A DNA stretch of 47,960 nucleotides from a bacterium. Its GTDB lineage: Bacteria > Patescibacteriota > Patescibacteriia > Buchananbacterales > GWA2-38-13. Where the stretch lies: NCBI GenBank assembly GCA_030648715.1, contig JAUSGZ010000045.1:1-47960 (forward strand), written 5' to 3'. A program made the position numbers and the translations under genes. The notes under the pieces are model-generated. The model had not been told where the DNA came from. It saw nothing but the letters and a program-made list of their open reading frames with translations, and searched no databases. Numbering within the stretch: the first letter of the stretch is position 1; every line of letters starts with the position of its first letter. Positions 1-47,960 of this stretch are shown piece by piece.

Positions 1-1962
1 ACACCGACGCCGACGCCCACTCCGACCCCAACCCCGTCGCGGACCTACTGTGGCGACGAAGCGATCCAATCCCCCAACAGCGACGGCCAGGCCGAGCAAT
101 GCGACGACGGCAACCTCATCAATTTCGACGGCTGCAACGTGCACTGCCAGCTGGAACAGTTCTCCTGTCCCGCGCCGGTCATCATTGATTTTGACCGGGA
201 CGGCAACGGCAGCCCGATAGCGGCCGGCCAACTCCTGGACAACGAGTATGCGGACTACGGCGTGACCATCACGGCCGCCAACGACAACGCCTCGCGCCCG
301 CAGGTGGCGATCACTTTTGACGGCCAGAACCCGACCGGTGGAGCGGACAGCCTCGACCACGGCACTCCGAACGAATTCTACGGCGGCACCGGCGTCGGTG
401 TTGGCGGCGTGCCGTCCAATAACGTGCCGCTCTACCTGCACCTCATCATCCCGAAGAACGTAACCGACGCGAACCACGACGGCCTGGTGGACGACCCGGA
501 CGAGGACAGCGCCGGCACGGTTACCTTTACGTTCGCCGACCCCGTGAAACCAGAACTCATCACCCTCATTGACATTGACCACAACGCCGGCACCCATTCC
601 GTCAAAGGGTTCCTTGGCTCCACGCTGGTCAGCACCATCCCGGTCCCAACCTATGGCGACAATAATGTCCAATACCTGGAGTTGGATAATACCCAGGAGG
701 TGGACTCGCTGCGCGTCCGGTTGAACGATTCCTTTGGTATTGACCACCTGGTGTTCTGCCCGCAGACGCCGCCACCCCCGACGCCGACGCCTACTCCCAC
801 CCCGACACCCACGCCTACTCCGACGCCAACGCCCACACCGACACCAACTCCGACGCCGACGCCAACGCCGGAGCCAACCCCCACGCCAACACCTGAACCT
901 ACCCCGACGCCGACACCAACGCCTACGCCGACTCCCGCGCCGACACCGACTCCTACTCCCACACCGACCCCGACGCCAGAACCTACCCCGACACCGACCC
1001 CGGAACCCACGCCAAGCCCAACACCTGCGCCCACGCCGACACCTACTCCGCCCCCTAGTGGCGGTGGAGGCGGAGGCGGCGGAGGGGGTGGCGGCGGTGG
1101 TGGCGGTGGCCCCATTCCCAACCCCCGGTTGAGCGTTACGAAAACCTCTCCGGTCATCACCGCCTGCGCGGGCAGCACGGTTCCCTACACCATCACGGTG
1201 CAAAACATCGGTTCCTACAGCGGGTTCAACCTTGTGCTCACCGACACGCTGCCCTCCGGCTTCACATTCGGCACCTCTACCGCCGGATCGTTCCAGCGCA
1301 GTTTCGGCAACGTCGCGCCGCACGAAGTAAAGAGCTACTCCTACACCGCGACGGTTCCGCCAGGGACTCCGAATGGCAGCTACACGAATACCGTTGTCGC
1401 GAAGATCGACAACGGCGGCCCGGCCAACAACACGGCCAGCGCCAGTTTTATCGTGAAGGTCGCCGACGCGTGCGCCGCCCCCGCGCTTGCCCTGGAAAAG
1501 ACCGTCACGCAGGACTTTGTGAACGCCGGCGGTTTGGCTGACTTTACCCTAATAGTTTCCAACGTCGGCCCCGTAACGCTGACCAACGTGACGCTCACCG
1601 ACATTTTGCCCGACGGCTTCACCGCGTCTGACGGCACCACTTCATGGTCGCTGAACGATCTTGCGCCCGGCGCCGCGAAAACGGTTCAACTGAAAGTCAA
1701 CGTGGGCGCAAATGTTGCTCCCGGCACCTATCCCAACGTCGCGAAAGCCAAAGCCGACAACCATGCCGAGGTCGTGGACTCGGTCAGTGTGGAGGTCCGC
1801 GCGGGCCAGGTCTTGGGCACGGCTTTTGAAGAGCTGCCCGACACCGGCTCCGGGTTCACAATGCTGGCGTACTTCATCGTCAACCTCATGGCATTGGCCG
1901 CCGGTGTCGCGCTCTACCGCTGGACCAACCGCTACGCCCGCCAGTACCAGCTGTGGGCATAA
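1..1962 (+). CDS. Large sortase-anchored surface protein, 5'-truncated by the window edge (Cys-rich repeat, Pro/Thr linkers, two DUF11-like Ig repeats, LPDTG sorting signal)
   Basis: Frame 1 is open from base 1 ([52 protein letters not shown], Myxococcus Cys-rich/DUF4215-like motif), so the 139 start is internal. Long (TP)n linker and poly-Gly, two 'L.v.Kt...YTItV.N.G...l.ltD.LP.Gf' repeats, then LPDTG (1834-1848) + hydrophobic helix + basic tail. Confidence 0.85.
766..1110 (+). repeat. Coding low-complexity repeat: (Thr-Pro)n with TPEP/TPAP variants followed by a poly-Gly run
   Basis: ACN-CCN codon pairs repeated with synonymous variation, then GGN run. Confidence 0.95.
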
Positions 1963-1972
1963 CAATGTCGCG

Positions 1973-2653
1973 ATGAACTTCCTGCCGTCCTACAACTCCG
2001 CCCGATACCTGCGCCGTGCGGCGCTGGGACTCATTGTTGTCAGTCTGGCGCTGCTCGCCTATCCGTTCGCCGGCCGGGTGAATTTCGCGGTGGCGCAGTT
2101 GCCGATTTTGGCGCCGACGATCACCCCGCCTGCCGTTACCCCTTCCCCTGTTCCGTCCACGGAAGGTACGGTAACGCTGGCCGCGTGGCTTGCTGCCCAG
2201 CAGAAACCGCAGCCCGCACAACCGACCCCAACCCCGGCGACAACCCCGACCCCCGCGGGCAACCTGCTGGAGATCCCCTCCATCGGCGTGAAGATGGCGA
2301 TAACCCAAGGGATCGACAGCAAAGCCGCGCTGCGCCAGGGCGCGTGGCTCATCCCCGGCACCCCGACGCCCGACCGCGGCGGCAACACCGTACTGGGCGG
2401 GCACCGCTATCTCTACCGGCCCCCAAGCGCCAAAACTTTTTACAACTTGGATAAGGTCAAGGCGGGCGACGCCATCACGGTCACCTGGCAGGGAAAGGTC
2501 TATAACTACAAAGTTCGCGAAGTAAAAATTGTTGAACCCTACCAGGTGGAAATCCTTGAGAACACCAACGAGAATATTCTCACCCTCTTCACCTGCACGC
2601 CGCTGTTCACTTCCAAACAGCGGCTGGTGGTCGTTGCCGAGTTGCTTCCATAA
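1973..2653 (+). CDS. Sortase (class D/E-like)
   Basis: ATG at 1973 in the 1712..2653 frame; N-terminal TM, LEIPSIG, GNTVLGGHR (His), LTLFTC (Cys), KQRLVV (Arg); directly downstream of the LPDTG protein. Confidence 0.93.
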   Translation: MNFLPSYNSARYLRRAALGLIVVSLALLAYPFAGRVNFAVAQLPILAPTITPPAVTPSPVPSTEGTVTLAAWLAAQQKPQPAQPTPTPATTPTPAGNLLEIPSIGVKMAITQGIDSKAALRQGAWLIPGTPTPDRGGNTVLGGHRYLYRPPSAKTFYNLDKVKAGDAITVTWQGKVYNYKVREVKIVEPYQVEILENTNENILTLFTCTPLFTSKQRLVVVAELLP

Positions 2654-2660
2654 TCCGGAC

Positions 2661-2729
2661 CGTCATTCCCGCGAAAGCGGGAATCTAGAAATCGGATTAC
2701 TGGATTCCCTCTGCGGCTCGGGAATGACG
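2661..2729. repeat. Inverted doublet of CGTC-type REP-like palindromes (empty copy 1)
   Basis: cgtcattcccgcgaaagcgggaatctag (2661-2688) and ctggattccctctgcggctcgggaatgacg (2700-2729). Confidence 0.85.
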
Positions 2730-2786
2730 ACTGGTTACGACTCTTGGTACCTTTTCTAAAAAGGTGCCAAAGTCTATACTTAGCCC

Positions 2787-2990
2787 ATGCAATTGGCCAA
2801 AACAAACGACGCTCGCTGGGCATTTATCGGCGTCTACCTCATCCTGTTGGTAGTGAGTTTCTCGCGCATTGACCGCAACTCGCACTCGGTTTCCGATACC
2901 CTGATCAATTTCGTGCCGCTGGCGGCGCTGCTCACGCTCGCGTTCGCCCTCGCCATGATTTCATCCCGCGGCAAGCAACCCCCCGCTTAG
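2787..2990 (+). CDS. Small two-TM membrane protein
   Basis: 67 aa with two hydrophobic segments; TATACT 6 nt before ATG; abuts next gene. Confidence 0.6.
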   Translation: MQLAKTNDARWAFIGVYLILLVVSFSRIDRNSHSVSDTLINFVPLAALLTLAFALAMISSRGKQPPA

Positions 2991-2993
2991 GGT

Positions 2994-3755
2994 ATGCAAT
3001 TCAAATTCCTCCACTGCAACATCTGGAACGGCGGCAAGCTGATAGATAACCTTATCGCGTTCCTGCAGAAGGAAAAGCCGGACGTGTTGGCGATGCAAGA
3101 GGTCTATAACGGCCACGACCCGACCATGGAACGGCGCTTCCGCTCCATCGAGGTGCTGCAGGAAGCGACCGGCTTGCGCCACTTCGCGTTCGCTCCGGCG
3201 TTCTCCGAAGACCTGGCGAGCTTCTCGGTGCAGAACGGCAACGCCGTCCTGTCGCGTTTCCCCGTGATGAGGCACGAGCATTGGTTCTATGACCGCCCGT
3301 ACGACCCGCATTTTGTGGAAGGTTCAAGCAGCAACCTGAAAAACCCGTACAACCTGCAGCATGTCGTTCTGGATCTGCCGGGACGCAACTTGCACGTCTA
3401 TAATACGCACGGCATCTGGGGAAACCACGGCCGCGACACCGAACGGCGCCTGCATATGGCGAAGTTCATTCTGGAAAAAATGTCGGGTATAACACCGGCG
3501 GTGCTGTGCGGGGATTTCAACGTCAACGAAGGCACCCAGACTATCGCCAATTTGAGCGCCGCTTTGGTCAATGTGTTCGCGCCCGACCAACGAAAGAACA
3601 GCTTTAACCTCGACCACAAGGCGCCGGGAACGGGGTACGGCACCGCTGTTGTGGACTTCGTTTTCACCACGCCCGACGTGACCACACTCACTCACCGCCA
3701 GCCGGAGGACGACGTCACCGACCACCGTCCGCTGGTGTGCGAATTTACGATATAA
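2994..3755 (+). CDS. Endonuclease/exonuclease/phosphatase (EEP) family protein
   Basis: HCNI, PDVLAMQEV, GNAVLSRFP, NTH, LCGDFN, VDFVF, TDHRPL motifs. Confidence 0.92.
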   Translation: MQFKFLHCNIWNGGKLIDNLIAFLQKEKPDVLAMQEVYNGHDPTMERRFRSIEVLQEATGLRHFAFAPAFSEDLASFSVQNGNAVLSRFPVMRHEHWFYDRPYDPHFVEGSSSNLKNPYNLQHVVLDLPGRNLHVYNTHGIWGNHGRDTERRLHMAKFILEKMSGITPAVLCGDFNVNEGTQTIANLSAALVNVFAPDQRKNSFNLDHKAPGTGYGTAVVDFVFTTPDVTTLTHRQPEDDVTDHRPLVCEFTI

Positions 3756-3768
3756 CCTATTCCGCCCT

Positions 3769-4029
3769 ATGGATGAAGTGAAATTGCGCTGCCAAAGCTG
3801 CGGCATGCCGCTGGACCCGGGCTACTTCGGTACGAACGCCGACGCGACCCAGAACCGCGAGTGGTGTTTCCTCTGCTTCAAGCAGGGGGTGTTCACCAAA
3901 CCGGAAATGACGGTGGAGGAAATGCTGCAAATGTCCATCGACCACATGATGCGGCACCTGGGATTTGCGCGGGACAAGGCGGAGCAGATGGCCAAGGAGA
4001 TCATCCCCAATCTGAAGCGCTGGCAGTGA
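3769..4029 (+). CDS. Putative zinc-ribbon protein (Zn_ribbon_2-like)
   Basis: CQSCGMPL ... WCFLCFKQGVFT ... IPNLKRW pattern. Confidence 0.85.
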   Translation: MDEVKLRCQSCGMPLDPGYFGTNADATQNREWCFLCFKQGVFTKPEMTVEEMLQMSIDHMMRHLGFARDKAEQMAKEIIPNLKRWQ

Positions 4030-4032
4030 AGA

Positions 4033-4060
4033 TGTCACCCCCGCGTAGGCGGGGGTCCAG
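4033..4060. repeat. REP-like palindrome, left flank of GIY-YIG gene
   Basis: tgtcacccccgcgtaggcgggggtccag, same GTCA-stem-loop-stem-CCAG layout as 2661 and 16951. Confidence 0.8.
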
Positions 4061-4087
4061 TAACGCTACTTGGTCGCCCGTGGCCGA

Positions 4088-4375
4088 ATGAAATCATTCT
4101 ACGTCTACATCCTTGCCAGTAAGCGAAACGGAACGCTCTATATTGGCGTTACTGGTAACCTGGTGCGGCGGACCGCCGAACATAAAACCGGAGCCGTGGA
4201 CGGATTCTCAAAAAAATACAAAACCCATATGCTGGTCTACTACGAACAACACGATGATGTGCGTGATGCCATTCAGCGCGAAAAACAGTTAAAGAAATGG
4301 AACCGGGCTTGGAAAATAAGACTGATCGAGCAGGGTAACAAGCAGTGGCGAGACTTACACCCGGAGATTACTTAA
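4088..4375 (+). CDS. Stand-alone GIY-YIG nuclease
   Basis: FYVYILASKRNGTLYIGVTGNLVRR...H...AIQREKQLKKWNRAWKIRLIE; ATG at 4088. Confidence 0.93.
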   Translation: MKSFYVYILASKRNGTLYIGVTGNLVRRTAEHKTGAVDGFSKKYKTHMLVYYEQHDDVRDAIQREKQLKKWNRAWKIRLIEQGNKQWRDLHPEIT

Positions 4376-4393
4376 CTTTTCGGGTTAGAGTTA

Positions 4394-4423
4394 CTGGATT
4401 CCCTCCGCGGCTCGGGAATGACG
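4394..4423. repeat. REP-like palindrome, right flank of GIY-YIG gene (inverted)
   Basis: ctggattccctccgcggctcgggaatgacg, one mismatch from 2700-2729. Confidence 0.85.
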
Positions 4424-4500
4424 GTACCCAACACCAAAAAAGGAGGCGCCTGCTGATGTGGCAGACGCCTTTTCGGATGCGTTGGTCTATGGACTTGCCG

Positions 4501-5358
4501 CTAGACGCTGGCCAAGCCCGCCTTGATGAACGCGATGCCGCGCTCGTAGACGTCCTTGGGATCGTCGAAGAGCGGCCGCCAGATGCGGGTGGCCGCCGCC
4601 AGGTCAGGCAGCGCCTGCCCGAAGGCTTCGATGGTGACAAATCCCTGGTAGCCTGCGCGCCGCAGGGCGCGGAAGGTGTTGGCGAACCCCACGTGGCCCT
4701 GTCCCGGAATGCCGCGATCGTTCTCGCTGGCATGGAAATGGACCACTAAACTGGCCACCTTTTCCAGCGCCGCCACCGGATCGCGCTCCTCGATGTTGGC
4801 GTGGAACGTATCGTACATCATCCGCAGCCCGTCGTGTCCGACCAGGATGACCAGCGCCGCCGCCTGATCACACGTGTTCACCAGCCAGCACTCGAAGCGG
4901 TTGAGCGGCTCCACCGCCAGCGTCAGGTAGGGCGACGCCATCTCCGCGGCCTCGCGCAGCGTGTCCGCTGACCAGCGCAGACGGTCGGCACACTCCTCAG
5001 GGGTGGGTGAAGCCGACGGGAAAACTCCGAGCGCGGAGTGCAGCGGACCGCACAGCACCGTACTGCCGACCTTGACCGAGGTGGCAATAGCCCACTTCAG
5101 GTGTTCCAGGGCCTTGTCGCGCACGCCCTTGTCCGGACTGCAGGGGTCGGCGTCGGCCGTCGCGATGGCGACCGTGGTACGCGCCAGATCGAGCCGGTCG
5201 AGCTCGCCGCGCAGGCGCACGTAGTCTGCGCCGGTCTGCTCCACCAGGAGCGGGATCTCGACGCCATCGTAGCCGGCCTTTTTGATTCCCGCCAGCACCG
5301 GGAACTGTTGCTCGGTGACGGTGGCGCCAAAGAGCAGCATATTGAATCCGAGTTTCAT
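4501..5358 (-). CDS. Sugar-phosphate isomerase/epimerase, D-psicose/D-tagatose 3-epimerase family
   Basis: GYDGVEIP, VEPLNRFE, DTFHANIEE, HFHASENDRG, TIEAF metal-binding motifs; AGGAG SD before ATG at 5358; TTGACA-17-TACGGT promoter at about 5475-5447. Confidence 0.88.
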   Translation of the reverse strand: MKLGFNMLLFGATVTEQQFPVLAGIKKAGYDGVEIPLLVEQTGADYVRLRGELDRLDLARTTVAIATADADPCSPDKGVRDKALEHLKWAIATSVKVGSTVLCGPLHSALGVFPSASPTPEECADRLRWSADTLREAAEMASPYLTLAVEPLNRFECWLVNTCDQAAALVILVGHDGLRMMYDTFHANIEERDPVAALEKVASLVVHFHASENDRGIPGQGHVGFANTFRALRRAGYQGFVTIEAFGQALPDLAAATRIWRPLFDDPKDVYERGIAFIKAGLASV

Positions 5359-5555
5359 GCGGATTCTCCTTTCAAAGTTCTGACCTTGGGTTGAAATCGG
5401 GGCCAACCCATCCCCGTACGCACGGAAAACGATTTTCCGTTGGCTTACCGTAGCCAAAATCCTTTTTTTTGTCAATACATTGCTCTTGACAACACGGTCG
5501 CGCCCTGCTATGGTTTGAGGGTTAACGTGCCTAACCATACTAGCGACCACCATCT

Positions 5556-6332
5556 ATGTTTGGTATCCTCCGCCATCCGTCCGTTCGCTATGCCGCCGCG
5601 ACGCTAGCCATCGGAGCGTTCGCGATTGCTGCCGGCGCGACCCATTCGTGGGGTGGCTACCACTGGGCACGGCAAGCCAACCCGTTCACGCTGAAGCTTG
5701 GCGACAACGTTTCCAGCGCGTGGGATTCGTACCTGGACACGACCGCAGCTGATTGGAGCGCGTCGACCGTTCTGAACACGACGAAGGTTGCCGGCAGCAC
5801 GAACCCCAAGAACTGCCGCGCAGTCGCCGGCCGTGTAGAAGTCTGCAACAGCAAATATGGCAACAACGGATGGCTGGGAATGGCCAGCATCTGGGCCAGC
5901 GGCACCCACATCACGCAAGGTACCGTCAAGCTGAACGACACCTACTACAACACGCCGAAATACAACACTCCCGCGTGGCGGAACCTCGTAATGTGTCAGG
6001 AAGTCGGCCACACGCTCGGCCTCGACCACCAGGACGAGGACTTCGAGAACGCGGCGCTGGGCACCTGCATGGATTACTCGAGCGACCCGACACTGAACCA
6101 GCATCCCAATCAGCACGACTACGACATGTTGGAGGAGATTTACGCGCACTTGGACACGACCACGACCATCGGGCAAACGGCCACCCGCGGGAACGCCGAC
6201 GTTGACCACAACGACCGCAGCACCTGGGGCAAAGAACTGCGCACGTCGTCCGACGGCCGCAAATCGCTGTACGCACGCGAGCTTGGCGGCGGCGAGAAGG
6301 TCTTCACGTTCGTCATTTGGGCCCAGGAGTAA
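5556..6332 (+). CDS. Secreted metzincin-like protein (variant QExxHxxGxxH)
   Basis: Signal peptide; MCQEVGHTLGLDH followed by GTCMDY Met-turn-like motif; TTGACA-17-TATGGT promoter upstream. Confidence 0.75.
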   Translation: MFGILRHPSVRYAAATLAIGAFAIAAGATHSWGGYHWARQANPFTLKLGDNVSSAWDSYLDTTAADWSASTVLNTTKVAGSTNPKNCRAVAGRVEVCNSKYGNNGWLGMASIWASGTHITQGTVKLNDTYYNTPKYNTPAWRNLVMCQEVGHTLGLDHQDEDFENAALGTCMDYSSDPTLNQHPNQHDYDMLEEIYAHLDTTTTIGQTATRGNADVDHNDRSTWGKELRTSSDGRKSLYARELGGGEKVFTFVIWAQE

Positions 6333-6351
6333 ACCCGACTACCCCGTAGTT

Positions 6352-6385
6352 AAAAACCGCTCCGGCACTCCCGGAGCGGTTTTTC
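6352..6385. terminator. Bidirectional intrinsic terminator
   Basis: aaaaaccgctccgg-cactc-ccggagcggttttt. Confidence 0.8.
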
Positions 6386-6416
6386 TTTGGTTCCAAATAA
6401 GCGATCCTCCGCAAAG

Positions 6417-6540
6417 CTCGGGGACAGGGGTTCGCCACCGCCGTTGGCGGGGTCCCGCCTTCCTCAACTTAGTCAAATTTGAAACGGCGGGAAACCCCGA
6501 TTCTTCCCGCCAACGGCGGGGCAAGTTAGACGATCCCCTA
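6417..6540 (-). pseudogene. Degenerate tandem copy of tRNA-Gln interrupted by palindromic inserts
   Basis: Minus strand: taggggatcgtctaac [20 nt] agaatcggggtt [58 nt] cgaacccctgtccccgag; the three retained blocks match the adjacent tRNA; anticodon arm is missing. Confidence 0.8.
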
Positions 6541-6579
6541 AATGCGTCAAGGTTTGTGTAAAGAAAATCCGCTCCAAAG

Positions 6580-6650
6580 CTCGGGGACAGGGATTCGAAC
6601 CCCGATTCTCAGGTTCAGAGCCTGATGTCCTGCCGTTAGACGATCCCCGA
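6580..6650 (-). tRNA. tRNA-Gln (anticodon CTG), no encoded CCA
   Basis: TCGGGGA acceptor stem, TCAGG-CTCTGAA-CCTGA anticodon arm, GGTTCGAATCC T-arm, 71 nt. Confidence 0.96.
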
Positions 6651-6669
6651 GCTTTGGAGCGGATAATTT

Positions 6670-6914
6670 CTAGTTGTCTACGAGTAGTTCTTTTAAAGCT
6701 GCTCCGCTGTGCCAACTTTTCATTTTTTCTCCCTTCTCCTGGCGTCGATAATTGTTGGATATTGTTCGGTGTAAACGATGCGCCATGGTCGGCCATTTTT
6801 TGTTGTGCGAACGGCACCTGCATTATGTCGCGCAAGTCGTTCGGTAGGCTCAAGAGCGGTGAGGCCGATGTAGTGTTGGCGCTGTCGGTTTGTGAGCAGG
6901 TACACCCACGGCAT
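6670..6914 (-). pseudogene. GIY-YIG nuclease with a single-base frameshift in an A-run
   Basis: MPWVYLL...HYIGLT...RLARHNAG...TKNGRPWRIVYTE...ARRREKK*; one extra A in gagaaaaaatg restores MKSWHSGAALKELLVDN* ending at 6670. Confidence 0.8.
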
Positions 6915-7167
6915 GGTTTGTTGTGGAACGCTCATTAACGGGCTCTGCCGGTGACGCTATGAACATTGCAAAACGATGTAGCACAGCGTACGAAAAATTG
7001 CGGCAATTGTCAATAAAAAGAACCCCCGGCGTCTCTGAGCTTTCGCAGACCGGCGGGGTATGGACTACAGTGTGCAGCAGGACCGCGCAGTACAGACGAG
7101 CGGTTGCCAGCAGGCACCGCTCGGCCTACAATGATCATGGGGATTACCTGCCTAATGTATCCAAAGT

Positions 7168-7563
7168 ATGCGCGGCTATGTCGGAAATCTTGAAAAGGAA
7201 ACGTTGGAGAATACGACGTTCCGCACGGTGCTCTACACTGCCAAGCACTGTCAGTTGGTGATGATGAGCTTGCTGCCGGGCGAGGACATCGGCGAGGAAG
7301 TGCACAAGCTGGACCAGTTCATCCGCGTGGAACAAGGCATCGGCTCGGCGGTATTGGATGGCGTTGCCCACGCTTTGCAGGACGGCAGCGCGGTGATCAT
7401 CCCCGCCGGAACCCGCCACAACATCGTCAATACCTCGCCGCGCTCGGCGATGAAACTCTACACCGTCTACGCGCCGCCCGAACACCGCGACGGCGTGATC
7501 CACCAGACCAAGGCCGAAGCTGCGAAGGGCGAAGAGCACTACGACGGAAAAACCAGCGAGTGA
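7168..7563 (+). CDS. Cupin domain protein
   Basis: GEDIGEEVHKLDQFIRVEQG and IPAGTRHNIVN cupin motifs, KLYTVYAPPEH. Confidence 0.9.
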   Translation: MRGYVGNLEKETLENTTFRTVLYTAKHCQLVMMSLLPGEDIGEEVHKLDQFIRVEQGIGSAVLDGVAHALQDGSAVIIPAGTRHNIVNTSPRSAMKLYTVYAPPEHRDGVIHQTKAEAAKGEEHYDGKTSE

Positions 7564-7566
7564 ATA

Positions 7567-7602
7567 CAAAAAACTCCCCCGCATCCGCGAGGGAGTTTTT
7601 TT
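7567..7602. terminator. Bidirectional terminator, near-identical to 14977-15013
   Basis: caaaaaactcccccgcatccgcgagggagttttttt. Confidence 0.8.
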
Positions 7603-7616
7603 CTATCGGCTATTAC

Positions 7617-8081
7617 CTACCGCACCGGCGGGGTGCTGGTTGCGTTCTGCGGCAGGGGCCGCAATTGGATGGACTCGGCCGTAATGCTGCCGTCCTGCCC
7701 GGCCCGCCCAGTGACGACCACCGTTTTGCCGACCTCCAGGTCCGCCGTGTTGCCGTCCACGACCTTCCCGACGGAGGTCGCGCCGCCGTAAAAAACGATG
7801 ACGGTGCCGCCATCGCGCAGTTTCACCGTAATGCTGGTCACATCTTTTGCGATGATCTCGCCCGCCGCGCCGCCACCGGCGCGCCCGGCAAACACCCTCG
7901 CGCCGTCCGGTGCGCCCCCCATGTCGCGGAACCGTTGTTGCCGCTGCTCCGGCGTGAGATCACGCAACGCCGCGGCATTGAACTGCGGAGACTTCGAGGC
8001 CTGATATTTCATCCCCCCGAAGAACGCCCCGCTTCCGACCACTACCGCAACCACCGCCGCAATGACGAACGTGTTTTTCAT
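7617..8081 (-). CDS. Membrane-anchored OB-fold (DUF5666-like) protein
   Basis: N-terminal TM, GEIIAKD..SITVKLRDG, DLEVGKTVVVTG...DGSITAESIQ. Confidence 0.75.
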   Translation of the reverse strand: MKNTFVIAAVVAVVVGSGAFFGGMKYQASKSPQFNAAALRDLTPEQRQQRFRDMGGAPDGARVFAGRAGGGAAGEIIAKDVTSITVKLRDGGTVIVFYGGATSVGKVVDGNTADLEVGKTVVVTGRAGQDGSITAESIQLRPLPQNATSTPPVR

Positions 8082-8102
8082 AGACTCTGCCTGGTTAAAT
8101 GA

Positions 8103-9314
8103 TTATTCGTGACGCAATGCCTCGATAGGATTCAGTTTGGCCGCACGGCGTGCCGGATAATACCCGAACACGATGCCGATGGCTGCCGCCACGCCGAACG
8201 CCAACGCAACCGATTCCGGAGAAACCCGGGTCGCGATGGAGCCCAACTGCGACACCAGTCTGGCAATGACCCACCCCAATCCGATGCCGACCGCGCCGCC
8301 GATAAAGGTGAGCGCAATGGACTCGGCCAGGAACTGCGCCGCCACTTCGCGCCGCTTGGCGCCCAAGGCCATCCGCAGCCCGATCTCGCGCGTACGTTCG
8401 GTGACCGCCGTCAGCATCATGTTCATAATGCCGATACCGCCGACCACCAAGGAAATACCGGCGATGGAGGCGAGAAAAACGGTGAACGCGGTCATCACCT
8501 GCGACAGCGTACCGAGAATATCGGCCTGGGAAATGATGGAAAAATCAGGCGTGGCGACGCGATGCCGCATGGTCAGGAGCGCGGACGCCTCGGCCTGCAC
8601 GGATGCCATCAGGTCTTTCTGCTCGCTGGTCATCGCGATGGACGAGACGTAGTCGCTCCCGGCCAGCAACTTCTGCATGGAAGAAAGCGGCACGAACACC
8701 ATATCGTCGGGGTTGGAAAATCCCGAACCGCCCTTCGTTTGCAGCATCCCGATCACTTTGAAATTGATACGGTTGATGCGGATGGTCTTGCCGAGCGGAT
8801 CCACCCCCTCGCCGAACAGGTCCTCCGCCACGGTCGGGCCCAACACGGCTACCCGCCCCAAGCTGCGCTGGCTCTGCTCGGTGATGAACGTCCCGCTCGC
8901 CACGGCGACATTGTGCACCGCGGCGTACGCCGGCACCGCCCCCATGACGGTAGAATTCGTGTTGTTGCCGGTAGCCGTGATCTGGTAGCGTCGTGACACC
9001 TCCGGCGAAATGGCTGCCACCCCGGATACTTCCTTGAGCGCTTCGGCGTCATCGTTGGTCAGCGTTTGAGCCGAACCTCGGCCAGCGGAAACGAACGCCC
9101 GCCCGGCCTGCTGCACGCCAGGCAGCACGGTCAGCAGATTGGAGCCCAGACCTTCGATGTTGGACTCGATGGTGCTCTGGGTCCCGGCGCCGATCGAGAC
9201 CATCGCGATAACCGACGCGATGCCAATAACGATGCCGAGAATGGTCAAGCCCGAGCGCGCCTTGTTGGCCGTCAGCGCCGAATTCGTTTCCAGCAACAGA
9301 TCCCGCAATTTCAT
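8103..9314 (-). CDS. MacB/FtsX-family ABC transporter permease
   Basis: RSGLTILGIVIGIASV, GGIGIMNMML..VTERTREIGLRMALGA, YPARRAAKLNPIEALR. Confidence 0.95.
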   Translation of the reverse strand: MKLRDLLLETNSALTANKARSGLTILGIVIGIASVIAMVSIGAGTQSTIESNIEGLGSNLLTVLPGVQQAGRAFVSAGRGSAQTLTNDDAEALKEVSGVAAISPEVSRRYQITATGNNTNSTVMGAVPAYAAVHNVAVASGTFITEQSQRSLGRVAVLGPTVAEDLFGEGVDPLGKTIRINRINFKVIGMLQTKGGSGFSNPDDMVFVPLSSMQKLLAGSDYVSSIAMTSEQKDLMASVQAEASALLTMRHRVATPDFSIISQADILGTLSQVMTAFTVFLASIAGISLVVGGIGIMNMMLTAVTERTREIGLRMALGAKRREVAAQFLAESIALTFIGGAVGIGLGWVIARLVSQLGSIATRVSPESVALAFGVAAAIGIVFGYYPARRAAKLNPIEALRHE

Positions 9315-10024
9315 ATGCCGGCATTTCTTACGAGCCGCCGCTGCCGGACCTCGTGGTCATCGGCGATCTGCCCATCCTGGATGTGGATGATGCGACCGGC
9401 ATGTTCGGCCACGTAGGGTTCATGGGTAATGAGTACGATGGTGCGGCCCTGCTCCGAATGCAGGCGCTGGAAAGTAGCCAGCACCGCCTCGCCGGTGACG
9501 GAGTCCAGGTTGCCGGTCGGCTCATCCGCGAGCACCAGCGACGGATTGTTCACCAACGCCCGCGCGATGGCGACCCGCTGCATCATCCCGCCGGACAATT
9601 GGTTGGGCTTGTGCCGCCAGAACTGCTCGGGGAACGCCGACGCGCGCAACGCCGATTCCGCCAAGCCCTGTCGGGTACGAGCATCGTTCCCCGCGTACAC
9701 CAGCGGCAGCATGACGTTGCGCAGAACGCTCGCTCGCGGTAGCAGATTGAACGACTGGAACACAAAACCGATCTTGCGGTTACGGATGTCCGCCAGCTCG
9801 TCGTCGTCGAGTTGGGCTACGTCACGCCCATCCAGAAGGTAGCTGCCCTGGGTCGGCACATCCAGACAACCCAGGATATGCATCAGGGTGGACTTCCCAG
9901 AACCGGAGGGCCCCATAATGGCGACGAACTCGCCGTCGCGGATGGCAAACGACACCCGCTTCAGCACGTGGGTCTCGATCTCACCCGTGACGTAGGTTTT
10001 CACGATATCGCGGCACTCCATCAT
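9311..10024 (-). CDS. ABC transporter ATP-binding protein (MacB/LolD type)
   Basis: GPSGSGKST, LSGG, LADEPTGNLD, ITHE; overlaps permease start. Confidence 0.96.
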   Translation of the reverse strand: MMECRDIVKTYVTGEIETHVLKRVSFAIRDGEFVAIMGPSGSGKSTLMHILGCLDVPTQGSYLLDGRDVAQLDDDELADIRNRKIGFVFQSFNLLPRASVLRNVMLPLVYAGNDARTRQGLAESALRASAFPEQFWRHKPNQLSGGMMQRVAIARALVNNPSLVLADEPTGNLDSVTGEAVLATFQRLHSEQGRTIVLITHEPYVAEHAGRIIHIQDGQIADDHEVRQRRLVRNAGI

Positions 10025-10842
10025 AGCTCCAGAAACTTGCGGATGGCGGCAGCGATGCCCTCGGCGGCGATCTGTGGTTGGCGGATAAGGATACGCTGGT
10101 CGCGCGGACTGGTCAAAAATCCGGTCTCCATGATGGCAGCGACCGTCATGGGGTGGGTGGCATGTTCATAGCGGCGCCAGTTGAACGCGTAGTAGCCGGT
10201 CATATTACGGGTGATATTGGCGTCCTGCCGCATCCCGGTCACCCGGCCGTATTCCTCCTCCAACGCGGCGACCAGGGCAGCGGCGCGACCGGTATAGTCG
10301 CGGCGCGGCGCCGCGGCCTTGAAACCTGAAACGTCCGGATCGGCGCTGCCATCCGCGTGAATGGCGACCACGACGTCCGACCAATACGACGGCGGGATCG
10401 TTGCCGGCAGGATCTCCACCGTAATGCCGTCCGCTTCCAGCAGCGTTTTCGTCGCTTCCGCAATGGCAAGGTTCACCTGCCACTCGGCCTTGGCGCCGCC
10501 GGATGTGCCGCCGCCGCGTTCGCGTAATCGCCGTAGCTCATCCGGCAAGTCGGCAGTTTTCCAGTGCCCCACCTGTAAGGCAACTTTCCACGGGCCCTCG
10601 GGACGGCGCCAACCGCTCAGGTCGGGCATCGGCCGAAAGCGCCGTCCGAAATAATTTTGCGGACTGGACTGCTCGACCTCCTGCACGTCCTCGAATTCAA
10701 CCTCCTGCTCCAATGAAACCACCGGCGACTGTGGCCACTGCGGGCCGCTCGTGTGGCGAGCGCCACTGCCGCGCGCAAAAATGAGGAGGGCTGCGGCGGC
10801 AGCAACCGACAGGACCAGGGCAATAACCGGCAGCTTGTGCAT
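10021..10842 (-). CDS. N-acetylmuramoyl-L-alanine amidase (Amidase_3-like)
   Basis: N-terminal TM; VALQVGH, AEWQVNL, AIHADG, IMETGFLTS motifs. Confidence 0.8.
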   Translation of the reverse strand: MHKLPVIALVLSVAAAAALLIFARGSGARHTSGPQWPQSPVVSLEQEVEFEDVQEVEQSSPQNYFGRRFRPMPDLSGWRRPEGPWKVALQVGHWKTADLPDELRRLRERGGGTSGGAKAEWQVNLAIAEATKTLLEADGITVEILPATIPPSYWSDVVVAIHADGSADPDVSGFKAAAPRRDYTGRAAALVAALEEEYGRVTGMRQDANITRNMTGYYAFNWRRYEHATHPMTVAAIMETGFLTSPRDQRILIRQPQIAAEGIAAAIRKFLEL

Positions 10843-10857
10843 AGGCGTGGCTACCGA

Positions 10858-12642
10858 TCAACGCGAACCGCCCCCGCCGCCAGTCGGCAATCCTGGGATA
10901 CGGAAGCCTCCGCTTGCATTTTGTGTCTGTGCCGTACCTGCCGACGGTACCGAGCCGGTAATAACGCGATCGCCTTCCTCCAGACCGCTGACGATCTCGG
11001 TGGATTCATCATTGACTAACCCGACCTCCACGGCCTGATGCCGGAGCGGCAACGCGAGTTGAACGCTGGTCAAGCTTCCGATGGTTGCTGCCTCCTGCGC
11101 AGCAGGCATTTCCACGTAATTGCTACTGCCCTGATTTTTCACCGCCGCGTTAGGCGCGAGCAGCACATCCACCTTGGTGGCCGTGATGATATTGACCGAA
11201 ACGCTCATGCCCGGCTTGATGCGGGAGTCCTGCGCGTCAAAGGTAACCTTCACCGCGTAGGAAACCACGCCCTGCGAAACGGCGCCGAGCGTGTCGATCT
11301 CGGCCACCACGCCGGTCAGGGATAATCCCTCGACCGCGTCGAACGTCAAAATGGCTTTCTGGCCGACCCGCACTGCGGCGACGTCCACCTCGTTGAGCGT
11401 GATCTCGGCCAGCTGCTGCGGCGATATCAGGGTCACGGCTACCGTACCCGAGGAGACGGCTTCACCCCGCTTGATGTTCATCTCGGCAACCACGCCGTCA
11501 ATGGGAGCGCGCAAGGTGTAGTCCGGCAGCTGTTCGCGCGCGTCCTGCAGCGCGACTTCGCGCTGGCGCACCGCCAGCTCCTGGGTCTGCAGGTCCAGCG
11601 GGTCGGTGCCCGCCTTCAGATCAGCAAGCTGTGCGGTCCGCTCGACGATAGTCCGTTCCGCGGCGGTGATGGCTTCTTTTTCAGATTGGACGCTGTTACG
11701 GATGGACAGCAGGCTTAACAGATGGGAATTGGTCGTACCAGTGTGGGCGTTGAGGCTGTTGAGGTGTGTCGTGCTCAAGGTTTGCGGCCTGGCCCGGCGT
11801 TCGGCCAGCGTATCCACGTAGAACTGGATAAGATTGGCCGCGCTCTTCACCGCCTCGGCGACGCCTTTGACGGTCACGTAGGTGTCGTCAATGAGCGCTT
11901 CTATCTCGGCCCGTTCGGAAAAACGGCTGGCCGCCTTATAGGTGCTGAAATTCTTATCATAGGCGGCACGGGCGGTCTGGTAAGCCGCGTCGGCGGCATC
12001 GCGGTACTGGAACACTTTTTCGTCGTAGGCTTTGATGGCGTTGACGTAGTAGTCCAGGTTCCACTGACTGCCGTCCAGCGTGTTGTCGTAGAGGATGTTG
12101 TTGAGGCTGGTCATCAGGTCGGGCAGATCCAAAAATGCGTCCGCGACGACATTGAACCCGTCTTCATAGGCTTTGGTGAGATCGTCCCGGGCCTGCTGTT
12201 TGGAATTTTCAGCCGTCAGCAGCGCATGTTCGGCCTGCAGCAGGGAAAGCGCATCCGCCGGACGCCGCAATTTTTCCAGCGACAATTCCGCCGATGCCAG
12301 GCTGGCCTCGGCGTCCCGCACCGCCTTCAGGGCGTCCCCCGCATCCAACTGGGCGATGACCGCGCCGGACTTGACGGTCTGGCCTGCAACGACCTGCACA
12401 CTGACCACATCGCCGGCAGCCTTGGGTTTCACCTCCACGAGATTCGCGGCTGATACCTGGCCGCTGCCGGAAACCGTCACGTTCAGTGTCCCGCGCTCCA
12501 CCGTTCCCAGCAGGTAACGCGCGGCAGCGGCCGGAGTCCGCCATCTCCGGTAGGCCCATACGCCCGAGCCGGTGGCAAGCAGCACGAGCGCGATGAGGAG
12601 GAACTTGCGCCGCGCGAGCGCCTTGGTGAACGTATGTTGCAT
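10858..12642 (-). CDS. HlyD/MacA-family membrane fusion (adaptor) protein with long coiled coil
   Basis: VSGSGQV, lipoyl halves (VVAGQTVKSG; LRAPIDGVV), LNEVDVAAVRVGQ, IKPGMS, EIVSGLEEGD. Confidence 0.92.
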   Translation of the reverse strand: MQHTFTKALARRKFLLIALVLLATGSGVWAYRRWRTPAAAARYLLGTVERGTLNVTVSGSGQVSAANLVEVKPKAAGDVVSVQVVAGQTVKSGAVIAQLDAGDALKAVRDAEASLASAELSLEKLRRPADALSLLQAEHALLTAENSKQQARDDLTKAYEDGFNVVADAFLDLPDLMTSLNNILYDNTLDGSQWNLDYYVNAIKAYDEKVFQYRDAADAAYQTARAAYDKNFSTYKAASRFSERAEIEALIDDTYVTVKGVAEAVKSAANLIQFYVDTLAERRARPQTLSTTHLNSLNAHTGTTNSHLLSLLSIRNSVQSEKEAITAAERTIVERTAQLADLKAGTDPLDLQTQELAVRQREVALQDAREQLPDYTLRAPIDGVVAEMNIKRGEAVSSGTVAVTLISPQQLAEITLNEVDVAAVRVGQKAILTFDAVEGLSLTGVVAEIDTLGAVSQGVVSYAVKVTFDAQDSRIKPGMSVSVNIITATKVDVLLAPNAAVKNQGSSNYVEMPAAQEAATIGSLTSVQLALPLRHQAVEVGLVNDESTEIVSGLEEGDRVITGSVPSAGTAQTQNASGGFRIPGLPTGGGGGSR

Positions 12643-12650
12643 AGTCGGCG

Positions 12651-13151
12651 TTATCTGGGCAGCGCACGCTCGAACGGCGACGGCCCCGGTTGCCGCATCA
12701 TTTGGCGCGGCGGCATGACCCGGATGACCTTGGCCTCGATCTGCCCGCTGCTGTTGGGTTCGCCGACCACCACCACGTCGTCGTCCACCTTCAGGTCGGA
12801 AATGGCGACGGTATCGCGAAAACGCTTGATGATAGTCTGTGCATTCACCAGCACGACCTTCTCCGCATCATCGGGGCTGGCCACCACCAACGTAGCGCCA
12901 TCGATCTTGACAATACGGCCAAAAGCCCCGGACGCCTCCATAAAATCCTGGCCTGAAAATTCCCGCAGAAAACCGCCGCGAGGACCGCCGAAATTCTTGT
13001 GGTAACTTTCGCCCCAGCGGTAGGAGAACGTCGCTTTCCGGTAGCCGACCGCCTTGCCCGCCGCGAACCCAACGACGAGCGCCAGCAGCAGCGAGAGAAC
13101 GAAACTGCCGATCTTGAAGCCCTTGGATTGCACCGCCTTGTTCAGGTCCAT
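12651..13151 (-). CDS. Membrane-anchored OB-fold (DUF5666-like) protein
   Basis: TM, GRIVKIDG, DLKVDDDVVVVGEPNSSGQIEAKVIRV; similar C-terminal domain to 7617..8081. Confidence 0.75.
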   Translation of the reverse strand: MDLNKAVQSKGFKIGSFVLSLLLALVVGFAAGKAVGYRKATFSYRWGESYHKNFGGPRGGFLREFSGQDFMEASGAFGRIVKIDGATLVVASPDDAEKVVLVNAQTIIKRFRDTVAISDLKVDDDVVVVGEPNSSGQIEAKVIRVMPPRQMMRQPGPSPFERALPR

Positions 13152-13152
13152 G

Positions 13153-13563
13153 CTATGCGTGGGTTAATTTCAAATTCCGCATCCGGGCAAGGTCGCGCAA
13201 CGCCGCACGAAGCGACCGCAGGCCGGTGAACGCCGCTGAAAGAAGCAGCAGCAGACCGAATGTCGGCACCGACTCCAGGAGCGCTGCGGCAAAGTCCTGC
13301 CAATACGCCGCCAATACTTCCGCGTCGGCTGCCGCCGCGGACAAAAACTCAAAAAAGCCGCTGCGCGCGGCATCGACAGCGACCCAGCGGAACGAAACAA
13401 TAAGCGCCACAAGCGACAACGCGTTCACTGCGATGGCAGAGGCCAGTTGCGTGATCACTCGCCGCCGCTCCGCAACACGCAGGGCGCTAAGAACCGCGCC
13501 CTGAAGTTCAACCGGCGGAATGGCCGGCGGCAGCTTGCGAAAAAGGGGAACATTCAGGTCCAT
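13153..13563 (-). CDS. Two-TM membrane protein, possible anti-sigma factor
   Basis: Likely start MDLNVPLFRKLP at 13563; short cytoplasmic N-terminus plus TM helices, downstream of ECF sigma. Anti-sigma role is inference from position. Confidence 0.6.
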   Translation of the reverse strand: MDLNVPLFRKLPPAIPPVELQGAVLSALRVAERRRVITQLASAIAVNALSLVALIVSFRWVAVDAARSGFFEFLSAAAADAEVLAAYWQDFAAALLESVPTFGLLLLLSAAFTGLRSLRAALRDLARMRNLKLTHA

Positions 13564-13772
13564 ACCCCGTCGTACAACGGTCAAATGCGTAATAATTTTT
13601 CCTGTTACCCCGACGCTTCGTTGTACAGCGGGGCATATTGGTATATACGCAAAAGTTCGTTTTTTGGTGCATCGAACGGCTGCAGTATTAAAACCCCCGT
13701 TCGAAAAAACCCGTCCGACCGAATAAAAATATAAAGAAAGAGCAGCGTCGCAAAACGTAATTCGGATGCCGA

Positions 13773-14336
13773 TCAACCGTTCTTTTCCAGCAACCCACGC
13801 AGCTTTTGCACGGCACGGCGGTGGCGGCTCTTGGCCGTGGAAAGCGGCTGCCCCAATACCTGGCCGATCTCTTCGAACGTAAACTCCTCCTGGTAGTGCA
13901 GGAGCAGCACGGTGCGCGAATCGGGATCCAGTTGCTCCAGGGCCGCTGATAAACGCTGTGCCGCGTCAGCACGGTCCATCTGGTCGGGCGGCAACAACGC
14001 GGGGTCGACGACTTCGGCTCCCGGGTCACCTTCCTCCTCCCCCGCCGCCAGCGGCAACGGGCTGCCCTTCTTACGCCGCAGCAGGTCGTAGGCCGCATTG
14101 CGGCCGATGCGGAACAGCCAGGTTTTAAAACGACGTCGCTCGTCGAAACGACGCAGCTGGCGCCATGCCTTCAGCCAGGTTTCCTGCGCGAGATCTTGAG
14201 CGTCGCGCTCGTTGCCGACCAGCCGAAATAGCCATCCGTACAGAGGTGGCAGCAAACGCCGGACCAGCGCGTCGAATGCCGCGCGGTCGCCGCGACGGTA
14301 GTCGACCACCAATTGTTCATCCGTGCGCTCATCCAT
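13773..14336 (-). CDS. ECF RNA polymerase sigma factor
   Basis: TDEQLV, DAQDLAQETWLKAW, FKTWLFRIGRN, TFEEIGQVLG..LSTAKSRHRRA (regions 2 and 4). Confidence 0.95.
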   Translation of the reverse strand: MDERTDEQLVVDYRRGDRAAFDALVRRLLPPLYGWLFRLVGNERDAQDLAQETWLKAWRQLRRFDERRRFKTWLFRIGRNAAYDLLRRKKGSPLPLAAGEEEGDPGAEVVDPALLPPDQMDRADAAQRLSAALEQLDPDSRTVLLLHYQEEFTFEEIGQVLGQPLSTAKSRHRRAVQKLRGLLEKNG

Positions 14337-14464
14337 GGTTCCCGCATTCAACGGCCGCAGTATGGTGATGGTAGGCGCGAATGCTTCCTGCGTCAAATGG
14401 TCTTGTGTTACCATTATGTTGAAAGTTCGTACGTTGTTTTATCATTCATAATCGCAACCACGCT

Positions 14465-14971
14465 ATGCGGCAACGCAGTTCCGTTGCTCTGGCCGCAGTG
14501 GCGGCAATGGCTGTTATCCTTGCCGGCTGCACGCCGAGTCAGACCCAAACGCCGGTTGAAACCCCGACGCCGACCCCCGAGACGACGGCCGGGGCGTCGG
14601 CGGGCGCCAAGGTCGGTCCGAACGCGATCTATGCGGCCGACCAGAAGCCCGGCACCCAACTGACCGTCGGCATGGTTTCGCTGGCAGCGGCCGGCTACGT
14701 CGTCATCCACGCCGATAACGAAGGCAAGCCCGGACCGATCCTGGGCCAAAGCGCCTTGTTGCCCGCCGGCGCGAGCAGCAATGTCGTCATCACGCTCCCA
14801 CAGGCGGTCGCCGACGGGGCGCAGCTGCACGCCATGCCGCACCGCGACGACGGCGACTCGGTATTCAATGCCGCCAAAGACGCGCCGGTCAAAGACACGC
14901 TCGGGAACGTCATCTCGATGATGTTTGCGATCGACGCCCAGGCCGTAGCAGCGCCGCCGGTCCAATTCTAG
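14465..14971 (+). CDS. Lipoprotein with C-terminal beta-rich domain
   Basis: LAGC lipobox; GYVVIHAD...G.ILGQS, AMPHRDDGD motif. Confidence 0.8.
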   Translation: MRQRSSVALAAVAAMAVILAGCTPSQTQTPVETPTPTPETTAGASAGAKVGPNAIYAADQKPGTQLTVGMVSLAAAGYVVIHADNEGKPGPILGQSALLPAGASSNVVITLPQAVADGAQLHAMPHRDDGDSVFNAAKDAPVKDTLGNVISMMFAIDAQAVAAPPVQF

Positions 14972-14976
14972 GCCGC

Positions 14977-15013
14977 CAAAAAACTCCCCCGCATTCGCGA
15001 GGGGAGTTTTTTT
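14977..15013. terminator. Bidirectional terminator, near-identical to 7567-7602
   Basis: caaaaaactcccccgcattcgcgaggggagttttttt. Confidence 0.8.
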
Positions 15014-15206
15014 ATGGCAGATGGAACACGTCCTCAATGGCGCGCCGTTTCAGCGCGCGAGTTATGGCGTACGCCAGGCCAAGCGACGGATTGTACCTTC
15101 CCTGCTCCAGAGAAATGATGGTTTGCCGGGTCACGCCGGCCGAGATAGCCAGTTGCTCCTGCGTCAACCCAAGTTCGCGCCGAAGCTCACTGATGCTGGA
15201 CTTCAT
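15012..15206 (-). CDS. XRE-family HTH transcriptional regulator
   Basis: [28 protein letters not shown]...IEDVF. Confidence 0.93.
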
Positions 15207-15215
15207 TGCTGTTAC

Positions 15216-15644
15216 TTAGTTGCGGCGTTCGAGGTAGAGGTTCGTGAACGCCTTGGCCGCCACGCCGCCGACCAGCGCCGCAATGATGACCGGGTCGATC
15301 TGCACCAGGCCGCGTACGATCCCGGCGGCGACCTGGTAGCCGACCCCGGCGGCCAGCACCGCGACCATGGCCCAGACGGCGTTCCGCTCGGCCAAGGCTT
15401 CATGCAGGCGTTCACGTTCATCGCGCGGCATGCGCACCATGATATCCGCCAGATCAACGGTGATGAGCGCACCCCAGACGAGCAGCAACGTAAGACGGGC
15501 GTTCGCCGCCACGCCGGGGAGCGACTGGATGATGAACATCGGCGCGATGACCACGGCCAAATACACCCAGCCTTGCCAGGTTTTCGGGGTCAGCCCCCAG
15601 CCGCCGTACTTCCGCCGTTGAAACCACGCGGGATGACCGAACAT
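15216..15644 (-). CDS. Four-TM membrane protein (DUF2178-like DERE motif)
   Basis: WFQRRKYGGWGLTPKTWQGW, RDERE, hydrophobic helices; paired with XRE regulator. Confidence 0.75.
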   Translation of the reverse strand: MFGHPAWFQRRKYGGWGLTPKTWQGWVYLAVVIAPMFIIQSLPGVAANARLTLLLVWGALITVDLADIMVRMPRDERERLHEALAERNAVWAMVAVLAAGVGYQVAAGIVRGLVQIDPVIIAALVGGVAAKAFTNLYLERRN

Positions 15645-15746
15645 ACGCGGAAAATGAAGAATTAAGTATGTAAAAAATATATTACATCCGCGAATTTCCG
15701 TCAAGTGGATAACCATGGACCGCGATGGTACAATGCGGGCAATACC

Positions 15747-16907
15747 ATGCGCGCAAACAAAAAGACATTCCACCTCATCTACCTGTTGAACTTTCTCCTG
15801 GCCCTGGCCTGGGCGCTGCCCGCCTACATTGAATCCGCCTACCTACAAGCGACCGCCGGCAGCCGCGCGGTTGCCGTTTTCCTCTCGGCCGCTACCCTGG
15901 TCACCGCGGTGGTGGTCTTTTTTTATCCGCGCCTGATACGCCGCGTCAGCAACTACCGGGCGATGGTGCCCGTGCTGCTCGCCAACTTCGTTCTGCTTTC
16001 CGCCCTGGCGTTCGCGACGCACGCCGGTACGATATTCTTCGTCTTTATCGCCTACTACGCCACGGGGACGCTGCTGGGCATCAACATCGATGTTTTTTTG
16101 GAGGACATTTCGGATGACGAGCACACCGGCCGCATCCGAACCAACCTCCTGATGGTCGCCAACATCAGCTGGGTGCTGGCGCCGCTGCTGATGGGCCTGC
16201 TCGCGGACGGCGAGCGCTACCGGCTGGTGTTCATGGCCGCCGCCACCGCGCTCGTGCCCGCCCTGCTGCTGCTCATGCTGCAACGGCGTTCGATGCGCGA
16301 CCGATTCGCGTACCGGAGCCGCCACTTCCACCAGCTGCTGGCCGCGGTGTGGCGCGATCCCAACCTGGTCAAGATATTCACTCTGGCGCTGGTGCTACGG
16401 TTTTTTTACTTCATCATGGTGCTCTACATCCCGTTACACCTCCACAATGAGCTCGGGTTTTCTTGGGGCACGATCGGCTGGATACTGACGGTGATGCTGC
16501 TGCCCTTCTTGCTGCTGCAGCTGCCCGCCGGCCGCATCGCCGACCGGTTCCTCGGCGAAAAGGAGATCATGGTAGCCGGCCTGCTCACGATGGTAGTGTT
16601 CACCGGGCTCATTTTTTTCACCCGCGCCACCAGCCCGGTCGTGTGGGCCGCGGTTCTCTTTATGACCCGCGTGGGGGCGGCGCTGGTGGAGGCGATGCAG
16701 GAGGTCTACTTTTTCAAGCACGTCAACCGCCGCGATATCGACCTGATCAACCTCTTCCGCGACCTGGGGCCGGTGGGCTGGCTTGGCGCCTCGCTGTTCT
16801 CACTGGCAGTACTTTCGTTCTTCCCCATCCCCTACCTGTTCCTGTTCTTGGCCGTCATCCTCATCGCTGCCTTGCGCCCGGCGCTCACGTTGGTGGATAC
16901 GAAGTGA
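15747..16907 (+). CDS. MFS transporter
   Basis: About 12 hydrophobic segments, GRIADRFLGEKE loop motif. Confidence 0.88.
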   Translation: MRANKKTFHLIYLLNFLLALAWALPAYIESAYLQATAGSRAVAVFLSAATLVTAVVVFFYPRLIRRVSNYRAMVPVLLANFVLLSALAFATHAGTIFFVFIAYYATGTLLGINIDVFLEDISDDEHTGRIRTNLLMVANISWVLAPLLMGLLADGERYRLVFMAAATALVPALLLLMLQRRSMRDRFAYRSRHFHQLLAAVWRDPNLVKIFTLALVLRFFYFIMVLYIPLHLHNELGFSWGTIGWILTVMLLPFLLLQLPAGRIADRFLGEKEIMVAGLLTMVVFTGLIFFTRATSPVVWAAVLFMTRVGAALVEAMQEVYFFKHVNRRDIDLINLFRDLGPVGWLGASLFSLAVLSFFPIPYLFLFLAVILIAALRPALTLVDTK

Positions 16908-16950
16908 TCGCCACCTTTCTAGGAAAGGTGGCGCCAAAGTCGCGCCCGGA

Positions 16951-17036
16951 TGTCATTCCCGAGCCTCGGAGGGAATCCAGTAAATCGGTAAAACGGCCTC
17001 GGGTTACTGGATCCCGGGTCTGGGCCCGGGATGACG
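16951..17036. repeat. Inverted doublet of REP-like palindromes (empty copy 2)
   Basis: tgtcattcccgagcctcggagggaatccag (16951-16980) and ctggatcccgggtctgggcccgggatgacg (17007-17036). Confidence 0.85.
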
Positions 17037-17089
17037 CTTCGTGTCACTTTCCTGCCAATGGGCGCATCGTGGACAGTCGATAAGGAAAA

Positions 17090-18742
17090 CTACTCCACTA
17101 TTGTTCCCCCGAAATTCTCTAGTAACGGCTGCAGGGCGGCATCGGCGGCCTTGAACGCCGGACCGCTGTCGGCGGGCACCACCACCACTTCCAGCCGCAC
17201 GGGCTTGCCGATAGCGGCGGCGATGGTCTGCTCAAGGATATGACGGTTCTTCGGCTCACGCACCCGTTCCAGGTGGAAATCGTACGCCACGCCGACCCGT
17301 ACCACGTCGCCGGATACCTCCACCACGCGCGTCACCCGCAGGAGCGAAAAAAGACTGTAGTTCTGCGTTTTCACCTGAGCGACGATGGTCGGCCACTGGT
17401 TCTGGAGGGATTCGAGCGTCGCAACCGGCGGGTCTCTCGGGGATTCTCCTTGCGCCGCCGCTGGCGGCACGGCTTGTTCGGGCTCTGATTTGGTTGCCGC
17501 CTTGGCCGCAGCGGTCTTTGCCGCCTTGCGGCCGGCCGGCTTCTTTGGTTCATCCGCCGCGGGTTTGACCATCGTGCTTCCTCCTCCCGGCGCGACGGGC
17601 GGTTCAGCCTTTGCTGCCGACACGGGAGCGGGCGCTGCAACCGGTGAGTTGCCCATGCACAGCTCCACCACCGCCAGCTCGAGCGGCAGCTGCGGAATGG
17701 TGGCGAAACGCAACTCATTGGCGCGCGAAACCCAGACCGACAGCATGGTAACCAGCATTGCGGCGCTCGGCCGGGCAACCAGCTCGCTCAAAACCTGTTC
17801 CTGGGCAGGCGTCAGGATGACCCCGAGTTCAGACGCGCGCACCCCGCTCTTCACCAACAGCAAACGGCGCAGCCAGTCGGTCACCTCGTTGGCGAAATGT
17901 CCCATGTCCACACCGTCGGCCGCCAGCCTCCCGAGCAGCTCCAGGGCCTGCGTGGTCTGCTTGCCGACCATCGCGCGCAGGAATTCAATGACCGAGGCGG
18001 CGTCCGTATACGGAATGACCAGCCGCGCCTGGTCCAGCGTGATGGGATCATCGCCCAGCGCCAGTACCTGTTCCAAGACGCTCTCCGCGTCGCGCACGGA
18101 GCCGTCGGCATTCGCGACGATCGCGGCAATGGCTTCCTCGCCGACGGTTCGTCCTTCACGGGCGACCAGTTGGACGAGCCGCTCGGCCATGTCCGGAGCC
18201 GAGACCTTTTTGAAATCAAAACGCTGACAGCGACTGACAATGGTCGGCGGGAGCTTGGCGACCTCCGTGGTGGCGAGGACGAACAGCACATTGGCCGGCG
18301 GCTCCTCCAGCGTCTTGAGGAGCGCATTGAATGCCGCCAACGACAGCATGTGCACCTCGTCGATGATGAACACTTTCCAGCGCAGGCTGGTCGGCGCCAC
18401 GCGTGTATTGCCGATGATGTGCTCGCGCACGTGGTCCACGCCGGTGTGCGACGCCGCGTCGATCTCCAGCACGTCCAGCGCGTTCCCCACCGTAATGCTC
18501 GTGCACGCGATGCAGTCGTTGCACGGCTCCGCCGAACCGGGCTTGCGCTGGAGGCAATTGACGGCTTTCGCCAGCACGCGCGAGGTCGTTGTCTTGCCGG
18601 TCCCCCGCGGGCCCGCGAACAGGTAGGCGTGGGCGACGCGGTCGGTCTCCAGCTGATGCTTGAGCGTGGTGAGCACGTGCCGCTGGCCGGTGATGTCGGA
18701 AAATTTCTGCGGGCGGTGTTTACGGTACAACGAAGTAGTCAT
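17090..18742 (-). CDS. dnaX: DNA polymerase III subunit gamma/tau
   Basis: SLYRKHRPQKF, GPRGTGKTT, Cys zinc motif, EIDAAS, IIDEVHML, LLKTLEEPP, SRCQ. Confidence 0.97.
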   Translation of the reverse strand: MTTSLYRKHRPQKFSDITGQRHVLTTLKHQLETDRVAHAYLFAGPRGTGKTTTSRVLAKAVNCLQRKPGSAEPCNDCIACTSITVGNALDVLEIDAASHTGVDHVREHIIGNTRVAPTSLRWKVFIIDEVHMLSLAAFNALLKTLEEPPANVLFVLATTEVAKLPPTIVSRCQRFDFKKVSAPDMAERLVQLVAREGRTVGEEAIAAIVANADGSVRDAESVLEQVLALGDDPITLDQARLVIPYTDAASVIEFLRAMVGKQTTQALELLGRLAADGVDMGHFANEVTDWLRRLLLVKSGVRASELGVILTPAQEQVLSELVARPSAAMLVTMLSVWVSRANELRFATIPQLPLELAVVELCMGNSPVAAPAPVSAAKAEPPVAPGGGSTMVKPAADEPKKPAGRKAAKTAAAKAATKSEPEQAVPPAAAQGESPRDPPVATLESLQNQWPTIVAQVKTQNYSLFSLLRVTRVVEVSGDVVRVGVAYDFHLERVREPKNRHILEQTIAAAIGKPVRLEVVVVPADSGPAFKAADAALQPLLENFGGTIVE

Positions 18743-18834
18743 GGGTGGCAGGTAGTGCGTGAGCAGGGGTATTGTACACCGCGGCCTAGGTGGGCGCAAT
18801 CGGGCGCGTTGGGCTTATTTTCCGCTGCAGGCAA

Positions 18835-19030
18835 ATAAAAAAGGGGCCGGTATCAGAGGAGAAATACCGCGCCCCAAAAACGAGGAGGAAAGAGTGTTTG
18901 GCGGCCGCGTGGCCGAAAGGGCGGATGAGTAATGAAAGAAGGAAAAGAGAGTAGTCTTGCCTCTACCCGCGTGGGTACAACCAAGGCTACTCTCCTTTTC
19001 GTTCCTCCACTTGAAAGAGCCTGAGAAAAA
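18835..19030 (-). ncRNA. Putative structured small RNA upstream of dnaX
   Basis: TTGACA-16-TACACT promoter (about 19061-19034), long hairpin gaaaaggagagtagccttg/caagactactctcttttc, terminator ggggc..gcccc-U6; no convincing ORF. Confidence 0.45.
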
Positions 19031-19073
19031 TGAAGTGTAGCAGAACTGGGGCCATTGTCAAGGGGGGTACGGC

Positions 19074-19400
19074 CTACGGCGTCATACGCTCCGGGTCTGC
19101 GGCTTCGGGATTGGGCGGCAGCAGCCACCCGCCGCGCGCCGGCGCACAGGCATTATAGATGATCTCCATCTGGCGCGACATCCGCTCCTCCATGGTTCGC
19201 AGGTCGTCCTGGAGCGTACGATAGTTCTGCTCGGCGACGCGCGGAAACTCGCGCACCATGTAGCGGAGCGCGATCTTCTGTGCGACGATGACACTCCCCA
19301 GCGCAAACAGCAGGAACATGATGATGGCCAGGAAAAAAGCCACGTCGCCGTGGATGTTGACGCGGCGCGGGAGTGCCTTTGGAGTCGACTTCTTCGGCAT
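19074..19400 (-). CDS. Hypothetical single-TM protein
   Basis: 108 aa, one TM, short coiled coil, directly downstream of 19407..19982. Confidence 0.65.
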   Translation of the reverse strand: MPKKSTPKALPRRVNIHGDVAFFLAIIMFLLFALGSVIVAQKIALRYMVREFPRVAEQNYRTLQDDLRTMEERMSRQMEIIYNACAPARGGWLLPPNPEAADPERMTP

Positions 19401-19406
19401 ACGTTC

Positions 19407-19982
19407 CTAAGCGGCGATGATATTCTCCACCGCGGCCCAGTTGCTGCGGGAGCTCTTCGGTACCAGGATGACCACCTGGTCGCCCGGTTTTCCGTGGAAG
19501 TACGTCACCGATGCGGTCAGCACCCGCCACCGGCGCTCGCCCTTGACCGCATACCAATCGCCGGTCAGCTGGTCGCGCGCCAGCACGCCGATGAACTGGT
19601 CGCGCTCGATAGGCCCGATCTGCTTATAAATAAAAGAACCATTCTGGGTAATGGTCAGTTTCAAGATGTCGCCCTCCACGAGCTTGGATTTGCTGGCGTA
19701 GTTGGGCGGCACGTTGTAGCGCTTGCCGTCCGCCCCGACCATCGCCTCTCCATTGAAGACGCCCTCAATGACGCGCCCGACCGCGCCGCTGGCGATCGCG
19801 CGGGCGGCGGTGTTGGCCTGCTGCAGGCTCTCCATCACCAGCGCGGCGTTGGCGTCGCCGCTATTGAGCGACTCCAGGGCACGCGCAATATTCTTCTGGG
19901 TGTCCTCCAGCAGTTTTTTCAGATCTTCCGCCGACTGGCCTTCGCCGACCGGCGGCTGTTCGTGATTTTTGTTTTCCCGCAT
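19407..19982 (-). CDS. Conserved hypothetical protein (coiled coil + OB-like domains)
   Basis: AGGAGG SD; IEGVFNGEAM, YNVPPNYASKSKLVEGD, FIYKQIGP, WAAVEN look like conserved blocks. Confidence 0.8.
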   Translation of the reverse strand: MRENKNHEQPPVGEGQSAEDLKKLLEDTQKNIARALESLNSGDANAALVMESLQQANTAARAIASGAVGRVIEGVFNGEAMVGADGKRYNVPPNYASKSKLVEGDILKLTITQNGSFIYKQIGPIERDQFIGVLARDQLTGDWYAVKGERRWRVLTASVTYFHGKPGDQVVILVPKSSRSNWAAVENIIAA

Positions 19983-20107
19983 ACCTCCTAGGTCAACGGT
20001 TGAACGTGTGGTAATTGTATTTGCTAAATTATTTTTTATTTACCTTGTCCCGCTCACGCCTCGGGTACATCCATTGTACGACGGGGCATACCGGGAGTTT
20101 TTCGCGC

Positions 20108-20659
20108 TTAGGAATTCTCGGCGGGTTTGTTCGTCGCGCCGCCGACATCGTACCGGTAGATGGCGATGCTGGTTGGGGTGGGCTTGGAAACCGCGCTCGG
20201 CTGCCAGCCGGAGATGGGGAACGCGTAGCTCACGACCCTGGCCCCGGCCCGCAATTCCGTCGCGAGCTTCGGGCCAAGCCTGGTCATCGCGCGCGGCGTC
20301 AGAAAGGTCGTGACCACCGCCGCATCGGACAGCGATTGATTGAAAAAATTGCGATAGCGGACCTTCGCCTGCCGCCACTGGCCCGCACCCAGTATTCTAC
20401 CCCAGGCCAAAAGGTAGGGCAAGAGCGATACCTCAAACCCGACCGCCAGGGCCCCCGATCGGGCTGCCGCAGCCAGAATACGCCCGTCCCCGCAACCCAG
20501 GTCGTAGAGCAACTCGCCGCGCCGGAGGTGGGCCAGGGCCAGCATCCGCCGCACGTCGGCTTTGGGCATCGGCAGCCACGGCGCGGCCAGCACCCCGCCC
20601 CAGGCCATGGTTCCCAGGAACGCAATGATTCCCAATGTCCCCCACCACGGCAACAGCAT
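20108..20659 (-). CDS. Class I SAM-dependent methyltransferase with N-terminal TM
   Basis: APWLP, YDLGCGDGR, GFEVS, GARVVSYAF. Confidence 0.9.
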   Translation of the reverse strand: MLLPWWGTLGIIAFLGTMAWGGVLAAPWLPMPKADVRRMLALAHLRRGELLYDLGCGDGRILAAAARSGALAVGFEVSLLPYLLAWGRILGAGQWRQAKVRYRNFFNQSLSDAAVVTTFLTPRAMTRLGPKLATELRAGARVVSYAFPISGWQPSAVSKPTPTSIAIYRYDVGGATNKPAENS

Positions 20660-20754
20660 ATCCCCATATCCTACCCTACGAGGACCGTGACGGCTACCTG
20701 TGGTATACTGCAGTCAGCCGAAAATCGCAGCCCGGGGAGAAACAAAACGGCGCC

Positions 20755-21687
20755 ATGCGCAACGCGACAGAAATAAAATTCCCCCACTATACCCTGCTGA
20801 CCGTCAGCAACCCCGCCAGTCTTGACCTGGACGAGTTGGCGCGGCGTTGGCATTTTCATCCACTCGACCTGCAAGAAGCCGGAACGCTCGCCAAGCGCTC
20901 GCGGCTGGAAACCTACGCCGAGTACGCGTGCCTGGTCACGCTCTGGCCGACCTACCGCCGCAGCACCCGCGATATCAAGCCGGTGGTGCTGACGTTTTTC
21001 ATCCGTCCCGACGCGCTGATCGTGCTGCAGCGCGGTACGTTCCCGGTTTTCAACGAAGTCATCCAGCGCTACGCCGGCAGCAACGAGCTGCGCACCGCGC
21101 TGGGCGAGCGCTCCCCCGAACGGCTGCTGTATGAGATCCTCAACCAGCTCTACCAGTCGCTCTTCCCCATGATCGACCACCTGATCGACGACTGCGACGT
21201 CATCGAGCAGGAAATTTTTGCGAGCCACGAACGCCAGATGATCTCCCACATCCTGGCCATCCGCCGCAACATCACCGACGTGCGCAAGATCCTGCAAGTG
21301 CACAAAAGCGTGCTCAAGCGGCTCGCGGCGTTCCTGACGGAAAATCCGCGCTACGCGATGCGATCCACCGACCGTTACTTCGGCGACCTCATCGACTACG
21401 CCAAAGAAGACTGGGACACGCTGGAAAATCTAAAAGAACGCATTGAGGCCTTGCAGCAGACCAATGAGTCGCAGATCTCTTTCCGGCTGTCCGACATCAT
21501 GAAGACCCTGACCATCATCTCGGTCTTCACATTCCCTTTGACCCTGGTGGCGTCCACGTTCGCGCTGAACACGGAGGGCGCCATGCCCTGGCTCCATGAC
21601 CCGAATGGTTTTTGGTATGTCGTTGGCATCCAAGGAGCGCTTGCCGCGGTGATGTTTCTCGTGTTCAAACGTAAACGGTGGTTCTAA
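20755..21687 (+). CDS. corA: CorA-family Mg2+/divalent cation transporter
   Basis: HFHPLDL, IMKTLTIIS..FPLTLVAS, C-terminal two TM with MPW and KRKRWF; signature GMN appears as ALN. Confidence 0.85.
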   Translation: MRNATEIKFPHYTLLTVSNPASLDLDELARRWHFHPLDLQEAGTLAKRSRLETYAEYACLVTLWPTYRRSTRDIKPVVLTFFIRPDALIVLQRGTFPVFNEVIQRYAGSNELRTALGERSPERLLYEILNQLYQSLFPMIDHLIDDCDVIEQEIFASHERQMISHILAIRRNITDVRKILQVHKSVLKRLAAFLTENPRYAMRSTDRYFGDLIDYAKEDWDTLENLKERIEALQQTNESQISFRLSDIMKTLTIISVFTFPLTLVASTFALNTEGAMPWLHDPNGFWYVVGIQGALAAVMFLVFKRKRWF

Positions 21688-21696
21688 GTGAGACGG

Positions 21697-21815
21697 GTAG
21701 TAGGATTGTAGGACGGTAGGATGATGTAGGATAGCAGATGAAAAGGACCGGCAGGCCGGTCCTTTTTAATATTCCTCACCTACCCAACTACCACCCTACC
21801 CAACTACCACCCTAC
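21697..21815. repeat. Bidirectional terminator flanked by short GTAGG/CCTAC tandem repeats
   Basis: TAGGA units x4 left of aaaaggaccggc-ag-gccggtcctttt (21741-21766); cctacccaactaccac x2 on the right. Confidence 0.65.
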
Positions 21816-22944
21816 TCTCCTCCCTCGCCTCGATCTGCCGTACCACGTCGGCGGCCAGGTCATACGCGGCATTGGGCTTGCCCAAACCGCGACAGGCGGA
21901 CTTCCGCTCGGCGGCAAGCCTGGCGTCGGTGAGCAGCGGCGCGATGGCCTCGGCCAGTTGGTCGGGGGCGTGGGCGGAAACGGCCACCTGGTGGCGCAGC
22001 AGGAATGCGAGATTGTCCTCCTCCTGGCCGGGGATGGCCGACGGTATCGCCATGACCGCGCCCATCGCCAGACATTCGGACACCGTCAAGCCGCCGGCCT
22101 TGGTGATGACCACATCACAGGCCGACAACAGCTCTTCCATATTCTGGACGAAGCCAAAGACTAAGACCCCGTCGGTCCGCGGCAGTGCGGAGCGCTTCAG
22201 TTGGCTGCGCAGCCAGTGGTCGCGCCCGGTGACCAGGAGGAATTTGGTATTCGGCGCGTGCCCACGAACCAGCGGCACCAGCCGCTCCAGATACCCGACG
22301 GACAAAAGGCCGCCGATGACCAGCACGACCGGCTCCCCTCCCGACAGGCCGAGACTGCGGCGCACGGCGGCAGCATCAATGGCGCGGGCAAATTTCGGCT
22401 GTACGGGGATGCCGGTCACGGCCACCCGCTGCGGCGGGACCCCGAATCCGCCCAAGCAGCGGCGCACATCTTCGGTGGACACGAAATAGCGGTCGGTCGC
22501 CTCATCGACCCAAAAACTGTGGCAGCCGTAATCGGTCACGACCACCGCCGTAGGAATTTCTGCAATGGTTTTGTCGCCGACATGCGCCAGGAGGCGGGTT
22601 GGCATTGGATGCGTGCCGATGATGAAATCCGGCCGGTACTCGCGCACATACCGGAGCAGCGGCCGTTCCATGGCCCAACGGGTGATGGTTACCAGCATGC
22701 CGTGGCGCGCGGGCCGGTCGTAGCGGCGGTAGAGGAATCCCCAGAGCTTGGTCCAGTGCGAACTGATGAAATTGTACCCGTCCTCGTAAAAGAAGCGGAA
22801 CACCGGCCGCGCGAACTGCAGCACATTGACGTTCCGCACCGTAATGTCGGGATGGCGTTCGGCGAACGCCGCCGTGATGGCTTCGGCCGCTTTGACATGG
22901 CCCATCCCGCCGGTCGCATGCAAAATCAAGACTCGTCCAGCCAT
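21796..22944 (-). CDS. Glycosyltransferase GT28, UgtP/MGDG synthase-like
   Basis: GMGHVKAA, PDFIIGTHP, VVTDY..H..W, TGIPV, ITKAGGLTVSE, PGQEEDN. Confidence 0.9.
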   Translation of the reverse strand: MAGRVLILHATGGMGHVKAAEAITAAFAERHPDITVRNVNVLQFARPVFRFFYEDGYNFISSHWTKLWGFLYRRYDRPARHGMLVTITRWAMERPLLRYVREYRPDFIIGTHPMPTRLLAHVGDKTIAEIPTAVVVTDYGCHSFWVDEATDRYFVSTEDVRRCLGGFGVPPQRVAVTGIPVQPKFARAIDAAAVRRSLGLSGGEPVVLVIGGLLSVGYLERLVPLVRGHAPNTKFLLVTGRDHWLRSQLKRSALPRTDGVLVFGFVQNMEELLSACDVVITKAGGLTVSECLAMGAVMAIPSAIPGQEEDNLAFLLRHQVAVSAHAPDQLAEAIAPLLTDARLAAERKSACRGLGKPNAAYDLAADVVRQIEAREESRVVVG

Positions 22945-22975
22945 GTGCGTTGTGGTCCGGCGCTGGCCCACGGTG

Positions 22976-24376
22976 TTATCCCTTGGGCGCCACCCGCGGA
23001 CCGTCGGGCGTGTCTTCAATAGTAAATCCGGCACTCGCGCCCTCATCGCGCAGCCGGTCGGACTCTTTCCAATCTTTCTTTTTTCGCGCCTCCTCGCGGC
23101 GGGCGACCAGCGCCAGGATATTTTTGGGGATCTCTGCCGCGACGGTTTCCCCCAGCCGCAACCCCAGCACGCGGTCGAACTGCGCCAAGGATTGCCGCTT
23201 GGCGTGGCCCGGCAACGAATGGTCAGAAAGCATATCCCACAGCACCGCCAGCGCCTGCGGCGTGTTCAGGTCGTCGCTGATGGCACGGGCAAAATGCGCC
23301 TCGTATTCGGCGCAGCCGACCGCAGGCGCCTCCAATTCGGCCGCGGCCCGGCGCAAGCGCTTCAACGCTTGCGCCGCGCCGTCCAACGCCTCCCAGGAAA
23401 AATTGAGCTTCTGGCGATAGTGGGTGTTCAGGCAGAGGTAACGGTACGAGATGGGATCGTAGCCGCGCTCCACGACGTCGGAAAGTTTCACGAACGTACC
23501 CGCGGATTTCGCCATCTTCGCCTTACCTAGGTCCAAGAACGCGCCGTGCAGCCACACCTGCACCGTCCGCATCCCGTAGGCGGCCTCGTTCTGGGCGATC
23601 TCGTTGGTGTGGTGCACCGCGATGTGGTCTTCCCCGCCGCAGTGGAGGTCGAAAGGAAAACCCAGATGCCGCTCGGACATCGCCGAGCATTCGATATGCC
23701 AGCCCGGGAAACCGACGCCCCACGGCGATTCCCAGCGCATAACATGCTGGGCATTTTTTCCCGCCAACTTGAACCAGAGGGCGAAATCCGCGGGATGCTT
23801 TTTGGCCGGGTCAACCTCCACTTCGTCGCGTGCGCCGACCGATTTTTCCTTCAGCTTTTGACCTGACAGCGCGGTGTAGCCCGGGAACTTCGCGACGTCG
23901 AAATAGACGGCCAGCGGCGTTGCATACGCGTAGCCATTCTTCATCATCCGTTCGATAAGCGCGATCATCTGCGGCACGTGGTCGGTGGCCTTCGGCAGGA
24001 CGTGCGGCCGCAGGATGTTGAGCGCGGAAAGGTCGGCGAGGAACGCCTGGGTGTAGCGGTCGGCAAGCGTACGCAGGCTCTCCACCGTCGGCGGCAACTG
24101 CTCGCGCGCGAGTGCCTTTTGCATCTTGTCCTCGCCGGTATCGGCGTCCGACACGAGGTGGCCGACGTCGGTGATGTTCATCACGTGTTTGACGGAAAGA
24201 CCCAGGTACTCGAGCGTTCGGCGCAACACATCCTCGAACAGGTAGGTGCGCAGATTGCCAATGTGCGCAAAGTCGTACACGGTCGGCCCGCAGGCATACA
24301 TACGGACGGCGTTGCCGTCCAGGGGCCGCACTGCTTCCTTGCGGCGCGTCAGCGTGTTGTAGAGGAGAAATTCCAT
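22976..24376 (-). CDS. cysS: Cysteine--tRNA ligase
   Basis: YACGPTVY, HIGN, NITDV, PGWHIECSAM, HHTNE, KMAKS. Confidence 0.98.
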   Translation of the reverse strand: MEFLLYNTLTRRKEAVRPLDGNAVRMYACGPTVYDFAHIGNLRTYLFEDVLRRTLEYLGLSVKHVMNITDVGHLVSDADTGEDKMQKALAREQLPPTVESLRTLADRYTQAFLADLSALNILRPHVLPKATDHVPQMIALIERMMKNGYAYATPLAVYFDVAKFPGYTALSGQKLKEKSVGARDEVEVDPAKKHPADFALWFKLAGKNAQHVMRWESPWGVGFPGWHIECSAMSERHLGFPFDLHCGGEDHIAVHHTNEIAQNEAAYGMRTVQVWLHGAFLDLGKAKMAKSAGTFVKLSDVVERGYDPISYRYLCLNTHYRQKLNFSWEALDGAAQALKRLRRAAAELEAPAVGCAEYEAHFARAISDDLNTPQALAVLWDMLSDHSLPGHAKRQSLAQFDRVLGLRLGETVAAEIPKNILALVARREEARKKKDWKESDRLRDEGASAGFTIEDTPDGPRVAPKG

Positions 24377-24440
24377 GGCGTCGATGTTGCGAATGCCAAA
24401 ATACTAGCCGTTTTTGCAGAAAAATGAAAGCGGGCGCGGC

Positions 24441-24615
24441 TTGACGAACCCGCCGCCTATGCTACTGTGGATATGCAGGGCCGGCTTCTCACCCAACTCC
24501 AACCCTACCCTTTCGACCCAAACAACCTTGGCCGGCCCTCTTCAGTGCCCTTTGGCTGCGCGCGGCAGCCCTCCTGAACCCCTCGGCAGACTTCACATGC
24601 CGAGGGGATTTTTTA
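24441..24615 (+). ncRNA. Putative small RNA or 34-aa leaderless ORF with own promoter and terminator
   Basis: TTGACG-16-TACTGT, stem agggccggc/gccggccct around a C/A-rich loop, terminator cccctcggca/tgccgagggg-U6; ATG 24473 to TGA 24577 is also open. Confidence 0.4.
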
Positions 24616-24646
24616 TTCCCGCCGCGCTGGCGTACAATGGAAGCAC

Positions 24647-26506
24647 ATGCTCCCCCAGCGAAAATTCCTGTCCCGCTACTGGAAGAACGAACGCGGCACC
24701 ATCGCGGCGATCTTTACGTTCATTATGCTGGCCCAGGGCTTCTCGCTGCTGGAACCCTACCTGTGGACGCGCCTGCTGGACGGTTTTCTCAAGGAAGTAA
24801 CCGACCGCTCCAAATTTCCGACCGAGGAGATATTTTTCGGACAGGTCACCGGCATCGTTCTGTTCTGGATAGCGGCCGCGCTCGCCTCGCGAACCGCGAA
24901 GAATATCCACCAATTCTATGCGACGACGCTGGCCGACCGGGTCGGCATCCGCGTTTTCCTGCACGCATTCTCGCACGTGCTGGACCTACCGATGCGCTTC
25001 CACGCCAACGTCAAAGGCGGCGAACTGTTCCGGAAACTGACCAAGGCGCGCACCGACGTGACGGCGTTCCTCACCACCTACTTTGAAAAGATCTTCCAGA
25101 ACGCGTTCGCTATCGCTTTGGTCGCCGCCTACACCTTCATCCGCAACTGGCGGATGGGCCTGGCCCTGGTGATCTTCATCCCGCCGTTCCTGCTGGTGAC
25201 CGCGCTGCTGACCCGCCGCATCCGGCGCATCCAAAACCGCATCAACAAGGCGAACGAAACGCTGTTTGGCACCACCGTGGAAGCCATCACCCACATCGAG
25301 GTGGTCAAGGCGTTCGCCACCGCGTCCCACGAGCACCGGCTGGCCTCGCGCGACCACCGCATCGCCCACGCGCACGTGCAGGAACGCACGCGGGCGTACC
25401 AGATCCTGACCTTCACCCAGGGCACCATCATCAACCTGGCGCGCGTGACCATGATCTGGTACGGCGCGCTGCTCCTGTTCCGCGGCCAGCTGTCGTTCGG
25501 CGACCTCGTCCTTTTCAACATCTTCACGTTCTGGGTCTACCAGCCGCTCTACGAGCTGGGCGAGATCTACGCCAAATACCAGGAGGGCGTGAACGCCGTG
25601 GAACGCCTGCAGACGGTCCTGCGCGAACCGACCGACGAAGGCGGTGGCGCATCGGCCGTCATTCCCGAGGAGCTGCGGGGCGACATCGAGTTCCGGCACG
25701 TCGGCTTCACCTACAGCGACGAGCAGCGCGAGGTCCTGCGCGACGTGTCGTTCCGCGTCAAACCGGGGCAAAAACTGGCGCTGGTCGGCATGTCGGGTTC
25801 CGGCAAGACCACGGTGGTCAAACTGCTGCTGCGCTTCTTTGCGCCGACCAACGGCCAAGTCTTGGTGGACGGGCGCAGCTTGCGCGACTACGACGTGGAG
25901 GCCCTGCGTAACCGTATCGGCCTGGTGATGCAGGACAATATCCTCTTCAACATGAGCTTGGCGGACAACATCCGCTATGGCACGTTCGACGCTACCGACG
26001 AACAGGTGGTCGCCGCGGCGCGGCGGGCGTACCTGGACGACCTGGTGGCGACGCTGCCCGACGGCTACAAGACCCTGGTCGGCGAGCGCGGCATCAAGCT
26101 GTCCGGCGGCGAGCGCCAGCGGGTCGCCATCGCGCGCGCCATCATCAAGCAGCCCGATATCCTCATCTTCGACGAAGCCACGTCGGCCCTGGACTCCCGC
26201 TCCGAAGAACTCATCAAGCGCGCTATCCTTGAAGTCTCCGCCGGCGTCACGACCGTCACCGTCGCCCACCGCTTCGCCACCGTCATGAACGCCGACGAGA
26301 TCCTGCTTTTTGAACGGGGGCGCATCATGGAGCGCGGCACGCATGACCAGCTGCTCAAGCGGCACGGGCGCTACCGCGAACTTTTTGAACTCCAAACCCG
26401 GCACGGCGTTTCGCTTTCCTCTCCCCGCAGATCCGAAGAACCGTCACCTGCCGCCGAACAGCCCGCGGAACCCAACCGCCCGTCGGCCGAGGAAACGCCA
26501 ACGTAA
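24647..26506 (+). CDS. ABC exporter, fused permease/ATPase (MsbA-like)
   Basis: TM domain, GMSGSGKTT, LSGGERQR, FDEATSALD, AHR. Confidence 0.95.
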   Translation: MLPQRKFLSRYWKNERGTIAAIFTFIMLAQGFSLLEPYLWTRLLDGFLKEVTDRSKFPTEEIFFGQVTGIVLFWIAAALASRTAKNIHQFYATTLADRVGIRVFLHAFSHVLDLPMRFHANVKGGELFRKLTKARTDVTAFLTTYFEKIFQNAFAIALVAAYTFIRNWRMGLALVIFIPPFLLVTALLTRRIRRIQNRINKANETLFGTTVEAITHIEVVKAFATASHEHRLASRDHRIAHAHVQERTRAYQILTFTQGTIINLARVTMIWYGALLLFRGQLSFGDLVLFNIFTFWVYQPLYELGEIYAKYQEGVNAVERLQTVLREPTDEGGGASAVIPEELRGDIEFRHVGFTYSDEQREVLRDVSFRVKPGQKLALVGMSGSGKTTVVKLLLRFFAPTNGQVLVDGRSLRDYDVEALRNRIGLVMQDNILFNMSLADNIRYGTFDATDEQVVAAARRAYLDDLVATLPDGYKTLVGERGIKLSGGERQRVAIARAIIKQPDILIFDEATSALDSRSEELIKRAILEVSAGVTTVTVAHRFATVMNADEILLFERGRIMERGTHDQLLKRHGRYRELFELQTRHGVSLSSPRRSEEPSPAAEQPAEPNRPSAEETPT

Positions 26507-26779
26507 GCACGGCTAAAAAACCTTCGCCCGAGGAGCGGGAGCGACCGGCATCCCGCTTTTTCGTGTTGACATCGCATCCCCCTTGCCGTATCCTCCCTGT
26601 GGTCTTTGACAACTGCATACCGGCGCTTTCCAGCATTCCCAGACGGGATGCGGCGCAGGCGGCAACGACCGTTCCGTCATTATTTCTGCGGCGGCGCAAA
26701 CCTCCGCAGAAACGACGGCTGCATTCCGAGGATGGTCCGCGGAATACAACGCCTGCCGAAAACGGCAGGGGAGGCTCTC

Positions 26780-27826
26780 ATGTTTCGCACCCACATAGTC
26801 ACCGTCACCCTTGTCACGTTCGCGCTCATCGCCGCGCGAACGCTTCCCACGCACGGCCAGACGGTCGTCGCCTACGGTGAAAACCGGGTCGGTTCGCTGA
26901 GCTGCGGCTACGACGACCCGACCCCGATCGCAACCTACCGCTTCACCGCCAACGAGGACGACCGCTTCGTCGCCATCGTCACCGAATGTTCGGATTCCGG
27001 CGGCGTCTGCAACGCCACTGCTTGCTTCTGCTTCGATCAGTGCATCAACGTGCTCGACCCGGACGGCATGCTCGCAATGAACAACTGCAGCCCGCGCGGC
27101 GGCAACAACGCCACCCAGCGCTATCGGACGCGCGTGCAGGATATCTTGTTCAAAGCCGGCACCTACTCGATCACCATCACCGACGGCGACCGGACCGGTG
27201 AAGGGACCTACACCCTGTTCATCCAGCGCACCAACCAGCCGGGCCGGGCGGAACCGCTATTCTCCGGGGATGTGCTGGTCATCACGCAGGCGACCTGCGG
27301 CGGCGTGGACACCTACACGTTCGCCGGCCTGGAAGGCCAGATCGCGGACATAGTGATGTCCCCCAACACCGGTTCGCTCAAGCCCCGGCTGGAGCTCTAC
27401 GACCCGCTCGGCAGGTCCATCGCGCTGCCCGGCAACGGCACCGTGCATGCTCCCCTCCCCCGCGACGGCGCCTACACGGTGCTGGCCTACTCCGCCGTGG
27501 ACGAAACCGGCACCTACCGCATCAGCTTTACCCTCTCTACGGTCTTTGTCCGCGGCGACGCCAACGACGACGGCGCGCTGAACATCGGCGACCCGATCCA
27601 TATTTTCAATCTCCTGTTCCTGGAAAACCGTCCGTTCGGCTGCCGCGAAGCCGCAAACGGCAACAATGACGCCGGCGTGGACATCAGCGACGGCGTCTAC
27701 CTCCTCAGCTTCCTCTTCCTGGGCGGCCCCCCGCCTGCCACCCCCGCACCCGCGTGCGGCGCCGACCCCGACCCGATCGGTTCACCCGGCGACCTCGGCT
27801 GCGAACGGTATCAGCACTGCCCCTAG
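26780..27826 (+). CDS. Secreted protein with PPC-like beta domains and C-terminal dockerin-like domain
   Basis: GGGGAGG SD; signal peptide; FVRGDANDDGALNIGDPI...C.EAANGNNDAGVDISDGVYLLSFLFLGGPPP tandem EF-hand-like motif. Confidence 0.75.
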   Translation: MFRTHIVTVTLVTFALIAARTLPTHGQTVVAYGENRVGSLSCGYDDPTPIATYRFTANEDDRFVAIVTECSDSGGVCNATACFCFDQCINVLDPDGMLAMNNCSPRGGNNATQRYRTRVQDILFKAGTYSITITDGDRTGEGTYTLFIQRTNQPGRAEPLFSGDVLVITQATCGGVDTYTFAGLEGQIADIVMSPNTGSLKPRLELYDPLGRSIALPGNGTVHAPLPRDGAYTVLAYSAVDETGTYRISFTLSTVFVRGDANDDGALNIGDPIHIFNLLFLENRPFGCREAANGNNDAGVDISDGVYLLSFLFLGGPPPATPAPACGADPDPIGSPGDLGCERYQHCP

Positions 27827-27906
27827 GCAGCCGCTCCCCACATCCGCTCCTTGCATTCCTCAACCCTCCACCCCACCCGGTGGAGGCTTCTTTTTTTGCC
27901 CATACT

Positions 27907-28046
27907 TGACCCCGTCAGAAATTCGGAGGTACTATACAAGCGCTCTTTGTACACCGTCATTATTCCTCCACTTTCCACGGATCATTTTTTTCTCCTCGTT
28001 TGCGCCCCGCCACGTTACCTCACTAACGTGACGGGGTCTTTTTTTG
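27907..28046 (+). ncRNA. Putative small RNA (promoter-to-terminator unit without ATG)
   Basis: TTGACC-18-TACTAT, pyrimidine-rich body, terminator ccccgccacgtta/taacgtgacgggg-U-run. Confidence 0.4.
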
Positions 28047-28101
28047 ACTTCTGTTGACACCGGCCGCGGCGGTCCGTATACTGCAAACAACAATCGAATA
28101 C

Positions 28102-28264
28102 GTATCAAGAGCGGCAGGAATGCCCCGCCCACGGCGGGACCGGCGAACGAGCGCCGTTGACCTGCCCGACAACCTCCTCCCGCAACATGGGAAAAAGGTG
28201 CCGACTCTCGCCCTCACGGGGAAAGATACCTCAACATTCCTTTCCGCGCGGAAAGGATTTTTTT
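28102..28264 (+). promoter_or_regulatory. SAM-I (S-box) riboswitch with intrinsic terminator upstream of metK
   Basis: P1 GTATC/GATAC, ATCAAGAG, GGGACCGGC, GACAACC, AAGGTGCCGACTC, GAAAGAT; terminator tcctttcc-gcgc-ggaaagga-U7; TTGACA-17-TATACT promoter upstream. Confidence 0.9.
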
Positions 28265-28272
28265 AACCTCTT

Positions 28273-29355
28273 ATGACCGACCGACCCGTACTGGCGAACC
28301 ACCATTCCGTCGTCACCGCCGAAAGCGTCACCTCCGGCCATCCCGACAAGGTCTGCGACCAGATCTCCGACGCGGTCCTGGACGCATTCTTGGCCGGCGA
28401 CCCGACCAGCCGCGTGGCGGTGGAATGTATGGGATCGCACGGGTTACTGGTGATCGGCGGCGAGGTCACCTCCAGCCACGAAGTGGCGGTCGGCGAACTG
28501 GCGCTCAAGGTCTACCGCGACATCGGCTACCATGAGCAGCCCGAGGTCATCGTGCGCATGGCGCAGCAGTCTCCGGATATCGCGGCCGGTGTGGACCCGG
28601 GCGGCGCGGGCGACCAGGGCATCATGTACGGCTACGCCACCGACGAAACGCCCGAGCTTTTGCCGCGGCCGATCGTTTTGGCCCACAAACTGACCGCCGG
28701 CCTGGAACGGCTGCGCCGCAACGATTCGCGGTTCGCCTGGCTGCGGCCGGACGGCAAAGCCCAGGTCACCATTCAGAACGGCGACGTGAGAACTGCGCTG
28801 GTCTCCTGCCAGCACGACCCGGAAATCGCGCTGACGGACATCCAACGGCTCATCTCCGACCACCTCATCAAACCCCAGATCGGCGACGGCAACTACCAGA
28901 TCCTGGTCAATCCGACCGGCCGATTCACCCTTGGCGGATTCACCGCCGACGCCGGCCTGACCGGCCGGAAGATCATGGTGGACACCTACGGCGGACTCAT
29001 CCCGCACGGCGGAGGAGCTTTTTCCGGCAAGGACCCGACCAAAGTAGACCGCTCGGCAGCCTACCAGGCGCGCCGGGCAGCCATCAGCGTGGTGCGTTCC
29101 GGCCTGGCTAAACGCTGCTTGGTGTCGGTGGCCTACGCCATCGGCCGCGCGGAACCGCTGATGTTGTCGGTCATGACGTTTGACACCGGCGATGACGGGA
29201 ACGTCCTGGAAAAGATCCGCCGGGCGGTGGATTTCACCCCGAAAGGCATCATCCAGCAGCTCAACCTGCGTCGTCCCATCTTCCAGAAAACCGCCTGCTA
29301 CGGGCACTTCGGACGCCCGGAATTCCCCTGGGAGCAGCCGCTGGACTTGCGCTAG
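28273..29355 (+). CDS. metK: S-adenosylmethionine synthetase
   Basis: ESVTSGHPDK, GAGDQG, GLTGRKI, GGGAFSGKDPTKVDRS, YGHFGR. Confidence 0.98.
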   Translation: MTDRPVLANHHSVVTAESVTSGHPDKVCDQISDAVLDAFLAGDPTSRVAVECMGSHGLLVIGGEVTSSHEVAVGELALKVYRDIGYHEQPEVIVRMAQQSPDIAAGVDPGGAGDQGIMYGYATDETPELLPRPIVLAHKLTAGLERLRRNDSRFAWLRPDGKAQVTIQNGDVRTALVSCQHDPEIALTDIQRLISDHLIKPQIGDGNYQILVNPTGRFTLGGFTADAGLTGRKIMVDTYGGLIPHGGGAFSGKDPTKVDRSAAYQARRAAISVVRSGLAKRCLVSVAYAIGRAEPLMLSVMTFDTGDDGNVLEKIRRAVDFTPKGIIQQLNLRRPIFQKTACYGHFGRPEFPWEQPLDLR

Positions 29356-29458
29356 AAGGCAAACGACGAGGTACAAACTGCCTGAACATTCTTCCGGCAG
29401 TTTTTTACGTGCGTACGTAGGCGATATAAAAAATCCCGCTCGTACGTCTGTATATCTG

Positions 29459-29845
29459 ATGAGTCAGACCGCCGTAAAAACGACCGCCGTGCTGACCGCG
29501 GCGGGGAGCGCCGGGGGCATGCTGCACGCCCGGCCGGTGTTCGCGCAACTGGCTCTGACGGTGAACGAAGGATTGTCGTACGGCACGATCGTCGGCTGGG
29601 GCACGCAAGACCTACGGACCACCATCATAATGATCATCAACGCGCTGCTGGGATTCCTTGGCGTCATCGCCGTCCTCATCATCCTCGGCGGCGGTTTTAA
29701 ATGGATGGTTTCGGGCGGGAACGAAGAAAAGGTCGCTGAAGCGCGACGGACGGTCACGGCCGGCATTCTTGGGCTGGCCATTATGTTCATGGCGTACGCG
29801 ATCGCCTCATTCGTGGTGCAATCACTGGCCAACGCGACCGGCTAA
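29459..29845 (+). CDS. VirB2/TrbC-like pilin (CPR-type)
   Basis: PVFAQ processing site, IINALLGFLGVIAVLIILGGGFKWMVSGGNEEKVAEARRTVTAGILGLAI. Confidence 0.88.
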   Translation: MSQTAVKTTAVLTAAGSAGGMLHARPVFAQLALTVNEGLSYGTIVGWGTQDLRTTIIMIINALLGFLGVIAVLIILGGGFKWMVSGGNEEKVAEARRTVTAGILGLAIMFMAYAIASFVVQSLANATG

Positions 29846-29899
29846 GAACGGCTGCTTAAATGAATACCGCCCTGCGAGCGGGTGGTATTCTCCTTTCTG

Positions 29900-30048
29900 C
29901 CCCAGTACCAATGGCGCAGCTGGTGCTATGGTGAACCGCTGCGCCCAAAACGGTGAGGGGCTATTCGCCCCGCGCGGTTCGTGAACGCCGGGAACGGTAG
30001 CGGAGGAACAGCGGCAGATGTGGTAGGGACGGCGCCATTGGTACGGGG
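29900..30048. ncRNA. Putative structured RNA closed by a perfect 13-bp stem
   Basis: gtaccaatggcgc (29905-29917) pairs with gcgccattggtac (30032-30044); inner gaaccgc/gcggttc stem; no credible ORF. Confidence 0.4.
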
Positions 30049-30328
30049 TCATTTCCGTACCCTCTTCTATTCCTCCCGCTCCGATGGCCATCGGAGCGGC
30101 TATCCTGGAGGTCAGAAATGAAAAATCCCCCGCGTTCCCTACGCAGCGGGGGGTATTGTTTGGGTCTGAGCTCGAAAAGGAGCATCCATCATTACCGAAC
30201 AGGTATTGGTGGGACCGGCCCGGCGGTAGGGAGCGCCAAGGCCGATATGGCAGGCACGGCAATTACCGCCTACCGTAGCACGCGGCCGATAACAGTCAAG
30301 GTCGCTGGAGGGTCGCCGGTGTGCTAGG

Positions 30329-30544
30329 ATGGGAAAGCAGCATATGCGGACCGCTGGCATCATCATTCAGGCCCTGGGCGACGTGATCGTGGCATTCACG
30401 GTGCTCCGGGTGCACCATCGCATGATGATGGAGCACAAGATCGACACCCGCGTCGTGCGCGTCATGCGCCGCGAACAGCAGGTCGGCCTCTTTGGCATCG
30501 CCCTCATCATCATCGGCACGTACCTGCAGGTCGCCGCACCCTAA
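30329..30544 (+). CDS. Small two-TM membrane protein
   Basis: 71 aa; VLRVHHRMMMEHKIDTRV between two hydrophobic helices; terminator follows. Confidence 0.7.
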   Translation: MGKQHMRTAGIIIQALGDVIVAFTVLRVHHRMMMEHKIDTRVVRVMRREQQVGLFGIALIIIGTYLQVAAP

Positions 30545-30737
30545 CGCGCCAGTACGGCTTCCCTGCCTGCAACAGCCCGGCAACCGCCGGTTTTTTTGCG
30601 CAGTAAAGCAAAAAAATTTCCTCCCAGGGTTGCAAACATGCCACCCTTGACAGGCTGGTAAATTGCCGCCACAATTCCATATTGGCTGTTCTTGTATCAA
30701 CGTCCGTCTCTATGTTCCTTTTACCGGGAGGCTGCCC

Positions 30738-30980
30738 GTGCACAACGGCATCTTCGACGTCCTGCTCAAGGACACCTGCGATGGCCTGTACGCCACATCC
30801 CTTCGTCTCCTGCGCCACGCGCGCTACATCGTCCTCGGCCTCGCACTGGGGCTGATCATCAGCGGGGTGTTCGCCCTGCGGACCGCCCCCGTCGGGTGGA
30901 CCCTCATCTTCGGGGGTCTGGTGATCCTCTTCCTCAACCTCTACACGTGGCGCCTTGTCCACGAAGCGACCAGGGAATAA
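30738..30980 (+). CDS. Small membrane protein
   Basis: TTGACA-17-CACAAT promoter, GGGAGG SD, GTG start, two TM, terminator after. Confidence 0.65.
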   Translation: MHNGIFDVLLKDTCDGLYATSLRLLRHARYIVLGLALGLIISGVFALRTAPVGWTLIFGGLVILFLNLYTWRLVHEATRE

Positions 30981-31078
30981 CCTGGCAACCCACGCCTGCC
31001 CTTTTTATGCGAACCCCTGCTCACCATGAGCGGGGCTTCTTTTTTTGCGGGACCGCGGGCGCATGCTACCATGCCAGT

Positions 31079-31711
31079 ATGCGCAAGTTTCCGCTCATCC
31101 TCTTTGGCGCCACATTGATCGGCGGCTGCCTGCTGGTGGCGTGGGCATGGCGCCTGGCCCGCTACCCCGTTCGCAACGCCCCGTCCGCCGGACGCGTTAT
31201 CGTTGCCTTCGGCGACAGCCTGGTCTCCGGCGCGGGCGTCAATCCCGGCGAAGAATGGCCCGCCCTGCTGTCCACCAGACTCGCGCGCCCCATCATGAAC
31301 GCTGGCGTGGCGGGCGACACCACCGCCCTGGCACTCGCGCGCTTGAACAAGGTGCAGGAACTCCATCCGGACCTGGTCATCGTGCTGCTCGGCGGAAATG
31401 ACGCGCTCCAACGCGTCCCGCCGGACCAGACCGTCGCCAACCTGCGCCAGATCATCGCTCGCCTGCAGGATGACGGCGCGGTGGTATTGCTCGTGGGCGT
31501 GCGCGGCGGCATCATCGGCGACCCGTACCACCGGAAATTCGCCAAGCTCGCGCGCGAAACCGACGCCGCGTACGTACCCAACATTCTGGACAGCGTGCTG
31601 GGCAACGACTACCTGATGGCCGACGAATTGCACCCGAACTTCCGCGGGCAGCGGGTGATGGCCGAACGGCTATTGCCCACCATCCAGTGGCTGCTGGGCC
31701 AGGACCGCTGA
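31079..31711 (+). CDS. SGNH/GDSL hydrolase (arylesterase/TesA-like)
   Basis: AFGDSL, NAGVAGDTT, LGGND, DELHPN blocks. Confidence 0.93.
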   Translation: MRKFPLILFGATLIGGCLLVAWAWRLARYPVRNAPSAGRVIVAFGDSLVSGAGVNPGEEWPALLSTRLARPIMNAGVAGDTTALALARLNKVQELHPDLVIVLLGGNDALQRVPPDQTVANLRQIIARLQDDGAVVLLVGVRGGIIGDPYHRKFAKLARETDAAYVPNILDSVLGNDYLMADELHPNFRGQRVMAERLLPTIQWLLGQDR

Positions 31712-31798
31712 GGTTCGGAACGGCTTGACGGCGGCGCAGGCGAACGGTACCGTAAATGCGGTACTTTTTTTGCCGTACCACGGCGGAAAGGAGCCGCA

Positions 31799-32008
31799 AT
31801 GGACTCCGTGGTCAGCTGGTTCGCGTTCGCCGCGTTCGTGGCCTACGCCTTTTCCCGTTTCACCCTCCCCTTGGCGGGTGTCTGCGGTCTGCTGGGCCTG
31901 GGCCTGCTGTTTGCCCTCCCGACATCGGGCTGCGTGCTCATCTGCGCCGGCGTGCTCCTTGGCGGCCTTTGCCAGATCGGCAGAGTCATATTCAAGGACC
32001 TCGAGTAA
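31799..32008 (+). CDS. Small hydrophobic membrane protein
   Basis: TTGACG-17-TACCGT promoter, AAGGAG SD, 69 aa almost entirely hydrophobic. Confidence 0.6.
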   Translation: MDSVVSWFAFAAFVAYAFSRFTLPLAGVCGLLGLGLLFALPTSGCVLICAGVLLGGLCQIGRVIFKDLE

Positions 32009-32081
32009 GTATGCCGTCCTCCTCCCTGGGCGGCCTTTTTTTAGGCTGACACGACCGCGGCCATCTGGTACGCTGAAGAAC

Positions 32082-32468
32082 ATGCCCCCAGCAACTCCGC
32101 GGCACATATTCGAGCAATGGATATCCCAGGCCGTCGCCGCCCTCCCTGACGAGCTGCGCGCGCGCCTGGAGAACGTCGCGTTCGTCCTGGAGGACGACGA
32201 CCGGTCCGGCCGGTACCTGGGGCTGTACCACGGCGTGCCCAAGCCACAGCGTACCCTCAACGACAGCGGCGTGCTGCCCGACAAGATCACCATTTTCCAA
32301 ACACCGATCGAACGGGAGGCCGACGCCCCCGAAGCCCTGCCCGACCTGGTGCGGCTCGTCGTCTGGCACGAGATCGGCCACTACTTCGGTTTTTCCGAAC
32401 GGCGCGTCCGCCAGATGGAGCAACACTGGGCCAAACGGCTGAAAACCCGCGACCATGAGCATCATTGA
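32082..32468 (+). CDS. Zincin-like metallopeptidase (Zincin_1/DUF1025)
   Basis: LGLYHGVP, LPDKITIFQ.PI, VVWHEIGHYFGF. Confidence 0.9.
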   Translation: MPPATPRHIFEQWISQAVAALPDELRARLENVAFVLEDDDRSGRYLGLYHGVPKPQRTLNDSGVLPDKITIFQTPIEREADAPEALPDLVRLVVWHEIGHYFGFSERRVRQMEQHWAKRLKTRDHEHH

Positions 32469-33990
32469 CGACCTGCGCGATTGGCGCAACCGAACGGCCC
32501 GCCAGGAAGGTGTGGAGCCGTACTTCGTGCTGCACAATAAGACCATTGAGGAAATCGCTCGCGCCAAGCCGAAAACCGTCGACGCCCTGTCGGGCATCAA
32601 AGGCCTGGGCGAAAAAAAGATCGCCAAGTACGGCGTGGCCATCCTGGCGGTCATGCTCGGCGCCCCGGAGGCCGCCCCGCCTTCGGACGATGCCGTGCTC
32701 ACCGTCGGACAGTACATTGCCCGGCTCAATGACGCGCTCATCAGCCTGCCCGCTCGCCTGCGGGGCGAGGTTGGCCGCATCAATGAACGCGAAAACGTCA
32801 TCTATTTCGATTTCCGCGACGAGAGCGGCGACGCGGTGCTGTCCTGCCTCATCTTTGCCAGTCGCTACCGCCTGATGGGCGTGGAGTTGCGCGAGGGCAT
32901 GGAGATCGTCATTTCGGGCGTACCGTCGGTCTGGCCGCGCACCGGGCGATTGAGTTTCCGCGCCGAAACCCTGGAACTGGTGGGTGAAGGAAAACTGCAA
33001 CAAGCGTACCTGGCGCTGCAGCGAAAATTGCAGGCCCAGGGTTTATTTGCCCCGGAACGGAAGCGCCCGCTGCCCGAGTACGCGCAACGGGTCGGACTCA
33101 TCACGTCGGCGCACGGCGACGCCCTGTTCGATTTCACCAGCAACCTCACGCGAGCGGGGCTGCGCATTGATTTTCTTGATTGCCGGGTGGAGGGGGCGCG
33201 CGCCGTTCCGGAACTGGTCGCCGCACTCGAACATTTCAATTCACGACCGCTGGATGCGGTGGTGGTCATCCGCGGCGGCGGCAGCTGGGAGTCGCTGCAG
33301 GCTTTTAATAACGAAGCCGTCTGTCGCGCGATCAGCCAAAGCCGCGCTCCGGTGATTTGCGGCATCGGGCATGAACGCGACGTCCCGTTGGCGGCGCTGG
33401 TCGCGGATCGCTTTGTGTCCACACCCACGGCGACCGCCGTTCTCTTATCACAACCCTGGCGGGACGCGCGGCATACGGTAGGCATGGCCGCGCAGACGAT
33501 CCAACAGCGCCTGCACGAACAACTTGCGCGGCAGCGCCAAGACGTAACGGACCGCGCCGCCGTGGTGGCCCGCGCCGCGCAGCAACCCCTGCTGGACCAT
33601 CGCCAGCGCCTTCGCCTGAACGCCGTTCGCATCCAGAGCGGCTTTGCGGCCGCGCTACGGCGCTGGCCGACGCTGGTTTTACGCCTCTCGTCGGGGCTGA
33701 CGACGCTGCGGCAGCGCTTTGGAATCTACCGGCAGCAGCTCCAAGCTTGCGCGCAGACGGTCTCACGCCGCCAGCCGGCTGAACACAGTCGCGCCCGCGC
33801 CGCGTTGAACCGCCTGCAGCAACTCGCCGCCGCCCGCCATCCCCAACGATTGCTCGAACTGGGGTACAGCCTTGTCCGACATGATGGAAAACTGGTACGC
33901 TCCCGTCAGCAGCTTTCCAAGGGCGCGGACGTAGCGCTGCAGTTCCACGACGGTAGCGCGTTGGGCACGATCACGAAATTAACCCCATAA
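32455..33990 (+). CDS. xseA: Exodeoxyribonuclease VII large subunit with N-terminal HRDC domain
   Basis: N-term LRDWRNRTARQEGVEPYFVLHNKTIEEIARAKP...IKGLGEKKIAKYG (HRDC); OB fold; GLF..ERKRPLP, VGLITS, RGGGSWESL..FN.E, GIGHERD, TPTA. Confidence 0.93.
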   Translation: MSIIDDLRDWRNRTARQEGVEPYFVLHNKTIEEIARAKPKTVDALSGIKGLGEKKIAKYGVAILAVMLGAPEAAPPSDDAVLTVGQYIARLNDALISLPARLRGEVGRINERENVIYFDFRDESGDAVLSCLIFASRYRLMGVELREGMEIVISGVPSVWPRTGRLSFRAETLELVGEGKLQQAYLALQRKLQAQGLFAPERKRPLPEYAQRVGLITSAHGDALFDFTSNLTRAGLRIDFLDCRVEGARAVPELVAALEHFNSRPLDAVVVIRGGGSWESLQAFNNEAVCRAISQSRAPVICGIGHERDVPLAALVADRFVSTPTATAVLLSQPWRDARHTVGMAAQTIQQRLHEQLARQRQDVTDRAAVVARAAQQPLLDHRQRLRLNAVRIQSGFAAALRRWPTLVLRLSSGLTTLRQRFGIYRQQLQACAQTVSRRQPAEHSRARAALNRLQQLAAARHPQRLLELGYSLVRHDGKLVRSRQQLSKGADVALQFHDGSALGTITKLTP

Positions 33991-33994
33991 CCCT

Positions 33995-34237
33995 ATGGCC
34001 CCACCGGAACAGAACTTCGGGAAACTGATGCAACAGCTGCAGGAAATCGTTGATTGGTATGAGCGACAAGAAGAGCTGGACCTGGAAGAGGGCCTGACAA
34101 AGGCCAAGCAGGCGGCTGAACTCATCCGCCTGTGCTCGCAGCGACTAGGACAGCTGGAGAATGAATTCGTCAAGATAAAAGCCGACCTGGAGACTGCCTC
34201 TGGGCCCGCGCACAACGACGCCGATACTGCGGTGTGA
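33995..34237 (+). CDS. xseB: Exodeoxyribonuclease VII small subunit
   Basis: F...LQEIV.W.E..EELDLEEGL.......LIR.C..RL...E; directly after xseA. Confidence 0.88.
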   Translation: MAPPEQNFGKLMQQLQEIVDWYERQEELDLEEGLTKAKQAAELIRLCSQRLGQLENEFVKIKADLETASGPAHNDADTAV

Positions 34238-34698
34238 TGCGCCAACCTCGGGACGACAACTACGAGCGCAGCAACGCCGTCACCACGGTGCGGATTGGTA
34301 TCACCACCGCCGCCCGTGACCTGGCAGCTCGCCTCCTGCGCTCCGACGGCATCGAAGAACGCCAGGGGTTGGGCGAAGCGCTTCTGGATGAGCTCGCGGA
34401 TGGCGCGCAGGTGGATATCTGCACGCTCAAAGTATCCGACACCCGGCAATACCACCGACGGGTCGGCGGACGGACGGTTTTCAAACAGTACGGCTACTAC
34501 CGGCCGCAGTCGCGTTATATTTACATCCAAAACCGTACGGCCGTCCGCGGCCAGGTCCTGGCTCCCAAGTCGTTTTTGGAAACCATGCTCCACGAGTGGA
34601 CCCACCACTACGATTTCCAGGTGCTCAAGTTGCGCTCCATCCACACCGCCGGTTTTTACCGCCGCCTGCGTGACCTAAAAGAAAAACTTGGCATTTGA
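34237..34698 (+). CDS. SprT-like HExxH metalloprotease
   Basis: YGYY, IYIQNRT, FLETMLHEWTHH, SIHTAGFYRR; start overlaps xseB stop (TGATG). Confidence 0.78.
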   Translation: MRQPRDDNYERSNAVTTVRIGITTAARDLAARLLRSDGIEERQGLGEALLDELADGAQVDICTLKVSDTRQYHRRVGGRTVFKQYGYYRPQSRYIYIQNRTAVRGQVLAPKSFLETMLHEWTHHYDFQVLKLRSIHTAGFYRRLRDLKEKLGI

Positions 34699-34879
34699 TA
34701 CCGAAGGCATGGCCACGGGTACAGGAGGCATCGAGACAGCGGTTTTCTCGTCAACAACGAGTTGTAAAAGAAGATATTTTTTACAAAACAGCGTCGCAAA
34801 ATGATATTTTGCTACCCTGCGCTTCCGCGCCGCACCGCCCGGTGCTACAATATCCGCATTAATGCTAACCGGCATGACT

Positions 34880-35137
34880 ATGGCAACCGCAAAAAAACGA
34901 GCCGTAAAACCGGGCATCCGCCGCCAGCAGCCGCTGCCCGAGCAACTGCGAACAGCGTTGCACCAGGTGACGCAGGAGGTGGTAACCCTGGCCAAAGAAG
35001 CAAAGCGTAAATTCGACGGCATGGATGAAGCGACCAAGCGCAAAGTGCTCACCGGATTGAGCGGCGCGGCGGCGCTGTTAGCCCTACGAGCTCACCACCG
35101 ACACAAGAAACGCTCAAAAGCCCGACACCAGAAGTAA
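34880..35137 (+). CDS. Small basic hypothetical protein
   Basis: MATAKKRAVK..., helical with short hydrophobic stretch and basic tail; terminator at 35142-35170. Confidence 0.55.
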   Translation: MATAKKRAVKPGIRRQQPLPEQLRTALHQVTQEVVTLAKEAKRKFDGMDEATKRKVLTGLSGAAALLALRAHHRHKKRSKARHQK

Positions 35138-35184
35138 TACGAAAAACTGCCCCCGCGGGCAGTTTTTTTTACAACCCCCGCTGC

Positions 35185-36486
35185 CTATCGGCGCCACTCC
35201 GGGCTCTGGCGTACGAGGAGTTCTTCGGCGCGCTGCGGCTCTGCCATCAATTCCTTGACGACACGCTCCATCCGCACCCCCTGCGAACCCTTGACCAGCA
35301 GTACGTCGCCTGGCTCCAGCCGGTCCTGCAGGAAACGCCCGGCGGCCGCAGCATCCCCGAAGGTAAAGACGCGCTCCTCGGGCATGCCGGCCTCGCGCGC
35401 GCCGCGCGCAATATCGCGGCTCAACTCGCCGACGGCGACCAGGATATCCGTGCGCGAGGCGGCGACCAGCGCCCCGAGCTCGCGATGCGCGCGCCCGGTG
35501 ATCCTCCCCAGTTCCAGCATATCGCCCAAGACCGCGAACTTCTGGCCCGCACCGCTGGGAACCGAGTCCAGCAGGCGTACGGCGGCGGCGGCGGCCGACG
35601 GAGAACTGTTGTAGCTGTCATCAATGATGGCGCTGCGCTTGATACCGGGGACCAGGCGCAAGCGGCCCGGCGGCGGTTGATACGAACTGACGGCGGCCAC
35701 CGCGTCCCGCAGGCGCATTCCTTCCGCCACGCCGACCGCCACGGCCGCCAACGGCGCGTACAGCATCGCCTCCCCCAGCACGTTGGGCAGGGAGAGCGGC
35801 GCGGTTTCCTCCTTGAACCGCGCGGTGCAGGCGATCCCGCCGTGCAGCCGATTTTCCGCATCCGTTCCGTAGGTCGAGCGCACGTCGATCGCCCGCAACT
35901 GCGCGCCTTCGCTCATACCGTAGGTGATGACGCGCGCCTTAGTTCTTTTCGCCATGGCCGCGACCAAGGGCTCATCGGCATTGAGGACCGCCGTACCGTC
36001 GGCGGGCAGCGCGGACACCAGCCTCCCCTTCTCGGCAGCGACGGCGGCCACGGTCTTCATCGTCGCCAGGTGCACCGCCGACACCGCGGTCACCACGCCG
36101 ATCTTTGGCTGCAGGAATTCCACCAGGTATGCCATGTCCCCCGGCTTATCGACGCCCAGTTCCAACACCAGCCGCGCAGGGTAGCGGCGGCGCACGCCCC
36201 AACCCTGCCCGACGCCGTCGAGCAGCACGCCGAGCCACCGCAGCGGCGAACGCAGGCCGCTCACCTGCCCCAGCACCGCCAGCGGCACGCCCAGTTCATT
36301 GTTGTAATTCTTCGGGCTGACCCGCAACGAATCCAAACTGCCCAACACGAGCGCGATGGCTTGCACCGTCGAGGTCTTGCCGACGCTGCCACTGACGCCG
36401 ACGACCGTCGGATGGTAACGGAACAACACCCGGCGCGCAAACGTGCGCAAGAGGCGTTGGAGCAGACGGTGGATGATGGCGGCCAT
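35185..36486 (-). CDS. murF: UDP-N-acetylmuramoyl-tripeptide--D-Ala-D-Ala ligase
   Basis: GSVGKTST, NYNNELGVPL, LELG, IIDDSYNSSP, LGDMLELG, LVKGS. Confidence 0.93.
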   Translation of the reverse strand: MAAIIHRLLQRLLRTFARRVLFRYHPTVVGVSGSVGKTSTVQAIALVLGSLDSLRVSPKNYNNELGVPLAVLGQVSGLRSPLRWLGVLLDGVGQGWGVRRRYPARLVLELGVDKPGDMAYLVEFLQPKIGVVTAVSAVHLATMKTVAAVAAEKGRLVSALPADGTAVLNADEPLVAAMAKRTKARVITYGMSEGAQLRAIDVRSTYGTDAENRLHGGIACTARFKEETAPLSLPNVLGEAMLYAPLAAVAVGVAEGMRLRDAVAAVSSYQPPPGRLRLVPGIKRSAIIDDSYNSSPSAAAAAVRLLDSVPSGAGQKFAVLGDMLELGRITGRAHRELGALVAASRTDILVAVGELSRDIARGAREAGMPEERVFTFGDAAAAGRFLQDRLEPGDVLLVKGSQGVRMERVVKELMAEPQRAEELLVRQSPEWRR

Positions 36487-36490
36487 AGAG

Positions 36491-38266
36491 TTACCGCTGC
36501 GGCGGCAATTGGAAGTAGTCTACCAAAAACTCGCCGAGCTGACGAAAGATGACCGTCGTTGAGTCGGCGGCGTGCTTGACCTTGGTCGGCCGGTCCAATT
36601 TCACGACGATCACGAACGCCGGCTTATACGCCGGGAAATACCCGATGAACGTGTGGTTCACTTCCTCTCCGTAGCCGCCGGAAGGGTCGGCGATCTGGGC
36701 CGTGCCGGTCTTGCCGGCGACGTAGTACCCGGCGAGCTTGGCTTTGTGGTCGTAGGCTCCCTCCAAGGCCTGCACCAGCATCCCGGTCACGGTACTCGCC
36801 GTCCGCCCGGTAACGACCTGGCGGATGGCTTGCGGGGCGGTCTTGACCACGCTGCCGTCCGCGTGCCGGCGCTCCGCGACGATGTAGGGGCGCATCAGCG
36901 TCCCGTTGTTCGCCAGCACCCCGAAGGCAGCGGCCAGCTGCAGCGGCGTAACGGTGATCCCCTGGCCGAACGAAGCCGTCATCGCATAGATATCACCCCG
37001 GCGATCCAAACTGCTGATATTGCCGGCCACCTCGGCATCCAGCGTGACCCCCGTCGGCTTTCCGAACCCGAAATCCTGCACGTAGCGGTGAAAAGCCTCA
37101 TTCCCCGTTTTTGTCACCACGTAGACGGCGCCGGTGTTGAGCGACTTCTCCAGCACCTGCACCATGGTCTGCGTACCGTGCGCCTGCAGGTCGGAATTAC
37201 GGATGCGCTTGCCGTTCGCCAGCTTGATCTCGCCGGTATCCTCATAGACGTCCTGGGGTTTTACCGCGCCGCGGTCAATGGCGGCCGCCATCGTGATCGG
37301 CTTGAAGACCGACCCGGGCTCATAGGCCTCAAAGATGGCGGGGTTGTTGTAGACGGACGGGTCCTTGGCCTCGGCGTAACGCTCGGGGTCGAAATTCGGC
37401 ACGCTGCACATCGCCAGCACCGCTCCGGTGGACGGCTGGAGCACGATGACCGTGCCGCCCTGCGCCTCGAACGTCGCGACGCCCTGCCGCAGGCGATCGC
37501 AGGCGGCGATCTGCACCGCGCGGTCGACGGTCAGCACCAGATCGTCGCCGTCCCGCGCCTCCTGCAAGCTCCGTTCGCCGATGGCGAGCGGCCGGCCATA
37601 AGCATCCGCCACGCCGCGTTCGCTGCCGGCCGCACCCGCCAGCTCGCGTTCGAAATACCCTTCCAGCCCGTACCGTCCGACCCGCCGGTCGCCGGAAAAC
37701 CCGGTGAACCCCAGCAACTGGCCGCTGAATCCCGGTTCCGGGTAGTAACGGTAGCTCTCACGCACGTCCGTGATGCCGGGCAACGCCGCGGCGCGGATCT
37801 TTTCGACCTGCTCCTTGGTCACCTTGCGCCACAATGGTTCATACGGATCGGAGCGCCGCGAAAGTTTCGCCGCGATCGGCGGCCATTGCTCGGGCGTGAG
37901 GTCCAGTACGGTTGCGAGCATATCCACGACCCGGCCGGGGTTGGAAACCTTGCTGGGATTAGCGACGACCAGATAGTAGGTCCGATTGGTGACGATCGGA
38001 TACTCGACGCCCCGCTCGCGTACGAAGATGGAGCCGCGATCCGGTTCCAATTCCCGGTAGGCATCCTGCGCCTTGGCCGCCAAACTCATGAAATACTCAT
38101 GCCGCACCACCTGCAGGTAGAATAAGCGTCCGATAATGACCAGGGCGCACAAAAAAAAGACGGCGCCCAGCGTCCAGGCGCGCCGTATGGTCGGATCGGT
38201 GACCAGCCGCGCGTGCCGCGGCAGCGTGAACTGCGCTATCCCGCGACGGGGAGCGGCGTTCAGCAT
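36491..38266 (-). CDS. ftsI: Class B penicillin-binding protein (FtsI/PBP3-like)
   Basis: RGSI, RYYP, GLEG, EPGSVFKP (SxxK), SLN, GKTGTAQ; dcw position. Confidence 0.92.
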   Translation of the reverse strand: MLNAAPRRGIAQFTLPRHARLVTDPTIRRAWTLGAVFFLCALVIIGRLFYLQVVRHEYFMSLAAKAQDAYRELEPDRGSIFVRERGVEYPIVTNRTYYLVVANPSKVSNPGRVVDMLATVLDLTPEQWPPIAAKLSRRSDPYEPLWRKVTKEQVEKIRAAALPGITDVRESYRYYPEPGFSGQLLGFTGFSGDRRVGRYGLEGYFERELAGAAGSERGVADAYGRPLAIGERSLQEARDGDDLVLTVDRAVQIAACDRLRQGVATFEAQGGTVIVLQPSTGAVLAMCSVPNFDPERYAEAKDPSVYNNPAIFEAYEPGSVFKPITMAAAIDRGAVKPQDVYEDTGEIKLANGKRIRNSDLQAHGTQTMVQVLEKSLNTGAVYVVTKTGNEAFHRYVQDFGFGKPTGVTLDAEVAGNISSLDRRGDIYAMTASFGQGITVTPLQLAAAFGVLANNGTLMRPYIVAERRHADGSVVKTAPQAIRQVVTGRTASTVTGMLVQALEGAYDHKAKLAGYYVAGKTGTAQIADPSGGYGEEVNHTFIGYFPAYKPAFVIVVKLDRPTKVKHAADSTTVIFRQLGEFLVDYFQLPPQR

Positions 38267-38278
38267 CAGGCCCGTGCG

Positions 38279-38647
38279 TTAGTATCCGGCACCGCCGGCA
38301 GGCGCGTAGCCGACCGGCCCGACAGCGCTGACGTAGCGAACGTCATTGGCCGGCACCAGCTGCAGCGAGGTGACGCGCTGCTCGAGATTCTGGAAGGACT
38401 GCAGCTCCAGCGCCCGGCTCTCCAAATCGCGGGTTTCCAGCCGCAGCTGGTCGAGCTGGTCGCGCAAGGACTGCATCTGATACCCCTTGGCTGCCAGATT
38501 GTTGGCCTGCACCAGGTACGAAGCGAGCGCGAACAGCAACCCGCCAACGGCCAGGGTGCACCAGACCCGCGGATTGAACGACGGCAGCGCCAGGACCGTC
38601 GCGCCACCCCCGCCGGTCCGGTGGCTCATCGCGTAGAAACGTCCCAT
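38279..38647 (-). CDS. FtsL-like cell division protein
   Basis: One TM followed by leucine-zipper coiled coil, located between rsmH and ftsI. Confidence 0.7.
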   Translation of the reverse strand: MGRFYAMSHRTGGGGATVLALPSFNPRVWCTLAVGGLLFALASYLVQANNLAAKGYQMQSLRDQLDQLRLETRDLESRALELQSFQNLEQRVTSLQLVPANDVRYVSAVGPVGYAPAGGAGY

Positions 38648-38658
38648 AGGTTTTGTGA

Positions 38659-39636
38659 TTATGTTTGTTTGATTAAGGGAATTTGATTGAAAAGTCGCTG
38701 GGCGATCCGGAGCTTGGCGCTGCGGCTGCGGGGATTGGCGGCCACTTCGGCGTCGCCGGGGATCACGGGCTTGCGGGTCACCGCCGCGAGGTACGGGCCG
38801 CCGCAGGTGCAACGCGGCGCATCGCTTGGACACCGGCAGGGCCGAGCGTACTCGCGGAAGAACTGCTTGACGATACGGTCTTCCAAGGAGTGGTAGCTGA
38901 TAACGGCCATCCGCGCCCCGGGCGGGAGGAGCGTCAAGGAGGAGCGCAAGGCGGTCTGTAAATTTTCAAGTTCGTGGTTGACCGCGATGCGCAGGGCCTG
39001 GAACGTGCGGGTCGCCGGATGACGGCGCGACGGCTTGCCGTAGTGGTGGCGGTAGACGCCGGCAACCACCGCGGCCAGCTGCGCCCCCTGGCGGAACGGC
39101 TCACGCTCGCGCAAACGGACGATGGCCGAAGCGATGGGTCTGGCCAGCGGTTCCTCTCCATAGCTTTTCAAGACGTCGGCCAATTTGCCCACCGGCAGGC
39201 GGTTCACCAGGTCCGCCGCGGTCGGCACCTCGGTCGTCGCATCGAAACGGAAATCGAGGCGCTCGGCGTCAAAGCCGAATCCCGCTTCCGGGGCATCCAG
39301 CTGCAGCGATGACAGCCCCAAGTCCAGCAGGCACCCGCCGCTCGGCGTGAACCCGAGCGTTTTGGCGACCTCCTCCATGGTTGTGAAATTACCGTGCGCA
39401 ACGAGCATCCGCTTTCCCAGTGCGGGGTCGCTGGCCACGAGCTTGAGCCGCGCAACCGCGTTCGTATCCCAGTCGATCGCCAGCACTTGTCCGTCCGGCG
39501 CGGTGGCGGAAAGCAGCGCCCGCGCATGACCTCCGTTGCCGGCCGTGCCATCGATGAAATGCTTGCCGGGGGCGGCGGCCAGCCCACTCACCACTTCCGC
39601 GACCAGCACCGGCTGATGGCCTTCAGGACGGGGCAT
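38659..39636 (-). CDS. rsmH: 16S rRNA m4C1402 methyltransferase
   Basis: HQPVL, DGTAGNGGH, DLGLSSLQLD, HPATRTFQALRIAVN, ISYHSLEDRIVK, NPRSRSAKLR. Confidence 0.97.
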   Translation of the reverse strand: MPRPEGHQPVLVAEVVSGLAAAPGKHFIDGTAGNGGHARALLSATAPDGQVLAIDWDTNAVARLKLVASDPALGKRMLVAHGNFTTMEEVAKTLGFTPSGGCLLDLGLSSLQLDAPEAGFGFDAERLDFRFDATTEVPTAADLVNRLPVGKLADVLKSYGEEPLARPIASAIVRLREREPFRQGAQLAAVVAGVYRHHYGKPSRRHPATRTFQALRIAVNHELENLQTALRSSLTLLPPGARMAVISYHSLEDRIVKQFFREYARPCRCPSDAPRCTCGGPYLAAVTRKPVIPGDAEVAANPRSRSAKLRIAQRLFNQIPLIKQT

Positions 39637-39640
39637 ACCC

Positions 39641-40072
39641 CTACACCCCCAGTTCGCCCAACGCCTCCGAGATCTCAACGCTCTTGCCTTCGGTCTGTTT
39701 CTTGTATTCGCTCCACTTGGCGGCATCCCAGATCTCCAACCGGTTGTAGAGGCCCGCGATGACCACCTGCTTGCCCAACCCGGCGAACTGGCGCAGGTAC
39801 TCGGGCACGCTGATGCGGCCCTGCCCGTCCGGGGAAACGTCCATCGCCCCGGCCAGCATCAGACGAGCGAACGCGCGCGTATTGGCCTTCGCCAGCGGAA
39901 GTGCTGCCAGTTTTGCGACCAGTTTCCCCCACTCGGCCTGGGTGTAAACGAACAAACAGCTGTCCAGCCCCCGCGTGACGACCACGCCGCGCCGCAGCAC
40001 GGTGCGAAACTTTGCCGGGACTGCGATGCGCCCTTTTTCGTCAATGGAATGCTGGTATTCGCCGATGAACAT
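39641..40072 (-). CDS. mraZ: Transcriptional regulator MraZ
   Basis: MFIGEY.HSIDEKGR..VPAKFR, DGQGRI, RLEIW. Confidence 0.97.
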   Translation of the reverse strand: MFIGEYQHSIDEKGRIAVPAKFRTVLRRGVVVTRGLDSCLFVYTQAEWGKLVAKLAALPLAKANTRAFARLMLAGAMDVSPDGQGRISVPEYLRQFAGLGKQVVIAGLYNRLEIWDAAKWSEYKKQTEGKSVEISEALGELGV

Positions 40073-40117
40073 AAACCGCTGCAATTTTGCCGAGATATCC
40101 ACAAATTTGAGCCCTTC

Positions 40118-40190
40118 TCCCCACTTTTATCCACTTTTCACCACAATACATATACTTTATACCACTCCCACACCACTGTCAACCACTTTC
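40118..40190 (-). promoter_or_regulatory. mraZ promoter with periodic GTGG MraZ-type boxes
   Basis: CCAC on + strand at 40121, 40131, 40141, 40162, 40173, 40183; minus-strand TTGACA-17-TAAAGT. Confidence 0.8.
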
Positions 40191-40328
40191 AAATAGCCAA
40201 ATTTCCTCAAAATTAAGTCAAAAAATGCCGCTACCAGTCAAGGCGTGGCTGCCTGTGGATAGATGTGTTTTTCCAAACAAAAAAGTGGCGGCTGCCACTT
40301 CATCTTCATCCGTTCCCAAACCGGGCTA

Positions 40329-40706
40329 TCAGGACTTGGCCGTCACGTTCGGTGCGGAACGGTAGCGCGGCTGCACCCAGGCGCGAGCACGCGTGTGTTT
40401 GCCGCGGCGCGAAACGATTTCTCCCTGTGCTACCGATGCCACCGGCACTCCCCAGGCGTAGCCCAAGGCATTCGCGGCGACCGCGCCGGCACGCAGCTGC
40501 GTGAACCCGGCAAGGCCCTGCGGGTCATGGACCACCGTGACGCTCAACGGCCTGCTGCGGCCGCGCAGCAAGGCGGCGATCAGCGGCAAAATGCGCTCCG
40601 TCCCGTGGAACGGCGTTGCCGCCGACGCTCGAGCGACGACCCGGCGGCCGTTGAGCAGCAATGCGGTGACGCGCTGCGGAACGGTCGTATCAAGACGCAG
40701 TTCCAT
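40329..40706 (-). CDS. Short TsaB/YeaZ-like protein
   Basis: LDTT, H.TERILPLI..LL, GFTQLRAG...ANALGYAWGVPV, PRY...PNVT; only 125 aa. Confidence 0.7.
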   Translation of the reverse strand: MELRLDTTVPQRVTALLLNGRRVVARASAATPFHGTERILPLIAALLRGRSRPLSVTVVHDPQGLAGFTQLRAGAVAANALGYAWGVPVASVAQGEIVSRRGKHTRARAWVQPRYRSAPNVTAKS

Positions 40707-40717
40707 GCGTACCTCAG

Positions 40718-41350
40718 CTAGCGGATGCCGTGGCGCAAACGGTCAATGACCACGAGCTTCTTATTCTCCAGGATGGTATAGAGGAACTTGTCGGTGATGT
40801 TGTGTCGGTAGCGGAACTCGGCAACCGTCATCACCGTGTAGTTGATGGGATGGTCAAGCTCGCGCTCGAACTGTCCCATCAGGCGGGACAGCCGCTTGCG
40901 GTTGACGGTTCCGACCAGCAGCAGGTCGGTGCTGAAACCTTCCAGGCCGACGAACATGCCGGTCAGCACCAACAGCTGTACGGACGCGATGTTTTTGATC
41001 CGCTCGATGAGCTTCTGTTCCACGAGCAACTGCGCCTTGACCAGCAGCGCCTTGAGCTCCGGGTACAGAAGGAAGCTGGGATTGGCAAGGTAAAATTTCT
41101 TCAACTGCTTGCGCACGCGGACCTTGCGCGAACGCTTGGCCGCCTCCTTGCTGCCGGGGAGCACACTGGGCGACAGCATCGGACTGATGATGCCGATGCT
41201 TTCAAGATTGGCGACCTCCCGCCGTACTGAATTCAGCTGGACGTGGATCGCCCGCGCCAGTTCGCGCAGGTAGTAGGGCTGCTCCGGGTTATTCAAAAAC
41301 CGCTGGAGAAGTTTGACCCGGGTGGTTGAACTAAACAAGTGTTCAAGCAT
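40718..41350 (-). CDS. Winged-HTH protein with degenerate nucleotidyltransferase-like C-domain
   Basis: LFSSTTRVKLL, YYLRELAR...NSVRREVANLESIG; LVLTGMF....TDLLLVG, INYTVMT..EF.YR. Confidence 0.78.
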   Translation of the reverse strand: MLEHLFSSTTRVKLLQRFLNNPEQPYYLRELARAIHVQLNSVRREVANLESIGIISPMLSPSVLPGSKEAAKRSRKVRVRKQLKKFYLANPSFLLYPELKALLVKAQLLVEQKLIERIKNIASVQLLVLTGMFVGLEGFSTDLLLVGTVNRKRLSRLMGQFERELDHPINYTVMTVAEFRYRHNITDKFLYTILENKKLVVIDRLRHGIR

Positions 41351-41422
41351 AGGAATTCGCCTGACCGCGAACGTCGAATATAGTATACTATAGCCATTCC
41401 CCAACCGACAAACCCCCCGCCC

Positions 41423-43660
41423 ATGGACCGCTACATCGCAAAGATCACCACTCTGCAGGTGGATCCCGCCAACGGGAGCTCCGCCGGAAAAGTGTTCGTC
41501 GCCAAACCCTCGCTGGAGAAGGAACTTACCGCGGGTAAGATCTTCGGTTTTGCCGAGCTGACCGGGGTGGTCCCCGAGGGCGAGAGCCTGGTGGACCAAC
41601 TGCTGGATGAAGCAAAAGACGAGCTCTACCAGACGGGAGCGCTGCGCCGTCCCGGCGGAGCCGCCCCTGCCGCCGACCTGGAGGAACGCTTCGGGCAGGT
41701 GCTTCAGCACGTCAACGGCGCCGTGGCGACGTTCCTGGAAACCCACCGTACCGGCACGGATTTTCAGCAGAGCTCTATTCTTTTGGGCAACATCCGCCAG
41801 CAGCAACTGGTCATTTCCACGGTCGGCAGCGTGACGGGCTACCTGTTCCATTACCGGCCGACGCACGACTACCAGACGGTGACCATTACCGAGCCAACGC
41901 CCGGGGTTGCGGTCAACCCGCTGCGGCTGTTCACCCAGACCATCGCCGGCAGCCTCGGCCCGCTGGACACCGCAATGTTCTGCTCCGACGGGGTGCTGGA
42001 CTACCTGTCGCTCCACACGCTGAAAACCACCGTGACCGGCAACGCCGGTCCGGATGCCGTGCGCCAGCTCAAAACCGCGCTCCTGCGCGCGCGGCCGAAA
42101 ACTCCGGCGGTCGCCATCATCATCAGCCTGGTGCTGCAGCGGCCCTCGCCTCCCCCGTTAAGCCTGAAAAATTTCGACTACCTGGGAGCAGCCTCGCGCG
42201 ACTCCATGCGGACGCTCGCCCACACCCAGCGACAAACCAGCCGCGTCCTGACCCCCCGCCTGCTGCCGGACGTGCAGAAATTCTGGCACTGGCTGCAGGA
42301 GACCGGCCAGCGCTACCGTCAGCGCATCCAGAACCGCCATGCAGCGCCCCCCGCCCCAAGCGCGCCGCCGACCCCCGTTCCCCCGCCACCTCCCCCGCAA
42401 GTGCGCTCGTCAAGTTTGGCCCTGGGGCGGGTGCGGGCTTTCACGGCGACCGCTTCGCGGCGCGCCTTCACCCACCCGGTGGTCAAGACCGCAGGCGCAA
42501 TGGTAACCACGCTGGCCGCCAACTCCTGGCGCCGCTACCGGTCGTGGTCATGGAAACGGCAACTGGCCGTGGCCGGCAGCCTGGTGCTGGCGGTCCTTTT
42601 GGTCTGGAACCTGGCAACCCTCTCCGGCCGGCGGGCAGTCACCGCCCGCGAGAAGGCATTCGCCACGGTGCTGGCGCAGGCCGAACGGTTGCGCGACGCC
42701 GCCCAAGCCGCGCTTATCTACCAGGACGAAACGGGCGCCCGCGAGCGCCTCAACGAAGGCCTGCGCATCCTGGACCAGCTGCCCCAAACGTTCATCGCGC
42801 ACCCGACGGTCGTGCGGACCCGGCGTGAGCTGAACGCCAAACTCAATGAGCTGCGCCATGAAGTCGTCATCGCCGACCCGCTGCAGCTGGCAAACTTCAA
42901 CAACCTGGACGACGACGCCCGCGCCGCGCCGACCATGGTGCGCCTGGGAGAGCGCCTCTACGCCCAGAACGCGCGCACAAAGGTCTTCTTCACACTCAAT
43001 TTGGTCAGCCGCTCCATCGCGGAAATCCAACCGTCCACCCCGCTCAATGGCACGCTGGCCTCGGCCACTCCCCTGTCGCGGACCTCGGCGGTACTCCTGG
43101 ACAACGACGGGCGTGTCCTGCGCCTGGACGGAACCGACCAGGTCCGCCCGCTGCCGATTTCACTCCCGGGCGGCAATGCCGTCGCCGTCGCGAGCTTCCG
43201 CGAACGGCTCTACCTGCTGTCCGCGGTTTCGGGCACGATCTTTCGGGCCGACCCGGCGGGCGGAGGGTTTGGCGCCCCGCGCAACTGGATCGCCGACCCG
43301 AGCGTTGACCTGCGGACGGCCGTCGACCTGACGCTGGACGGCGACTTGTATGTGCTGCTGGGCGACGGTGGCATCGTCAAATTGCGCCAGGGCAATCCCT
43401 CGCCGTTCGACCTGCAGCCGATCGACCCGCCGCTTTCCGGCCCGACCAAGATAAAAACGTCCGAAGCGTCGGCCTATCTGTACCTGCTGGACCCGCCCAC
43501 CAAGCGGATCGTGGTCGTCGGCAAGGACGGCAAGCTCGCGCGGCAGTACCGCTCGGCGGCTTTTGACGAGCTGCGCGACATCGTCGTGGACGAAACGGCA
43601 AAAACCATCTACGTGCTGAACGGCGCGCGCCTCTACGGCGTGCCGATGGAACATCTCTAA
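41423..43660 (+). CDS. Large membrane protein: PP2C-like N-domain, TM, coiled coil, beta-propeller-like C-domain
   Basis: MFCSDGVLDYL motif, Pro-rich linker, one TM, repeated LYLL/LYVL..D strands. Domain calls are tentative. Confidence 0.7.
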   Translation: MDRYIAKITTLQVDPANGSSAGKVFVAKPSLEKELTAGKIFGFAELTGVVPEGESLVDQLLDEAKDELYQTGALRRPGGAAPAADLEERFGQVLQHVNGAVATFLETHRTGTDFQQSSILLGNIRQQQLVISTVGSVTGYLFHYRPTHDYQTVTITEPTPGVAVNPLRLFTQTIAGSLGPLDTAMFCSDGVLDYLSLHTLKTTVTGNAGPDAVRQLKTALLRARPKTPAVAIIISLVLQRPSPPPLSLKNFDYLGAASRDSMRTLAHTQRQTSRVLTPRLLPDVQKFWHWLQETGQRYRQRIQNRHAAPPAPSAPPTPVPPPPPPQVRSSSLALGRVRAFTATASRRAFTHPVVKTAGAMVTTLAANSWRRYRSWSWKRQLAVAGSLVLAVLLVWNLATLSGRRAVTAREKAFATVLAQAERLRDAAQAALIYQDETGARERLNEGLRILDQLPQTFIAHPTVVRTRRELNAKLNELRHEVVIADPLQLANFNNLDDDARAAPTMVRLGERLYAQNARTKVFFTLNLVSRSIAEIQPSTPLNGTLASATPLSRTSAVLLDNDGRVLRLDGTDQVRPLPISLPGGNAVAVASFRERLYLLSAVSGTIFRADPAGGGFGAPRNWIADPSVDLRTAVDLTLDGDLYVLLGDGGIVKLRQGNPSPFDLQPIDPPLSGPTKIKTSEASAYLYLLDPPTKRIVVVGKDGKLARQYRSAAFDELRDIVVDETAKTIYVLNGARLYGVPMEHL

Positions 43661-43804
43661 AAATCCGGAACCAAAATTCGCACCCCGCCCGGAGTGTTTT
43701 TTTTGCGCCGGGCAGGATTGACAAACGGCAAAAAATCAGCTACGGTGGCATCCGCGTTTTTGGCCCTTTGTCCCAAGCCCCGCTACAACCCAAAAGGAGG
43801 ACGC

Positions 43805-44251
43805 ATGTCCTTTATCGAGGAGCTCAACCGCCAGCTCGCAAACGTCGACCTCGGCGACCTCGCCGAACCCCGAGAGGACGGTATTTCCGAAAACGACCAC
43901 GTCGTTGGGTCGCTGCCCGATGACCTCAAGCGCCTGTACACGCTGCGCCTGCGGTCCATCACCGACGAACCGTTGGTCCAGGCAAAAGCCCTGCGCGCCC
44001 TCGCTGACGTCACCCAGGAACACCGAGGTGTCGTCCCCGCCGCAAGTGTCGATGACGTCGAACGCAGCCTGGAGCTCCAGCGCCACCGCCGCCGCGCGCT
44101 GGATACCCTGTTTTGGACGGCACTGCGGACCGAGTTCCCCGAGCTTGCCACCAAACGGTGCCTCGCCATCCGCAAAGGCTGGCAAGTCGTATGGAGCGAG
44201 GACGAGTCCGACGACGCTCCGCGAGCACTCATCATCATCAGGGGCAGGTAG
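43805..44251 (+). CDS. Hypothetical protein, paralog A
   Basis: TTGACA-17-TACGGT, AAGGAGG SD, own terminator; homologous to 44408..44869. Confidence 0.8.
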   Translation: MSFIEELNRQLANVDLGDLAEPREDGISENDHVVGSLPDDLKRLYTLRLRSITDEPLVQAKALRALADVTQEHRGVVPAASVDDVERSLELQRHRRRALDTLFWTALRTEFPELATKRCLAIRKGWQVVWSEDESDDAPRALIIIRGR

Positions 44252-44407
44252 CCCCAAATCCCAACCTCCGTCGTTCTCTGCCGACCAGCGGACCCTCACC
44301 GGTCCGTTTTTTTTATATAGCCCTAACTTGACAAAAAATAAAAAACGGGTTAATCTTTGACCCAACGTTTTTGTTGTTTCTTCCAAGGCCCTTTACAAGG
44401 AGGACGA

Positions 44408-44869
44408 ATGTCCGATCCGAAGGCGAACGGTCTGTTCGCACAACTCACCGCCAGAATGGCGGACGTCAACCTCGGCGACCTGGACGAGCCCACCGACGAG
44501 GTACAGGACGACGAGGAAGTCATCGGAGAGCTCACCGATGAGCTCAAGCGCCTGTACGCACTGCGGTCGCAGGAGATCGACCGGTGCAGCACCTTCAACG
44601 TCGCCAACCTGCGCAAGGCGGCCGACCTGATGGAACGCAACCCATCGCCCGATGAGATGCGGGAGGCGCTCCAAGGCATCGCCCAGGAGAAGCTCGCCCA
44701 CGAGATCCGCCACGATGCCGTGGAGACGCTCTTCTCGGCGGCGTTGCGGCTCGAGTTCCCGGCGGCGGCCGACAAGAAGGTCGTCATCCGCGAAGGGTGG
44801 CAGGTAGTCACTCGCCCCGACCGCTCTCGCGGCCTGCCTGCGGCGCTGCTCGAGCTGCTTTCCCGCTGA
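44408..44869 (+). CDS. Hypothetical protein, paralog B
   Basis: TTGACA-17-TAATCT, AAGGAGG SD, own terminator; shares LGDL.EP, LKRLY.LR, LR.EFP, IR.GWQVV with paralog A. Confidence 0.8.
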   Translation: MSDPKANGLFAQLTARMADVNLGDLDEPTDEVQDDEEVIGELTDELKRLYALRSQEIDRCSTFNVANLRKAADLMERNPSPDEMREALQGIAQEKLAHEIRHDAVETLFSAALRLEFPAAADKKVVIREGWQVVTRPDRSRGLPAALLELLSR

Positions 44870-45043
44870 ACGCAGTCGCGTTCGTCCCTGCACCCTAGTT
44901 CCACGACGGGCGGGTCCCCACCGGACCCGCTCTTTTTTTATCAAAAAATGCTTGTCAAACGACAAAAATCCCCCGCCAACGGCGGGGGATTTTCTGTTCA
45001 AACGGACTGAGTACAGAGCACGGGGTACTGAGTACCCAACGCG

Positions 45044-45442
45044 TTACTTCAACGTCACCTTGGCGCCGGCCGTTTCCAGGTCCTTTTTCATCTTCTCCGC
45101 CTCTTCCTTTTTGACGGCCTCCTTCACGACCTTCGGCGCGGCGTCCACCAAGTCCTTGGCTTCCTTCAAACCCAGCTGGGTGAGGGCGCGCACGGCCTTG
45201 ATGACGGCGATCTTGTTGTCGCCCGAGGAGGTCAGCTCCACAGTGAACTCCGACTTCTCTTCGACCGGCGCGGCAGCGGCCGCCGGGCCCGCCATCATCG
45301 CCATCGGAGCGGCGGCGGAAACGCCGAACTTCTCCTCCAGCACTTTGACCAGCTCGGCCAGGTCCAGCACGGAGAGCTTTTCGATCTGCTCCACCAGGCC
45401 CTTGAACTTCGCCGGTACTTCCACTTTCTTGTCATCGGACAT
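45044..45442 (-). CDS. rplL: 50S ribosomal protein L7/L12
   Basis: [38 protein letters not shown]. Confidence 0.98.
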
Positions 45443-45545
45443 AGAGTTTGGGTTAGTTTGTAGGAATTAAATTGTCCCGCCCTGCGGGATCCCGCCAACC
45501 TTTTTAAATTATTAGGTGGCGGTGATAGCTTATAGGACGGCCTGG

Positions 45546-46070
45546 CTATGCCGGCTTTTTTTCGCTCAATGCTTTCAGGACCTGGACCAAACCGCGCAGG
45601 TTGCCGGCAAGCACATTGACCATGCCCGACAGTGGCGCACGCACGGAACCGACCACCTTGGCGATGAGCTCCAGCTTGGACGGCAGCGCGGACAGCTCTC
45701 GCACCTTCGCACCGTCCACGTAACGGCGCTCCAGGAGCCCGCCGAACGGCTTGACCGCCGGATGGTCCTTGGAAAACTGCACGACGACCCGCGACGGCGC
45801 GACCTCGTCCTCGTACCCGAAGATGGTCGCGACCTCGGCCGGGAATTGTTCCGGGTCCACGTCCAGCTTGGCGTCGGTGAAGGCCTTCCGCATCAACGTC
45901 TTTTTAGCCACCAAGTACTCGCCGCCAGCCTCGCGGCACAGCTTGCGCAGCTGCGTCACGTCCTTGACCGTCAACCCGGCGAAATTCGCAAAGACCACGG
46001 CTTTGGAGCGTTCCATTTTCTCCTTGATGCTGGCGACCTCCTGGACTTTCTGCTGCTTGGATTTTGGCAT
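45546..46070 (-). CDS. rplJ: 50S ribosomal protein L10
   Basis: GLTVKDVTQLRK, VAKKTL, LSALPSKLEL; upstream of rplL. Confidence 0.97.
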   Translation of the reverse strand: MPKSKQQKVQEVASIKEKMERSKAVVFANFAGLTVKDVTQLRKLCREAGGEYLVAKKTLMRKAFTDAKLDVDPEQFPAEVATIFGYEDEVAPSRVVVQFSKDHPAVKPFGGLLERRYVDGAKVRELSALPSKLELIAKVVGSVRAPLSGMVNVLAGNLRGLVQVLKALSEKKPA

Positions 46071-46081
46071 AGGTTACAAAA

Positions 46082-46180
46082 AAAATCTGCGGCGTTCCCG
46101 CAGACGAAAACCACGAATGGTTCCCTCGGCCGGCCCGGGTTGCCCCGATTTACGCCCTGCGGCGCCGACGGTCTTTGGAA
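46082..46180 (-). promoter_or_regulatory. L10 leader (ribosomal protein autoregulatory RNA)
   Basis: Minus strand AAAGACCGTCGG...TAAAT...CCGGCCGAGG followed by tctgcgg/ccgcaga-U hairpin before rplJ. Confidence 0.75.
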
Positions 46181-46355
46181 ACTGTGCAGTTACTCTACTC
46201 GCGATGTCTTCTTCCGTCAAGTGGTGAGTGCAAAAAAAGAACAGCAAAAATTATTGACATTTTAGAAAAAATATGACATACTATGTAACTTGCATTTTCA
46301 TCCACAGTGGTTGAAAAGCGGCAAGAGTTTGCACCCTACAATTTAGGAGGCTTAA

Positions 46356-47486
46356 TTGCCAGACTTCCGCGATCTCCCGATACCCATGACCATCCTCCCC
46401 TGGACCAAACGGGAAGGTGGCGATGACGCCGGCTACCGCCAGGTGGCCGTCGCCGAAGGGGCCGATGATGCACCTGATGAGCTCATGGTACTGAACCCGC
46501 CGCACTGCTCGCCCATCGCCTGCTACCCGGTCTACGCTCACGGCGCGCGACCGAAGGTCTGCCCAGACTACGGCGCCGGTCTTTCTGCCGCCGCGCGAGT
46601 GCTCGTCCGCCAGCCGGTGTTTAACGCGCTGCATGACGCAAACTACGTCCTGCGCCCTGCCGGCCGCCAGTTGCTCGTCCTCGATGGGTTCCGCCCCGCG
46701 ACGGTCCAAGCAGCGCTGTTTTCCTACCTCTTCCGCCGCCTCTCGGGCGGGACGCCCCCGGATGCCCTGCCGCCGGCCGAGTTCATGACGATAGGTCTGC
46801 GCGCCGACGACGTCGGCTCCTTCGCGGCGGTGATCCCCAACGAGCAGTTCCAGGCAACCTTGGCGGCACTGCCTGTCTGGATACAGGAAGCGCTCGCGGC
46901 GACCAACATTCCGAAGGCCGCCGAACTCTGGCTGACCTTCCGTCACAACCTCGGACACCAGAGCGAGCTGCAGCTGGACACCAGCGCCCCGACGGCGCAT
47001 GGCAGCGGCGGCGCGGTGGACGCCATCCTGGTCGATACCGTGTCCGGCGAACCGACCCTGCTGGGCGTGCCGTTCGACTACGCCCGGCCGGCCAGCGACT
47101 CCCATCCGTACGGCCCGGCCGCGATGCGGTACTTCGAGGACGAGGCCAATCTCGGCCACTACCGCGACCTCGTCGGTCACGACCCGAGGCTTCGGTCTTT
47201 CCTCGCCGAATTCGGGGTACAGAAAGTGACCCATGACCTCTTCGGCACCATCCGGGACGAGCGCCGCCTGTTCTACCACAGTATGGCGCGAGTGGGATTC
47301 TCCCACTTCGTCCTGGAGTGCTGGCACTGGAATGCCGGCAACGAGCGTAGCGGCAATCAGTTCCGCGACTTCCCCTACGCGGGCAATACCTGCCATTCGC
47401 TTCTGCGCAACGTCTGCGCCGCCGATGGTAAGCCGCGCACCGTCTGGAGCAACGCCTCCGCCCACCGTCTCGCGGCTCTCATGTAG
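46356..47486 (+). CDS. VanX/DdpX-like D-Ala-D-Ala dipeptidase (M15 family), extended
   Basis: AGGAGG SD + TTG; LLVLDGFRP, AHGSGGAVD, ECWHWN motifs. Confidence 0.8.
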   Translation: MPDFRDLPIPMTILPWTKREGGDDAGYRQVAVAEGADDAPDELMVLNPPHCSPIACYPVYAHGARPKVCPDYGAGLSAAARVLVRQPVFNALHDANYVLRPAGRQLLVLDGFRPATVQAALFSYLFRRLSGGTPPDALPPAEFMTIGLRADDVGSFAAVIPNEQFQATLAALPVWIQEALAATNIPKAAELWLTFRHNLGHQSELQLDTSAPTAHGSGGAVDAILVDTVSGEPTLLGVPFDYARPASDSHPYGPAAMRYFEDEANLGHYRDLVGHDPRLRSFLAEFGVQKVTHDLFGTIRDERRLFYHSMARVGFSHFVLECWHWNAGNERSGNQFRDFPYAGNTCHSLLRNVCAADGKPRTVWSNASAHRLAALM

Positions 47487-47647
47487 CATTCCGCACTGAT
47501 GTGCTGCCAACAAGCCGCTCCCACATGCGCCGTACCATACCCATGGTGCGGCGCTCTTTTTTTTACTTGACCACACCGACACCGAGGTGTAGCGTGGCAC
47601 GTATTCCGTCTACAAACCAACGCCCTTTCCCAGGAGGAGGCACTAAC

Positions 47648-47944
47648 ATGGTTCCAGAGGCCGATGCCGCGACCATCGCCACCGTACTCGGCATTACTAA
47701 CGTCATGGCGGAGCTCCAGGAGTTCCCCATCAGTGTTGCCGGTGCCGTCAACTCATTCCTGGTCCGCCGTTTTTACGACCGACGCCAGATCATCTACCTG
47801 ATGCGCTGGCATCCCGATGAGGAGCAGTGGACCGCCAACGAACTCATGTGGGGCGAGCCCGGCCAGCATTTAGCCATCAGCGACGCCGCGGTCGACCGCG
47901 GTACCATCCGCCTCAACTTCGTCACCTGGACGAAGGACGAGTAG
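47648..47944 (+). CDS. Hypothetical protein
   Basis: TTGACC-17-TAGCGT promoter, GGAGGAGG SD, 98 aa. Confidence 0.6.
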   Translation: MVPEADAATIATVLGITNVMAELQEFPISVAGAVNSFLVRRFYDRRQIIYLMRWHPDEEQWTANELMWGEPGQHLAISDAAVDRGTIRLNFVTWTKDE

Positions 47945-47960
47945 CGGCCTCTCTGTCCTT

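Follow-up and report, generated by a model that had tools for sequence, protein, structure and literature searches.

A probable Ssn/NTS system, an SsnA-type GIY-YIG nuclease gene bounded by hairpin repeats, in a Patescibacteria genome

Introduction

A small GIY-YIG nuclease gene bounded by inverted hairpins, found in a groundwater bacterium of the Patescibacteria, most probably belongs to the recently described Ssn/NTS system; we put the probability of this reading at roughly 85%. By sequence homology the 95-aa protein would be an SsnA-type nuclease and the palindromes its cognate NTS (or SRM) sites. The window, by which we mean the whole stretch of 47,960 nucleotides analysed here, comes from a genome of 1.26 Mb that is 97.5% complete (G000). 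The assignment would mean that a streamlined genome of the Patescibacteria, one that also encodes ComEC, the DNA-uptake channel, has an Ssn/NTS pair. The system was re-found independently from raw sequence, which validates the first reading, although most of the novelty is gone because Ssn/NTS was already published in 2025.

The Ssn/NTS (SRM) system was described by Chenal et al. (Nat Commun 2025;16:2388, PMC11893778). According to their account, SsnA is a 94-residue single-domain GIY-YIG nuclease of a family defined by cd10448 (GIY-YIG_unchar_3), which binds the NTS hairpin CGTCATTCCCGCGMAVGCGGGAATCYRG as single-stranded DNA (ssDNA) only and cleaves just upstream of it. ssDNA-specific binding and cleavage are reported there for four homologs, and the substitutions Y6A, Y17A and E64A inactivate the Neisseria meningitidis enzyme. 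The same source places SRM hairpins near 71% of ssnA homologs, on both sides in 42%, identifies dRS3 (ATTCCC-N8-GGGAAT) as the palindromic core of NTS, and demonstrates an in vivo role in the restriction of incoming ssDNA during transformation.

Structure of the repeats

The features of the window that bear on this reading are as follows.

2661..2688, + strand: NTS hairpin, left half of empty doublet 1; exact NTS consensus CGTCATTCCCGCGMAVGCGGGAATCYRG, 8-bp stem
2700..2729, - strand: NTS-like repeat (GAGCC-loop class), right half of empty doublet 1; pattern match, 6-bp stem
4033..4060, + strand: NTS hairpin, left boundary of the ssnA unit, GTCA end outward; 8-bp stem, fits the published SRM pattern
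4088..4375, + strand: ssnA-type gene, predicted 95-aa single-domain GIY-YIG nuclease; PF01541, E 1.2e-16
4394..4423, - strand: NTS-like repeat (GAGCC-loop class), right boundary of the ssnA unit, GTCA end outward; weak hairpin
16951..16980, + strand: NTS-like repeat (GAGCC-loop class), left half of empty doublet 2; pattern match, 6-bp stem
17007..17036, - strand: NTS hairpin, right half of empty doublet 2; 8-bp stem, fits the SRM pattern

As the original prediction held, the six palindromes form three inverted pairs; in each, the GTCA-hairpin-CCAG units stand tail-to-tail. The pattern it proposed for them (GTCAYYCC-N(8-12)-GGRRTCYAG) matches six times in the window, whereas 100 dinucleotide-preserving shuffles gave 0.00 matches on average. 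The repeats were located at 2662-2688 (+), 2700-2728 (-), 4034-4060 (+), 4394-4422 (-), 16952-16980 (+) and 17007-17035 (-). Two of the pairs are empty, with spacers of 11 bp (2661-2729) and 26 bp (16951-17036). The third encloses the GIY-YIG gene alone, the frame 4070/4088-4375 being the sole gene between 4061 and 4393, and its inner flanks are complementary (tccagtaac, 4056-4064; gttactgga, 4391-4399), a feature that had been singled out and that corresponds to the conserved 3′ extension of the repeat, CCAG-TAAC. The copies at 2700, 4394 and 16952 (the last within 16951..16980), for which one to three differences had been claimed, differ at one or two positions.

The description of all six as stem-loops stood for half of them. 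Folded as DNA, the copies at 2661-2688 (-10 kcal/mol, z -2.87), 4033-4060 (-10.7 kcal/mol, z -3.94) and 17007-17036 (-8.6 kcal/mol, z -3.06) form good hairpins, with energies of -8.6 to -10.7 kcal/mol and z scores of -2.9 to -3.9, whereas the GAGCC-loop copies at 2700, 4394 and 16952, with stems of only 6 bp, reach -3.6 kcal/mol and are no more stable than shuffled sequences (z -0.83 to +0.33). The published SRM pattern fits three of the six window copies; the GAGCC-loop copies, one of which is the right hairpin of the ssnA unit, lie outside it.

The genome-wide search that the original prediction had called for gave 42 matches to a stricter pattern and none to its reversed control, and curation yielded about 44 copies, half of them in tail-to-tail doublets. 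The published SRM pattern has 26 matches in the genome, compared with 7.35 +/- 2.2 in 20 shuffles, and fits 18 of the 44 curated copies; more than half of the copies have longer or different loops that it misses. Three hairpin classes can be distinguished; the published search pattern does not cover two of them, and these two are candidate new specificities for ssDNA-cutting tools. Copies of 29 nt predominate (29/44), and 33 distinct sequences are present. Among these 33, the stem covaries: at position 3, T-A pairs (18 copies) alternate with C-G (13), and at position 6, C-G pairs (21) alternate with G-C (11). The asymmetric GTC...C flanks are invariant and occur on exactly one strand in 44/44 copies.

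The close pairs of repeats share a preferred geometry, in that 11 of 18 are tail-to-tail (+,-), as in the gene-bearing unit (binomial p 0.0012); the ‘autonomous/non-autonomous’ layout that had been proposed is thus real as geometry. Alignment sets the doublets apart as discrete units: the spacer is polar, CCAG-[T/A]AA-CCGAT ... TTT-CTGG, and the sequences on either side are unrelated. In every doublet (11/11) the two halves differ in stem or loop variant, so that a doublet cannot fold as one long hairpin, only as two small ones.

The ssnA-type gene

The PF01541 (GIY-YIG) match spans residues 10-83 of the 101-aa frame, and the upstream hairpin is 28 bp from the gene, the downstream one 19 bp. 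The protein begins and ends in alignment with relatives of 94-101 aa and stops at residue 95, directly after the catalytic domain, with no added DNA-binding region. It has more than 8000 relatives; 28 that were aligned are 64-71% identical to it, and residues Y7, Y18, R28, H32 and E65 are invariant among the 29 aligned sequences. Judging from the one-residue offset in numbering, Y7, Y18 and E65 would correspond to Y6, Y17 and E64 of the Neisseria enzyme. A tblastn search of an N. gonorrhoeae chromosome gave 60% identity over residues 6-90 (E 4e-28), the reference being the N. gonorrhoeae ssnA region rather than the assayed N. meningitidis protein, and this value lies below the E < 1e-10 by which Chenal et al. 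recognise homologs in tblastn (PMC11893778).

No NCBIfam model scores above its cut-off for the 95-aa protein (TIGR01453 reaches 17.1 bits where 56 are required), and among solved structures there is a single, remote relative (1ywl, E 0.0026). The genome has six further small GIY-YIG genes, and the two that were compared are 32-34% identical to the 95-aa protein; hairpin-flanked relatives are 58-71% identical to it. The gene is compositionally foreign, with a GC content of 46.9% and a GC3 of 56% against 58-65% and 73-84% in its neighbours. The closest of its listed relatives belong to other phyla (71% identity in Calditrichota), and the best match from the same genus is 56% identical.

Linkage of the gene to the hairpins

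Enrichment of GIY-YIG genes at the repeats, another expectation of the original prediction, was borne out across many phyla. At 80 loci encoding proteins 58-71% identical to the 95-aa protein, a hairpin lies within 100 bp of the gene in 64, on both sides of it in 41, and in the layout of the window (+ upstream, - downstream) in 33. The first of these counts agrees with the published 71% of ssnA homologs. At 0-100 bp from the gene there are 7.5 hairpins per kb, and at 1000-1500 bp there are 0.07 per kb. The N. gonorrhoeae ssnA locus also has NTS on both sides, with the opposite facing (- upstream, + downstream). Among 31 relatives searched with the strict pattern, co-occurrence is weak: an ssnA-like gene (E <= 1e-25) is present in 8 of 11 genomes with at least five repeats and in 9 of 20 with fewer.

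This linkage bears on the proposal that the palindromes are ordinary REP repeats, integration sites of a Y1 (RAYT/IS200) or IS110-type enzyme, or terminators, with the GIY-YIG gene a bystander. In its favour, RAYTs are the usual partners of REP and REPIN repeats, dRS3 in Neisseria reportedly serves an IS110-type enzyme as integration site, and the hairpins here are intergenic. However, a RAYT/IS200 transposase, named beforehand as the finding that would overturn a role for the nuclease, did not appear: PF01797 (Y1_Tnp) has no match in the 97.5%-complete genome while 6 of 14 controls match, and PF01548 (IS110 transposase) likewise has none there although control genomes match. A terminator would not need the one-strand GTC...C flanks found in all 44 copies. 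A bystander gene cannot account for linkage at 64/80 loci and for a density that drops 100-fold within 1.5 kb, and we regard this proposal as close to refuted.

Proposed mode of action

If it behaves like its four characterised SsnA homologs, the enzyme would ignore duplex DNA and RNA and would bind the hairpin only when it is single-stranded and in one orientation, recognising the stem sequence and the C immediately 3′ of the palindrome. Given Mg2+, it would then nick the DNA within a few nucleotides on the 5′ side of GTC. The gene-bearing unit and the doublets are arranged alike, with one hairpin on each strand and both GTCA ends pointing outward, so that either strand, once single-stranded, would have one cleavable site at its outer 5′ edge. 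In a host that bears ComEC, the most likely role would be the cutting of NTS-bearing ssDNA that arises from DNA uptake, replication or repair, and such cutting would modulate recombination near the repeats. The behaviour of the window protein, like its use in the cell, is here modelled on that of its characterised homologs.

Occupied and unoccupied sites

Comparison between genomes found gain and loss of units. The ssnA unit (about 4033-4429) is absent from the syntenic site of a genome of the same genus (G002) and from contigs of two other groundwater runs, and no ssnA was found in the 99%-complete G002 assembly at E <= 1e-10. With the strict pattern, G000, which has ssnA, contains 42 repeats and G002, which lacks it, contains 14; the repeats can thus persist in the absence of the enzyme. 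Empty doublet 1 (2661-2729) is absent from the syntenic site in G002, and empty doublet 2 (16951-17036) is kept there, with 97.7% identity across 129 bp compared with 88% and 80% in the genes beside it. This same-genus pair offers a testbed for whether the nuclease spreads, maintains or merely uses the repeats.

The original prediction was that a minimal GIY-YIG nuclease may spread or maintain the repeats. Of the findings named beforehand as refuting it, none turned up, cleavage having been shown for homologs. Its first element stands, in that such a nuclease, and not an HUH/RAYT enzyme, is tied to the palindromes, both at 64 of the 80 loci and among the homologs described in PMC11893778; the spreading step was left unsupported. 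The comparison of filled and empty sites that had been suggested covered six G000-specific sites, and at these neither a clean hairpin-bounded empty site nor a target duplication was seen in relation to G002, where the intergenic DNA at all six is replaced or different beyond the hairpins. In the published work, too, the idea that the nuclease spreads the repeats in the manner of an insertion sequence is put forward only as a hypothesis, and no mobility is shown (PMC11893778).

It is nevertheless possible, though doubtful, that NTS-ssnA-NTS is a selfish mobile element and that the doublets are its gene-less, non-autonomous copies, multiplied and turned over by SsnA nicks at their outer edges that initiate copying into new sites. 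The shared (+,-) geometry, the discrete doublets with their polar spacer and unrelated flanks, the low GC3 of the gene and the placement of its closest listed relatives in other phyla all fit this idea, as do the absence of the unit from G002 and the contigs of the two further runs and the 42 against 14 repeats. Within-genome paralog pairs in other metagenome-assembled genomes (3/3) are homologous from 2-8 nt outside the left GTCA to just past the right TGAC, and so end about where SsnA reportedly cuts (PMC11893778). At one Methylomonas locus, three genomes have ssnA and a fourth has an empty doublet. The indels seen between Methylomonas genomes that are 95% identical lie between short direct repeats (CTATTC, CGTCCCCGT) and fit slippage or recombination between repeats rather than transposition. 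Also against mobility are the lack of clean empty sites and target duplications, the age and divergence of the copies (33 distinct among 44), the joining of two different hairpin variants in every doublet, and the single cleavable site expected per strand. GIY-YIG enzymes hydrolyse DNA and are not known to rejoin it. The closer conservation of the shared doublet than of its flanking genes points to selection rather than to the drift of a parasite. Were the idea correct, this would be a REPIN/RAYT-like repeat system driven by a purely hydrolytic ssDNA nuclease, and G000 and G002 would be a natural before-and-after pair.

An unlikelier variant treats ssnA as a homing-type selfish gene that lands in, or is exchanged between, the spacers of pre-existing doublets by nick-induced recombination, the doublets then not being derivatives of the gene unit. 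The same geometry of doublet and unit would be expected, ssnA sits exactly in the spacer position (CCAG-TAAC ... GTTA-CTGG), G002 has doublets without ssnA, and the one Methylomonas site is occupied in some genomes by ssnA together with doublets and otherwise by a doublet alone. Against this, characterised SsnA cleaves outside the hairpin, on its 5′ side, and not in the spacer (PMC11893778); no allele pair differing by ssnA alone was found in the genomes compared; and paralog homology takes in the hairpins, though conserved hairpins would give the same result.

Relation to known systems

The Ssn/NTS assignment sets the locus beside several other repeat systems. REPIN/RAYT systems similarly have short extragenic hairpins in inverted doublets, one hairpin-flanked gene and a protein that recognises ssDNA hairpins (here by homology), but in our case there is no Y1 transposase, the nuclease is a hydrolytic GIY-YIG enzyme without known strand transfer, and the unlike halves of the doublets preclude the single long hairpin of a REPIN. 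The Neisseria dRS3 repeats have their palindromic core in common with NTS, whereas the copies here carry oriented GTC...C flanks. NIMEs, short units bounded by inverted dRS3, resemble the doublets; dRS3 and NIMEs were described as recombination or phage-integration sites before a protein partner was known.

Elements of the IS200/IS605 type, a comparison also drawn in PMC11893778, have subterminal hairpins that are read in ssDNA with offset cleavage, but TnpA cleaves a single strand at both ends and rejoins these via a covalent tyrosine intermediate, whereas here one site per strand would be cleavable, no TnpA (Y1) is present and the sole enclosed gene is GIY-YIG. The GIY-YIG homing endonucleases I-TevI and T4 SegB share the catalytic domain and are likewise selfish-looking, patchily distributed genes; they carry a C-terminal DNA-binding region behind the N-terminal GIY-YIG domain, and their substrate is duplex DNA, in contrast to the bare 95-aa domain described here and to a family reported as specific for ssDNA (PMC11893778).

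The closest likeness is to Ssn/NTS itself, with a single GIY-YIG domain of 94-95 aa, the conserved Tyr/Tyr/Glu residues, 60% identity to the N. gonorrhoeae ssnA region, the same hairpin consensus (one exact match), the NTS-gene-NTS layout and many further intergenic copies. The Patescibacteria system differs in having about 44 copies in 1.26 Mb rather than the hundreds of pathogenic Neisseria, in the outward facing of the gene-flanking copies, which is opposite to that at the N. gonorrhoeae locus examined, and in that half of its copies stand in polar tail-to-tail doublets arranged like the gene unit.

An Ssn/NTS locus in the window

The small GIY-YIG gene of the window and the palindromes that surround it are, on sequence grounds, a member of the Ssn/NTS system, which was published in 2025. 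The Neisseria Transformation Sequence (NTS), CGTCATTCCCGCGMAVGCGGGAATCYRG, extends the dRS3 palindrome and gives it an orientation (PMC11893778), and ssnA (cd10448) is a single-domain GIY-YIG gene of 94 aa (PMC11893778; Chenal et al., Nat Commun 2025;16:2388). NTS-like motifs (SRM) flank 71% of ssnA homologs and lie on both sides in 42% (PMC11893778). The SsnA protein binds only the single-stranded DNA (ssDNA) form of the hairpin, in one of its two orientations, and cleaves a few nucleotides upstream of it; binding depends most on the C that directly follows the palindrome, cutting depends most on the three bases that precede it, and cleavage is abolished by Y6A, Y17A and E64A (PMC11893778). 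Three further homologs, one of them from Wolbachia, act like SsnA, and in N. meningitidis SsnA reduces transformation by NTS-bearing DNA about five-fold (PMC11893778). The NTS-ssnA-NTS arrangement has been likened to an insertion sequence and compared to IS200/IS605 and REP/BIME elements, and domestication has been proposed for the system (PMC11893778). A term search of the main text of that paper finds neither REPIN nor doublet.

The features of the window that belong to this system are the following:
2662, plus strand: palindrome
2700, minus strand: palindrome with a GAGCC loop
4034, plus strand: palindrome
4088-4375, plus strand: ssnA
4394, minus strand: palindrome with a GAGCC loop
16952, plus strand: palindrome with a GAGCC loop
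17007, minus strand: palindrome

The original prediction had named these six palindromes, and each lies exactly where it was placed; a pattern of the form proposed for them, GTCAYYCC-N(8-16)-GGRRTCYAG, has 6 matches in the window against a mean of 0.00 in 100 dinucleotide-preserving shuffles. As claimed, they form three inverted pairs arranged tail-to-tail, with CCAG facing inward and GTCA outward in each. Two pairs are empty, with spacers of 11 and 26 bp, and the sole content of the third is the frame 4070/4088-4375, which matches the Pfam GIY-YIG family (E 1.2e-16); alignment with relatives places its start codon (ATG) at 4088, for a product of 95 aa. The complementary inner flanks tccagtaac and gttactgga around the gene correspond to the 3' extension, a conserved part of the repeat. 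The association of palindromes and gene is real, and was correctly observed and sensibly interpreted.

Membership in the Ssn/NTS system follows from an exact NTS at 2661-2688, the fit of three of the six window copies to the published SRM pattern, the invariance of Y7, Y18 and E65 among 29 aligned relatives, and 60% identity (E 4e-28) of the window protein to the ssnA region of an N. gonorrhoeae chromosome. At the gonococcal locus NTS also lies on both sides of ssnA, but faces the opposite way. The record that carries it (NZ_CP119142.1:1881319-1882373, with the ssnA-like region at 390-675 of this locus) is filed as a plasmid, yet at 2.17 Mb is a chromosome; here the ssnA-like frame (match from base 401) is unannotated and does not share the frame of the closest ATG upstream; spurious frames across the NTS repeats read VIPAKAGIQ and GFPPARE.

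Folding as DNA gives energies between -8.6 and -10.7 kcal/mol (z of about -3 to -4) for three of the window copies; the other three, those with a GAGCC loop, have stems of 6 bp and are no more stable than shuffled sequences. Three hairpin classes can be recognized: the CGCGAAAGCG loop-stem, the GGCCCCAGAGCC type and the GAGCCGCGGAG type. Rfam applied to 2500-7500 matches the hairpins to no family and returns only tRNA-Gln and sub-threshold noise. For the protein, the sole PDB match is 1ywl (E 0.0026), no NCBIfam model scores above cut-off, and the phage collection holds no match at E <= 1e-15; the plasmid collection yields 31 matched records, mostly large replicons or mislabelled chromosomes. 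Literature searches found no papers joining GIY-YIG with repetitive extragenic palindromic sequences, only restriction-enzyme papers for GIY-YIG and REPIN, and for SsnA and GIY-YIG only the Ssn paper (PMC11893778) and one unrelated review. The system itself is already known and the window locus is a further example of it, of modest interest; it is valuable for the doublet architecture (doublets being tail-to-tail pairs of a plus and a minus copy), the extra hairpin classes and a pair of congeners with and without ssnA.

Repeats across the source genome

The assembly of the source genome (1.26 Mb, 61% GC, 97.5% complete), of which the window is contig C36, contains 42 copies by the strict pattern and none by a reversed control pattern. 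Named relatives of its DnaX all belong to Patescibacteria. A relaxed search, in which each half could have one mismatch and the stem had to reach at least 6 bp, gave 47 copies; dropping four evident false positives (contig positions C5:16006, C49:13708, C54:5589 and C72:6730) and restoring C10:10343, which fits the strict pattern but whose uninterrupted stem is shorter, led to a final set of 44. The stem covaries among the 33 distinct copies, position 3 being T-A in 18 and C-G in 13, and position 6 being C-G in 21 and G-C in 11. Oriented GTC...C flanks occur on exactly 44 of the 125 generic A-YY-CC hairpin cores of this genome, always on a single strand (22 top, 22 bottom). The published SRM pattern gives 26 hits in the genome, against 7.35 +/- 2.2 in shuffles; our own pattern was used because the SRM pattern misses all but 18 of the 44 copies and also picks up 7 sites that are probably due to chance.

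The original prediction was that the GIY-YIG nuclease may spread or maintain the palindromes, in place of the RAYT transposases to which REP/REPIN doublets are normally tied. In keeping with it, a search of the 97.5% complete assembly for a RAYT gene that could do so instead detected no PF01797 (Y1/RAYT) domain, and IS110-type transposases (PF01548) were likewise absent.

Linkage of gene and hairpin in other genomes

Relatives of the 95-aa protein number more than 8000, and 28 of them, drawn from several phyla, show 64-71% identity to it in an alignment. In the genome collection a relative is encoded in 535 of 599 candidate stretches, from which the 80 best loci, each with 1.5-kb flanks, were retained and searched for TCAYYCY-loop-RGRRTYYA with a stem of at least 6 bp. 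The predicted association with GIY-YIG genes is borne out in these best 80 loci, 66 of which have a hairpin within 150 bp of the gene and 64 within 100 bp; hairpins lie on both sides in 41, the layout of the window (plus upstream, minus downstream) is found in 33, and 12 have no hairpin by this pattern. Upstream, the nearest copy is on the plus strand in 46 of 55 loci; downstream, it is on the minus strand in 41 of 50. Hairpin density declines from 7.5 per kb at 0-100 bp to 0.07 per kb at 1000-1500 bp. Co-occurrence by the strict pattern among 31 relatives is weak, with an ssnA-like gene in 8 of 11 that are repeat-rich (at least 5 copies) versus 9 of 20 others. At 11 ssnA loci of relatives, a loosened pattern finds a hairpin in 6, and a variant GTCAT hairpin, recognized by eye only, is present in 4 of the remaining 5.

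By analogy with SsnA, the window protein is very probably a site-specific ssDNA nickase for these hairpins, a reading to which we give a probability of roughly 0.85. Such a nickase would act whenever NTS-bearing DNA becomes single-stranded. Incoming DNA would be a plausible substrate, as in Neisseria, since ComEC is encoded in the source genome.

Is the unit mobile?

A more doubtful possibility is that SsnA also drives the multiplication of doublets. Among 18 close repeat pairs in the source genome, 11 are doublets with gaps of 3-26 bp (p 0.0012); these take in 22 of the 44 copies and align as polar units with unrelated flanks. In all three within-genome paralog pairs from other MAGs, similarity starts 2-8 nt outside the left GTCA and stops just past the right TGAC. 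However, the two hairpins of a doublet are different variants in all 11 cases, and only one cleavable site is present per strand, which is neutral or unfavourable to multiplication by this enzyme. No joining of DNA by GIY-YIG enzymes is known.

Comparison with a genome of the same genus (G002; 8 contigs, 99% complete) bears on both sides. Syntenic genes are 81-90% identical, yet the whole NTS-ssnA-NTS unit is missing: window 4033-4424 and 11 more bases are replaced by about 45 unrelated bases. This genome lacks ssnA at E <= 1e-10 and has 14 repeats, against 42 in the source genome. Contigs from two other groundwater runs carry an ssnA-less join of 4032 to 4436/4437, with 42-43 other letters between, a G002-like state that may be non-independent of G002; assembled contigs of the likely source run contain the filled form only. 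The composition of ssnA (GC 46.9%, GC3 56%), which only 2.8% of genome windows match or undercut, also departs from that of its neighbours (GC 58-65%, GC3 73-84%), in keeping with a mobile unit. In the comparison of filled and empty sites that had been proposed, the unit is absent from G002, but no clean hairpin-bounded empty site was found at the six sites compared (window 2662, window 4034, C22:240, C43:24880, C60:862 and C60:1836; C22:1874, in a rearranged region, stood outside the comparison). All six are absent from G002, with the intergenic DNA replaced or differing beyond the hairpins. A doublet common to both genomes is 97.7% identical, against 88% and 80% for the genes beside it, a difference that suggests selection acting on the repeat.

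In place of window 2657-2993, which holds the first doublet and a 67-aa frame (2787-2990) with no Pfam match, G002 has about 300 bp of another repeat, which also occurs in the source genome:
G002, C3:251476-251779 (locus L117:1476-1779): counterpart of window 2657-2993
Source genome, C61:30949-31137: further copy
Source genome, C68:1501-1665: further copy
Source genome, C5:22773-22900: further copy

Methylomonas provides a second comparison, in which one site has ssnA with doublets in three genomes and a bare doublet in a fourth, in keeping with a mobile unit. Against this, the indels between 95%-identical genomes are flanked by short direct repeats within hairpin arrays, as slippage or recombination would give, and the comparison yielded microhomology-flanked indels and filled and empty doublet states, with no transposition junctions. 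At the Methylomonas subterranea locus (L081:1400-2210) the indels relative to two other genomes (G043 and G047) are 111 and 77 bp, and 3' of ssnA are tandem units of a doublet plus about 45 bp resembling the end of the upstream gene. NTS arrays seem prone to slippage or unequal recombination.

Some NTS loops carry inserts themselves. Both loops of one NTS doublet of the source genome (C20:5090-5260) hold 21-24-nt inserts relative to G002 (C5:173134-173227; L114), and the insert GGAGTTTACCC followed by a small hairpin occurs six times in the source genome, twice within NTS loops. Long-loop variants with nested hairpins flank ssnA elsewhere too (loci L100, L105 and L081:1790-2070).

Small GIY-YIG genes beside tRNA genes

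Six other small GIY-YIG genes of the source genome form a separate subfamily with a GKVxSTK motif and a GC content of 45-56%; SsnA shares 32-34% identity with the two members that were compared. Their loci are:
Window 6440-6930, minus strand: tRNA-linked GIY-YIG locus
C18:480-900: tRNA-linked GIY-YIG locus
C18:11600-12250: tRNA-linked GIY-YIG locus
C54:100-600: tRNA-linked GIY-YIG locus
C33:7380-7950: tRNA-linked GIY-YIG locus
C61:31330-31750: tRNA-linked GIY-YIG locus

At five of these the gene lies directly 5' of a same-strand tRNA (Ile, Val, Tyr, Ser, Gln), and at the sixth it follows tRNA-Asp; the window copy (6717-6914) contains an in-frame TGA and adjoins tRNA-Gln at 6580-6650. In relatives, a same-strand tRNA lies within 100 bp downstream at 13 of 20 loci, and two more have a tRNA on the other side, where chance adjacency is roughly estimated at about 0.2% per gene. 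The loci of the source genome also include partial tRNA copies whose D- or T-loop is broken by hairpin-bounded insertions. The subfamily could represent a homing element that targets tRNA genes, or an Ssn-like reader of tRNA-gene hairpins in ssDNA; phage T4 SegB is the only literature parallel among the matches listed.

Other features of the window

Positions 1-1100 contain long ACNCCN runs with a 12/18-nt period, Thr/Pro-rich in the plus-strand frame 1-1962 and just upstream of a sortase gene (1712-2653); the repeat probably encodes a surface-protein linker. Two A6-hairpin-T6 elements at 7567-7602 and 14977-15012, unrelated to the NTS family and 89% identical to each other (AAAAAACTCCCCCGCAT.CGCGAGGG(G)AGTTTTTT), look like bidirectional terminators.
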